Source of the DNA: a virus
Lineage: Duplodnaviria > Caudoviricetes
Strand: one strand, 5' to 3'
Length of the DNA: 64,000 bases
Virus record (IMG/VR): IMGVR_UViG_3300021400_000761
Span: 24,094-88,093 of that record
Shown: positions 1 to 64,000 of the stretch, piece by piece
Position numbering within the stretch: the stretch's first letter is position 1
Layout: every line of letters begins with the position of its first letter
The notes under the pieces: generated by a model
The model's input: the letters and a program-made list of their open reading frames with translations, nothing else
What the model was told of the DNA's origin: nothing
Databases searched by the model: none
Translations under genes and position numbers: made by a program

Positions 1-2
1 AG

Positions 3-455
3 AAGTGGCCAAAATGTGATTGGGCAATTACTAGAAATGTCGAGAATATTTTGAAGCATGAACGAAATTTTTGGTTAAATCTAGAAGTTATAAACTATCC
101 AGATTTTAAACCTAGATTATATTGTTCTTCAAGAGTTAATAGTAAAAATTGGACACGAGAATTTTTAAAACGTAATAAATTTCCTAGTAGTCCGTTATAC
201 CAAATTCCTGGATACAAAATTAGTAAAGCTGAAACAATCAGAGGTAAAGTAGATGTATTTATTGATGATTCGATTCACAATTTTATTGATTTAAATTCTA
301 AAGGAATTCCTTGTCTACTTATGAACTCCGAGTTTAATAAGGATTGGAAGTTTGGAGGTAGAATATACTCACTTAAGTATGAAGATATTGTAAAAGAGTA
401 TAATGACTTTATGTTAAACATATTTCCTAATTTTAAAAATTATATAAATGATTAA
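3..455 (+). CDS. 5'-truncated HAD-superfamily protein, NT5C/5'-nucleotidase-like
   Basis: Frame is open from the window edge (KWPKCDWAITRNVENILKHERNFW...). The C-terminal VDVFIDDSIHN resembles HAD motif IV. Ends TAA. Confidence 0.55.
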   Translation, partial: KWPKCDWAITRNVENILKHERNFWLNLEVINYPDFKPRLYCSSRVNSKNWTREFLKRNKFPSSPLYQIPGYKISKAETIRGKVDVFIDDSIHNFIDLNSKGIPCLLMNSEFNKDWKFGGRIYSLKYEDIVKEYNDFMLNIFPNFKNYIND

Positions 456-1476
456 GTTACAACCAATTTATGAAACTCTAGCATTTAAAGATATAAGCGA
501 TGAAACTTATTTTAGCTCAGAGTATTGTGAATATGTAAGTAATAGCAAATTGAGTTTAATCAATCCTGATCAAGGAGGTAGTGTAGAAAAATTTAAAGAG
601 GGATTCAAAGCAAGCTCAGATTCTTTAATCCTGGGATCGGCCGTTCATGAGCTAATATTACAGCCAGAAGAGTTTGAGCTTAATGAACAAGTCGATAGAC
701 CTACAGCTAAGTTAGGAATGATGGCTGATAAACTATTTCCTGTATTTAAAGCTAAGAAAGATGTAACACACGATGATGTTATTAGAGCTAGTGATGAAGT
801 CAACTATTATAAAGGTAAGATGACTAAAGAAAAAATTGAGAACGTTGTTAATAGTTGTATTGATTATTGGCAATATCGAGTGTTACATGATATTAAAGTT
901 CCTGAAGATAGAAAGGAACAGATTTATCTCGATCCGAAAAGTCGAGAGAAATGTAAAGCTTGTGTTCAATCTTTGATGGATAATAAGGATGTTCAAAATT
1001 TATTGCATCCTACTGGGATATTTGAAGATCCTATTTCTATGAATGAAGCTGCTTTATTTATTGACTTCAAGGCGATAGATACTGAGACAGGAAAAAGTAC
1101 CATTCTTAAATTTAAAGCAAAGTTAGATAATTTTACAGTCGATCTTGAGAATAATGCATTAGTTCTTAATGATTTAAAGACTACTGGACATTATCTTCCA
1201 AAATTCAGAGATAGTATGGATACTTATCATTATTGGAGACAAATGGGTGCTTATAGTTGGTTAATGAAGGCTTGGTGTATGAAAAACTATAACATGAAAT
1301 CTGTTGATAGTCTTCAAGCAAATATGTTAGTAGTAAGTACTATTCCCGAGTTTAAGTCTGGAGTATTTAGAGTAGATAAGGAAAAACTAGTTGAAGGTTG
1401 GAGAGAGTATGTAAGGCTGATGAAACTAGTTGCAGAATTATATATCTCTGAAAATAATACTGGTTATGTCTTATGA
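448..1476 (+). CDS. PD-(D/E)XK exonuclease (DUF3799 / RecE-exoVIII-like)
   Basis: Motifs LILGSAVHELIL, KAKLDNF, NDLKTT and YWRQMGAY; 342 aa. Confidence 0.8.
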   Translation: MIKLQPIYETLAFKDISDETYFSSEYCEYVSNSKLSLINPDQGGSVEKFKEGFKASSDSLILGSAVHELILQPEEFELNEQVDRPTAKLGMMADKLFPVFKAKKDVTHDDVIRASDEVNYYKGKMTKEKIENVVNSCIDYWQYRVLHDIKVPEDRKEQIYLDPKSREKCKACVQSLMDNKDVQNLLHPTGIFEDPISMNEAALFIDFKAIDTETGKSTILKFKAKLDNFTVDLENNALVLNDLKTTGHYLPKFRDSMDTYHYWRQMGAYSWLMKAWCMKNYNMKSVDSLQANMLVVSTIPEFKSGVFRVDKEKLVEGWREYVRLMKLVAELYISENNTGYVL

Positions 1477-1804
1477 AGAATTAAAAGATCTGTATAGTAG
1501 AACTTTTGCTCTAAGTTATCTAAATACATCTATCGAAGAAAGACTTGCAGTTGTTGGATTGATATGTAACGTTACTCATCAGCTTCAAATGAAGAAGCCT
1601 GGAGTAACTTGCTATCAAGTAATTATGAAAATTATGGAAAATTGTGATATGGTAGACTCAATGCGAGAATTTTTAACCGCATTATCTATTATGTGTGAAG
1701 ATACCATGCATAATTGTTCCGAATTTTCAGATTTTGGTATTAAAGAAGGTAAAAAACAAGTAGCAAAAATAAAAGAAATTTTATCTACTTGGCTACCTTT
1801 TTAA
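1466..1804 (+). CDS. hypothetical protein
   Basis: ATG at 1466 overlaps the end of the upstream gene; 112 aa; ends TAA. Confidence 0.7.
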   Translation: MSYEELKDLYSRTFALSYLNTSIEERLAVVGLICNVTHQLQMKKPGVTCYQVIMKIMENCDMVDSMREFLTALSIMCEDTMHNCSEFSDFGIKEGKKQVAKIKEILSTWLPF

Positions 1805-1824
1805 CAAATTTTAAGTGTTTTATA

Positions 1825-1856
1825 TTTGGCTGGTCTCAAAATTTATATTATATTTG
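1825..1856 (+). promoter_or_regulatory. Bacteroidota-type housekeeping-sigma promoter (-33 TTTG / -7 TAnnTTTG)
   Basis: TTTG at 1825-1828, a 20-nt spacer, then TATATTTG at 1849-1856, in an intergenic gap upstream of the 1962 gene. Confidence 0.7.
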
Positions 1857-1961
1857 TAATACAAACAATGAGACAAAAGTCTTATATAAATTTGAGAAGA
1901 AATAGTGTAGAGTTTTATCTCTACATAAAGTATTATTAATTTTTTAAAATGTTAATGTTTT

Positions 1962-2501
1962 ATGACAATGACTAATTTCAAACAAGTAGAGGCTAAGGCC
2001 TACAACAAAGAGGAAGCTTTTGAGCAGTTCCCATTTAATGTTCAACTTCAGGGTGCTGATTGCACGCAGGCATGGAAAAATGCTGGTAAGCCTATGACTG
2101 GCACAGCGTTGAAGGAGTTTATGGCTGAGCAACTTCAGAAGAAGACTCGGTTCAGCGCTGGTAATGGTTGCTATATCGTAGTTGAAAGCGGTGTCGCTGA
2201 TACTCGTGAGCGTCCTTATACCTTCGAGAATGTTAAGACTGACGGTAAGCGTAAGTTTACTAAGGTTATTGAGCTAATCAATCCTGAGACTAATGAGATT
2301 CTTGCTAAGAGTTATGGTACTAAGGATGAAGCTGAGAAGGTCGCAAAGGCTTTGTATACCGATAAGGGTTATAAGGGCAATATCAATGGTGTGATTAAGC
2401 ACGATGTTACTGAGGGTGAGCCTCTAGCATTTAAGGTTACTTATACTCCTAGTAAGAACGCTAAGCTTGGTACTTACATTGGCTTTGGTGTTGAGGCATA
2501 A
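1962..2501 (+). CDS. uncharacterised, probably highly expressed protein (179 aa)
   Basis: Clean ORF with strong codon bias (AAG, GAG, GGT, CGT, GCT), flanked by its own promoter and terminator. Confidence 0.85.
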   Translation: MTMTNFKQVEAKAYNKEEAFEQFPFNVQLQGADCTQAWKNAGKPMTGTALKEFMAEQLQKKTRFSAGNGCYIVVESGVADTRERPYTFENVKTDGKRKFTKVIELINPETNEILAKSYGTKDEAEKVAKALYTDKGYKGNINGVIKHDVTEGEPLAFKVTYTPSKNAKLGTYIGFGVEA

Positions 2502-2523
2502 TTAACCCAAGATTTTTTTATTT

Positions 2524-2560
2524 AGAGAGTCAGATTTGAGATAAATCTGGCTCTCTTTTT
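2524..2560 (+). terminator. intrinsic terminator
   Basis: 14-bp stem AGAGAGTCAGATTT / AAATCTGGCTCTCT (one G-U pair), 5-nt loop, followed by a T-run. Confidence 0.85.
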
Positions 2561-2600
2561 ATTTATTAACCGCAGAAATGTGTTATCTATAAAGTCAGTA

Positions 2601-3197
2601 ATGAAAAAAATTAATTTTATTAAAACGTATACTCATAAACAATTTATAGCGAGTATAACTAGATTTGGTAATTATAAAGAAGCTGAAATTGAGACTACTT
2701 ATAATAATTCCTATATAGCTACAACAGCAGGAGAACTTGAAGTTGTAAAACGTAGAAATAGTGACGGTATCATTAGTTATATAGACGATGAAGGAATGGT
2801 TTATTCTTGGATTCAAGAAACTAAAAACGGACGATATACTAAAATCACTAAATCAATGCTTAAAACATCTGAACAATATGCACAAGGATTATATTACTAT
2901 TTTTATAACTTTGAGTTTGCAAATATAAAAAGTCCAGTTATTGGGATTATTGGTAATACTGAGAATTATTATAGTTATATAATTCTTAACGAAAATACAG
3001 AATTATTAGATCAATTAAGACCTCTTTATAGAGATACCAGAGTTAAATCAGCTTGTCATGTTAAAGAAGATAAAAGGATAATTAACCTTATTCAACAAGC
3101 AATTAATAAAGGAACGTTGAATATTCATCTTAAAGAGTTAACAAGTACAGACGATTTAACTAAAATATATAATAAAGTCATAAATTATGGATATTGA
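2601..3197 (+). CDS. hypothetical protein
   Basis: ATG at 2601 in the supplied 2580 ORF; overlaps the next gene. Confidence 0.7.
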   Translation: MKKINFIKTYTHKQFIASITRFGNYKEAEIETTYNNSYIATTAGELEVVKRRNSDGIISYIDDEGMVYSWIQETKNGRYTKITKSMLKTSEQYAQGLYYYFYNFEFANIKSPVIGIIGNTENYYSYIILNENTELLDQLRPLYRDTRVKSACHVKEDKRIINLIQQAINKGTLNIHLKELTSTDDLTKIYNKVINYGY

Positions 3198-3969
3198 ATA
3201 TGCACAATTGATGTCGGGCAAACCGACAATTATTAAAAACAAGAATTATTTTGCAACTGCTCAGTATGTTAATCCTTTCTTTGATAGATTAAGTAAGTAT
3301 ACTGATGATTTTAGAATTCATGTACAAACTCCAGACCAGATTACTCTTACTACTGATGGAGAACAAAACCTTGAAGATTTAACTTATAATCGTGTTTATA
3401 TTGAAGCGGTAATGCCGGATTCAATGTGTTATAACAATCACGATCGTGTAATCGGTATGATTATTGGTCTTGATGTTCGTAAACCAGTTGCTAAATTTTA
3501 TAATGGTGCAATGAATTCTGCTTGTACAAATCTTTGTGTGTTTAATCCTGCATATTTGGATTGTCAAGCAATAGAGCCTGAAACTCCAATTGATTTTAAG
3601 CCACTTGATAGATTATTGCAATTGCAAGATGACACTCGTGAAACGCTTGAAATCCTTCATAATACAAATTTTGAAAATAGCGTGTTTGAACAAGAAAACC
3701 ATCTTGGTAAATGGATTAGAAATTCTATGTCTAGTTCATATAATAGCGGATTCCAAGAGGCTAAACTTAGTGCCGATAACGTAATTAGAGCTTATAAACA
3801 GCTATTTAATGAAGAAGATTCTCCTTACTATCAGACAATGAATACTGTAAATATGTTTGATGTATATAATGCCTTTACTCAACAGATAACAAATGCCCGT
3901 GATAAGGGAAAGGATCTTATCAATATGGCAGAGAAAACTTTGTTACTTCGTCAAATCTTAGAGTTCTAA
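3187..3969 (+). CDS. DUF932-like domain protein
   Basis: 260 aa with FYNGAMNSACTNLCVF and a C-terminal FDVYNAFTQQIT pattern typical of DUF932. Confidence 0.6.
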   Translation: MDIEYAQLMSGKPTIIKNKNYFATAQYVNPFFDRLSKYTDDFRIHVQTPDQITLTTDGEQNLEDLTYNRVYIEAVMPDSMCYNNHDRVIGMIIGLDVRKPVAKFYNGAMNSACTNLCVFNPAYLDCQAIEPETPIDFKPLDRLLQLQDDTRETLEILHNTNFENSVFEQENHLGKWIRNSMSSSYNSGFQEAKLSADNVIRAYKQLFNEEDSPYYQTMNTVNMFDVYNAFTQQITNARDKGKDLINMAEKTLLLRQILEF

Positions 3970-3970
3970 T

Positions 3971-6160
3971 ATGACAGTAAACGAATGGTTAAACGGTAAT
4001 CAATTAAGTATCGATATCTGGAACAACAAATATCGATACAAAGATGAAACTCTAGACCAATGGTTTAAACGTGTTAGTGGTGGAGACGAAAATATTGAAA
4101 GATTAATCCGAGAAAAGAAATTCTTATTTGGGGGTCGAACTCTATCTAATAGAGGAACCGATAAAGAAGGATCTTTCTCAAATTGTTATTCTCACGGTTT
4201 TGTAAACGATTCCTTAGAGGATATAATGGATACTGCTCATAATATTGCTATGACTTTTAAGGCGCAAGGAGGACAAGGGTTATCATTATCTAAAATTCGT
4301 CCAAAAGGTGCTTTAATTCATGGACAATTTAAATCAGATGGTATTGTTCCATTTATGGAAATCTTTAATAGAGTAACTGAATCAATTAGTCAAGGTGGTA
4401 GTCGTAAAGGTGCTCTTCTTATGTCACTTGATATATGGCATCCTGAAGCTAAAGATTTTATTACTATTAAATCTGATTTAAATAAAATTAATAAAGCTAA
4501 TCTATCTCTTGAGATAGATGATGCTTTTATGGAAGCAGTTAAAAGTGGAGTTACAGAGAAAGAATGTACCTTCTATTATAAAGATAAAGTATTCGGCTAT
4601 ACTGTAAATCCTGTAGAACTATTTGATCTTCTCTGTACTTATGCTTGTAAATATGCAGAACCTGGTGTAATCTTTACAGATAGGTTTAGAAATTACAACC
4701 TAATGGAATTTGTACCAGAATATCAAATAGAAACCTGTAATCCATGTGGAGAGCAGCCCTTACCTAGACATGGAGCCTGTAATCTATCTTCTATTAATAT
4801 TTCCGAGTATGTAGTCAATCCGTATACAAAAGAAGCGTATATAGATGTTGATTCTATAAAGGAAGATATGTCTTATATCATTCAAGCGATGGATGATGTG
4901 CTTGAAGAGAATATTGAAAACCATGCACTTGAACAACAGCGGGAGATGGCTTGGAAATATCGTAATATTGGTATTGGTATTATGGGTTTAGCTGACGCTT
5001 TAATAAAAGTTGGAATTAAATATGGTTCTAAAGAAGCAATTGCTACTACTAGCTCTTTGATAAGACATATTTTTAGGTCTGCTGTTATTGAGAGTATAAA
5101 TTTAGCTAAAATTAGAGGTAATTTTCCAGGATATGATCCTAAAGTTTGGGATTCAACTATAATTCAAAATGCGTTTAGTCAAGACGAAGTAACTGCATTT
5201 AAGAAGATTAACCATCTGAGAAATTGCTCATTACTTAGTATTGCTCCAACGGGATCGATAGGTACAATGTTAAATATAAGCACTGGTTGTGAACCTGAAT
5301 TCATGCTTTCGTATAAACGTAGAACCGAATCTTTGAACGGTAAAGAAACTTGGTATGATGTAGAAATTCCAGTTGTTAAAGAATATAAAGAAGTTACTGG
5401 AGATGTTAAACTTCCAAACTATTTTGTAACTGCAGAACAAATTGATTGGGAAAATAGAGTTTCTATGCAAGCAGCTCTACAAGAATTTGTAGATACCGCT
5501 ATAAGTTCAACAGTTAATCTTCCTGCTAATACTACACCAGAAGACATTAAAGGTATTTATATTAAAGCTTGGGAACAAGGACTTAAAGGGATTACAGTTT
5601 ATGTAGATGGAAGTCGTGATGCTATTCTTAGCGCAGATGGTGATAAGAAAGAAGTTAAAACCACAATAGCTAAGAAAAGACCTAAGGAACTCGAAGCCGA
5701 TTTCCATTTAGTTAAAGCTAATGGAGAGCAGTTTATAGTTCTTGTAGGACTTCTTGATAATAAACCTTATGAAGTATTTGCATTTAAACCTAATCTTCAA
5801 GTAAATTTACCTAATCATAAAGGTATAATTACTAAAGAAAGTAAAATGCATTATAGATTTGCTTCCGATAATGTTGTAATCCCAGAACTTGAGCTTGCAA
5901 ATATTAATGTTGAAGAAAGAGCAACTACTTTGTATGCCTCCATGTTACTTAGACATAATGTAGATATTAAGTATATCATTAAAACTGCAAAGAAAGTAAA
6001 TAGTAATATTACTTCATTTACTTCTGCAGTTTGTAGAGTACTTAGTAAGTATATGGCTAAAGAGATTACTGGTGAGAAATGTCCAGAATGTGGTGCAGAC
6101 ATCATCAAAGAAGGAGGTTGCGAACACTGTAGTCAATGTGAATGGAGTAAATGTGAATGA
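3971..6160 (+). CDS. nrdJ: class II (adenosylcobalamin-dependent) ribonucleotide reductase
   Basis: Motifs FLFGGRTL, QGGSRKGA, TCNPCGEQPL, IAPTGSI, AISSTVNLP and KGITVY, plus a C-terminal Zn ribbon (CPECG...GGCEHCSQCEWSKC). Confidence 0.93.
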   Translation: MTVNEWLNGNQLSIDIWNNKYRYKDETLDQWFKRVSGGDENIERLIREKKFLFGGRTLSNRGTDKEGSFSNCYSHGFVNDSLEDIMDTAHNIAMTFKAQGGQGLSLSKIRPKGALIHGQFKSDGIVPFMEIFNRVTESISQGGSRKGALLMSLDIWHPEAKDFITIKSDLNKINKANLSLEIDDAFMEAVKSGVTEKECTFYYKDKVFGYTVNPVELFDLLCTYACKYAEPGVIFTDRFRNYNLMEFVPEYQIETCNPCGEQPLPRHGACNLSSINISEYVVNPYTKEAYIDVDSIKEDMSYIIQAMDDVLEENIENHALEQQREMAWKYRNIGIGIMGLADALIKVGIKYGSKEAIATTSSLIRHIFRSAVIESINLAKIRGNFPGYDPKVWDSTIIQNAFSQDEVTAFKKINHLRNCSLLSIAPTGSIGTMLNISTGCEPEFMLSYKRRTESLNGKETWYDVEIPVVKEYKEVTGDVKLPNYFVTAEQIDWENRVSMQAALQEFVDTAISSTVNLPANTTPEDIKGIYIKAWEQGLKGITVYVDGSRDAILSADGDKKEVKTTIAKKRPKELEADFHLVKANGEQFIVLVGLLDNKPYEVFAFKPNLQVNLPNHKGIITKESKMHYRFASDNVVIPELELANINVEERATTLYASMLLRHNVDIKYIIKTAKKVNSNITSFTSAVCRVLSKYMAKEITGEKCPECGADIIKEGGCEHCSQCEWSKCE

Positions 6161-6450
6161 TTGTAAAAAATATAAATATGATTGTTGATTTAAATAAATA
6201 TTCTACAGAAGATCTTCAAAAAGAATTAGAAAATAGAAACAAACAAGAGTTTTTAAAAAATGTACCTATAGAGTTGCTTGCACAAGAACTTCAAAATAGA
6301 TTAAGAGCGGTTATTAATAAGGTTTATTTAAAACATTTACTAAATGATTATACAGCTTGGAATAATAGACAAGCACTTTATAAAGCATACGATGGATTAA
6401 GTAGTATTGCTAATTATCCATATCTTAAAGAATATTACAATTTATTATGA
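6157..6450 (+). CDS. hypothetical protein
   Basis: 97-aa ORF with an ATGA overlap to nrdJ. Confidence 0.65.
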   Translation: MIVKNINMIVDLNKYSTEDLQKELENRNKQEFLKNVPIELLAQELQNRLRAVINKVYLKHLLNDYTAWNNRQALYKAYDGLSSIANYPYLKEYYNLL

Positions 6451-6617
6451 CTAAGAAAGAAAAGGAACTTTACATGGATGTTGTCCGAACTGTTAGGTCA
6501 GCAAGATCAAGCTTAGCTACTGATATGGCTGATTACGATTGTACTTGGCCTAAACCTATCATAGCGAAACTAGATGAAGCAATTAGATATTTAGTATTAA
6601 TGAAACCAAAGACATGA
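6447..6617 (+). CDS. small hypothetical protein (56 aa, MTKKEKELYMDVVRTV...)
   Basis: Not in the ORF track. Fills the gap with ATGA overlaps at both ends. Confidence 0.65.
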   Translation: MTKKEKELYMDVVRTVRSARSSLATDMADYDCTWPKPIIAKLDEAIRYLVLMKPKT

Positions 6618-7108
6618 TCTTTAATAGTTATCAAAAGGAATTAAGAGACGAGATAATATTTGAAACTTGTCAACTGCTATCAAAATTAAAAGAAGGTAGT
6701 TTAAATTCAAAGACTCTAGAAAATTCTTTAAATAAAATATACAAACGCGCATTAAATCTAGGTATATCGAGTCAATTATATAAAGTAGAATATCAAAAAG
6801 AAACAAACTACGATATATTCAATAAAACGTCAGCGGAAATTAAATTTGATGCGGATTGGTACAGAAAACAAACTAACAAACCAACACGTTATGAAGTATT
6901 TTACACAAAATTTGGAGTCTACCAGTCTATTAATGATGGTTTAATTAGATCTTTAAGAAAGATTGATAATAAACTAAGTGATATTGATAAAAGTATTATT
7001 AAGTTGTTACCAGACAATTATATATACTATTATCCAGGAAGTAAAGCAGATGATAATTTTCTTATGCAAGTTATAGCTGATCTAAGGCAAATCGATGATA
7101 ACTGTTAA
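6614..7108 (+). CDS. hypothetical protein
   Basis: 164-aa ORF, coupled to its neighbours. Confidence 0.7.
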   Translation: MIFNSYQKELRDEIIFETCQLLSKLKEGSLNSKTLENSLNKIYKRALNLGISSQLYKVEYQKETNYDIFNKTSAEIKFDADWYRKQTNKPTRYEVFYTKFGVYQSINDGLIRSLRKIDNKLSDIDKSIIKLLPDNYIYYYPGSKADDNFLMQVIADLRQIDDNC

Positions 7109-7400
7109 ATGTACTTGCAATAATCCTGAATTTTGTAGTCAGATAGTAGATTTAAAAGATCAATTTAATATTGAAGTTGAAGTCTACGATGCTAGGTACT
7201 TTGACACTAAAAAGAAGGGTTATTTAAAATGTAAAAGTGCATTTTCAGCAAGATTAGATCCTTTTGTGGGTATATGGAAAAATAATATACCCATAAAAGG
7301 GTTTTATACAGAAGCTAATGAATGTACTATAGATAATATTGTAAACTATTTAAACGAATTAAATGAAGAAGATTTTTCAGAAGATAATTCCGATGGTTGA
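7095..7400 (+). CDS. hypothetical protein, possibly glutaredoxin/thioredoxin-like fold
   Basis: 101 aa with N-terminal CTC...C and a DPFV cis-Pro-like segment; lies near nrdJ. The fold assignment is weak. Confidence 0.4.
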   Translation: MITVKCTCNNPEFCSQIVDLKDQFNIEVEVYDARYFDTKKKGYLKCKSAFSARLDPFVGIWKNNIPIKGFYTEANECTIDNIVNYLNELNEEDFSEDNSDG

Positions 7401-7725
7401 TGCAAATGTAGAGACTTTATTAGAGGCAAGGATTAGTAATGATTTATCAGAAGAACTTAATAACGCTTTACAAAATTCTAAATGTGGAATAATTCATGTC
7501 AAACACGCTGATACTGGTAAAACTCATTATGGAATTACAGCCGCCTTTGGAGAAGGTATCGGTTGTTATATGAGCAACGAAGACGAATGGTTTACTACAT
7601 CAACAATTAAAAAGATAAATTGGGAAGAAAAATACTTTGAAACATTAAATTCTAAATATTTCTTTGATTTTGAAGAATTAGATTTTCAAGAATTATATAA
7701 CGTAGTATTTGGGATATATGAATAA
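7363..7725 (+). CDS. hypothetical protein
   Basis: 120-aa ORF. Confidence 0.65.
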   Translation: MKKIFQKIIPMVDANVETLLEARISNDLSEELNNALQNSKCGIIHVKHADTGKTHYGITAAFGEGIGCYMSNEDEWFTTSTIKKINWEEKYFETLNSKYFFDFEELDFQELYNVVFGIYE

Positions 7726-8158
7726 TATAACTGTAAAAGTAAAGAAATTAAATGAAAATGCTGTAATTCCTAAGTATATGAGTATAGGTGCTGCCTGTGT
7801 AGATATTACAGCAACTAGTATAGAGTATGATTCTAAAATGAATCGCTTTATATATCATACTGGACTAGCTTTTGAAGTACCTGAGGGATATTATATGGAT
7901 ATCCGACCTAGAAGTAATATGACTAAGAAGCGTTGTTCTATTGTTAATGCTAATGGTACTTTGGATAGTGACTATCGTGGTGAGTTGATAATTGTCATTA
8001 CTAACTTAGATATTGATGATCATGTTCAACCTTATAATGTAGGTGATAGAATTTGTCAAATAATGATTCTTCCTTATCCAACAATCGAATTTGTAGAAGC
8101 TGATGAACTTAGTAATACTACTCGTGGAGAAGGTGGTTTTGGAAGTACTAACAAGTAA
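7718..8158 (+). CDS. dut: trimeric dUTPase
   Basis: Motifs RPRS, GTLDSDYRGEL, GDRICQ and RGEGGFGST. Confidence 0.93.
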   Translation: MNNITVKVKKLNENAVIPKYMSIGAACVDITATSIEYDSKMNRFIYHTGLAFEVPEGYYMDIRPRSNMTKKRCSIVNANGTLDSDYRGELIIVITNLDIDDHVQPYNVGDRICQIMILPYPTIEFVEADELSNTTRGEGGFGSTNK

Positions 8159-8172
8159 ATTTATAGTTAACA

Positions 8173-8544
8173 ATGGGCCTAGACATTTATTTTAACAAGA
8201 CACGTAAAGAAGAAGTTGGTTACTTTCGTAAAGTAAACTTCTTAGTAGGATTTTTTAGTAACATTACAGGAGAAGAAGTACAAAATTTATCTCCAATTGA
8301 AGTTACTAAAGAAGATTGTATGGAATTATTAGGAAGATGTAATGCTGTACTAGAACATAGAACTACAGAAACATCAGAAGAACTTCTTCCTACTTGTCCA
8401 GGATTCTTCTTCGGAAACTATGAATACGATGAATATTATTATCAAGATGTAGAATCCGTAAAGATTTTCTTGGAAAAGAAGTTACTACCAATGTTTAACG
8501 ATTTAAAGTCAGATGAATCTATAACATTTGAAATTTGGTATTGA
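8173..8544 (+). CDS. conserved phage hypothetical protein
   Basis: MGLDIYF...GYFRKVNFL...LPTCPGFFFGNYEYDEYY pattern, which I recognise from other phages; function unknown. Confidence 0.7.
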   Translation: MGLDIYFNKTRKEEVGYFRKVNFLVGFFSNITGEEVQNLSPIEVTKEDCMELLGRCNAVLEHRTTETSEELLPTCPGFFFGNYEYDEYYYQDVESVKIFLEKKLLPMFNDLKSDESITFEIWY

Positions 8545-8546
8545 TT

Positions 8547-8858
8547 ATGACAGAAGATTATTATAAAACATTAAAAGAATTTATTAAATCTAAAATAGAT
8601 AATGAATATAAATTAGAGGTTGTTACTTTTAATTATATTGAAGGTAAACGTGAAGATAATTTGTCTAGTATGATTTATCTATTTAAGACTGATAAAGATT
8701 ATTATTCAATCATAATAAAATGTACTATAGGAGATAAACTTGCTGATGTAACGCCCAACAGTAAAGAATTACCTATTTCGTATTTGAGTATTCCTTATTG
8801 GTTAGATTTAATGTATTGGTTAGGTAGTATGACAAATGAGAAAAGTTTATATAAATAA
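8547..8858 (+). CDS. hypothetical protein
   Basis: ATG at 8547; 103 aa. Confidence 0.6.
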   Translation: MTEDYYKTLKEFIKSKIDNEYKLEVVTFNYIEGKREDNLSSMIYLFKTDKDYYSIIIKCTIGDKLADVTPNSKELPISYLSIPYWLDLMYWLGSMTNEKSLYK

Positions 8859-9060
8859 TCATTATTGTCCGCAAGCAGTAACTGATGATTTATTTGGGTT
8901 TTGGTTTGAACATCCGATGTTTACGACTATAAATACCAGAATTCTTTGTTGGAACAATGTAGTGTATGATTTAGTGTATACAAATCCATATACACAAGAA
9001 TATTATTTTGAGATTTATGAATATACACAGTATTTTCATAAATCTATGGATGATTTTTGA
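8836..9060 (+). CDS. hypothetical protein whose last residues derive from an endonuclease relic
   Basis: 74-aa ORF ending YEYTQYFHKSMDDF-TGA. Confidence 0.5.
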   Translation: MRKVYINNHYCPQAVTDDLFGFWFEHPMFTTINTRILCWNNVVYDLVYTNPYTQEYYFEIYEYTQYFHKSMDDF

Positions 9061-9177
9061 ACACCAAGTAAAAGAGATACCGAATTACGAAACTATTGTC
9101 ACGATAATGGAATAAGATTACTTGAAATTCCATATAGTGTTAAGAATATAAACAAATTTCTAAAAGAACAGTTGTAA
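9016..9177 (+). pseudogene. C-terminal remnant of a Vsr/DUF559-like (homing-type) endonuclease
   Basis: YEYTQYFHKSMDDF[EHQVK]RDTELRNYCHDNGIRLLEIPY...EQL can be rebuilt across a +1 and a -1 frame change. Confidence 0.55.
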
Positions 9178-9471
9178 ATGAAAGCACAAGAATTATTAGA
9201 AATTATTAAAAGTATAGATTATGATAAAATGCATTTATTAATAATGCATCCTATAGATAAAGATGATGTTTATTGTGAAGTGATATCTCAAAAATCCGAA
9301 AAAATTGTATGTAAAATTATAATAAAGTACGAAAACGATAAAATTACAATTTTAAAATGTAAAAATAAAAGCGGATTTGATGAAATAGAAAAGAATTTAG
9401 GGGAATTCACTCTATTTAATCTGATATACTTTATAGCTTTATGTTCACAACTTGAAAATTGTATAGTATGA
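9178..9471 (+). CDS. hypothetical protein
   Basis: 97-aa ORF. Confidence 0.6.
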   Translation: MKAQELLEIIKSIDYDKMHLLIMHPIDKDDVYCEVISQKSEKIVCKIIIKYENDKITILKCKNKSGFDEIEKNLGEFTLFNLIYFIALCSQLENCIV

Positions 9472-10670
9472 ATAAAACTCTAGTATCTTTAGACAGTAAA
9501 GGTAAAATTAGAGTTGTTGAAATAAGTTATGATTGGAGTCCTACGGATAATGGTTTTGTTATTCGTAGGATTACTGGTCAACTTGGAGGCAAACAAACTC
9601 AACAACCAGATATTTTAGTTGAGAAAGGTAAAGCTGGAAGAACAGTGACTGAACAAACAGTACTTCAGTTTAATTCTCATCTTAAAAAGTATCTAGATAA
9701 AGGTTATAAAGAATGGGAAGATATTCTAGACGAAGCTAAAATTAAAGAAGCTTTAGGTGATATCAAGACAGGTCAAGATGGAATGATTAAACCAATGTTG
9801 GCTAAACAGGCCGATAAGGTTGCTAATAAGTTCTTTGATAGAGATTTCTACGGCTCAAGAAAACTTAATGGAGTTAGATGCCTTATTTACTATAAAAATG
9901 GTGAGATACATACATCATCAAGAGGAGCAATTAATTATGATTTAGCTATCTATCATATAATTAATCATCCAACTTTAATCAAATTCTTTGAAAATAATCC
10001 TACAATTATATTAGATGGCGAGATTTATGTTCATGGTTGGACACTCAACAAGATAAGTGGTTTATGCAGACATATAGAAAAGATTTCTGCTACTGAGCCA
10101 TTGCAATTTTATTGGTACGATATTTACGATACTGCAAATCCAAATTTGGTATTTGCAGATCGCCTTGATTTAATGGAACAATGGGCTGATAACGAACTTC
10201 AGCTTAAAGAATTTAACCCAGAACGTGAGTGGAAAGAAGGAGAACTTAAGATTCAACTCTTACCACAAACTCCAATGACTGGGTGGTCAACTATTAAGAA
10301 GTATCACGATAAATATGTTGCTGAAGGATTTGAAGGTCTTGTGATCCGTAAAATAGACGCTGTTTATGGACCTGGTAAGCGCAGCAATGATATGATTAAA
10401 GTGAAGGAATATTCTGACAGTGAGTTTGAGATTGTAGGATTATCTGAAGGTCTTCGTGATGAGGATATGTGCTTTATAATGAAGACAGAAGATGGACAAG
10501 AGTTTAAAGCAAAACCTCACGGTGATCGCGCTCAAAAACAATGGTATCGTGAACACTTAGATGAACTTATAGGTAAGATGGCTACTATTAAATACTTTGA
10601 AATGTCGGGTAAAGAAGGTAGCTCAATTCCTCAACAACCACAATTTGTATGTGTAAGAGACTATGAATAA
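9468..10670 (+). CDS. lig: ATP-dependent DNA ligase
   Basis: Motifs KPMLA, RKLNGVRC (adenylated Lys), LDGEIY, EGFEGLVIR and MIKVK, plus an OB-domain tail. Confidence 0.93.
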   Translation: MNKTLVSLDSKGKIRVVEISYDWSPTDNGFVIRRITGQLGGKQTQQPDILVEKGKAGRTVTEQTVLQFNSHLKKYLDKGYKEWEDILDEAKIKEALGDIKTGQDGMIKPMLAKQADKVANKFFDRDFYGSRKLNGVRCLIYYKNGEIHTSSRGAINYDLAIYHIINHPTLIKFFENNPTIILDGEIYVHGWTLNKISGLCRHIEKISATEPLQFYWYDIYDTANPNLVFADRLDLMEQWADNELQLKEFNPEREWKEGELKIQLLPQTPMTGWSTIKKYHDKYVAEGFEGLVIRKIDAVYGPGKRSNDMIKVKEYSDSEFEIVGLSEGLRDEDMCFIMKTEDGQEFKAKPHGDRAQKQWYREHLDELIGKMATIKYFEMSGKEGSSIPQQPQFVCVRDYE

Positions 10671-10896
10671 TAAGAGAATATATTGCGTTGACACTAAAGT
10701 AGAAACGTTTATCCGAGAATGGTATTATGCAGATTCAGATGAAGATGCTATTGAGAAAGCTAAGAAGGACGATTATGAAGCTATAGACTCTGAAATGTTA
10801 CCCGAATTTTCATCTTATCCTAAAGGCGAAACTGGTGAATGTTATATGGAAGTATATGATTCTAATTATGAACCAATATATAATAACTTATGGTAA
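10663..10896 (+). CDS. small protein, DpnD/PcfM-like motif
   Basis: YYADSDEDAIEKAK motif after a beta-hairpin-like segment. Confidence 0.5.
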   Translation: MNNKRIYCVDTKVETFIREWYYADSDEDAIEKAKKDDYEAIDSEMLPEFSSYPKGETGECYMEVYDSNYEPIYNNLW

Positions 10897-11096
10897 ATAA
10901 ACTTTACAATTCAACAGTCGATATTGTACACGATTTTGGAACTATAACTATTCCTATCTCTGAATTTATAGATAAAGAAGATCTTCAAGATATAGTTGAA
11001 GATAATCTAAATATGCGAGATCTTATGTGGGAAATTCAAGACTTAGCGTATGAATATTTCACAAGTACTTTAAAAGTTGAGGTCAATGGTTTGTAA
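10890..11096 (+). CDS. hypothetical protein
   Basis: 68-aa acidic ORF. Confidence 0.6.
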   Translation: MVNKLYNSTVDIVHDFGTITIPISEFIDKEDLQDIVEDNLNMRDLMWEIQDLAYEYFTSTLKVEVNGL

Positions 11097-11505
11097 TAAG
11101 GATAACATTATTATTATTAGTCCAAAGCTATTAATGCGTGGACCAGCTTATGGCTGTGAAGAAAAAACTAAAGATGATTGGTTGTATTGTGAAAAAGGTC
11201 ATAATCTATCAGTATTTGGATTCGATGATTGGTTATTACTAGAAACCAAAGGTACCGATTTTGAACTTTATAATAACAATGACCGTTTAGCTAGATGTTC
11301 TATTACAAATAATCAAATAGCTGTAGTATTTGAAGATAATATCAATGATTATAATCCATACTTTAAAAGATGGTTCGAAGAACATCCGTTTAAAGCAATT
11401 CGTATTCCAGAGTTTGATGGGAATATTTATATCGATGGGGATAAAATCGTTGGAAAAAAGGATGGGTTAGTTTTTGAAAGCTATATAATAAATGAAGACG
11501 TATAA
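11086..11505 (+). CDS. hypothetical protein
   Basis: ATG at 11086; 139 aa. Confidence 0.65.
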   Translation: MVCNKDNIIIISPKLLMRGPAYGCEEKTKDDWLYCEKGHNLSVFGFDDWLLLETKGTDFELYNNNDRLARCSITNNQIAVVFEDNINDYNPYFKRWFEEHPFKAIRIPEFDGNIYIDGDKIVGKKDGLVFESYIINEDV

Positions 11506-11704
11506 AATTGACTATGAAATGTCAGGTACTATTACTGACGCTTGCAGAGCTTGGGTTCGCGCTGAATCTGAAGAACAAGCAATTCAGTATTTAAAAAGCT
11601 GGGATTGGGATCAAATTGAAGATACTGAAATTCTAGATACTCAATACGATGACGATTATGATATTGTTGAAATAGAAAACATAATCGAGGAAAATGATAA
11701 TTAA
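11492..11704 (+). CDS. small acidic protein, DpnD/PcfM-like motif
   Basis: MKTYKIDYEM...WVRAESEEQAIQYLK. Confidence 0.55.
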   Translation: MKTYKIDYEMSGTITDACRAWVRAESEEQAIQYLKSWDWDQIEDTEILDTQYDDDYDIVEIENIIEENDN

Positions 11705-13574
11705 AGGGCTTCCTGTATATGTATATGATGTTGAAGTCTTTCCTAATGCATTTACTTGTACTATAAAAAATTCTGAAACTGGAGAATATATTATCTTTGA
11801 AATCTCTGAAAGAAAAAATCAAGTTTGGGATATAATTGATTTCTTTACAAGTGGTGGTAAAATGATTTGTGGATATAATAATATACATTATGATAATCCA
11901 ATCATAAATTTCTTAATTGATAACAAAGAAGCAGCACTATCTACTACTTATAATATAATCTGTCAGGATATATTTACATTGAGTCAAGAAATAATTAACA
12001 GTAAAGATCATAATTTTACATCTTGGTCTAAATGGAAATATATGAATTATTTTCCAACTCTTGATTTACTTACAATGTTATTTTCTCAAAAACTTCGTTG
12101 TGGCTTGAAAGAAATGCAAGTCACAATGAAGTTTAGAAATGTACAAGAATATGAAGGAGACTTTGATAGATGGTTACCTGTCTCAGAGATTGATAACGTC
12201 ATAAAATACAATATCAACGACGTTGATAGTACTGAAGAATTACTTAATCGCTGTAAAGAAGAAATAGAATTAAGAGAAGGTATCGAGAAGGAATTTGGAA
12301 TATCTGTATTAAGTAAAGATGGTATGACTATTGGTACAGAAATTCTAAAAACTAAATATCTTGAAAAAACAGGTAAGAAATGGAAAGATATTAAAGATTT
12401 AGGTACTCCTTGTGATATAATAGATCTCAATGAAGTAATATTTCCATTTATAAAGTTTGATACTCCAGTTCTACAAGACTTACTAACTGAAATGAAACAA
12501 CAAAAAGTTAGTGCTGGTCGTAAAGGTTATGAAAAACATTTCTTATTAGATAATGTTGAAGTAACTGTAGGAGTTGGAGGTATCCATACTAAAAATGATC
12601 CTGAGAAGATTATACCTGACCCTGAAACAGAACTTCTTCTTGACAGCGATGTAAATTCACTATACCCGAGTCTTATTATAGCTTATCATTTAGTACCTCC
12701 ACAGCTTGGTGAAGAATTTGAAGAAATCTATGGTGAAATTAGAGAAGATAGATTATATGCCAAACATCATCCAGAAATTCCAGGTAATAAAATTAAGAAT
12801 AGTACATATAAATTAGCCCTAAATGGTGCTACAGGTAATTATCAGAATGAACATAGTTGGTTATACAGTCCTTTCACTGTAATGCAAATTCGAATTAATG
12901 GCCAATTACTACTCTTACGATTAACAGAGATGTTACTTGCTGTTGGTGCTAGACTTAAACAATTAAATACGGATGGTGTACTTTATACAATACCAAAATC
13001 TGTAGATTATCAAGCTATTCTTAAGAAATGGGAAGAAGAAACTAAACTAACTCTCGAAACTGAAGAATACGAAGCGTTTTATCAGTTTGCAATTAATGAT
13101 TATCTTGCAGTAGGTAAAGGATATAAAGAAACTCACAATCCGAAACTGTTAAAAAAGAAAGGGTTGTTCATTGATACTGTAACTTTGGGTAAAGGTATGC
13201 AGCCAATGATTATACCTAAAGCATTAAATGCGTATTTTGCAGACGGTATTCCTCCTGAAGAAACGGTAATGAATAGTCAAGACATTAACGATTTTATAAC
13301 TTATCAGAAAGTAGATAAGAAGTTTAAAGTGATATATGAAGATAAAGTTATTACTAGAATTAATCGGTATTATGTTGCTAAAAATGCACCTTATCTATTT
13401 AAGCAAAAGTCTGGTGGAAATCTGGAAAATTTATTAAAAGCATCTGGAGTTAGAATTGTTAATGATTTGACAAAAATTAAAGAATTTCCAAAAGATATTA
13501 ATTATAATTACTATCTTGCAGAAATTCGTAAAATTATTAGTAAATTTGAAAATAAAGTATTATCTTTATGGTAA
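11694..13574 (+). CDS. polB: family B DNA polymerase with 3'-5' exonuclease
   Basis: Exo I YDVEVF, Exo II GYNNIHYD, Exo III YNINDV; polymerase motif A DVNSLYPS, B KLALNGATG, C QLNTDG. Confidence 0.95.
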   Translation: MIIKGLPVYVYDVEVFPNAFTCTIKNSETGEYIIFEISERKNQVWDIIDFFTSGGKMICGYNNIHYDNPIINFLIDNKEAALSTTYNIICQDIFTLSQEIINSKDHNFTSWSKWKYMNYFPTLDLLTMLFSQKLRCGLKEMQVTMKFRNVQEYEGDFDRWLPVSEIDNVIKYNINDVDSTEELLNRCKEEIELREGIEKEFGISVLSKDGMTIGTEILKTKYLEKTGKKWKDIKDLGTPCDIIDLNEVIFPFIKFDTPVLQDLLTEMKQQKVSAGRKGYEKHFLLDNVEVTVGVGGIHTKNDPEKIIPDPETELLLDSDVNSLYPSLIIAYHLVPPQLGEEFEEIYGEIREDRLYAKHHPEIPGNKIKNSTYKLALNGATGNYQNEHSWLYSPFTVMQIRINGQLLLLRLTEMLLAVGARLKQLNTDGVLYTIPKSVDYQAILKKWEEETKLTLETEEYEAFYQFAINDYLAVGKGYKETHNPKLLKKKGLFIDTVTLGKGMQPMIIPKALNAYFADGIPPEETVMNSQDINDFITYQKVDKKFKVIYEDKVITRINRYYVAKNAPYLFKQKSGGNLENLLKASGVRIVNDLTKIKEFPKDINYNYYLAEIRKIISKFENKVLSLW

Positions 13575-13720
13575 AATCATACGGGTATAAATCTCCTATA
13601 TTTGTTTCTTCTAACAATAAAACAATCGTTTATTGTCCTATTTATCTTACAAAACAAATAGGTTTACGAAATTATACATATGGGTATTTATACAATTTTA
13701 AAAATTTTCTTAAAGAGATA
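13568..13720 (+). CDS. small hypothetical protein (50 aa)
   Basis: Not in the ORF track. MVKSYGYKSPIFV... fills the gap after polB; ends TAA. Confidence 0.45.
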
Positions 13721-13727
13721 AAATATT

Positions 13728-13913
13728 ATGGGAGGTATAACATTTAGTGGTTCTAAAAATGCTAGAGCTACAGAAAGACTATTAAGTGAAATTGTAAGTT
13801 TTCTCTTTGAGCAGAAATACGGAGAAATGAAATACTTTACTGAACCTCAGAAAAAGTCATTAGAGAAAGTAAGTAGAGATTTACAAAGAGTTATAAAGAA
13901 AGCAAATGGATAG
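13728..13913 (+). CDS. hypothetical protein; the only early ORF seen ending in TAG (TGA backup at 13917-13919)
   Basis: ...AAT GGA TAG ATA TGA. Confidence 0.65.
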   Translation: MGGITFSGSKNARATERLLSEIVSFLFEQKYGEMKYFTEPQKKSLEKVSRDLQRVIKKANG

Positions 13914-14202
13914 ATATGATTGTAGTGTTGAGAATGTAGATACTCAGCAATATGTAGAAAGTATTTTAGGAAAACCTAGATTCAAATGGGAATATTTAAT
14001 TCCTGGGTTTGGATTAAAGCTTTTAGCCGAAGATATGTGGAGTTACGATAATCTTTATAAAGAAGTAACTTCAGCAAAAAGTGCTATAAAAAAGTTAAGA
14101 AAAGGTGAAGAACTAACAATAGAAGAAGATCTTGCAAGAAGACATTACATTTGGGAAAACTTTGACGGTTGGATAGGTTCAAGAAAATGGCAGACAGAGT
14201 AA
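13906..14202 (+). CDS. hypothetical protein
   Basis: 98-aa ORF. Confidence 0.65.
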   Translation: MDRYDCSVENVDTQQYVESILGKPRFKWEYLIPGFGLKLLAEDMWSYDNLYKEVTSAKSAIKKLRKGEELTIEEDLARRHYIWENFDGWIGSRKWQTE

Positions 14203-14507
14203 ATCATCCATCACATTATACCTGGCTTAAGGACAAATGTGGTGTAGAAGTTATTGATATAACTAGACATCTAGATTTTGATTTAGGTAATGCTCTAAAA
14301 TATACCTTACGAGCAGGTCATAAGTCAGAATCTGGTATGTCTAGTTTAGATAAAGCTATTGAAGATCTAGAGAAAGCAATTTTTTATTTGAAAGATAAAA
14401 TCAAACTATTAGAAAATGAAAAATACTCAGACGACAATACATACCCAAAAATTAACTGGGTATGTAGCCAAACCCAAGATGACTACAAAACGGTATATAA
14501 GAATTGA
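14187..14507 (+). CDS. DUF3310 (SaV-like) family protein
   Basis: DRVNHPSHYT...EVIDI...FDLGNALKYTLRAGHK. Confidence 0.85.
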   Translation: MADRVNHPSHYTWLKDKCGVEVIDITRHLDFDLGNALKYTLRAGHKSESGMSSLDKAIEDLEKAIFYLKDKIKLLENEKYSDDNTYPKINWVCSQTQDDYKTVYKN

Positions 14508-14610
14508 AGGCTCATTACAAGATAAATTTTCACAAATCAGTGAAGATATATTTGTCGTGGGCAAGTATATGTTTGTACCTGAAGAATTATTTGAAAAAAC
14601 ATTGTCATGA
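14416..14610 (+). CDS. hypothetical protein
   Basis: 64-aa ORF overlapping DUF3310; the true start may be further downstream. Confidence 0.4.
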   Translation: MKNTQTTIHTQKLTGYVAKPKMTTKRYIRIEGSLQDKFSQISEDIFVVGKYMFVPEELFEKTLS

Positions 14611-14846
14611 AACTATTAAAATTTACTGCAAGTTGGTGTTCAAGTTGTAAGCAACAATCTAAAATTCTAGAGGATTTTAATGATATTCCTGTAGAAGAAA
14701 TAGATGTTGAAGAGCAGTTTGAATTAGCCAATGAATATGGAATTAGAAATTTACCAACAATAATTCTATTAGATAATGAAGGAAAAGAAAAATATAGATT
14801 TATTGGAGTAACACCTCTTGATAAGATTATAGATTTCTTAAAATGA
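14607..14846 (+). CDS. trxA: thioredoxin
   Basis: KFTASWCSSCK (WCxxC), YGIRNLPT and RFIG. Confidence 0.88.
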   Translation: MKLLKFTASWCSSCKQQSKILEDFNDIPVEEIDVEEQFELANEYGIRNLPTIILLDNEGKEKYRFIGVTPLDKIIDFLK

Positions 14847-15022
14847 ATAAGGCAGGTTTTTATATATTTATAATACTAAATGTTTTAGCTAGCATAATGT
14901 GTATATTAGGAATATTATATCTAAACTCAATCTTCTGGTATACTTATCTTATTTTTCTTATGATAAATTATTATTATACGTTAACTAAAGACTTTGAATT
15001 TAATCAATATATAAAGAAATGA
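14843..15022 (+). CDS. small membrane protein with two predicted TM helices (59 aa)
   Basis: Not in the ORF track. MNKAGFYIFIILNVLASIMCILGILYLNSIFWYTYLIFLMINYYY...KK, with ATGA overlaps on both sides. Confidence 0.65.
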   Translation: MNKAGFYIFIILNVLASIMCILGILYLNSIFWYTYLIFLMINYYYTLTKDFEFNQYIKK

Positions 15023-15933
15023 AGTTAATTAATCCGAGTTTTGAAATAATTCAACAAGAAGTTCCAACAATTAAACTTGATAAAGATAGATATGTTCTGC
15101 ATGGAGAACTCATAGAAGATGCTAAGAAACAAATAGAATTAGCTGGAAGAATATGCTATAAATCGGAAGATAAAATAACAGAAGATTCTTATAAAAAGTT
15201 CTTTGAAATGATTAAATCTAAGGAACATTTATCTGTTCTAGAACATGGGACTATTTATCTTAAGATTGTAGTAGGTTCTCCAATGTATGATGATCATTAT
15301 CTTAAAAAAGCAGATATAGTTCAAATCTTTAAAAAGAATCCTTATTCTAAGGTAGTTGAAAATAGAGAAGAGCTTGCTTATGAAGGAATATCAATGGAAA
15401 GTATTCCTGCATTTTATATAACTACTAATTATAGGGTTATAGAAGAAATGTTTACAGGTGGAGGCACATTTAAAACTAAACCTTCTGATGTGTTTGAATA
15501 TTTAAGTTTGCCGACTGAATACCATAAGAAAAGAATATCTGTAAAGTTTACTTGTTCTAGAGCTATAGCACAAGAATTAACAAGACATCGTGTGTTTAGT
15601 TTTAGTATGGAATCTCAAAGATACTGTAATTACTCTAAAGGAAAATTTAATAATGAGATTACTTTTATCCAACCACAATACAGTATCAATAATCCGAGAT
15701 TTGAAAAAGCGTTACAAGATTCTGAAAATGCATATTTTTATCTTCTTAGTATTGGACAAACTCCACAAGAAGCTAGAGAGGTATTACCTAATGCTACTAA
15801 AACTGAATTATTTATGACTGGTTATATAGATGATTGGAAAGATCTCTTTAAGTTGAGAATTGCTGAAAACGCACATCCAGAAATGCGTAGACTGATTATT
15901 CCATTACAAAAAGAGTTTGAAAATGTACAGTGA
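15019..15933 (+). CDS. thyX: flavin-dependent thymidylate synthase
   Basis: HLSVLEHG, ELTRHRVFSFSMESQRYC (ThyX motif), AREVLPNA and AHPEMR. Confidence 0.95.
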   Translation: MKLINPSFEIIQQEVPTIKLDKDRYVLHGELIEDAKKQIELAGRICYKSEDKITEDSYKKFFEMIKSKEHLSVLEHGTIYLKIVVGSPMYDDHYLKKADIVQIFKKNPYSKVVENREELAYEGISMESIPAFYITTNYRVIEEMFTGGGTFKTKPSDVFEYLSLPTEYHKKRISVKFTCSRAIAQELTRHRVFSFSMESQRYCNYSKGKFNNEITFIQPQYSINNPRFEKALQDSENAYFYLLSIGQTPQEAREVLPNATKTELFMTGYIDDWKDLFKLRIAENAHPEMRRLIIPLQKEFENVQ

Positions 15934-16078
15934 TAAAGAAAGCTATTTATGGTATGTAAAGCAAATGGTTAGTCCAAGATGGTTTGAAAAGATGCCAAAA
16001 GAATTTGTAGCTGCTGTAAGATGTTATCTGGCATTAGTTCAACATATGCGTTATGTTAACGAAAAATATAAGAAATAA
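15923..16078 (+). CDS. small hypothetical protein (51 aa, MYSDKESYLW...)
   Basis: Not in the ORF track; shares its start sequence with the next gene. Confidence 0.55.
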   Translation: MYSDKESYLWYVKQMVSPRWFEKMPKEFVAAVRCYLALVQHMRYVNEKYKK

Positions 16079-16085
16079 GATAAAA

Positions 16086-16235
16086 ATGTACAGTGATAGA
16101 GAAGGATGGGAATATTGGAGAGATATATATCTTAAATATTATCCGTTACCTTTAGAAATATTAAAAATATATAGAATGTATGCTAGATTCTATGCTAGTA
16201 AAGATAAGTTGCTGTATAAAAAGAATAAAAAATGA
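16086..16235 (+). CDS. small hypothetical protein (49 aa, MYSDREGWEY...)
   Basis: ATG at 16086 within the supplied 16053 ORF. Confidence 0.55.
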   Translation: MYSDREGWEYWRDIYLKYYPLPLEILKIYRMYARFYASKDKLLYKKNKK

Positions 16236-16489
16236 AAAAGTTATTGATTTTATTAGTTCTACTAATCGGCGCAACATCTTGTGTAGTAACTGATGAAGTT
16301 CCAACTACTGAAGTAGTATTAAATTATGGAACTCCATATTACTACCAAGATAGATTAGTATACTATTATTATAATGGATATTACTACTATCCTCCTAGGT
16401 ATCCTAGATATAGGCAACCTATTAGACCTGTACCTAGACCACCTAGATATGATGGTAGAAGAGATAATAGGCCTCATCGTAGGCATTAA
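16232..16489 (+). CDS. predicted small lipoprotein with Tyr-rich core and Pro/Arg-rich tail
   Basis: MKKLLILLVLLIGATS-C signal peptide II/lipobox. Confidence 0.7.
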   Translation: MKKLLILLVLLIGATSCVVTDEVPTTEVVLNYGTPYYYQDRLVYYYYNGYYYYPPRYPRYRQPIRPVPRPPRYDGRRDNRPHRRH

Positions 16490-16512
16490 TGTTTAACTTT
16501 AAATTTTTATTT

Positions 16513-17538
16513 ATGCGTAAGTTTTTTATGATTATGGCTGCTGTAGCAGCAATGTTTGTTAACGCTCAGACGTTTGAGCAGAGTAAGTTTATTGATAACA
16601 CCTATGTTCGCATTGATGGAGGTGTAACTGCATTGACACATCCTAGATGCAACGGTTATGAAAATTGGGGTCACACTATTCAAGGTGTAATTGGTGCTGA
16701 GGTTGGTAAGTGGATCACACCTAAGTTTGGTGTTGCATTTGAAGGCGACTTCGGTATTCGCAATGGTAGTAAGTTTGGTTTGTTCCAATACGAGTCAATT
16801 GATCCTCTAAAGAAATCTCAGAACTTTAATTATATGACTATAACAGGTCTTATTAAGGGTAATTTGAGTAACATCTTTGGTGGTTATAAACCTCGTACTG
16901 TTGAATTTGTTTTGGCAACTGGTCCGATGTGGATTCATGGTTATCCTGGCAAGTATTATATGAATGATTTTGGTGTTAAGTTCCAAGGTGAGGTTAATGT
17001 AAATGTTACTAACCGAGTTCAACTTAATTTCATTCCCGAATTTAATTATAATTTGACTGGTTTGTATAGCTATGGAACTAACGAACATCCTCGTTTTGAC
17101 AGCCGTAATTCATGGTATGGTCTAAAGGTTGGTGCTACTTATAAGTTTGGTAAAGAATTTACTGAGTGCCCATTCCAATATACACAAGGTGATATTGATC
17201 ATCTAAATGAGCAAATTAACGAGCTTCGTAACCATCAACCTGAGACTAAGATTGTTGAGAAGGTTGTTGAAGTTAGTGCCAAAATTCCTTACGCCATAGT
17301 AATGTTTGAAAAGAATAGCGCTGAGCTTACCGATAACGCTAAGGAAATGTTGAATGGTATTCAAGGTTCAGTAACAGTTGTTGGTTCTGCTAGTCCAGAA
17401 GGTAGTAAAGTTCGTAACGATGAACTTGCTAATGAGCGTGCAAATGCTGTCGCTAACTATCTTAAGAATCGTGGTGTTAATGTAACTAATACTAATGGAG
17501 ATGCTGCTATTGGCTCTCGTGTAGCTATAATTAAGTAA
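16513..17538 (+). CDS. ompA: OmpA-family outer-membrane protein (signal peptide, beta-barrel, OmpA-like C-terminal domain)
   Basis: Signal MRKFFMIMAAVAAMFVNA-Q; amphipathic strands ending KVGATYKF; coiled linker HLNEQINELR; then VMFEKNSAEL...VVGSASPEG...NDELANERANAVANYL. Confidence 0.85.
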   Translation: MRKFFMIMAAVAAMFVNAQTFEQSKFIDNTYVRIDGGVTALTHPRCNGYENWGHTIQGVIGAEVGKWITPKFGVAFEGDFGIRNGSKFGLFQYESIDPLKKSQNFNYMTITGLIKGNLSNIFGGYKPRTVEFVLATGPMWIHGYPGKYYMNDFGVKFQGEVNVNVTNRVQLNFIPEFNYNLTGLYSYGTNEHPRFDSRNSWYGLKVGATYKFGKEFTECPFQYTQGDIDHLNEQINELRNHQPETKIVEKVVEVSAKIPYAIVMFEKNSAELTDNAKEMLNGIQGSVTVVGSASPEGSKVRNDELANERANAVANYLKNRGVNVTNTNGDAAIGSRVAIIK

Positions 17539-17539
17539 G

Positions 17540-17821
17540 ATGCTTATTGAGGAAAGACTTGATAAAATCGAAAAGACGTTACAAGAAATCCTCAACATTA
17601 TAAAAGAGAATTCTACGCCCATTGACTTTAGTGGGCGTAGATTTCTTGGATTAGAAAACGTCTTTGATATAACAGATAATATCAATCCTATGATTAGACA
17701 GGGTGATATTTATACTGTTAAAGAAAATAATAGTGTTGATTTACATTTTGGTAATAGACATGTAACATTGCAAACTCCTGAGTTAATTTACAAGTATAAC
17801 GATAAAATTCACTGGTTATGA
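17540..17821 (+). CDS. hypothetical protein
   Basis: 93-aa ORF. Confidence 0.6.
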   Translation: MLIEERLDKIEKTLQEILNIIKENSTPIDFSGRRFLGLENVFDITDNINPMIRQGDIYTVKENNSVDLHFGNRHVTLQTPELIYKYNDKIHWL

Positions 17822-17979
17822 AAAGGTACATTTATAATATTCAATATAATAAGCAAGACACAGAATTTGATATGGTTTATGTTGATGCTAATAATCCAAA
17901 AGAAGCATTAGCAAAACTTAAAAGACAATTTCCTGGAGTATATAAGAAACATTTTGTTAGAATCGAAAAGGATTTGTAA
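17818..17979 (+). CDS. small protein (53 aa), DpnD/PcfM-like motif
   Basis: Not in the ORF track. MKRYIYNIQY...VYVDANNPKEALAKLK, coupled at both ends. Confidence 0.55.
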   Translation: MKRYIYNIQYNKQDTEFDMVYVDANNPKEALAKLKRQFPGVYKKHFVRIEKDL

Positions 17980-18272
17980 TGGCTAATATTTGTGAAAATA
18001 CATTTTATGCATACTCAGAAGATCCAAAAAACATCGAGTATATTAAGGAATTTCTTAAAGATAATTTTGAAGCTGATGTTGATTGGGACAATGACTACGT
18101 TAATGCTTATTTTGACTCTAAATGGACATTTCCAGAAGAACTGATGAACGATATGTATGATAACATTCCTAATAAAGAGGATATTTATATGCGTTGTTTA
18201 TCTGTTGAATACGGTTGTTTATATCATGCATTACTAATCGCTGACGAAGATGGTGGATGGAGAGAAGTATAA
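17979..18272 (+). CDS. hypothetical protein (MANICEN... family, ferredoxin-like fold possible)
   Basis: MANICEN...FDSKWTFP...VEYG pattern; function unknown. Confidence 0.55.
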   Translation: MANICENTFYAYSEDPKNIEYIKEFLKDNFEADVDWDNDYVNAYFDSKWTFPEELMNDMYDNIPNKEDIYMRCLSVEYGCLYHALLIADEDGGWREV

Positions 18273-18540
18273 CTTAAAATACGAAAAGCGATACGGCTCA
18301 AGTTTCCGAAATCCTTGGAGTCAAGAAGTTTTGCTTCAAAACGGTATAAGAGGTTTTGGAGGAAATGATCAATGTTTATGGATTCATTCTGGAGCAAATG
18401 CATATTGCTTTATAAAAGATTTTGACAACGTTGAATATTCTCTTAAGCAGTTATCCGCAAGTGAAGCTCAAGATTATCTTGAAAATAATTACGATAGAAA
18501 AGAAAATATTCAAAAAGTTATAGATAAATGGATAAAATAA
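18250..18540 (+). CDS. hypothetical protein
   Basis: 96-aa ORF. Confidence 0.6.
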   Translation: MVDGEKYNLKYEKRYGSSFRNPWSQEVLLQNGIRGFGGNDQCLWIHSGANAYCFIKDFDNVEYSLKQLSASEAQDYLENNYDRKENIQKVIDKWIK

Positions 18541-19226
18541 AAATTTGCGCGATAAGTGATCTTCATGGTTACTTACCTACTAATATTGTCCCCTGCGATA
18601 TAGTTCTTATCGTTGGGGACATTTTACCTTTAAAGGTCCAATCAGACGTTTTGAGAGCGGAAATGTGGACAATGAGTAATCTATCAAACTGGATACAGAA
18701 CTTGCCGTGTACCCACTGTATCGGCGTTCTAGGCAATCACGACGTGGCATATTCTAGAAAATGTGCAATTTTAGATAGATTGTGTAAAGCCACAAAAAAT
18801 AAAGTTGAATTCTTAGAAAACACAGAAACCAATGTTATATTTGAAGATAGAACAATTAAAATATGGGGCAGTCCGTGGTGTAAGATATTCGGTGACTGGG
18901 CATATATGGCCAGCGATGAAAAATTACAGGAATATTATTCTACGATGCCGAAATTCTGTGATATAGTTATAACACACGATGCTCCAGCTGCTGGAGATTT
19001 AGGTACTATAACAGAAGGATTTCAAAAAGGTGTAAAAGCAGGTAATAAAGTACTTGCTAAAATAATAAAAGAAAAACAGCCACAAATAGCATTATCTGGA
19101 CATATTCATTCTTCAAATCATAAATTAGAAAAGAAGAAGGGATTTGGAAATACGTTATTTGCAACTGTTAGTCTTGTTAACGAGAATTATCAACCGATTT
19201 ATGAACCTTTATATTTTGAAATATGA
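18528..19226 (+). CDS. calcineurin-like metallophosphoesterase
   Basis: Motifs SDLHG, VGD, GNHD, ITHDAP and GHIH. Confidence 0.92.
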   Translation: MDKIKICAISDLHGYLPTNIVPCDIVLIVGDILPLKVQSDVLRAEMWTMSNLSNWIQNLPCTHCIGVLGNHDVAYSRKCAILDRLCKATKNKVEFLENTETNVIFEDRTIKIWGSPWCKIFGDWAYMASDEKLQEYYSTMPKFCDIVITHDAPAAGDLGTITEGFQKGVKAGNKVLAKIIKEKQPQIALSGHIHSSNHKLEKKKGFGNTLFATVSLVNENYQPIYEPLYFEI

Positions 19227-20251
19227 AGAACGATATTAAATATTATTTTAATAACTTATTAAAGAATGATGTAAGTATAGAAGAATATAGTGATGATGCT
19301 TTTATGTATCGTCTATTCTATGAAATTCATGGTACAGTACCTTATGTAATGTATTTCTTTGATGGAATTGATGAAGACGATAATGAGGAATTAATCAATG
19401 GTGAATTTGATTGGAAAGAAACTAGTAAGCTTATTAAAAAGATTCCTGGATGCGAAACTTATAAGTGGAAAGGTAATACAATTTACTATACTGATGATTG
19501 GATTTGTCATAAAGGAACTATCTTTAATATATCGCCAGATATTCCAGAAGAATTATCTAATTGTATTCAAATAACTAAAAAGGATACTGCTAATCTAATT
19601 TTTGTGTCAGTTTCTAATAAAGGACAATTTATTAAGCGTCTATTGCCTGTTAATGAGTTGGACATTGATTATGATATAAATTACAATGAAGATTTCCCGC
19701 ATGAAAAAATTGAGGAAATACTTACAGGTGATAAATCTTCTCTCTTACTTATGTTTGGAATTCCTGGCACTGGTAAAACCTCGTTTCTACGTAAAATGAT
19801 TAAAGATCATCCTGAGCAAAAGTTCTATTGGTTAGATAGTAGTATGTTTAGCATGATTAACAGTACTGAGTTTATGGAGTTCCTACTTGATAGCAAGGGT
19901 GGAGTATTTGTTCTTGAAGATTGTGAATCTGTTGTTAAAGATAGAAATACAAATTATAACAATTTGATTACTCCTATTCTTAACATTTCTGACGGTATGC
20001 TCGGTGATTCCCTAAAGTTAAAGTTCTTCTGTACCTTTAATACTAGTCTTAAAAATATAGATCAAGCATTACTTAGAAAAGGCAGATTGTCATTAAAATA
20101 TGAATTTGGTAAACTAAAGAAAGATCGAGTTCAAAAGTTATTCGATAAGCTTGGTATTGATGCAACCGCTACTCAAGATATGGCTCTTTGTGATGTTTAT
20201 AACTATCTTGAAGATAATGGCCAAAAAGAAACGAAGAAGATTGGATTTTGA
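19223..20251 (+). CDS. AAA+ ATPase
   Basis: Walker A GIPGTGKT, Walker B VLEDCE, and IDQALLRKGRL (Arg finger region). Confidence 0.9.
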   Translation: MKNDIKYYFNNLLKNDVSIEEYSDDAFMYRLFYEIHGTVPYVMYFFDGIDEDDNEELINGEFDWKETSKLIKKIPGCETYKWKGNTIYYTDDWICHKGTIFNISPDIPEELSNCIQITKKDTANLIFVSVSNKGQFIKRLLPVNELDIDYDINYNEDFPHEKIEEILTGDKSSLLLMFGIPGTGKTSFLRKMIKDHPEQKFYWLDSSMFSMINSTEFMEFLLDSKGGVFVLEDCESVVKDRNTNYNNLITPILNISDGMLGDSLKLKFFCTFNTSLKNIDQALLRKGRLSLKYEFGKLKKDRVQKLFDKLGIDATATQDMALCDVYNYLEDNGQKETKKIGF

Positions 20252-20378
20252 TATAATACGAGAATATCCAACTAATCGTATATATTATTCTCCAGCTAGA
20301 TTTAGAGGAATCAGATATAGTAAACTTTTAGGATTTATAGAATTAAAAGGAATTAGACATTGGTCTGATTGTATATAA
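20241..20378 (+). CDS. possible small hypothetical protein
   Basis: TTG start overlapping the ATPase stop; the start is uncertain. Confidence 0.35.
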   Translation: MDFDIIREYPTNRIYYSPARFRGIRYSKLLGFIELKGIRHWSDCI

Positions 20379-20385
20379 AATAAGT

Positions 20386-20434
20386 AAGCCCGATAGCTTA
20401 GGATTAATTTCCTAGGTTATCGGGCTTTTTTTTT
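20386..20434. terminator. terminator hairpin between the convergent arms, probably bidirectional
   Basis: 18-bp stem AAGCCCGATAGCTTAGGA / TCCTAGGTTATCGGGCTT (two G-U pairs), 6-nt loop, T-run on +, weaker T-tract on -. Confidence 0.88.
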
Positions 20435-20436
20435 CG

Positions 20437-23400
20437 TTATTCTTCTGGATCTTTCCATATATAATCAAATACTTCATGTATTTGTCTTGTTGCAGATGTA
20501 CTTTTTTCTACAGTTTTCTTTAGACTCTAAGAACCAGTTAAAAAATTACGCCAGTTATTATAAGTATTAGTCATCATTGATATTGAGAAAGGTGTCCAAT
20601 CTATACCTCTACCTCCGATAGATTCTAAGAAATTAAAATCCATTACAGAAGTTTTTAACAACGATGCTCCTAAAGATAAAGAATTATTTGTAATAGCTTG
20701 TGCTAAATTATCGGCTTCATTTTCATTTACATAACTTTTAGCTTGTTGTTGTAAAGATCTAAACGCAAGTTGTCCTACAATTAACCATACAAATAAATCA
20801 TAACTTAAAGCTTTTAGATTGTGAATGTACGCATCTCTTAACTCTTCTGGAACTTCTTTAAACATATTTTTCTTCATATATCTTATCCCTTCAGGTAAGC
20901 CTTGTATCAATCCTTTATCATATTCTTGTGCTCCAAGTTGGATCAATTCTCTAATATGATTCAATGTTAATAAAATACCTTCTTCAAATCTACCTTTCCA
21001 AACTATATAAGCTATACCAGTATTTATATGTGTAGGTCTTCCATTAGAATCCATATATTGTGGAATTCCATCAATTTCTAACTATTCAAAAGATCCGTTT
21101 ATTTTTACACCAGACGACTATGCATATTGGTTCTTTTTACCAGACCAATAAGTATACATTTGTAATAACATAGCTCCTAATAATTCACTTTGAATCAATG
21201 CTTTCTTTTCATGTGCATAGTATCCATATAATAAATCAGATACCGATTTATAAGCTTCTGATTGATTTGTTGTGTAAGCTTTAGGTAATATATCACCTTT
21301 CTGTATTAAGCGTTTATTTCCATTTTTATCAGTTACTTTAGTTCCTTCAAAGGCCATTTGTTCTACATAGTTTGTATATAAACCTAATTGTTTTGCTAAT
21401 ACTGTATCATTACTGTTTCTAGCTATTTCCTAAATATCACTTACTGATTTTCCATTTTCTATATATTTTGCTACTTTATCAAATCTTTCATCAAGTTTCC
21501 AATCATATACTAACACACCATTCTTTTTACTATGTGCATTTACACATCCATCATGATACATATGTGCTCTAAATATAGCCTGTCTGTTATAAAAATCAGG
21601 TCTAGATGAAAATCTAAAACAAACTGTCTAAAAGTTATATAATAATGATTTATCATCGATAACTCTTTCAACATATGTATCTGGATGCATATCCATATCA
21701 TTTAATGCATAGAATTCATTTATTAACTCAAGAACAGATCTTTCATTCCCATAATGAAACGCTTCTTTCATTACATCTTTAAAAGCTTTTAACATATCTG
21801 ACGATGAAAAATTATAAGATCCGTCTGGTTTTGTTACTATTAATTTAATGTCTTTCCATAAACCTTCAATTACCTAATAGAATTGTTTTAAGTTAAAACC
21901 TAAAGCTAACGTGGAAGCTCCTCTCATTAAACCAGATTTATACGCATTTATTGCTTTATATTTATCTGGAATTAATGATTTATTGAATATTTTATTTTTA
22001 ACGTAATCTTCTAGATATTGTATATCTTCAGTATATTCATGACCTTGCATTATCTATTGATACTATATATTTAATATACCAGCTTTAATTAAAGGTAATA
22101 TATCATTCATAATATCTCTCTATCTATAGGCAAACTCATGTTTTAATATCAAAGTTTCTAAGTCTCTTTCAAAATATTCTAGTCCATTGTCCTCTATTAA
22201 ACGCTATCTTCCTATTTCTGATTCTCCAGCATCAAACATCGTAGTCATCTCCCATAAATTAGCTCTATGTATTGAATGCAATGGTATATCTACAGTTTTA
22301 TTTAAATTTTCTTCAGATTGTAAATCAGATGGCTCTGATATTGGTAATTGTTGTTCTTCTCCTTCCTACAATTCAAAACCAGCTTCTCTATTTATAGCAT
22401 CCTATTTAGCTTTACTAGGTAATAAAAATTTTAATCTAGATCTGATAGCATTTAACATACCTTGAGCAGATATTGCAGAATTCATCTTACCTGGAGTTAA
22501 CGGAACTCTGTAATATCCTAAATTACCAGAATCTCTCATTTTATCTAGCATTTCATCTGTTAAGTTACTGTATCTATTTTTATTAATTACTCTTAAAGCT
22601 AGTTCTAACACTCTTTTTAATTCTGGCTCTCCTTCTAAAGATGGATCATCTAATCTTTTAAATACTAAATCTGTATCATTTTCTACATCGTTGCCTTCTG
22701 CAAATAAAGGCTTAAATAAATCTACTTTGTTTTTCCACAATTTTCCACTAATGTATCCAAAACCTTTTGCTTTTTTTAACGCATTTATAGCATCCCTTAA
22801 TTCAGCTTTCAGTTCCTATATTTCCTAACGTAGATTTTGATAGCCTTCTGTTGTAAGTCTAACTGATTTATTTAAGTTTTCATTTTTTAATCGTCCTGGA
22901 TTATCTATTCTTGTACCTGTAGCACCAGATTTTAATATATTTATTGAATCTAATATTCTGTCGCTGTCTGCAAATTGTTGTAAATAGTTAACGTTACTTA
23001 GATAACTTATAGCCTAATTTACTCTAAAATATAGTAGTTCTGCATCATCTGTGGTATCCCAATCTTTTGGTATTTCTTTAAGTTGTGGAAATTTACTTTC
23101 CATATTAGTTTTCAATTTTTTTAGTTCTGCAGTAACTTCTATAATGTTATCAAACCCTGTTACTTCTCTATCAAAAACAGTTGTACTTGCTATAAATTTA
23201 TTCCATTTTGTATCATGAATATTCGTATGCTTCTTTATTATAGTTTCATATTCGTTAACAAATTGCTAATACGAATCATTAAATTTTATAGCTCCGTTAT
23301 AAAAATTATTTATTTTTAAATTAACATCTTTTCCAGTCGCTTTACTTTTTTCATTACTAAGTTCATCTAATCTATTAAAATTATATATTATTTGTTCATT

Positions 23401-25344
23401 AGGTGCCCATGTTCCAGAAGCTAATGTAGGATTCAATACTCGGATTTCGTTAATAAATTTTCCACGTAGTGTTTCTGGTATAGCATTTAACAGTAACATA
23501 GTTTTCATTATTTCTATATTACCATTCATGCTTTCAAATACCATTTTATTTCTAGATTCTTCTATAACATCATCTGAAAATTTTGCTGTAATTTTTTTCC
23601 TTCCTCTAGCCTAAATATTGTATCCAAATAATACTTTATCGCTAATTTTTATAACATCAACTGCATTCGTATAATTATTTTTTACTAAAATGACCCCGAG
23701 ATTTCTTAATTGTTTTGCAGAATCATTATCTATTACGGTATAATTTCCGTCATAGTATTTTTTTAAGGTCTCATTTATCCATTTGGATGAACCATCTTCA
23801 AACTCAAATACTGGGAAAAGATCAGAATATAGTGTAGGATCTTCTCCAGAAACGGTAGAACTTATAACATCTGCTAATCTATTAGTAAAAACTTCAACTT
23901 TTACTCTATTATGTTCTAGTACTTTTTTTAGCCAATCACGTAATTCTTTTTCAGTTTTAAATTTTTTAATTTCACCTGACGGAGTTTTATACTCAAACAT
24001 AGAACTTGCTTTATTCTTCTTAGCTCTTCTCTAAATTATTGCTGTAATATCTTCATCTGTATATTCGTTTCTATCTACAGCATTAAATAGATTATTTATA
24101 TCATTTTGATAATTAGTTAATAGTTGTTCTATTGGAGCATCAGGAGTAGATAAGTTAGTAAAATACTATTTTAAGGTAGCTTGTATATTAGCAGTTTCTT
24201 GAATGTTTTCTGATAAATTATCTATATAATTATCGTATGCTTTAATTTTATCAAAAATCCATTTACCTTTCTCATCTTTATGAAAATTAGTTAACTACAT
24301 TGGAGCTACATAATTCTACGTACTTGAATTACCAAATCCTAATTGTTGAGTTAATAAATTATAGGCAGATAACTAATATTTAAACGCCTAAACTTTTGCT
24401 GAAGAATAACCATTTGGAGAATCTAATTGTTCACTATAATCTTCTGGTGAAGTTTTATAATCTATAATATGAGTTTTTCCATATTTATCAGTAACTAATA
24501 AGTCTATTTTACCTAATACCTATTGTTGTTCGCCCTAATCGTCTACAAAGTTTCCCCATATAATATATTCTGGATAAAATGTTAAATCATCGTGATCTAA
24601 ATATTTACATAAATATTTATACAAACTTTTTCCATAATGTATTACATCTCTTATGTTTTCTTCAGAAAGTAAATCCTAATTAACTGTATCTTTTATGTAT
24701 TTAAATAACTGTTCTTCAGTAAATTCGTAGTATTTTAACGTTTTTCCATCTTCTGTTTTTGATGTTCTAAATATTTTCTGTAAAATTCCATGAATTTCTG
24801 TACCTATTCTTCCCTAGAAAACCCATTTTTCCTCTAGAATTTTTCTAAATTCTTTAAACTATTCTGTGGTAAACGTCTAATTAATTTTAGATGTATCTCC
24901 ATCAAAGAAATCTACAACTTCTCTTGTTGTAAAAACATGAGAAGCCCATTGTTCTTCTTTCCTTGGAAAGTATCCATCTCTTTGTCCATCTTCATTTATA
25001 AATTCAGGTCTAAATTCTGGAAAAAGTAGTTTTCCAGTTTTAGGATTACGACACCCTGATAAAAATTTAGTAATAGCTATATATGGTGGTTTAACAGTTT
25101 CTTGCTCTAAATCAACATGTCCGGGAGTATTATCCTAATTTCTAGTAAACTTTTCACTTAAACGTCTCTAACCTTCTTCTTTATAACTTTCTATTTTATT
25201 ATCTGTTATTAATTGTGCAGTTGGCTTGTTAAAAACCATATCACCATAAGCACTATATAGTTTATGTCCAGATGCTAATAAAAAATCATCCAATTCTAAC
25301 TCAGAATTAAATGTTTTACCTTTATATTCAAATGTACATGTCAT
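20437..25344 (-). CDS. large virion (ejection-type) protein with PD-(D/E)XK nuclease domain, about 1635 aa (TAG=Gln)
   Basis: Track fragments ending at 25350, 24000, 23544, 22740, 21357 and 21054 share one frame. Motifs GTEIHGILQ, KIDLLV...IIDYKT and Y[TAG]LSAY. Stop TAA at 20437-20439. Confidence 0.8.
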
Positions 25345-26393
25345 ACACAAATTTGTTTAAGATCATTTGATTTCATTAAGTCGGATTTTACATTATTGAG
25401 TAATCTATGTATATAAGTTTCTGATAATAATCCACTAAAATTATTTACTAATCTTTCAGACTAAACTATTTTTCCAATTTCTAATAATGTCATACCAGCC
25501 ATATCATTCATTGGAATAGTTTTAACACTGTAGTTACCCATTAATAAAGTGTCCAAATTTCTTTGTATCTCATAGAATATATCATGAAATAGTTCTTTAG
25601 GGATTTTACTATTTTTAGATGTTAATAACTATGCTACTTGATCTACTAAAACTTCTTCACTAGCATCATTAATAGTTCTACCAATATACTATTTTATGTA
25701 TTTTGAAAATTCAGGTAGGTTCTATACATATTCTAAAAGTGTAGTATATGATTGTGGATTAGTAAATCTCATAGCTCCTACTAATAAGTGTAACATTTCA
25801 TGAATTGGAGAATTTACATCTGCTTTATCTATATTAATATAAATATCCCCATTATATATGAAAGCTTTACTATCAGTAATATGTAAGTCTAAGAACTATT
25901 CTTCTATCTATTTATCAGTAATCATTTTAAACTTAATACCATACTAATTTGCCATCTTATATAATCCATCAACAAAAAATGTAGTGGAATCAGGATCATT
26001 TATATCTAAATTTAATGGCTCTTTTATATCATTATCGTTTGGTCTATCTTTTATCTTAATTATAGTTTCTTCAACTGTGGGTATTAGTTCAATTTCTTTA
26101 TCTCTAAATATAGAATTTAACTTTTGTTGTGCAGTTGTTATATCCTATTCTAATGTAAAATCTTTTACTTTCTGCATATCCACATATTTGGTAGATGTAC
26201 CACTTACTTCTAATTCTTTATATAGGTATTCTCTAGAATTTGCATTTGGAATTTCATCTAAATATGGATCTCTACCATACTATTCTCTAAAAGATCCTAC
26301 AAAGTTTTTTAATGTCTCATTTTCAGAAGAGATACCAGATCTCTTTGACAAGATCTGGTATTCTCTATCATTCGGTAAAATACAATAACTCAT
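25341..26393 (-). CDS. zincin-like metallopeptidase domain protein, 350 aa (TAG=Gln)
   Basis: MSYCILP... start; HEMLH at 25788-25802; downstream EEVLV; ends KQICV-TGA. Confidence 0.78.
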
Positions 26394-26394
26394 A

Positions 26395-29300
26395 TTAACA
26401 AGGTTTCTATGATCCGTCTATTAAAGCATATAAAACATCTAAATCTATAACTGGAACATACTTTCCTGATTTAGAATCATATCTTGCTTTAGCATTTACT
26501 TCTATTTCTGCTCCCTTACCTATAGTAAATATAAATTTGGTTCTTCCTTTCTATGTTACCCGTTCAACTTTTTGTACCTTTTTTAATTTACTCATGTAAC
26601 CAGGTGTTGAAAAATTTAAAGTGAATCCCCATTCATCTGAAAGATTGCCTCTACTATTTTTTAATTCATATTTATCTACATCTAAGCCTATTTCCTATGC
26701 TTGTTCAGATCTCATTTGTAATTCTTTTGGAGGAATCAAAGCATAAAGATTATGTGCATGGTTATACATATCTATTTCCCAATAAGCTTTTAAACCTTTA
26801 GCTTCTGCTTGTTGTCTAGTGGCTGTTGGAGCAAATGTCATAACAGAATTTTCTGTATAATCTGTACTCTATGTACGACCTAAGAACGCATGATATTCTC
26901 TGATTCTTGGAAGATCATTTATTAATCTATTAAAGACCGGAGTTAAAGAATTTTTTAAGGTTCTATTATTGTATAATATTAAGTTATAATACCAGAATAA
27001 ATCTCCTAAATTATATTTCTATCCGTTTATAGTATAAGTCTTATCTTTTAGTTTTCTAAATCCATCTGATACTTTAGCTAATTGTACTATTTCAGCATCA
27101 TTTTTAGGTATAGCTTCTATATCTAATCTATACGCTTGCTAAAAAGTTTTATTAGGAGTTATACTTAACATAGTAGGTAATAAGCTTTTAACAAATTCGT
27201 TATTTGAATAATTTATTTGAGTACCTATTCCTCTATTAAATCTTAAATCCGGAATTAATATTTCATTCATAAATTTTACGAACAGAAAATTATCTACATC
27301 TGAGCCTAACTTAATTTTTTTTGAAAATTCAAGTACATTAGAATCTAAAGAATACATAATGGGTACTTCCATTTCATAATTATCATTTATCAAATAATCA
27401 TTTATTCTATCACGTAATAAACTAGCTTGAAAAGCATTCACCGTATCGTCTTCCACTTTTCCTACAAATTTTTTAAGATCGTTAAATCCTTTTTCATATA
27501 ATAATTTATATGTAGATGATAAACTTAGAGCTTTGTGCTAAATATATAAGGCATCAAAATAGCTCTAATAATGTTTTAATGAATTTATTACATTGAATAT
27601 ATTAAAAGAAACTTTTTTTGTTTTCTCATATCTTTGTGCAACATCGGATCTATATCTTTTACTACTTAAATACGATTCAACATTTATTTCTTGTTTCTTT
27701 CCGTTTTCATCTTGTGTTGATCCAGCTCTCTACAAATTATATAAGAAATTAAGGATATCTCTAGTATTTGTTTTTAAGCCTTGATTCAAACCTAACCAAC
27801 CTCTAAGAGTAGACAATTCTTGCTAACCAATAAATAAAGTATTAATAGCTTTATATAATGGTGATTTTATATCTACTATTTCAGTTATGGTTTTAACATC
27901 TCCATCTACAGAAATATCTCTATGACGTTCCTCTGTTCCTAATGAAATAGTATCATTATATATTATTTCTAATTCTTTTCTCTTCTTTTTTATTATATCT
28001 CTATATCTATATAATGCATTTTTAACAGAATAGTCAATTTGTTTACTTTCATTTAAGTAATTTAATAATTCTGATAATAAAGATTCAAATTCTTTTATTT
28101 GAGATAGAGATTTAAAACTTCCAGGTTTAACGTGAACTTCCTATTTTTTAGTAGTTCCATCTTTGTCTTGAACTTCATGAATTTCTTTCTTTGCAATATA
28201 GTATGTATGTAATCTATTATCGTATCCTACTGTTAATTCATTTGCAAATTTACGTTCTTTTGGAGCTTTTCTTAATTGTTGCTAAAGATAATATAAAGCA
28301 GAATTTATTGATCTAAACTCTCCGTTTTCATCCATCATATCTTTTTGTCGGGCGTCAATACTTTCTCGTCTTTCATTATCTCTAATTCTAACTTCAAAAT
28401 CTTTAAAATTCGGAATTTCTTTTATTTTTTGTAATGCTGCCATTGGATCCATAAGTCCGACTCTATTTAAATATATATCATCTGTCATATAAGATAATAA
28501 TATTTTTGCAGTTTGAGAGGTTAATATTTTTGAAACTTCTTCCTATGGAATACCTACATAAGCAGCATAAAGATACATTCCCATGAAATCTGGATTTGCA
28601 TTTAATTCACCTAATTTTAATTCTTTTGCATTATCGACTGCAAGAGAAACCCATGCTGATACTGTATCTCTAGTATCTACATTATTTCTAGCTTCTAAGA
28701 CTATTTGTTTTAAATTTTCAGGAAGTTTATTAATATCTAACCCAGATAATTGAGTTGCATTCTGTGATCTGTATACTATTTCTTTTAATTCTTCTGGAAC
28801 TTTATTTAAATCAAGATCAATACTAGATAATAAACCATAAGTTTTACCTAAAAATTCTATAGGTTTTATTATGTCTTCCCAATTTTTAGGATTTTTCCAA
28901 TCTTCTGTTGACTAAAGTTTTTTAACTTTTCTACTATAATAATATAGTAATGCATTATATGTTTTTACACCAATAGATGCAGCAACACCAACGCCATCTT
29001 TGCCTGTCATTACATTTGTTAATTCGTTAGATTTTGCTGATTCATCTCCTGGTAAATTTTTATGATTTCTAAAAAAGTTAGCAATTAAAGTTTTACTAGC
29101 AACACTTTTTAATGCTTCTGATGCATCATCAATCGGTGTTGTAGATCGCAATAAATTTTTAGGAGATTTTGAAATATAACATGACCAATGAACAACAAAG
29201 TTTTTTAAAGCATCTTCTGCTGTATCAGAATTTACTTTAGATAAATATCTATGATGTCTATTATATATTTCAATTAAATCAGAATACTTCTTTTTTAATT

Positions 29301-32300
29301 TTCCGTCTTTTAGATATTTAGAATCTAATTTAGTAACATCATAGGACATACTAACAAATTCTTCAGATAATAATTCTGATAACAATTTTAAATTATCTGG
29401 ATTAGATTCTATATCATATCTAATTTTACCTTTATTTAAGTTTCGTATATTATATTTCAATGAAGTGTATTTATCTAGTACATCTAAAATAGAACTTTCA
29501 AAACCTCTTGTAGCTGTACCTTCTTTTATTGTAAACACGTTACTTAATACAGGTAGCGGTAGATTTAATGAAGCATTCATTGTTTGTTCAGAACTTAAAT
29601 CAAAGAAAGGACTCCATCCAATAAATTTTCCAGATTTGTCTAGAGTGTATTCTAGGAATGTAGCTTTATCTACATCATAATCACTACCTTGTAAAAATAT
29701 CTACATATGATTTACATATGCATTATTTTTTCCATCTACAAAATCTGCAATATCCATTGTCATAAATGAAGACATACCTTGTGCAGGAATACGTGCTACA
29801 AGCGTTTCTAAGGATTTTTTAAATGAATTATATTGTTCGTCACTCTATTTTTTAAGTTTATATAGAACTTTATTTAATTCTTTAATATCTAAATCTGGAA
29901 TCTTGCCATTAAGTTGTAGCTAATCCTATAATATTCCAACTTCTAACTCAAACTAATCTCTATCAACTAATTTATCTTCTAATAACTCTGAACTAATGAT
30001 TTTTGTTCTATCTCCAGATATTAGAATGTTATATTTTTCATTTGCAATATACCATTCAGGATTTTTAGTTACAATTATTTGAGAATCACCATATTGATAT
30101 ATTAAATCCTATTCACTACTTAATTCCTATATACGATTATTTGCATCATCTATTTGATATACATGTTTATTACCATTTATAGTTTCTACTTCATAATCTA
30201 TTGGTAAGAACGTATAGTCAGGTTGATTTTGTAAATCATCTGAAGTAATATATATGTGTTTCCCGTTAAATCTTTTTAAAGCATACGAATAATGTTTTCC
30301 ACCTATATCAGATATAATATTTTTTAAATTTCTAGTTAAGAACCAATTCTTATCATTTAATATTTCTGGTACAGATACACCTTTTGGTAAACCTAATTGA
30401 CTAGCGTGTACTGATGGTAGAATTGCCTAATAATTCTAAATCTATATTGAAGATTTGTCTAATTTAATTTTTTTATAATGTTCACTAGAATCAAAAATAT
30501 AATGATACTATTCGTTATCTCCTTCTGTTGATATTGATGCCCAACCTTCTTCAAATAGCTATCTCCATATTTTTATTTCATTTTGATCCATTTGTCCAAC
30601 ATTAGCTGAAATCAAATTGGATTGTTTCTTCAATAGTTCTAAACCTAGCGCTATTACTAAATTTTTATCGTATATAGGATCTGATAAATATTGCGAATCT
30701 CCGCGTTTTTCTATTTCTACAACTTGTCTAATATTATTATTAGTGAAATTTAATTCATATAAGTTTGTTTCAGGATTATATTGTAAATTAGTTCCTTCTA
30801 CTAATTTGAATGGGTTATTATATTCATTAAAGTCTCTTACATAAACATAATCTAATTTATTATCTGCTAATTGTGATAACATATTTTGCATTATTCTTCG
30901 GAGATTTTTATTTGTTCGTTGCTTTGCAGCATACTATACTACTTTCATATCCCAAATTTGATACTATGTAGCTATTCCATTTTCTCCAGAATCTCTAAAC
31001 AAAATATTATAACTCTTAAGATCAGATCCAAATAGTTTTATTTTTGATATTTTAGCGTTATTAGCTCTATAATGTCTAAGTAACTATTCTGCAAGAGCAG
31101 TTCTATTAAATATATACGATATCGATCCATCAGCTTTTTCTAACTTATATATATCAGTATAAGTAGTATCTGTTTCTGGAAGTTCTTGATAAAAATGTTC
31201 TATAATTCTATACCCTTGACTCTATAAAGTTCTTAATCTGTTATAATCATTACTATCTCTAACAGTTATGTATTCTGTTTCTACATCATCCTTTATCGCC
31301 TTATAAGTTCTTTCAAACTATATAAAAGAAACTTCTCTCGGATTAATTATAAAATAACTAGGATCTGTAAAATCAGATAATTTTCTTCCACTCATTTCTT
31401 GTCCATCTATTTTTGCAGTATAAGTTTTTTGTATACCCCAAGATGGATTAAGCACTGATAATGTACCCGTAAATTTCTATCTAATTGTTTCCGAACTTAA
31501 TTTACTACTAATTAATGATATTAAATAATTATAAACACTAGGATCGTCAAATGATAAATATTGAGATAATTCCTAATACGTTATAGGAGTTTTATCTTTT
31601 TCATATTTATCAATAAGTGGCTATAATAATTTTTTAAGAGACGTTTCCTTTCTATCTTTTATTATAGATGTCAATAATAGATTAGATATTAAATTATCAA
31701 AATCTTCTTTATTGTTACTCATTAAAACATCGATAAATTCTTTATTTGTTAGATTAGACAATTCTGCTAATGCAGAATATACTTTTTCTGTTTCTATATA
31801 AGAATTACTTGAAGATAAACCCATCATAACCTAGGTCATGAGAGATACTTCTGATTGATCTACCTCATGCGTAGGATCTAACTATCTTCCAAACTATATA
31901 GCTCTCTATTTAGTTACATTTAAAAATCCTTCGTGTGTATATGCATCCATAGGATTGGGGTTAGTAAAACCTTTTTTACAAGCTCCTTCTGGTACAGCAT
32001 AAGATACTAATGCATCTTTTAACGGTTGTTGCACATGTAATTGAGTTAAATATCTAACTTTCTTTAAATCTTCTATATTTAAATTTCTAGGTCTTGCAAC
32101 ATTATTGACAGCTGTAACCATTTTACGTAATGATTCTTCTGATAATTCTAATAAGCCCTAATTATTTAAAGAACAACTATTTACTCCTCCGAATAATTGA
32201 TATAAGTCCCAATTGTTATTTATTTTGACGTTTCTTATAGGAATCTAACTTCTTTTTCCATCTTTATTAACTTTAATAGATCCATTCTTATTAACTTCAG

Positions 32301-35300
32301 TATACAAAACATCGTACGTATTATCTCCAGAATTTCTAAATTCCATAAGATAATAACGTCCATTTTGCATCAAATATGTCTTTCCATAATTAATGTCATT
32401 ACCGTATAAATCTTTTGTAACATCAATAACTCCAAATGGTTTAGACATCATTTTTTTCTACATCAATTGTCTGAAAGTTGCTCCACGCATGTTTTCATTT
32501 GTAAACGCATAAGATGCACATTTTACAATCCAACCACTTCCAGATTTTTCTAAGAAACCTGTAAATAAAGGTTTATCGGTTGTATTTTCAGGTCTATTAG
32601 ACATATTCTAAATCAATAAGTGTGTAACTGCTTCTTCAAAAATACCGCCATCGTGTACTTTTACTTTGTTGTCAAATGACGATACAGTTTCAGCAGGAGC
32701 TTCTACATCAAGATAGTAAGCTATATTTAAATTTTGCGATATTCCATATATGCTGTTTAGTAGATGCTAGTTTACTGTAGCACTCTAATCTACATTACGT
32801 TTAATATAGTCAATCATCTTTGTACTTTCTAATATTTCAATATGTTCTTTAGACATATCGCCTATAATTGCGTTTTTGGCTGCACAATAAATGTAACTAC
32901 CTAATGTAGCATTATTATACTACTAACTTAATAAATAATGTAACTCATTGAATTCTGCTAAAACTGGATTTATTAATATTTCTTCTGCAGATTCCAAATT
33001 ATAAGTAGATTCACCGTTATGCCATTTACCGGGAACTATATTAGTTGTAATCTTACCTGTTTTTGGATCTTTCTATTCTACTATTTGGTCTTTAGTTTTA
33101 TATTTAAATAATATTAACTTACCGTTAGAATCTATCCAATTATTATCATTTATATCTTTTGCTAATATTTTGTAACTGTCATCAATATAATCTCCATTTA
33201 TAGTTTTTACCTATAATTCAAAATTATTAGTTAAAAGATTAAACAAAAATCTTCTATTACGTTCAGCAATATGTTCGGCATACTTTCCATCAAATCTATT
33301 TCTTAATTCAGAAATTAATAAGTTAGCATAAAGTTTTCCTTTTTTATCAGCTGAATAATGTACATTGTTTACAAAGTCTATTTCGTTTAAGAAATTATCT
33401 TCATTGTATCTAGATATAATATCTAAAAACAGCGAATAAGCTTTTTGTCCAACAGAATTTAGTCCATCAAATGTATTTTCTCCATATTCACCTATATATA
33501 AATTTATAGGATTTATACCATATCTGTTTACAAAATAAGAAATGCTATCGGAATTAGAAATTTTCTATTGCTATAACCATTCGTTTAATTTATAATAATC
33601 ACTTCTAACTAAATCTAATGTTTTCTAATAAGAATCTCTTAATTCTTCTACTAATTCTGATTTATCAGTAGCTTCAAATTTGTTCTATTTTAATGGAGTA
33701 AAATTAAATCTAAATTTTTTTACACCTATATCTTCTTTATCTGAAGTAGTACTGTAAATAACTTTAGTTTCATTCTTAGATCTCATTTTTAAGAAATGTT
33801 CTACAAATCTTGTAGTAAGATTCTCATTAAAAGTCATTCTAGTAGCTTTCTTATATACTTCAGATGAAGATAATTCTCTTAATTTTTCATATCCTAAGAA
33901 TCGATCGAATACAGAATATCCAGAAGTAACCGAATTTGGATTAGCGTTAGAGACTGCCCATCTTTCAGTGACTTCAGTACTTCCATTAGTAATACTCTAA
34001 CTTGAAATCATATTACCATCTGCTGTAAGAATTGTATTTTTTAGTAATTTGTTTTTTACTATATAATCTAATTCTACTAATTTATCAAAAGTACCTAAGT
34101 CCTTATCATTGAAAAAGTCTATATATAATGTGTACGGAAATGTAACTTTTGGCATTTCTTCAACATTATAAGTCCTACTTAAATGATTACGTAAATCTAA
34201 ATCATTTTTAAATTCGTAGTTTTGTATATCAATGTGTTTAGCCAACATCGGTATGCACATTTTAAGTAATTGTGCATTTACACCAGAACCCTAAAATTCT
34301 AAAAATAACGAATCTTTAAATCTAGTGTTCTTAAACGATATTCCTTGTAATATATTAGAATAAAAATCAGTTAATTCAGAATATACATAGTCAGTATCGT
34401 TATTTTCAAACTTTATTTGAACAGCTTCTGTATGTCTAGCTTTTGGATCATATGTAGCAGAAAAAACGCCTTCTTTATATATTCTATATTTACCGTTATT
34501 TAATTTTTCTATATTTACGCCTATATTAAATAAATTTCCAGTTAAAGCCGCATTAATAGCTCTTTGTAATATTCTAGTCTCTGATTTTACTTGAGACAAA
34601 AACATAAACTATTCTCTAGGTTTACCTTTTTCAAATTTTATACTAGTAACGTTATTTGGAGATGTTAAATCCATTTGTGCAACAAACATGTCGTAATATT
34701 TGTTAGCTCTACCTCCTCTATTTTTTGTAGCTAAATTAAATAAAGATTTACCTTCTGCTTCAAACAAACTCTTATTTAATGAGTATATTGAATCCCAAGG
34801 CATAAATTTTATCTATGCTTTTTGTGATATAAGTCGTTGTGCAGAAGGATTACTTAATATTTCAAAAAGTATAGGATAAACTATTTCACCATTAGTTCTC
34901 ATTAAATTACCTAAATCGTATAATGAATTTTCTTTTATTTTTAATCCTAAATCTACTAATTCATATCCGTATTTATTTATTAATTCATCTGTTAAAATAC
35001 TTTCTAAAGTGATAGTTCTAGCAGGATTAGAAAATACAATGTTTTTGATTGTAGACATTGCATTATTTAAGTCAGTCTTTGTTAAATATACACCCTGTTT
35101 GACTTGCCCAGTTTTACTATCATATTTTTTAAAAGTAGTTAACAGTTTCTATAAAATCAAATTCATTATTTGATCTGGAGTTTTTTCTTTATCGCCCCAA
35201 CTCTAAGCGTTTACATCTGTTGTATCTACTAATTGATATTTATAATTATTATATACATCAACTCCTACAAGACTATTTGCAATATCAATTATTCCATTAA

Positions 35301-36039
35301 ATTCGTGCAATAATAAATAATCAAAGTTTTTATAAATAAACCATTTCTTATAAATATCTACTAGTTCTGGATGTTTTTCTGTGTATAAGTCTAAGGATGT
35401 TCCAGAGTAAGGAATTGAAAACAAGTTATTTATTTTATCAAATGTTGCTTTATCAAATAAATTAAAACTACCATCACTATTATACAATTCAGAATTTAAT
35501 ACTATTTTATCTTCTGGATTTACTGAATTATAATAGTCTATTAAATCTTTAAATAAACTCGATTTATATCGTAATAACTATATCGTTCCTTGTATATTAT
35601 CTGTAGATTCAATTTGATTCTCAATATCAACAAAAAAACTCTTTAGTATTTCAGATGTAAAATCCTATTGCATTTGTAATTTTACATATGAATCTCCAAA
35701 CCAATAGTTTAATTCTTTTTCTATTTTTACCAGTTGTTTTGGATCATTTTGTCTAGGTTCTTTATCAACTTTTTCTTGTTGATAATCCTGTCTAGATACT
35801 TTATCTATCTCTTCGATTGATAAATCGGTATGTAATTTACCTAAGATAAACATCGATCGTAACAACTTAAAAACATCTTCTCTATCCTGTTGCGTAAATT
35901 CGGATGAATCTAAGCTAAAATCCATCCGAATTGTTTTTGCAACATGTATAGCGATTTCTCTTTTTGATAATTTTTTATCTGCATTATTTATCAATTGTGA
36001 TACTTTTGATCTTATTTGATCATTGCTACATTTTCCCAT
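26395..36039 (-). CDS. crAss-type virion single-subunit DNA-dependent RNA polymerase, about 3214 aa (TAG=Gln)
   Basis: All track fragments from 36039 to 27139 are in one frame. Motifs KVHDGG...GWIVKCASYAFTNENMR, RIPAQG, and catalytic LQGSDYDVDK (DxDxD at 29668-29682). Ends KPC-TAA. Confidence 0.9.
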
Positions 36040-39000
36040 TATAATTCAAGTTTTAAATTAAATGTACAGAACTTTTCTTCTACTTCTTCAAATTTTTCTT
36101 CTTGTAATATATATTTATCAAGCAATTCTTTAAAATCTTTTACTCGTTGATCGTTAGAATTTATCATTTCTTCAAATGATTTAATAGAGTCAACAATTTC
36201 ATCTATTCCAGCAGCTTCAAATATAGAATGATTTTCAATATCGTCTAAATCGGTACTTAATTTATCTTTTATTTGTATACCGTTCTCTATAATAAACTCC
36301 CTTAATCCATCAATTATATTCTAAACATCATCGTTACGTAGATCTATTTTCTAAATTTCTCCAATACCTTCGGATTGAGTAGTGTTACTTTCTAAAATTT
36401 TGATCGGTTCCCAGATACAATATAATCTATCTTTTTGTAATATTAAACCATCTGTAACTTCTACATTTGTTTTCATTAACTAATATATACTTCCATCTGA
36501 ATGCATATAAGTTATATATTCATTAGTTTCTCCTGGTTGACCTGTATCTGGTATCGTTTCGATCTTTTCCAACATTCCATGTCTTTCACTACTATCAAAT
36601 ACCTAATATAATCCCTATTTATTTTTAAACCAAATTACATTCTAATCATTGTTTAATTTTGTCTCTATATCAACAGTACCATATCTACTTTGTAATCTTG
36701 GATTTGCAAATATAGGTATATTGACTCTACTAGATATATCTGACATATAATCAGTGTATTGATCTGTAAAGGAATGCTATTTATTTATTTCTTCCCACAT
36801 TTTAGAAGCAGAATTAGGTTTACTCACTCTCTCTATTTGTGAAAGAATATTATTTAATAAAGGTGTCATATTTCCATGAGCAATTGTAGAATCATATTTA
36901 CCTAACATTCTAAATGGCTATTTAGTACCGTCAGATAAAGTTAACGAATAAGGATCATTTAACCTATCAATATTAGCTAAGTATATAAATCCTCTAATAT
37001 TCTATTGTGTACTAGAACTGTCTAGTTTCGTCTCCCAATAAGTATTTTCAAATCCTTTTTCTTTTAATTTTTGTACTAATACTTTTTCTTGTTCACCGCC
37101 AAATATACTACTTTTTGTAAGACCTCTATCCGCATTACCAAATGTAAAATCAAATAGAAATGAATCGAATACAGCTAAAATCTATATAGGTTTATTAGGA
37201 TCATTACCAACATGCTCATGACCTTTTATTTGAGAATTAGATTTAAGTATCTCGGCAACTTTCTTTAATCTTTCATCTTTATCTGTTCCGGTTAAAGTAT
37301 CTGCTTCTGCTTCTATAGTATTGACCTATTCTATTATAGGTTTTAATTTTGCATATAACGAAGTTAATAAACTACTTCCTGTAATACTTTTAGATTTTTG
37401 AATTTCTGATTCTATTTCTGACTATAATGCCTAAACTATTCTAAACGATGTAAACGCACTGCCTACTTTACTAATTTTCGTAGCATTTTGATCTCTTGTT
37501 CCCTACAACCATCTAAAGAAATCTTCTAATTCGGCTATAGGCTTCTACACATACATGACAGCAGCTCTACGATGTTTACCTGTATCATATAATGCGTCTA
37601 TCATATCACTATCACTTTTTAAATCAGTATCGCCAACTATTACAAACGGATGACCTGCTTCAACTACAAATCCATCTCCTAAAGTAATATTGTTTTTAGT
37701 TACCATTATATTAGATAACTTAACTCTAGCATTTTTAACAAAATCAGAAATTTTTTCCCATTCTGGTATAGACTCTAATCTTCCATAAATATCCCAGGTT
37801 CTTGTTGTATGTTCACCTTTAATTAATGACTATTTAGGTCCGTCAAAAGTAAAACTATCTCGAGGAACCCATTCACCATTATTTAATGTTATTGGAACAG
37901 CAACGTTATTTGCTATAGTAAATATCTAAAATAATTTAGCATAGGTTAATAATTCAGAAGCTACTGCCTATCCACGATTATATGGACCAAATATATTTTG
38001 TTCTAAATAATCATTAACCTTATCAAGCTAATCTCTATTTTGAGCTAATTTATGAGCTTTGTCTACTATATTCCAATTATTTGGCAATTGTCTTTTTCCT
38101 TCTGAATGTTGTCTAGTAATTATTTCATAATATGTTTCAGGATTCATTAATTTTAATATCGGAACTTCTATTAAATCCTTTTTACTTTTACTTCCAATTA
38201 TTAACCGTATATCAGATAATAAATCTTTATCCCTATCATTAAGATGCCCCTTAAAAATTTTATACGCTGTATCAATAGCTCGTTTTAAAAATCTAGCAAG
38301 GCCTCTTCTACCTTTATCTATCCAACCCTTAGTAGTAAGCTGATTATCTGTGTTTTCTCTACTGACTAAACTAAATGTAACATACATATCATCTATTGAC
38401 AATCCTCCACGAACACCCATATCCAATCCAAATTTATTAAATATTACTTTTAATTTAGATATGAGTTCTTGTCTATTATTAGCTGTTTCTGCTGCATTTT
38501 TAATTTTATCAATTACACTCCAAACATATTCAGCATCAGTAAATTTTGCTAAATCTTGTTGTGTTGGATTCTATGAAAGTATACCAAATTCTTTTGCTAT
38601 ATGTATTAAACCGTTTACGCCATCCCTACGTTTTGTATAAGCTGGAGTCTAACCATGATCTATCATGGTATTATCTAATTCTATTACATCTTTTCCAGTA
38701 TTAGGATCGGTTACAACTCTACCACCTATACCGTTTGTCATAACAGTATAAATATTAATATCTGCCACTTCCTAAGATAATGTATGTGCATTATTATTTA
38801 ATGGTTTTGTAGGATCCTATTTTATTTCTGGCTATACTGGAATTGTTCTAGGAAGAGACATGTTTTTTTCATTTAGCTACTATCTCGTTTCTTCAACATT
38901 TCCTAAATCTCCATCTAAGCCTGTTTCAACCTGTACTTCTATTTTCTTAGGTTGAGTTACACCGAATATTCTTAATTTATCAGAAAGATTTAATTTATCA

Positions 39001-42000
39001 AGAAGTTTAACATACTTATCAATCATATCGTTGATAATTTCTTTTGGTATAGGTTTAGAAATTGTTATGTTTGGATCATCTACAGATCTCTAAAAAGTAC
39101 CTGTTTCATCATCGAGATATGTTAACGAACCTTGTTTGCTTCTAGTTAAAGCAGTATATACAGTCCTTCCATAATCAGAACTATTTGCATATACTCCTTT
39201 GGTCATATCGACTATATAATAATCTAATTCTCCGCCTTGAGCTGACGTTCCTTTCTTTGCATTCTATAGTATGTAATCTGATAGCTCTTTTTCCAATCCG
39301 TTTTTAATATATTGATATATTACTGAATCTTCAGATTGGTAAATTAATCCTATAGACTTTCCACTATTTTTAGCATAAACAATTGCCTAATGCATTTCCT
39401 ATTTTTGTCTATCCAAACCAGATCCATCATGTAGCTCTTCAACTTTATCGCCGATTATTTCTCCCTAATCTGTAATATGATGTTTTAAAGTAATAATCGC
39501 ATGTGAATTTGAAGCTAATTGCATTGCAATTCTTGAAGGATTCATAAAATCATCACAATGCTATGCTAATTCGTTTGTATTATAATCCTTTAAATTGTTT
39601 GAATTTCTAAATGAGATAGCATTTCTTGGAGTACTAAAGAATGAAGTTATAGCATTCTAAGATATTATATATTTGTTTCCGTTTTCTGCAAAACCTAAAC
39701 TTTCTGGATAAAGCTTATCAGATACTGCACCTGCCTAATAAACGTCGCCCGCTAAAATAATTTTTGTTCCATATTTTTCTTCTAATCTTTCTAAAGCATC
39801 TACGTCTTCAGAAGATAATCTAGCTGCTTCATCTATTATTAATAATGTAGGAGGTTCTGCAATTTCTTTCACTTCTAATTTATATCTAGCTATTCCATCT
39901 TCATCCCAATAATAATTATCTTCAACAGGTTTTATTTTACCAGTATTTGCATCTCGTACGATATCATAGTCTACAAAATGCTCTTTCATAAATTCTTCAA
40001 TACTATAACCTGTTCCAGGCAATCCTAATTGTGCTAACTAATCAGTTGCTTCTTTTTTTCCAATATGTATAGCACATACTTTCTAAGTAATATTTGAATC
40101 AGCCAATTGTATCATTCTTGTAACTAATGGAAGTATTGCTTGGCTTTTTCCTGCCCCAGCGATTGCATCTATTAATACAATTGGGTGTATAAACATATGT
40201 TTTTCTTGTGCGTTTGGACCTAAGCTTTTATTATAAGCTTTAGCGAAATTTTTAAATATCTATCTATTTAACAAATAAGATAATCCGATTAATGCACTTA
40301 TTTCTTGTGTTCGTAAAGGCATTATAGCTTTATCTGTATCTTTCATACTCTATAATACACTTTTCACAAGATATTTAGAAGACTTTGCAGAAACTGATGC
40401 AAATGTTGCTAACAATCCTATAAAAGTTCTATCGTCTATATTAGCTTTCTTTGATCCATCTAATATTTCCTTGGCACAATCTTTTGCAAAATTATCAGCA
40501 TTAATAAATTCCATTAATTTAATAGGATCATTCACTTTTTCAATATTATCCTAGAAGAAATCAAATATAGCTTCTTGAACATCTAATATTTCATTTTCAA
40601 ATTTAATTGTATCCTTTTCATCTAATATTACATTGTCATCAGCTAACAATTTTAAAACATCTACATTATTTAAAGCAGCTTCTAATTTTTGTTTATTCCA
40701 ATCTGATGGAATTTTATCCATCAATGTAGATAATTTCTTATAAAAACTTACACAAAATTGCTATCCTACTTTTTCGTGAATTGCTCGTTTTCTATTTTCT
40801 ACTGCAACAAATACACGTCTATATAATTCTGCTTGATTCTATAACGTATATACTTCTTTTAAAAGATTATTAGCTTCAATATAATCTAGTGTAATTAAAT
40901 TCGTCCCATACAAATCGTTTTTTGTAGCGTTATACGCAAATGCGTTATGTGGACTAGTATCGTTTTTTACAGAAGCTATTAATGATGAAGCATATAATTT
41001 TGCAGATTCTACAATATTATCTAATTCAGTCAAATAATTACCATTACTAGAAATTTCTTCTATGGATTGTGCTCCATTTATAATATTTTCTGCAGTATTA
41101 AATACTGTATCAGCATCTATACCAAATACATCAGAAGCGATTTTAAATATCGTATCTTGTACAGATGTAGAAGCTTTTTCTGTAACAAGTTTTTTTAACT
41201 TCTTTATATTTGATAATTCTCCATCAACAAATATTTCATCACCGTTTTCATCTAGTAATAAATCTTGTAATTTTTCTGAACCTATTACTTTTACGTCATA
41301 ATGATTAGATACATCTGTTAAAAATTTTAATAACGGTCGTTTAATTATTATTGGCAAGTATTCATTTTCTAATACAACTTGCCATACCTTATCAAAATTT
41401 TTATTTGAAAATAAGAACTTAATATTATCTTCATAAGAGTATTGACCATGTAATTTGTTTTTAAGAAATTCTGTCATTGGTCCATCTCCATTTTCTGCTT
41501 CTGCAGCAGGAATAAATAAAGCGTGTAAAACTACATCATCAGTGTATACACCTGTTAAATCGCCTACTTCTACATCTTTCATCTATTCCTAATAATGTCT
41601 TCTTATTTCAACTAACACTTTCTATAAGTTAGGTGTTAATTTTTCTAAGTCTGGTTTTATATTTGTATTTATTTCATCATTAAATCTAGTAAAACCATCG
41701 TGTGCATATAGTATTTTATCTGCAGATTTTTCATTTTTATATTCCTCTTCTAGTTCTTCTAATCTAGATTCACTAATATCCTTTAATGACTATACCTTTT
41801 CTTTATTTAATGCATATAGATTGAAACTTGTACTAAAATATGGACTACTTATTAAAGTGGACTTTTCAAATATGGATGATAACACAAACGCTTTTCCATA
41901 AGTTCCATCTAAGTATTTTTGAACTTTTTCTTTAGCGGTATTAAATTTTTCTTGTAGTTTAGATAATTCTTTTTCATCCTAATCACTTTTTCTTTCTTTC

Positions 42001-44354
42001 ATATCAGGTCGATTTTCATCCATTTTAGTTTTTGGCTTATAAAAATCCTCTATGGCTTTATCAATCGCAACTAATTCTGATACTGCAGTATTGAAACCTT
42101 GTACAAAAGAAGATTGAACTTTAGAGTTTAATAGATTAAGATATTTATATTCTCTGACTAAATTATCTAATAATTCATTATCTGATATTTTAAGATTGTT
42201 TCTTATAAGAATTTTTTCTATTTGTTGAAGCTAATCTACAATTATTTTCTTACTCTAAATATCTAAATTATCGCTTTTTGAACCTTGAGAATATATTTTA
42301 GTTCCATCATTTAATGTTTTAGATTCTAATTCTGATAAATCCTTAGATGAAATATTCTCTAATTTCATTATTTTATCAATAACTTCATTAGCTTTATCTT
42401 CTCTTGCTAAATATATAAAGTTCTACCAAGCTTCAGTATATTTCATATCATGTATCTGTTTTGCAGCTTTATAATTTCTTAAAGGTGCAAACATAACACC
42501 ACCTAATGCTCCTCCAAAGAATGTAGAACTATACCTATCAAACAACTAAGTGGTATCTCCATCTGAAAAAGCTACCATATGTCCATCTTGCCCAGTTATC
42601 TTATTAGCTAAATTATATATAGAAGCTGTTATGTCACGAAGAACTTCAAAAGATGTCATTTCTACACCACCTGCTAACATACCTTGGACTGTAGCCTATG
42701 TTGCAGTTTGTGCTGGAGTATACATTTCTAGAGGTAGATTTTTTCCTTTGTTAAACCATTTCTAAAACACATTTAAATTTTCTATAGCAGACTTAGAAGT
42801 TTCTATAGCCTAATCTCCTCCTTTAGCTAACAAGTTTGCTACTTTTAATTGACGTAGTTCATTTAATCGGTTTGGAAATATCCAATTACCTATATGACTT
42901 TTCAATATAGCGTATTGTCCGGCAATAGAACCCAAAGTTAAAGCAGTAGCCGCTTCATCAGAAGCACCTTGTGCTTTAGCTTCACCATACGTTTCTGTTC
43001 CAAATGATATTGCCATATACATTTGGGATAAACTTTCTCCAAACTATTGATAATTTTTTTGTAATTGCATAAATTCCTATTCTACTAAACCAGGTATAGA
43101 AGATTCTGTTAATGCTATGCCAAAAGATTTTTCAACTTTTTGTTCTTCTATTAGACCTAACATTGTAGGAATTTTATCTTTTTGTTGATTAAACTATTGT
43201 CTTAACTCTATTTCTCTAGCTTCTTTCCAAGCTTTTATTTCTTCCTTGGTAGATGGTATGGCTTTTTTTCCAAATAATTTTGGTAATTGTTCTCCCATCC
43301 ATTTCATACTATATAAAAATTCAAATGTAGTTCCTGCAAGATTTAATATATTTTCTGCCGACCAAGTATGTTGTTTGGCATAATCAGATGATGTGAATTT
43401 TGTAGTTTTTACAAAATTTTCAACCTTACTTAATGTTTCATTATTACTATCTCCTATAGCCATTTTTCCAAGAGTAGCTAAAGTACTAGTAAAGTTGAGT
43501 AATAAAGATCCTCCAAGATACGCTGTTGTAACTTCTGGACCTAATGCTAAGGGTAATAACATAACAGCATTTCGCATCAATGATCCAAAAACAGATTTCT
43601 TTCTATCATCTGAATCAAAAAAATCATAATCGTTCCAATGACTTTGTTCTTTTGTAAGAATGTTCCATTTACTTAATACTTCTTTATCGTAAGTAGGTCC
43701 ATCAGTAAATTCGTAATAATATGTACCAGTTTCTGGATTTATTTTATACTATCCTTTCTGATAATAGATTTCTACTGGATCATTTGTAGGATTTCCATTA
43801 ACATCTGCATTAAAATCCCATGTTGCTAATACAGCAGTTCTGTCAAAGTCTTTAAATAAAGATTCTTCAGCAGTATAATCTGTAAATTGTCCAGTCTTGG
43901 GATCATATATCGGATTCATTTCGGCCAACTCTTGAGGACTCCATTTAGGAGTACCTTCCTAATTAAAACCTTCAAATCCGAGAGAAACACGATCAGGGTT
44001 AAATGTTTCTGTAATTAAAGTGTCTGGATTTTTTCTTACATTTTCAAAAGGTGCAAAAATATTATCTTTGTAGAAAGATACAGATGCTGCAATATCCTAA
44101 TTAGCAGTATCCATAGCCATATTATTATAAGCTAACAGCCTCTAATCGTAATATTGCTAAAATTTATCATTGTCAAATTTTCCATCCGTCTAAAAAATAG
44201 GGTTTTCACGAATAACTGAAGACTAAGCATACATCTATTCACTACCAATAGACACATTTTTAGTACTTAACCCCACTGTTTTAAAATCGGTATTTGTAAA
44301 ACTTGGATTATTTATCGATTCTAAAATCCAATCGTGTTCCTTTTTTTCATACAT
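36039..44354 (-). CDS. giant virion protein with SF1 (UvrD/RecD-like) helicase domain, about 2771 aa (TAG=Gln)
   Basis: Fragments from 43580 to 38028 are in one frame. Motifs DAIAGAGKS, LLIIDEA, ILAGDVY[TAG], SAQGGELD and VYTALTRSKQG. TAATG overlap with the RNAP gene. Confidence 0.83.
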
Positions 44355-44356
44355 AG

Positions 44357-46210
44357 TTAAAATATATTTTTAGTTGGTTTATAACTTGAAACAGCATTTA
44401 ATTTTGCTTGCCTTACCTAAGACGCAGTTTCTATTTGTTGAGCCTCTCCAGCTTTCATTTTACCCTAGAACCAACTTGTAGAATTACTTGTAATAGGTAT
44501 AAAAATCATACTTTTTACAACATTCTCTGAAGTAAAAGGTACTGTTATGCCAAAAACAGTTGGTCTAGATGGTGAGTATTTTATGCCTTCTTTCTTATTT
44601 TTTGCTTTAAGTTCTGCAACGATTTCTCCTAATTCATAATCGCTTACGTCAGAATATTCTCCGATTAGATGATAATTAGCCCTTCCATTATCTACAAGTT
44701 GCTCATCAGCATACGCTTGCATTACAGCAAACCGTTTATAAAATCCAGTAGAAGTTCCATTTTCTGTAAAATACGGTTTTAATCCATGTTGTGCAAAAAT
44801 CTTATTTATTTCCTAAAATTTTCCTTCTTTTATTAATTGTTTATTATTCTACAAGATTTTTGAAATAGTATTCATATGGTCTACATCAGGTATTATTCTC
44901 CCATTTACTTCTGTATAAGGTAACTCAACACTAACAACTTTATCACCATCTATTAATATTTTGTTAGTATCTATTGATTGAATAGGAATACCTCCAAAAG
45001 AAATTTGAGTTAAATCAATACCGCCATTTAAATCAGACAACGATAGTTCAGATAATAACAGATGTTTTCCCATTGGAGTTCCACCGTTTTTTGATACATA
45101 AGTACTATTTCCGTATGCAACGAATGCGTTTGCCCCATCTGCAATTCTAAACGAATATGGCTAAAGCTCTCCCATTCCTGCAAAAAATCTAGAAGCTGGT
45201 GTAGTATCTACATCATTCATATCAATATCTCCAGATTTTTTACCTTTAGTTAGTCCAGCTTCGGAAGATAAATCATGTTGATAATCAGCATGGATTTCCG
45301 ATGTTTCATCAAGTTGACTACGTAATGCTAATGTTACAAACTATTTAATGCCATCTTTATCAGTTAATCCTATATTTGTAGCATGAGCTTTTAATACTCC
45401 CATTTCTTGAGGATTAAGCTACGCTAATATATAATTTATGGCCATATTTATAGTACCATCGTGAGTAATTTTTTTCTCACTGATTTTATATACGCCGGGT
45501 TCAGATTCCTCTAATATTTTAGAAAGACCTTCTTTTACTTTCGATAATTGACCATCTTTTCTAGCAAAGTATTCTGTAGATGTTGTATATTTTCCAACAT
45601 TAGAAGCAAGATCATTTATTGTCTTAACTACATCTTTTATTCCTATACTACTAGCAATAACATTTGTAAACTAACCTTTATCAAAAGCTTTACCTGTATA
45701 ATATGCACGCATTTGTGCCATATATCCTATAGTAACCATACGATCTCCTTCCTATAAATGAGCAGGATCTCTTAATGTAACGTTTCCATCGCTATCAGCT
45801 ACATATACACTACCATCACTAGTTACAGCAAATTCCTACAATGTTCCTTTTTCACGAGCATGTTTAATAGCATCATCGTATTCTTGTTTATTCTATCTAA
45901 TTTCTGGCAATATTGAAAGTAACTAGTTATACATTCTATTTTTAGCTCGTGGATTACTATTGCTAAGCATATTATGAAATATTTCAGAATTTTCTATAAA
46001 ATACTATACATCACTAGGTAGGCCGTGTTCTAATAGAAACTTTCTCATTTCTTTATCTATTAATTCATCGCCTTCTTTACTTTCTTTTGTTGTTGATTCT
46101 GTAGATCCACTAAAAATACTAGATCCACCAAATTGAGGCAACGGCTATTCTACATTTGTAAAGCTGACGAAGGCAGGTAAGCCTCCGCCAGCTAATTTCT
46201 TTATTCTCAT
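44357..46210 (-). CDS. virion cargo-region protein, about 617 aa (TAG=Gln)
   Basis: MRIRKLAGGG start; fragments ending at 45073 and 44722 are in frame; TAA at 44357. Confidence 0.75.
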
Positions 46211-49200
46211 TTTATTATTCCTACTGCTTTTCTAAGTAAATCACTTGTTAATTTAGAAACTTCAGATAATTGTTTCCTATGTGCTTTTTTATCTTCTTGA
46301 ATACTTCTATTTGTAGATCTCTATGCTTCTCTTGCAGTTTTATAGAAATGGTCAGCCTATTTTAAAGACATTCTTTCAGCATAACTTAAAGATCCACCTT
46401 TCTTTTTATAATCTGGTACAATCCCAGGCGTAGCCAATGTCGGTTTTTTAAATTCGTAATGTTCTAAATAAGGCAATATCTAAGAATAGTATTCTGAAGA
46501 GAATTGTCCTTCTAGAGCATCTATTTCATCAACTTTTGACTAATATTCTGGTGAAGCATAAAATTCACTAGACCAATCTTGATATGAAGTACCGGCTTCT
46601 TTTGCCTATTTCCAGCTTTCACTTTCTATGCTTGCTAATTGTCGCTATAATTCTTTAAGTTTACTGTTATATTTAATTTTAAGTTGTTCTTCGGCAGCTT
46701 TAACCTATGCCTACTATCTAAAGGCTTGTGCATTGCGATATCGTTGTTCAACTCCCATCCAATAAGGTTGTCTAACTTGCATTTCGTTTGCCGTAATTCT
46801 TGCAGCTTCATTTTCTAACTTCTTATTATAGATTGCGGCAAGCCTTTCTAGATTAGTATTACTTATCGCATTCTCACGTTCAGCATTTCTGTTTGCAACA
46901 AGATTAGCATTCTCACTAGTCTTATAATACATTTCAGAATCAGCAAGCTAACCTTTCATTATTGCATCAGATCCTTTAATTGCAGCTTCCAATTTTCTTG
47001 CACCTTCGGTTCCAGCATCACTAGATATTGGTTTACTAGCAATAGCATTTAACGCACCTGCCTAGTTCTAAGCTACAACTTTTGATAGATAATCTCCGTG
47101 AACTATAGCTGTTTCTCTAAACGGATCGATTAATGCAGGTATTTCTTTATTAAGGACTTCAGTTGCTTCATTATTAGCATTAATACCTCCTATCATTCTA
47201 TTTAATGCAATAACGTCAGCTATGTTTATATTTTTACTAATATCTGAAGCCTTATCTAAAACTTTTCTAACCCAACTTTTTTTATGATTGTTAGAACCTG
47301 TAGCAATACCATCTTGTGTGTACTATGTACCATCAGGAGTCTAATATAATGGTCTACCATTACTATCTAAAACTGGTTTACCATTTTCATCAAGAACTGG
47401 AGTAACATCTGTGTCTACTCCATTTATTTTGATTTTTGTCGGCTATGTAGTATTATTCTGTGTCGTACTATTCTATGTAGCAGGATTCTAAATTCGCCTC
47501 ATATACATATACCCATTTTCTCCAGCATAAAGTTCAACACCTCTTTTATTTAATTCTTTATTAGTATTCGCTAAAGTTTCATCAGTAAAATCTTCTTTTT
47601 TACCAAATATTCGTCTATCATAAGTCTATGTACCTCCTAAGCCATCTGGAGTATAAACGTAATTTCCATCATTTCCTTTAACACCGTCTCCCTAGTTACC
47701 TGCTGTAGCTCTACTATAACGATTATTTTTCCATCCGTTTGTTACTCCATATTGGTTTATGTATTCTCGATTTGTGTTAATACCTGTCTGATAAGTCTCT
47801 ACATCCTTGTTATAATTTAAAGCTTTTGTTGGATCATAATCTTTAAATAACCCACTGTGTGTAGTTTGATACTAATTAGATTGATTTATCCATTCGTCTA
47901 ACTTTGTAGGATCTTTTATAGCATCTAGCTGTTTTAACATTTCTGGAAAATAAGCCATAAAAATCTAATCATACCAAGAATTTTTATTATTAGGAGTTAC
48001 GTTTCTATAGGCTTTTCCAGAATTTTGAAATTTTGGAATTAGTCCACCTTGTAGATATTTAGTTAATACATTATCAATGAAGCCGCCTTGTTTATTAAAT
48101 TTAATTGAATAACCTGATAGTAAAGCGTCTCCTAACGTAGTTTTTATAGTAGAATTATCAGGCCATTTAATATAAACTGTTGCTTCTGGAGAAACTTCAG
48201 TCATTCCAGGTTTTAATTTTGATACAATCCTTACTTTCTTATCTCTATCTGTAACTATAAACCCTTTTTTGTTTTTAATTGCTTGTTCTGCTGCACGGAT
48301 ACGAGCATTCGCGTCTGCCCCAAGTAATTGTGTGGAAGTATTGCCCCTACTTACTGTAGAAAAAGCTATTCTAGCATCTTGTCTTGCTTCACGAATACGC
48401 TACTTAAATCTTTTTTTCGGTTTAGTAATAAGGTTATATTTCTTGAAAGTTCCAGCAATATCTGTTCCAATTATTGAATCATTATTTGTCTTGTCTTTCA
48501 AATTACTTTCATTTCCACCTGTTTCAGTATTAGGTTTTTTTGAATCACTTCCTAATGGCTTATTTTCATTACTACTAGTTTCACCAGGATTTTTAGTTCC
48601 ACCTGTTTGTTGTTCTCCAACATTAGTCTACCCCGTCTATTGTGGAGTAACTTCTTGTGAAGCAGTTTCTTGTTGCGTTGTTTCTTTTTTCTAACCCCAT
48701 CTATTTAATCTAGATTTCGAGCGTCTATTCTCATAAGCTCCGGCTTTTGCATTTCTATTTACTCTTCCTGCACGAGTTAAACCTAACATTGCAGTAATGC
48801 CATAACCTATCGCTTTTAAATCGTCGTAAGTAACTTTTTCACCAGGTTTCTATATTCTTTTTACAGCATCTATTGCCTCTGGTGCAACATTTGCCGCAGC
48901 AAATGCACTAATCATCCAAGGTGCAGCTCTACGAAGTCCCCTTACTAAGGTAATCATACGACCTTCTTTATTCAGAAATCCACCTAATCCTGGAATGTAA
49001 CTAATTGCAGCAAGACCACTGTTGATTAATAAATTTTCAGCAACTTCACTTCCAGACACATTAGGATCTGCAAGGTCAGAATAAGTATGTCCAATAAGGC
49101 TTCCAGCATTACCTGCATGAGTCAAAGGATTTAATCCACCACCAGTGAAAGCTCCAACAGTTGCAGCAATATCTCCAACAAAACCCATAAGCTAAGAAAC

Positions 49201-50820
49201 CTAATAATCTTTTAATTGCAATTCTCTACCTTTTTTAGATACTTCTTCTTTAGAAGGTGCTTCTTTTTTCTATGAATCTACCTAAGCTCTTTTTTCTGGA
49301 TGCTACATATAATATAGTTGCTCTCCTGTTTTAGCTTTAAGTATTCCTCCTTCTTTATTCTGCTCAACTTGTTGTGCTGTATTACGTAATCTAGCAACTA
49401 ACTATTCGTATTGTGAATAAAAATCATCTGGAAGATTTACACCGTTTTTCTAATTATACTCTCGTATAAATTTAGCTGATAATTTCTATCCATAAACTTC
49501 TGGAAAATCAAACATTGACATAACTCGAAGTCGTCTTCCATCAAATGCTAATACAGTAAGATCTTTACCATTTTCACTTCCAGTTATTGCTTTCCATTGT
49601 CCATTACCTTTTAAAGCTTTTCGACTAACGCATTCGTTTATTAAAGAAGCAACCCACTTTGAAGGATTAGGATCTAAATCACTCAACATGCCCACACCAA
49701 CTCTTCCACGTAAGGCTGTTAGATCAGATTGTAGTTCCTTATTTGTTTTGGAAGAAAAATCATATAATGCATCAGAATTACTTACTGAAGATTCTGGCAC
49801 ATTTATATTTAAATAAGGATTTTTTCCATATGTTTTATACCATTCTCCTTTTTTCTAATCTTTATAAGCAACAAGTCCGTTATATGCGTTTTCTAAATCG
49901 GTATATTGTTTCTAAGCTTCAATTTGCTACTTATATACAGCTTGAGATTGTTTTAATTCCTACATTTTTGAATTAACATAATCCTCAAGATTTTCTGATA
50001 AGATTCCTTCAGAAATACCCTACTATCTGAATTGTTCACGATAATCGTCTTCGGTTTTAGCTTTAGTTTCTTCCTTAGTATCAGAAGTAGTAGATGATGT
50101 ATTACCATAGCCTAGAAAATCTTTTAGTCCATATCCTCCTAAATTATTAAATTTTAAAGCTAAATCATCATTTAATTCACCGTTTAGTGCTTCTAAAAAT
50201 GAAGTACGTTTTATATTAAACGTATCAACTCCTTTAAATATTTCTGGATCAAAATCTAATTCTAAAAGCGCGCCTTTTAACATATCTTTGCGCTAATCTA
50301 CAGACGCAATTTTCCATCCTTCTGTATAAGCTTTAGCGTTGCCTCCAAAATACTTATCTCTTATTTTTTCATCTAATGCAGATCTTAGTGAAATATCTTT
50401 CTTTTCTGGAGCTTTATAAGGTTTTATTACACCTTTATCAATTAATTCATAAATTAAATCTGTACCAAAATTTATTCCAGCTTTTTTATCATTGGTCACA
50501 CTCCTTCTTAGAATCCCATGTCCTGTTTCATTAAACGTGCCATCACTATCCCATTCAGGAGCAACAACAAAAGATCTAGGTCTTACATTACTATAAGAAA
50601 TCTATTTCTATTGCATTGCGGGAAATAGATAATTATAATAATTCTATATTACTTGTTTAGATTCATCGTTTAACTAATTGGTCAATAAATATGTGTCTAA
50701 GTTTCTTAAAGCTGCATCTTTTATATCCTAGACATTATATAAAGTTCCTGCAATTTCAATCGTTACTGGTTTTGTTGGAGTTGTGCCACCTTCCTAATAT
50801 TTTCTTATTACCTATGCCAT
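46207..50820 (-). CDS. large cargo protein with Gly/Ala-rich hydrophobic segment, about 1537 aa (TAG=Gln)
   Basis: MA[TAG]VIRKY[TAG]EGG start. Fragments ending at 50499, 50283, 49800, 49188, 48204 and 46932 are in frame. Hydrophobic stretch at 48850-49188. TGA at 46207. Confidence 0.78.
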
Positions 50821-50835
50821 ATATCACTAAATAAA

Positions 50836-50870
50836 AATAAAGGGAGAAACCAGTAGCTCCTCCCTCTATT
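50836..50870 (-). terminator. intrinsic terminator after the small Gln-rich gene
   Basis: On -: AATAGAGGGAGGAGC-TACTG-GTTTCTCCCTTTATT, a 15-bp stem with three G-U pairs, then TTTAT. Confidence 0.65.
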
Positions 50871-50884
50871 TAGTTAAACATTAA

Positions 50885-51169
50885 TTATCTAACTCGTACT
50901 AACTTAGCACCACGTCTTGCATAAGTGGGTTCCTCAGCAGGAGCCTCTTGAGGTGCTCCACCACCTTGCGCCAACTGTAATAATGCTTGACAAACAGCCA
51001 TAGCAGCGTCACAATTCTATTCTTGTAATGCCTATTGAGCAACTTGTAAAATTTGCATCAAAGGATCCTATCCACCTTGCTCAGGTGCTGGTGCGCCACC
51101 TTCCATTGGGGCGCCTTCTTCTACGGGAGCTTCCATTGGTCCTCCCTACTAAAAGCGTTTAATTCTCAT
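50885..51169 (-). CDS. small Gln/Ala/Pro/Glu-rich protein, 94 aa (TAG=Gln)
   Basis: MRIKRF[Q][Q]GGPMEAPVEEGAPMEGGAPAPEQGG[Q]DPLMQILQVAQ[Q]ALQE[Q]NCDAAMAVCQALLQLAQGG...YARRGAKLVRVR-TAA. Five TAG codons sit in Gln-rich context. Confidence 0.85.
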
Positions 51170-51226
51170 AATTATTAATAATTAAAATTTTAGTTAATAA
51201 ACAATATATTGTTACTGATATATCTA

Positions 51227-51257
51227 CAAATATATAATTATAAATTTTATATTCCAA
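51227..51257 (-). promoter_or_regulatory. Bacteroidota-type promoter inside the late arm
   Basis: On -: TTGG-N19-TATATTTGTA, the same spacing and core as the promoter at 1826-1858. Confidence 0.62.
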
Positions 51258-51301
51258 TTATTTTTAACAAATAATAAAAATATTAGATTTATGTATCGTT
51301 A

Positions 51302-51889
51302 TTAATCTTTCGATTGAACATACTCAGGCTTTCTGTCATCCTAACGGTCTAATTCCTAAAATATATATCTTCCAAGAGCTTTATAGTCTTTATCAAGTTT
51401 AGAAGCTTCTGCTTTTTTAGCCTTTTTGATAAGAATCTTAGTTGAACGTCTACTAAAAATACGTTCACCTCCTTGAAGTTCCATTTGAACACTTCCATCT
51501 GGAGCTATAACCTACATAGGCGATTGTTTGGAGTCAGATTCGTCTTCTTCTTCAGAATCTTCAAATTCAAGTTCGTCACCTTCTTCAATTCCAGAATTCT
51601 AATTAACCTCAAGTACGTATTTTACATTATCCTCTTCAACAACAGTCTCATCTTCTGGTTTACCCTAATAAATAGATATTACTTCCTAATCTTCATCGAT
51701 AAAAATAATATCCAAAGGTATAAGCGTATCTTTCATCCAAAAACTAACTGTCTAAGGTTTATCATAAACAAAAAGCATACCTTCATTTTCAGGTAAATTT
51801 TTTACTCCCTATAAACCTTTTTCTTTTTCAGATTCAGTTTTAGCAATCTATACCGAATACTATTTATTTCCTATATAAATATTCATCAT
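51302..51889 (-). CDS. DUF192 (COG1430) family protein with C-terminal extension, 195 aa (TAG=Gln)
   Basis: IAKTESEKEKGL[Q]GVKNLPENEGMLFVY...FWMKDTLIPLDIIFID...YVLEVN; ten in-frame TAG; ends TAA. Confidence 0.85.
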
Positions 51890-53331
51890 CTTAAAGAGTC
51901 ATTGGTTGTTGTATCATTATCATAATCATAATTTAGCCAATCTGATTCTGGCATTACTGAATCTGAAGAATTCACATCACTTTTCGAAACGGTTATTCCA
52001 GAATCAGTATTACCATTAAGCTGTTGTCTAGTCAAATTACTATAATAAGCTTCTACTGCATTTCTAGCCCATCTAGCAACATCTAAGGCATGTTCTTCTT
52101 GTTCTGCCTTTAATTTATCTGCAGTCGACTTATATGCTCCGAACCCATAGGCTCCGAGGTGATACAAAAGATCACCTATGGTAAGCCACCACATTGGATT
52201 ATGGCTTGATATTGCGTGTATCTTAGGATGTTTAAATTGTCTAGTGGAAATTGATGTTGATTTAGGAGCAACGTTGTTTTCTAAAACTAGCGCTTGTTGT
52301 GGAACCTTACTAGCTTCATATAACATATTTTTTCCTATCTTTTTGCCTTTTACATCACCTGGTAATTTTTTTAAATCTATTTGACCTTGTTTATAAACTT
52401 CTGTTTTAGCTTCTGGATCTATTCTACGATAATCTCTTACAGGACTTGCCATATTATATCCAACCGCAGGAGCTAAAAACAATAAATCGGTATTATATGG
52501 ATTAAGAACATACTAATCTACAAATCCTTCCTCTACAGGTGTATAAGCCTCCCATGCATTATCAAATTTATAAGTTGGATCTAAGTTAGCTAACTATTTA
52601 AGTTGATTAATATTAAGATTTTGTAAATCAGACGCATCAACTATACTTCTAACATATCTAGCATAATCATCGCCATTAGTTATATTTGGAAAGTTCTAAG
52701 CGACATTTTTAGAATACTATTGCGCATTTGCTGTATTAGCAGCCGTTGATAATCCAAGTAGTGCAGCTAATCTTGCAGCTCCTGAACCCAAAGTAGATCC
52801 TATTACAGAACTTGCTTTAGAAACATAAGGATACAACGTCTCAAATCCTAACATTTCTGGAATAGCTTTACCAAGAGCGGTTATGCCAGCTCTTGCAGCA
52901 GGCATTGCTCCAGCCATCATCCAATTTAGAGTATTTTCAGACGGATCAGTCCATTCGTCTATTACTATACCATCCTACATACCATTTTTGTATTCCTCTT
53001 CTGTAATTGGAATTTTATGAGGATGTACCTAATCTCTATAAGTAACGAATTTATATCCGTATGGTGCATATTGATCAGGTCCAGAACTAATATAAAGGCT
53101 TCTATATAAATCTTGAGTTGACGGTGTAGAATCTGTTGGAGTTTCAATGGTTACATTAACGTTTTCTTTCTATTGCCTAACATTATTCTGTGTAGGTTTC
53201 TTTGTTCTTTTTGTAGTTGAAGATTTTCTTGAAGGCTTTTTATTTGTTATTCGTTGTGAAGCACTCTCTAACCTTTGTCCTGGTCTAAGTGTACTTCCTG
53301 GACCAGTATATATATAATCATTATCAGTCAT
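51886..53331 (-). CDS. hypothetical cargo-region protein, about 481 aa (TAG=Gln)
   Basis: Joins track fragments 52717-52920 and 51886-52482 in frame; contains an Ala/Gly-rich hydrophobic segment; ends TGA. Confidence 0.7.
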
Positions 53332-53342
53332 ACTTTCATATT

Positions 53343-53855
53343 TTATAATTGGTTTTGCTAATAATTAAAGTAATTTTTAATTTTAGGCTTAATTGTCGTT
53401 GTATCTACTTTAGGTATTATAGGAGTATAAGTAACAAAAGTTTGTTTCTAAGGAATCGTGTTAATTATATTCTGCTGGTCTAAACCCAACATATCTATTA
53501 AATTATACTCAGGAAATTCTAACCACGAATCATCTTCTTCATCAAAATGAGCATTTAATGTTTTTAATAGCTATTTTAAGCTTTCATTCTATTTAGGGTC
53601 TGCGTAATAAACTTGTTGCTAACTAGATGTGTTTTGTGTACTAATTGAAGAATCTCTTGTATCGTCTTTCTGTTTATTATTTTTCTTTCTACTTTTCTTC
53701 TATTTGTTAGAAGGAGTTACTGGAACCTAATTTAGTAATTGTGGATTACTTTCCAATCGGACGTATTCTTCTGGTACCTACTAAGACGCATAAAACATTT
53801 GTGGTGCGTCTTTCATCATTTCAAAAATTGCAATTCTTGGATCATAAAGTTTCAT
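53343..53855 (-). CDS. hypothetical low-complexity protein, 170 aa (TAG=Gln)
   Basis: MKLYDPRIAIFEMMKDAP... with a TAATG overlap to the upstream gene; Gln/Lys/Ser-rich; ends TAA. Confidence 0.6.
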
Positions 53856-55678
53856 TATTCTACTGATTCTATTAGGTTAGTTCTATCATCTGTATTATGA
53901 AGTATCTCTTTTACTAAAAGTTTACCTGCTTCAATGGCATATTTATCTTCTTTGTCCTCATGCCACTTTTTACGTAAGTCTTCTATTTTATTAGTAACAT
54001 CAAGTGTGAATATTATTTCTGAATGTTCAATCTCAGCATGTTGTACTACTTCACCACCTTCTTTAGTAATTACAGGAATGCCTTTAGTGGTAACGTGAGT
54101 TAAATCGTCATTAACCTAATCAAGATGATTTAGTCTAGCATGTAATGCTCCTTCAGGAATAACGTTCATTTGTCCACCTTGTTTAAACTCTTCAACTTTC
54201 ATTCCTTCCTAACCTTTAGGAGTTAAATGCTCACGTTGACCAATAACCTCCCATCTGTCAGAAGTTACTGTACCATCACCATTCATAAACACTACAGTTC
54301 CGTTATATAATCTAATTGGAGTTTTTCCTTTAATCTAGTCCTTGTCTAAATCCTTAGGTATTTCTACATATTTACCAGTTGCAACATCTATCGTTTTAAA
54401 TGTTCGTTTAAGTTTATTCCCAACCTAATATTTACTGACAATTCTACGGATCATTTGTCCACCTTTTTTATCTAAAATAGTACTTTTTGCCCGCAACATA
54501 TAAGGTAATGCTGGATTAGAATCGTATCCAATAAATCCAGCTTTTCCATTATATTTAATTACCGGCTCATATCCTAACTCCTAAGCTCTAGTTAAACCTC
54601 GTGTTGGATTGCCATCTTTATCGTATAGCTGTATCATTCCTTCTGGTCCATAAGGTTTAGGCGATAAGTTTTTTACACCTTTAGGTCTACTATACTATTT
54701 AAGTTTAAACGGATTTGCTGGCTTTTTATATTTTTCAACTTTCATACCATGACGAGCAGCACGCATTTGTTGAATGCCACCAGATAAATCTATGGCCTAT
54801 TGCTGAGCCAAGAACGGAGTAGAACCTTGAGCGGCAAGATTATTAATTGTATTAGTATCAACTATACCACTAATTGTATGTTTCATATTCTATGTAAATT
54901 CAGTTAATTGATTTTGTTTCTTTCTAGCACCACTACTAAATAAACCATATTTCTTACCAGCACCAATTTGAGTAACATCTTGTGTAGTCAAGAATCCCTA
55001 GAATCCCCCGTTAGTAGATCTATCGAGTTCAGCGTTACGAGTATAAGTATTAGCTTTTTTACCACCAAAGCCGTTAATGAGGCCAAGAGGAGTTAAGTTA
55101 AGAAATGTTGAATTTAAGATAGCATCAGTTTTTGTCATACCATCAGTACCACCACCGATTTTACTAACAGCATTACCTACTAATTTACCAACACCCATTA
55201 CACCACTAACTATATTACCTATTGGTCCAAAATTAGAAGCGGCTTTTTGAATAGTATCGTAAGCAGTATCCATTCCTTTAGTGATATCACCGTGTTTACC
55301 ATCTAAACCACGTTTGCCAATCATATCACCAATAGCTGATGCTGTATCACCTATAATTCCGCCATAAGAACTTCCAAATTTACCTACTTTGGAGTTCATA
55401 AAGCCTCCTGTAGCTGTATTATTCTCAAAAATCTTTCCAAGTTTGTCAGTACCTTTTTTAACTGCTTCTTTAGTAAGTGAAGTTGGTGCTGGAACTCTAC
55501 TAAGTAAATTATCACCAAAGTTATCTACTGCATGGTACTAAGGCTAAATAGTTAAATTTTTTAACCCTCCACTAGCTAGCTTAGCGTTCTATTGTTTCTT
55601 ATACCAATCTAAGGCATTAATCTATGTTCCAAAATCGAATCCTGGAGATCCGTTCATTGATAAAAACTAGTCTCCCAT
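53855..55678 (-). CDS. crAss cargo protein (Gly-rich membrane-active region, C-terminal VIPEGALHARLNH domain), about 607 aa (TAG=Gln)
   Basis: MGD[Q]FL start; Gly-rich segment at 54998-55399; C-terminus NVIPEGALHARLNHL...KGIPVI...HAEIEHSEIIF...AIEAGKLL; TAA at 53855. Confidence 0.7.
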
Positions 55679-55680
55679 AA

Positions 55681-58600
55681 TTAATTATAACTTTCTTTAT
55701 ATTGAGTAATAATGGCAGAGATAATAGCTAACTAATCTCCAGTATATCTTACTCTAATTCGTACATATTTATCTCTTATTCTTGTCTGTTTTAAACGTCC
55801 CCAATAGTCAGTTTCTATATCTTGTGGAACTTCTATTTCACCTTTAGCTATTATATCTTCAGGAATTGGATTCATAGCAATATTAATTGGAGGTTCGTTT
55901 GTCCAAGTTTCATTCTTTTCAGCATAGTTAATAGATGGTATTTGAATATCCCAATTATCTTCTGCATATTTACAATTACCTAATCTACGCCCGTATTCAA
56001 CTTTCTTATAGAGAATTCCGTTTTCTTCTTTGACTTGAACGTTATGACTCATATAATATTGCTTTAATCTTTTAGCATCAGGTTCATCCACTCCACAAAT
56101 AGCCTGCCATTCATAACCATCTATAGGATAAGCTTTAATATGTGTTGCTACATCAAATTCATTTACAGAATTATCATAGACTATTTCAGAACCACTCATT
56201 GACTGATAATCCTAAGATTTAGAAGTGAGTCGCTGATAGGTATCATAAATTTTATTCTTCTTATCTACATGAGATACTGTTAATGGAAACATTACAGATT
56301 TAGGATTTCTATTAGGATTTACTTTGTCTTTATAATCCTTATCATATGACAGATAAGTATCCTAATAATTATTTGAATAAACTTGTTTAGTCTTTTCCTA
56401 ACGATAGTACATATTAGGTTTCTCATCTTTAAAATCATAAACCTAACCTACCACTTCATAATGGAATGATTCTGGCTATGTCTTATTAGCAATCATTTTA
56501 AGATTGTTGAAGATTTTATGTACATTAGGATTATCCGCAACTATAAATTCAAACTCAAAAGGATGTTGTTCATCATACCAATTACACCAGTTATTTTCTT
56601 TATTGTGTTCCCAAAGATAGTTAGCATCAATAGTCTTTTGAGTTCTTAAATCTCCTTGCTAAAGAGAATATTCATTATCAAATGAATAGTAAATGTTATT
56701 GATGTTACCCGAATAAGAAGGAATCCAAGAATAGAAAGTTGTGAATTTCTTAGTTATTTCATTGTAACATAAATTCCAACCTAAGTAATCATCACCTATT
56801 ACTTTAAAGAAAGTAAACATAAGATCTTGTTTATGTTTGTTATAATGTGATTTTACATTTAAACTAAGTACATTAGGTTTAGTTTCCTATTCATTTACAT
56901 CAAGATTATCTTTTAAGAATTTCTATAACTTAAGGTCAGATAGAACTTCAAACGAATCTCCATAATGCCAAATCTTTTTAGCTACTGTATCAATACCATA
57001 AACTCCAGTAGCTGTTTGAATTACACTATCAGCCCACTATGAGCCATATTCAGTAGATAAAAATCTCGGTTTATCGGATAATACCTTACTAGTATCAATG
57101 TATGAAAATCCAGATTGTGAATTAGTAGCAACGGCACGTTCATTAACTTCAATTAAAGCAATTGCATGTTCAAACACACAAATAAGATAACCATCATAAT
57201 AGTTGACTAATTTAACAATCTCTCCATACTATCTAGTATAATCCTAAAATGCAGTTTTTCTAAATGTTCTAAAGTTATTTATATACGAATCTTTAACTGC
57301 TAAGTCAGAATAAACGATTCTATTTGAAAAATTAGTTTTTAATGTTGGCACTTCTTCCTAAAGGACATATATCTATTCTCCGAGTGATTTTTCGTAAGCT
57401 CCGTTTTGTACATAAGAATCAGGGATTTTATTAGAAACAGCTCCTCCATTTGAACGTAGAGGATAAAAAGAACGTACTTGATTAAATGTTGCACGTTCTG
57501 TTATATTTGACCCATCGGTGCTACGCATACATAAATTAGTTGAACTATAAACTTTAGTAACTAATATATGACCTAAAGCTACAGCATTAACATCTGAACG
57601 ATTTAATAACGTTAGAGCATCTGTATCCTATGTTATAGATGTTTTATAATATATTAAAGATCGAGTTCTATCAGCATCGTTATCGTATTGTGCTACTTTG
57701 TTCTATGTGTCTAATCTACGTCCAGCAGCTTTAGCCCAAGTTTTATTATCTGCAATCTCAGTATTTATTGGAAATGATGGGTCTGTAAAATTACGATTCA
57801 TTGTATGAGCAAAACTACAAATAAAAGCGTCACCTAAATAACATTCAGATGATAACTCAGAAGTTCGTTTACTTACAGGATACCAACTTGAAGCATCGTC
57901 TTTTCTAGTTTTAATAACTTCTTCGTTAGATAAATCTTTTCTATTAGGAATATAAATATTAATTAAATCATAAGCATTAAAATCATTACCATCTTCTTCT
58001 ATTCCAACGTATGGTCCATAAATACCTCTAACAGCCCAAGTTAAGTCGTGTTGATCTGTTTTTAAATCTATTCCGTCTATTTCTTTATTACCTACAGAAT
58101 CACTTATTACTCTATAGTTAGTAAATGGTACTTTTGCTCTATGTCCTTCACTCGCTTCTCCAGCTACACTGGAATAAATTTTTGTTTTAGCTCTAACTGC
58201 GGGTGTATTTTCAGGAACTGCTATTAATCGTGCATCTTCGATTTTTGAATTTACTTTAGATTCATAATCTGTTGTACTAAATATTTTATCCTAAATAGCG
58301 ATACCTTTATAAGTTCCTAAAGTTTTATACTATAATTGACCTCCAGTAAATAACTAATTAAATTCAGCTTGTTTCACTTCATATTCAGGTACTACTAAAG
58401 CATCTGCTTCAGGACTAGAAACAACTGGTTCGTCTTTCTATCTATGCTTATCCTAACTAATATTTTCAACATCTCCTGGTTTTAAAGGTGATTCTTTAGA
58501 CTAGTTACCAACAGTTAGCAATTTTTGAATCTAGGTTGATCCTATAAATGATTCTCCTAATATAGGCCACGCGATACCTTTTTTTTGCCAAATATCATAT

Positions 58601-60627
58601 AAATTATAAATTCTTATACCATTGTGTCTAATATCAGATGCAATATTTCCTCTTAAAAAAGATTCAGTAAACCAGCCTAATTTTATATCGTTTATGATTG
58701 TCTAATCTGTCGAATCTGCGTAATGTACATAGGTATCAGGAACTATAGAACCTCCTAATACTGAAAAAAGTTTATTTAATGCAGCATTTCCATATAAAGA
58801 TTCGGTATCATCAGTATATATAATGGCAGGTTCAGTTTCAGATTTGTAATTTACTGTTTGCGACTAATCTTCTTCTTTTTTTACATAGTGTGTATATTGT
58901 TTATAAAATGTCCATAATATAGGTTTATCATTGATAGTAGAAGATATAGAAGAATTATAATATAATAAAGGTAAATAAGAAAACTTCTAATCACTTCCAA
59001 TCCTAACACCTTGGGCAAGTATTGTTTTTAACCTCTTCTATCGTACAAAAAAATACCCAATTGTATTTTCTGGCAATTGAGATAAAGTAAATTTAATACC
59101 TAATGCTCTAGTCTCACTTAAATTGTAATAATCTTCTGGAAACTAAAATATACCATATTCATTATTATCTAAATTACCTTTAATATTGAATACTGGAGAT
59201 AATGAATAATCAGACATTATATATACAATTCCAAACCTATAATATTCTCCTGGCCAATATCCAGTGAAATAATATATATTGTTAGTATTATAATATCCTC
59301 CTTCAGAAGAAATAATATGTCCATCTCTTAAGTATTCATATTTTGAGACATATTGAAAATTAGTTGAAACATTTCCTAAGGCTTGAGTTATAAATTCGTA
59401 TGAGATATTAGTTTTTGAAAACGTTTCTAAATCTTTATAATACTAGTCCTACTTAGATAAATTACCATAGAACAATATATTTTGATTAATACTCTATGCT
59501 TTAGCTTTATCTATAGTTAAATAGTTAGTATTTATAGTTGTGGAATCAACATCTGTAGTTGGTTCGAATCCAGATATAATAAACGTAGAATAATATTCTT
59601 TTTTCTACTCATCGTAGCTAACTTCAAAATATTTATTTATTTTTTCATAAGTTGTTAAAGCGGTACCACTAGCGTCTGATGAATTACGAGAATAATAAAC
59701 ATAAACTCTACTAAATTGCCTTGGAATATTAGATAAAGTAAAACCAACTTGTTTATAACTATTTTCATCTTCTAGACCTCCGTCAATGCTGAAAGGATCA
59801 TTTAAATTACCTTTATGACAAGTTACCATACTTGACTACCCAACAAAGTCAGACTCATTATCATCTGCATCAGCGAGAGTAAAGTAAAAAGTATATGTTC
59901 CTACTTTAAGGTATCCACTAGTCTAAACGCCATCAAATTTAATATCGACAATGCTATTTACTATTTTATGTAAAGATGTAGAATATTCAAAGTCTTCTTC
60001 AAAATAAATATTTGTATCATTATCTCCAGACCTATCTACTAATTCGTATTCATTATCTCCATATAATGAAAATCTAGTGTTTATAAGTCTTGGTATATTT
60101 TTATTATCTGTGAATATAAGATTAACTGAACCATCGTAAGATTTCTAACAATCTATAGTTAAAGGATGTTCTACATCAAAATTAAGAGATTTAGTATTAA
60201 ACTAAGAGTTTATAAGAGCTGTCGTTTTCTATTCTTCAGATAGATTTTTAAACTCGTTCGCTGTTATATCAGATAAATAATTGTGTAAAGGCTCATATTG
60301 GTATATCAGTTTACCTTTTTTGTTAGAATAATCTGGAGAGGGAAATGTTCCAATTTCACAATAGTTGGTTTTCGGATTAACCGAAAATATATAAAGTATA
60401 CCTCCAAACTCTTTGAGTCCGATAGGTACAAATCCATCTTTTAACTAAACATATGTATCTTTTTCAATTGGAATCTTTGAATTACCTATATCGTTTTGTA
60501 GGATTAGTTCATTTCCATTATATGTAATTAGAGTGCCATTTAAACAGTTAGTTAATACATTATTAGGAGTAGCTAAAGGATGTGCATCCATTACTAAACC
60601 ATCTTGAAACGTATTAGTTGCATTCAT
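55681..60627 (-). CDS. tail stabilisation / muzzle protein (P22 gp10-like), about 1648 aa (TAG=Gln)
   Basis: N-terminus NTFQDGLVMD...NCLNGTLITYNGNELILQNDIGN; internal YTR[Q]YGEIVKL...VFEHAIALIEVNER; C-terminus DKYVRIRVRYTGD[Q]LAIISAI; fragments in frame. Confidence 0.85.
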
Positions 60628-61181
60628 ATTATATCATAATTTTTACTATCTATCATAAGATCTTTTAATGTCATCGCTTTTTCTCTTGAATATACCAACT
60701 ATACATTTTTAATAGTAGCTTGCTCTCTATAATACTAATATCCTAAATCTGTAATCGCTTTGAATCTGACAAAATGTTTCATACCGTCATAAAACACTTT
60801 TGCGGCATCTAAACATTTAAACATTGTTACTTTGTTGACTTTAATGTTTTTAATGGGGTTTACTTTTGTCAATTTCTCATAATATTTATCTGGAATGGCT
60901 AAATAATAATATCCATCCCAGTCATGTTTTTGTTCAAAGATATATCTGATTTTCATAAGTAATTTACGTTTATAATAATGGTAATGTTTAATACCATCAT
61001 AAGTTAATTCACCTATATAAAACCATAAATCTTTATTTTGTATTTGGACATCGAGACCTCGTCTTACTAATCTGAACATAAGACGAAATCCAAAGTTTAC
61101 AATTTTTTTAATGTCGGATCTTAAAACATTAGGATATTTCTCTTGCAGCTAATCTATATAATCATCAACATATTTAATCAT
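60624..61181 (-). CDS. putative IHF/HU-like DNA-binding protein, 185 aa (TAG=Gln)
   Basis: MIKYVDDYID[Q]LQEKYPNVLRSDIKKIVNFGFRLMF (HU-like helical start). Its position just before the muzzle gene fits the crAss gene order. Confidence 0.5.
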
Positions 61182-61621
61182 TAGTAATAAGATTTACCAT
61201 TATTTGCATTTTCAGCTATCTTCATTTTTCTTTTAGTATCAAGATGGATAGGTTTTTCTACAGTATACCCAGCTTTTTGGTATTTAAACATAGGTAAATA
61301 TCCCGTAAAATTAGTAGACAGATAATCTATCTCTTTCCAAAGTCCACGTTTTCTACGTTTTAAGAACTCTTCATCCGAATATCCTTTAATATAAATTTCT
61401 GCAGTTACACCTTTAGCTAACTTAAAATCAAACGTATTACTATTATCTATAATATCATCTATTATTAGCTATAACGCATCTGCAAAAATCATATTCGCAA
61501 GATATTCTTTATGTTCTGATTTTACAAGTTCTTTAACGTATTTACGTTCTGTCTTGATACGTCTGTTGTTAAACGGAAGAAATAACTAAGGTCCATTTAT
61601 AGCATGTCCAAGAGCATACAT
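61181..61621 (-). CDS. hypothetical / second IHF-like protein, 146 aa (TAG=Gln)
   Basis: MYALGHAINGP[Q]LFLP...; two in-frame TAG; TAATG coupling. The IHF call rests on synteny only. Confidence 0.55.
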
Positions 61622-61622
61622 A

Positions 61623-62315
61623 TTAATTAATTGGTTTAAATGACTTTCCGTATATCTTTCTATTAAATGTAACTTTCGCGTCAAGAATCTTATCCATATC
61701 ATTTTGATTAATATATTCAGAGACTCTTGCTGCATCACATAATTGTAACCATCTTTGATTTAAGAGTTGTGCCTCCTAAATAATTGTCGGATTATGAGTT
61801 CTCATACCTTCTTTAAATTTCTAAATATATGCAATAAAACAAGCTATTGCGTCTTTCTATTTCTCATTTACATAAGGTAATCCTTCATCATCAACTTCTT
61901 GTCCTTTATATAAGATTTGGATCGGACCATATTCTTTATCAAAGAAAAGTTGATCTCCAACCCTCTCATATTTTACATATTTACCTCGTTGGTATAGAGG
62001 ATCTTGAAACTCTTTTAATGATTCAATATATGATTCTGTGAATTGTGAGTGAAAATCTCCATTAGGCGTATCATTAGTTACTCTATTCCAATCTTCATAG
62101 AAATAATTAACTGATTCAATCACATCACAATTACAGGGTAAAGTTACTTGTTTGTTTGCACAATCTACGTCTACAACAAATCTATATAATCTTGTATTAT
62201 GTAAACCTATTTTATTCCAAGCTATTAAAGCAATTTCAATAAGACTATCTGAGTCTGTAAGATCTACATCATACATAAGGTTTGCCTACCACAAAGCTGC
62301 TTTAATACTATCCAT
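61623..62315 (-). CDS. conserved crAss tail ring protein (gene 73-like), 230 aa (TAG=Gln)
   Basis: IEIALIAWNKIG...LPCNCDVIESV...KILDAKVTFNRKIYGKSFKP. Confidence 0.7.
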
Positions 62316-63001
62316 TATTTAGGTACTTGGTTATTAGGTTGCTAAGGTTGTAATAACTATTTATAATAATAAAGCTTCTTTTTAGTTATTCTTTCCTTAA
62401 TTTCTGCATCTAAGAAAGACATATTGTTCATATCTGCATCGCATTCGCATCCAAATTTACTAAGTTGTCGTTCATCTTTAAATACACCAATCACTGTAAC
62501 ACGTTTAATAAAAGGTGCATTAAATACCCAACAATCACACATTCCATTTTCATTTGGAGATACGTTTACATATACATAAGGTTTATCGTTTCCCCACTTT
62601 CTATAACGTCTATAACGTAAATTATTAGCTTTCGTATAAACAACAAACGGATTCTAGAGATCTGGAGAACCTATGTATTCAATACCTACATCTCCAAAAT
62701 CAGTTAACAATATCGGTATTTCAAAATGCATTGTAGGAGTTCCTCCCCATAGAGAGTTGTCTTCCTAACATTTAGAACAATTTTCAATATCTTTACAATC
62801 TATAGGTATACAAGATATTGTTCGCATTAAATCCTACTTAGGAATAATCCCTTTTAATGTGTACTATTTAATTACTGCAAGTCTTTCTTCTGCTATTTCG
62901 TCTTCTAACTATTCTAAAGATAAAGTTGGAGTTGAAGAATAACCTCTTAAACCTCCAACTATATCATTATAAATAGCTGATGCTAATTTACTATATGCCA
63001 T
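62315..63001 (-). CDS. conserved crAss structural protein (gene 74-like ring protein), 228 aa (TAG=Gln)
   Basis: MAYSKLASAIYNDIVGGLRG...LSLE[Q]LEDEI...KPYVYVN...FNAPFIKRVTVIGVFKD; ends VPK-TAA. Confidence 0.7.
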
Positions 63002-63004
63002 AAT

Positions 63005-63033
63005 AAAAAAGGTGGTGGAATCCCACCACCTTT
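63005..63033 (-). terminator. intrinsic terminator after the capsid-associated gene
   Basis: Perfect 11-bp stem AAAGGTGGTGG / CCACCACCTTT, 4-nt loop, T-run. Confidence 0.85.
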
Positions 63034-63043
63034 AGCTTTTTAA

Positions 63044-64000
63044 TTAAGGATTAGTTTCTTCGCTATCTGTGGAACTATCAGTAGCTGGTTTATTTACTGT
63101 ACTAGCTTTTCTGTCTTCATCATGTTCAAACTTTTCAATGGTAGCTGGATCATGAGTAGGATCGTCATTAATAATACCTCCCTCTGTACCGCCTTCGCCA
63201 GAACGAACACCTGTAACAGTAATGAGCTTTTTATTCCAACCGATGTCTTCGATTGCCTGTAACAAAGCATCGTCAAGTCCTGCACCGCAACCACAAGCAG
63301 GAACAAAGAAGACGTGAGTAGTCTTTGAGTGAGTTACCTCACCAACAGCTGAACCACCGAGAACACCACGACAAGAAATCTAGTGAATAGTGTACTGTGT
63401 ATACTTGTTGCCAGGAATAGGCATTTCGCTTTCGTTGAGAGATTTCCAGCGGAAGTTCTCCATAGTAGGAAGACGAAGATCTTTAAGCAACTCTTCATAA
63501 GTACCAAAGCCATTTACACCCTGATAAGCGTGGATAAACTCTTTCTCAGATTTCCAGACAGGTTGCTTAGAAGTATCACAGGTGTTTTCACCCTCATAAC
63601 AATCGAGTTCAGTAAGTTCGTCAACTGTTATCCAACCACCTTCACGATAGGTGCAACAATCAGAAATTTCAGGAACATAAACCTTTAGCTGAGCTTCTGT
63701 GAACCAACCATAGTTGTCATTTTCAAAGATTAAGTTATCACCATCATAAGAAACTTTTAGATAAACATCACCATAAAGACGGATAATCTTATTGATCATC
63801 TTAGAAATCTTTTCAGCGGTATTCTATTTATTTGTCCATTCATAATGGAAATCCTTACCTTTGAAAACAAAATCATTACTATAGAAAGAATTGTTGTCAC
63901 CAGAACGTTTTAGATAGAAATCTAATTTAAATCGTTTAGCATTCTTAATATCATCATCTGCAGCAACAGCAGCATTAAAACCTGCAATATTAATCTTAAG
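63044..64000 (-). CDS. 5'-truncated crAss auxiliary capsid protein (gene 75-like, follows MCP) (TAG=Gln)
   Basis: Frame open to the window edge. GFGTYEELLKDLRLPTMENFRW...PGNKYTQYTIH[Q]ISCRGVLGGSAVG...THVFFV. Strong codon bias; two in-frame TAG; ends TAA. Confidence 0.7.

Follow-up and report, generated by a model that had tools for sequence, protein, structure and literature searches.

Reading of the amber codon TAG as glutamine in the virion arm of a large crAss-like gut phage genome is very probably performed by a phage-encoded tRNA-CUA whose gene is split by an intron, in a phage of 165.6 kb resembling the Zeta group. The DNA analysed (hereafter, the window) is a stretch of 64,000 nucleotides, and the best overall explanation, which can be held with good confidence, is that it carries the 3' half of a minus-strand virion and cargo arm of about 90 kb. 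The recoding itself is one more well-documented example of its kind, and the new point is the decoder.

The window consists of two convergent arms (Table 1), the last standard-code gene ending at 20251 and the last recoded one at 20437, and the hairpin located between them is probably a terminator serving both. The plus-strand genes constitute an internal control for recoding, as none requires TAG read-through, and open reading frames (ORFs) of at least 100 amino acids cover 81% of this arm with table 11 and 82% with TAG as sense. On the minus strand (20437 to 64000), the same measure rises from 21% to 98%, in agreement with the coding-density contrast that the original prediction had proposed to check. 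Reading TGA or TAA as sense yields 24% and 58%, respectively, and the jump from 0.21 to 0.98 is seen only with TAG. Across the 43.6 kb, table 11 leaves just five ORFs that reach 150 amino acids. Standard annotation shreds about 90 kb of this phage genome.

The minus-strand arm holds 326 in-frame TAG among 14,383 codons (2.3%, up to 64 in a single gene), in the 17 genes that had been announced, 16 of them complete and one cut by the window end. Internal TAA or TGA codons, many of which would have counted against recoding, were looked for in these genes and none was found. All complete genes terminate with TAA or TGA, and tight TAATG, ATGA, and TGATGA couplings occur at gene junctions, as claimed. 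The longest open frame (26395-36039; 9,645 nt, 60 TAG) matches the 9.6 kb initially reported. Off frame, TAA plus TGA make up about 8.8% of the codons within the genes, and chance is therefore excluded for a frame of 3,214 codons lacking both (probability of about e^-296, by arithmetic from the off-frame counts). The nucleotide following TAG shows the distribution found after sense codons in general, and the orthologues of the standard-code phage MT835470.1 are full length and collinear through all TAG sites. TAG in the minus-strand arm is a sense codon and, within this window, the recoding is limited to that arm, as the restriction to late genes in the original prediction implied.

Table 1. 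Features of the window, with the number of in-frame TAG codons and the terminating codon of recoded genes.
Positions	Strand	Feature	TAG	Stop
1..20251	+	Replication and nucleotide-metabolism arm, standard code (RNR, ligase, PolB, ThyX, OmpA-like, AAA ATPase)		
11694-13574	+	PolB		
20386..20427	.	18-bp hairpin and then a T run, convergent gap between arms		
20437..25350	-	PD-(D/E)XK nuclease-domain protein, 1637 aa	31	TAA
25341..26393	-	350-aa protein	9	TGA
26395..36039	-	Giant protein, crAss transcription/cargo block, 3214 aa	60	TAA
36039..44354	-	Giant protein with SF1-helicase-like AAA_30/UvrD_C region, 2771 aa	64	TAA
44357..46210	-	617-aa protein	14	TAA
46207..50820	-	1537-aa protein	48	TGA
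50885..51169	-	Gln/Ala/Pro-rich protein, 94 aa	5	TAA
51302..51889	-	DUF192 protein, 195 aa	10	
51886..53331	-	481-aa protein	7	TGA
53343..53855	-	170-aa protein	9	
53855..55678	-	607-aa protein	14	
55681..60627	-	crAss muzzle protein, 1648 aa (Pfam crAss_MUZ, 3e-32)	38	
60624..61181	-	185-aa protein	3	
61181..61738	-	185-aa protein, start uncertain, overlapping the upstream gene	2	
61623..62315	-	Tail ring protein 1, 230 aa	4	
62315..63001	-	Tail ring protein 2, 228 aa	7	
63044..64000	-	Gene with 5' end cut at the contig end	2 in open frame	

Glutamine is the best reading of TAG in the virion arm, judging from sequence comparisons. Over 212 TAG columns aligned with MT835470.1, it is the best residue model, leading Glu by 25 and Lys by 38 log-likelihood units, and Q stands opposite 14.2% of TAG columns vs. 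18.5% of true CAA/CAG columns. A second standard-code lineage yields similar figures (Q in 12 of 46 TAG columns vs. 16 of 54 true-Q columns), and the alignment of TAG columns, suggested as a check, thus supports the predicted assignment. In conserved context, TAG codons of the window face 48 TAG, 3 CAG, 2 CAA, and 2 other codons in a close relative (G001), whose own TAG codons face 48 TAG, 3 CAA, 2 CAG, and 2 others in the window; 10 of the 14 changes are to or from CAA/CAG. Codon usage in 16 of the genes (TAG 321, CAA 358, CAG 34) indicates that TAG accounts for about 45% of the Gln codons and that CAG has been nearly supplanted by it. In the DUF192 protein, the standard-code orthologue (60% identity) carries Gln at 4 of 10 TAG sites. 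The three motifs cited at the outset were also located: ILAGDVY[TAG]AG, at codon 1540 of the gene 36039-44354 and within its Pfam AAA_30 match, KY[TAG]LSAY, at codon 326 of 20437-25350 and within a PDDEXK_1 match, and KRF[TAG][TAG]GG, in the 94-aa gene. In other crAss-like phages, Gln at TAG sites was detected by published proteomics (PMC9523058).

The contig that contains the window covers only part of the genome: both its ends overlap a further IMG/VR contig (G006), and the two together form a circle of 165,615 bp. The first 107 nt of G006 reproduce the final 107 nt of the window with 100% identity, while its last 200 nt share 96.5% identity with the first 200 nt of the window's contig; the two contigs may therefore issue from slightly different strains. 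An ENA contig spans the first junction with 100% and 99.98% identity, and three junction measures of a contig from the source sample agree with the arrangement seen in G006. On the bridging contig (L066), the frame of the gene cut at the window end counts 383 codons, stop to stop.

No tRNA was found in the window, which confirms the absence of a CUA suppressor there, and no suppressor tRNA was found in the remaining 24 kb of its contig. The full-genome tRNA search that had been recommended returned 12 ordinary tRNAs on the circle, none with a CUA anticodon. The suppressor was predicted to lie elsewhere, and a candidate split tRNA-CUA gene is indeed present on the companion contig (G006 34810-35104), in the same minus-strand arm, about 35 kb past the window end. 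A 222-nt intron breaks the gene between positions 35 and 36 of the anticodon, and ARAGORN and Rfam missed it because this intron splits its anticodon loop. In silico removal of the 222 nt gives a canonical 74-nt tRNA-CUA cloverleaf with ARAGORN defaults. The anticodon depends on the junction chosen, and the intron mode of ARAGORN selects a different one, with a 9-nt loop. No junction but the one chosen combines a 7-nt loop, a U before the 5' splice site, and a G ending the intron. The resulting loop, CUCUAAA, is that of the intronless tRNA-CUA found at the same locus in G001, and phages that are 91-96% identical differ in the presence or absence of the tRNA intron. A diverged TAG-recoded relative (G007) carries a tRNA-CUA split in the same way. 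Between the two phages, 7 of 7 acceptor pairs differ with pairing retained, and compensatory changes are also seen in the anticodon and T stems. The suppressor is not a close paralogue of the phage tRNA-Gln(UUG). Some TAG-rich genes lie upstream of it within the arm, and a simple order with the tRNA first and its clients after therefore fails. The literature search found no published account of an intron-split phage suppressor tRNA.

The intron is ORF-less, group-I-like, and putatively self-splicing. In an Rfam search with 701 nt, the sole match with an E-value up to 0.5 was Intron_gpI, which lay on the right strand and at the right place. It scored 14.8 bits (E = 0.38), the gathering score being 50, and no match came from a narrower search. 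The J8/7-P7 core is aligned at high posterior probability, AAGAAAUAGUC matching the Rfam consensus. The intron accommodates helices P1, P2, P3 (6 bp), P5, P7 (4 bp), and P8; the assignments of P4, P6, and P9 are loose. P1 is formed by CUCU of the 5' exon and GGAG (intron positions 13-16), and the terminal G is base 222; the G007 intron likewise has a P1 pairing with U at the 5' splice site and a terminal G. Comparison of these two introns, the only full sequences, reveals compensatory changes in P2, P5 (5 of 6 pairs), P8, and P9a. At least one further tRNA gene harbours a related intron: that of tRNA-Leu(UAA) on another phage contig, with the insertion at the classical U34|A35 site.

These elements suggest a route for late-gene expression. 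The replication arm is translatable by an unmodified host. Transcription of the minus-strand arm would give the suppressor tRNA precursor, whose intron would self-splice, and the spliced tRNA-CUA would be charged by the host GlnRS. Full-length translation of the TAG-rich virion genes would follow only after this charging, which may confer a timing role.

Among other explanations, a first one considers TAG as truly terminating in broken or fragmented genes, or in a faulty assembly. The small number of ORFs left by table 11 is what it would predict, but it is refuted by the TAA/TGA-free frames of up to 9.6 kb, far beyond chance, by the collinear full-length orthologues of standard-code relatives, by the conservation of TAG in G001 (48 of 55 positions in conserved context), and by an independent ENA contig that is 100% identical across 2.4 kb. 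Another considers TAG as sense but encoding Glu or Lys, the next best residues, or pyrrolysine. In distant alignments, TAG often faces Glu, Asp, or Lys as well, and 'Pyl' is the ARAGORN output for the tRNA; this label is, however, given to any CUA tRNA and reflects the anticodon alone. As the likelihood gaps favour Gln over both residues, conserved-context TAG swaps mostly with CAA/CAG, CAG is specifically depleted where TAG abounds, and proteomics found Gln in other crAss-like phages (PMC9523058), a residue other than glutamine is very improbable.

A different decoder is a somewhat more serious competitor, although still an improbable one: glutamine could be inserted by a suppressor of host origin, by a host tRNA-Gln carrying a modification, or by a phage RNA that escaped detection, with the split gene inactivated by insertion. 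Published work reports a detectable suppressor in just about 40% of TAG-recoded phages and offers host or divergent suppressors in explanation (PMC7886860), the Rfam score of the intron is well under the threshold, and neither an intact nor a split tRNA-CUA was found in MT835492.1, which is TAG-recoded. The latter is, however, an unverified scaffold of 121.6 kb, probably incomplete since genomes of its clade run 155-190 kb. Both exons are intact, and in two diverged phages compensatory changes have preserved every stem, which is unlike a dead gene. The insertion also has the U and G boundary bases and the P1 pairing, a P3/P7 pseudoknot can be placed in it, part of it aligns with the conserved J8/7 core, and it has at least one relative in tRNA-Leu(UAA). 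The intron-split phage tRNA-CUA thus remains the preferred decoder.

Surveys find a TAG suppressor in only about 40% of TAG-recoded phages and ascribe the gap to host suppressors or divergent tRNAs. In two diverged phages, this gap is closed by a putative intron-split tRNA-CUA. If such genes were common, intron-aware tRNA searches would change the recognition and annotation of recoded phages. If the proposed decoding is true, a ribozyme step would be placed inside a genetic-code switch, and phage tRNA genes would join the known homes of group I introns. A broader extension is speculative and rather doubtful: intron-split suppressors may generally explain why most stop-codon-recoded phages seem to have no suppressor, and splicing may gate and time the code switch as a part of late-gene control. 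The differing intron content of phages that are 91-96% identical would then reflect an actively mobile tRNA intron.

Regarding classification, Crassvirales features comprise the muzzle protein, weak Ring_1 and Ring_2 matches under the Pfam cut-off in tail ring proteins 1 and 2 (both 58% identical to their standard-code orthologues), giant ORFs of 2771 and 3214 aa, and a tail/virion module syntenic with MT835470.1. Contigs with muzzle homologues reach 155-191 kb, and some of the relatives keep the standard code while others are TAG-recoded. PolB together with amber recoding had been taken as a sign of the delta group (Suoliviridae). The PolB part stands, as its nearest homologue is that of Suoliviridae (about 50% identity), and TAG recoding occurs in this family, the TerL of cr4_1 having 5 in-frame TAG. 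The placement itself is not supported. The window has no TerL, and that of its close relative G001 was compared instead; it is 33% identical to TerL of cr1_1 (Suoliviridae), against reference values of 60-66% between Suoliviridae subfamilies and 35% to Steigviridae, a different family. Portal identity to Suoliviridae is about 22%, and the 165,615-bp circle exceeds their genome size of about 90-105 kb.

The genome fits the Zeta group by its size, by its wealth of tRNAs, by the introns in tRNA genes, and by the switching of code between close relatives; in the collections searched, which had no labelled Zeta references, the named records closest to it are unclassified 'Bacteriophage sp.'. Like Zeta phages (Yutin et al. 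2021; PMC12386605), it lies within 145-192 kb, encodes PolB, and has more than 10 tRNAs (here 12 + 1), amber suppression by a CTA suppressor, and unrecoded genes that in rare cases stop at TAG, with TAA/TGA backup nearby. Zeta phages also have group I introns, but the published ones were found in protein genes by way of their endonuclease ORFs, whereas the group-I-like intron described here is ORF-less and in a tRNA. TAG-to-Gln recoding of late genes (code 15) was already known in Crassvirales, as the original prediction stated (PMC7886860; bioRxiv 10.1101/2021.08.26.457843; PMC9523058). As in the phages described there, TAG occurs only in the structural/late block with standard replication genes, terminators are TAA or TGA, and a phage tRNA-CUA and standard-code close relatives exist; the recoding is no different, except for its high TAG density and very long arm. 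According to a 2014 review (PMC3984707), every phage group I intron known at that time interrupted a protein-coding gene, although tRNA genes are numerous in phages. Those of bacterial and plastid tRNAs, located in the anticodon loops of tRNA-Leu(UAA), tRNA-fMet, tRNA-Ile, and tRNA-Arg (PMC3984707), resemble the phage intron in being small, ORF-less, inserted after a U paired to a guide G, and terminated by G. The phage intron differs from them by its host gene, an amber suppressor, and by its insertion between positions 35 and 36.

On the minus strand of window positions 20437-64000, referred to as the late arm, the standard code (table 11) leaves just five ORFs that reach 150 aa, whereas taking TAG as a sense codon yields a tight gene array. 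ORFs of at least 100 aa then cover 98% of this arm, against 21% with table 11, 24% with TGA as sense, and 58% with TAA as sense, while coverage of the early (plus-strand) arm is near-constant (81% vs 82% with TAG as sense). Within the window, the late arm comprises 16 complete genes and one cut by the window end, with 326 in-frame TAG in 14,383 codons. As the original prediction had it, the complete genes all terminate in TAA or TGA, and the tight couplings TAATG and ATGA are present. Off-frame, TAA and TGA make up about 8.8% of codons inside these genes, so chance is excluded for frames that avoid both over as many as 3,214 codons. The base 3' of TAG has the same distribution as after any sense codon. 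TAG recoding of the late arm is confirmed.

The early arm contains no gene requiring TAG. The stops of the 82 plus-strand ORFs on the whole contig are TAA (44), TGA (35), and TAG (3), the last being followed in each case, one or two codons on, by a TAA or TGA serving as back-up terminator when the suppressor is at work; the Zeta paper (PMC12386605) describes this habit for other genomes. With 64 TAG in the most TAG-laden gene, read-through per codon must reach about 99% for about half of the product to be full-length. Searches of the window's contig and of relatives turned up neither a release-factor nor a GlnRS gene. Outside the late arm, in-frame TAG also occur in plus-strand genes of the companion contig G006 and of a close recoded relative, G001 (among the latter, genes for a LysM protein and a YkuD/peptidoglycan-binding protein with a possible role in lysis), so recoding over the full genome is not strictly limited to one arm. 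The 186-bp gap between the converging arms contains an 18-bp hairpin that looks perfect and is accompanied by a T run; 0.1 such sites are expected after shuffling.

The residue inserted at TAG was assessed only with relatives whose DNA is readable. Database homologues of the muzzle protein were left out, because the database version of the window's protein already has Q in place of TAG, which would make the comparison circular. MT835470.1, the closest entry in the phage collection, has its syntenic arm in the standard code, while another relative, MT835492.1, is TAG-recoded. Among 212 TAG columns aligned to a residue of MT835470.1, the commonest partner is Gln (14.2%), compared with 18.5% of columns for true CAA/CAG codons. 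In a likelihood test based on the substitution frequencies of the same alignments, Gln beats Glu by 25 units and Lys by 38. A second standard-code lineage from IMG/VR has Gln opposite TAG in 12 of 46 columns, and opposite true Gln in 16 of 54. In columns with flanks at least 80% identical to G001, TAG of the window faces TAG 48 times, CAG 3, CAA 2, and other codons 2, and in the reverse direction TAG of G001 faces TAG 48, CAA 3, CAG 2, and others 2. The Gln-type codons of 16 late-arm genes are CAG (34), TAG (321), and CAA (358). Since CAG, which accounts for 23% of Gln codons in the early arm, has nearly gone from the late arm, TAG behaves as a Gln codon standing in for CAG. The Gln reading put forward in the original prediction is, thus, supported by these sequence comparisons. 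The motifs it had cited were also recovered at the positions given, GDVY[TAG] and Y[TAG]LSAY as strings inside matching Pfam envelopes and KRF[TAG][TAG]GG in a 94-aa gene. A PDB sequence search with the DUF192 protein returned only distant cellular homologues, uninformative for TAG columns, and one with the helicase region gave zero matches, as did PHROGs for ten late proteins.

The window contains no tRNA, and its contig only tRNA-Thr(UGU) and tRNA-Ile(UAU). ARAGORN run on the whole contig with lowered thresholds or in intron mode made 154-257 calls, which amount to noise, with CUA at chance level. The genome was completed from other records. Window positions 61587-64000 recur at 100% identity in the ENA contig L066, which runs on for 8.9 kb, still TAG-recoded, and matches the IMG/VR contig G006 (77,829 bp) at 99.98% identity. 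The first 107 nt of G006 equal the last 107 nt of the window (100%), and its last 200 nt match the 200 nt that open the window's contig at 96.5% identity. Joined, the two contigs form a circle of 165,615 bp with 31.7% G+C, in an order consistent with G001, one contig crossing the second junction. The recoded minus-strand arm extends into G006 as far as about 46.9 kb and gains 46 ORFs and 223 TAG there, so that the whole recoded arm measures about 90 kb.

None of the circle's 12 ordinary tRNAs has a CUA anticodon, while G001 carries a normal tRNA-CUA on its late strand. When contigs of the source sample are placed on that locus, 333 other letters replace 101. The arrangement of G006 agrees exactly with these contigs, with 6 mismatches between positions 1598 and 2000, then 8,385 letters at the following junction and about 333 at the tRNA. 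Inspected by eye, this stretch of G006 reads as a tRNA with an interrupted anticodon loop, made of a 5' exon of 36 nt ending in CUCU, 222 intervening nt, and a 3' exon of 37 nt beginning with AAAACCG. When the 222 nt are removed by script, ARAGORN defaults return a canonical 74-nt cloverleaf with anticodon CUA, on a contig other than the window's, as had been expected. Alternative splice junctions lead to other anticodons; only the chosen one combines a loop of 7 nt with U ahead of the 5' splice site and G as last intron base, and its loop, CUCUAAA, is that of the intronless gene in G001. The locus exists in two states, with flanks 91-98% identical while every tRNA stem differs; the whole tRNA cassette, beyond the intron alone, seems to have been exchanged. 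Comparison with the phage's tRNA-Gln(UUG) showed that the G001 suppressor was not recently copied from it. Exact-match scans with the G001 suppressor or the G006 3' exon matched only their own contigs, BLAST of the split gene against four relatives gave no homologue, and a split-tRNA scan of MT835492.1 found none. Side observations on other tRNA loci are included in the table.

Coordinates of TAG-ending ORFs, tRNA and intron loci, and neighboring features (G000, the window's contig; L005, MT835492.1)
Feature	Record	Position	Strand	Remark
TAG-ending ORF	G000	2657-3292	+	backed by nearby TAA/TGA
TAG-ending ORF	G000	37661-37840 (window 13568-13747)	+	backed by nearby TAA/TGA
TAG-ending ORF	G000	37821-38006 (window 13728-13913)	+	backed by nearby TAA/TGA
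RNA ligase (phrog_968), PurA/PurZ-like enzyme (phrog_1211)	G000	5726-7132, 11942-13009		near the early arm's two tRNA genes
Hairpin with T run	window	20386-20427
Genes with in-frame TAG	G001	111733-116526	+	outside late arm
Gene with in-frame TAG	G006	62527-63624	+	outside late arm
Intronless tRNA-CUA	G001	94079-94152
Intron-split tRNA-CUA	G006	34810-35104
tRNA Met(CAU)/Glu(UUC)	G006; G001	57572-57642; 106525-106595		same sequence; Met in ARAGORN defaults, Glu at lower threshold; ambiguous loop UUUUCAU
Split-tRNA candidate, 158 nt	G001	106843-107000		short insert removed, most often tRNA-Leu(UAG)
Weak HDV-like ribozyme match	MT835492.1 (L005)	2191-2258		28.9 bits vs gathering score 44; directly after tRNA-Met
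Related intron in tRNA-Leu(UAA), 628 nt	IMGVR_UViG_3300045988_121887 (G008/L088)	6916-7627	reverse	at U34|A35
Fourth intron-core copy	IMGVR_UViG_3300045988_166862 (L091)	1-190		very start of 159-kb contig

In a 701-nt search, Intron_gpI was the sole Rfam match at E-values up to 0.5, over the full model and on the right strand, with a score of 14.8 bits (E = 0.38), far under the gathering score of 50; a narrower search of the intron returned nothing. The segment AAGAAAUAGUC aligned to the J8/7-P7 consensus of this family with high posterior probability. Elements that can be placed in the G006 intron are P1 (CUCU with GGAG), P2 and P5 (loops GCAA and GCGA, respectively), P3, P7, P8, a 3' hairpin, and the terminal G. 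A 20-mer from its core led to an intron family in further IMG/VR contigs. One of these, G007 (164.7 kb), is a diverged recoded relative whose muzzle homologue has 28 in-frame TAG and whose detectable tRNAs are limited to Arg, Asn, Lys, and Gln. Its 233-nt intron again splits CUCU|AAA, and the joined exons form a canonical tRNA-CUA. Between the two tRNAs, 7/7 acceptor pairs differ with pairing kept, and compensatory changes are found in the anticodon stem, T stem, P2, P5 (5/6 pairs), P8, and 3' hairpin, while P1 and P7 are identical. In the 120-kb phage genome L088, which has terminal repeats and in which no muzzle homologue was found, the tRNA-Leu(UAA) intron matches the suppressor intron in its 3' core. 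In L091, the copy precedes the 3' half of a further tRNA, whose 5' exon is lost at the contig end.

In the late arm, Pfam identifies a crAss muzzle protein, DUF192, a PD-(D/E)XK domain, and an SF1-helicase-like domain, with weak ring-protein matches; early-arm genes include RNR, ligase, ThyX, an OmpA-like protein, and PolB. The window's contig lacks head genes and is rated 48% complete; contigs bearing muzzle homologues reach 155-191 kb. Placement in the delta group (Suoliviridae), proposed in the original prediction, had as its sole support the PolB, about 50% identical to that of Suoliviridae. It is not supported by TerL: the G001 protein has 33% identity to one from Suoliviridae, and the latter shares 60-66% with other Suoliviridae subfamilies and 35% with Steigviridae. 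The portal is about 22% identical to that of any classified crAss phage. Shares of the window's words are small in bovine and goat gut runs; the best public run, an animal gut metagenome from 2013, is probably the source sample.

In its size, its tRNA load, its introns, and the switching of code between close relatives, the phage matches published traits of the Zeta group (PMC7886860, PMC12386605), of which it is a candidate member. Late-gene recoding of TAG to Gln in crAss-like phages is, as the original prediction acknowledged, already reported (PMC7886860, bioRxiv 10.1101/2021.08.26.457843, PMC9523058), the abstract of the last giving proteomic proof in other crAss-like phages. Phage suppressor tRNAs and their frequent non-detection are also published (PMC7886860). 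An incomplete coverage of the literature, which took in the principal papers on crAss phages and on recoding, gave no earlier account of a suppressor tRNA split by an intron. According to a 2014 review (PMC3984707), the phage group I introns then known were all in protein genes, despite the many phage tRNA genes. Beside these known systems, the added result is an amber suppressor gene split by a putative, group-I-like intron, supported by sequence comparison in two phages.
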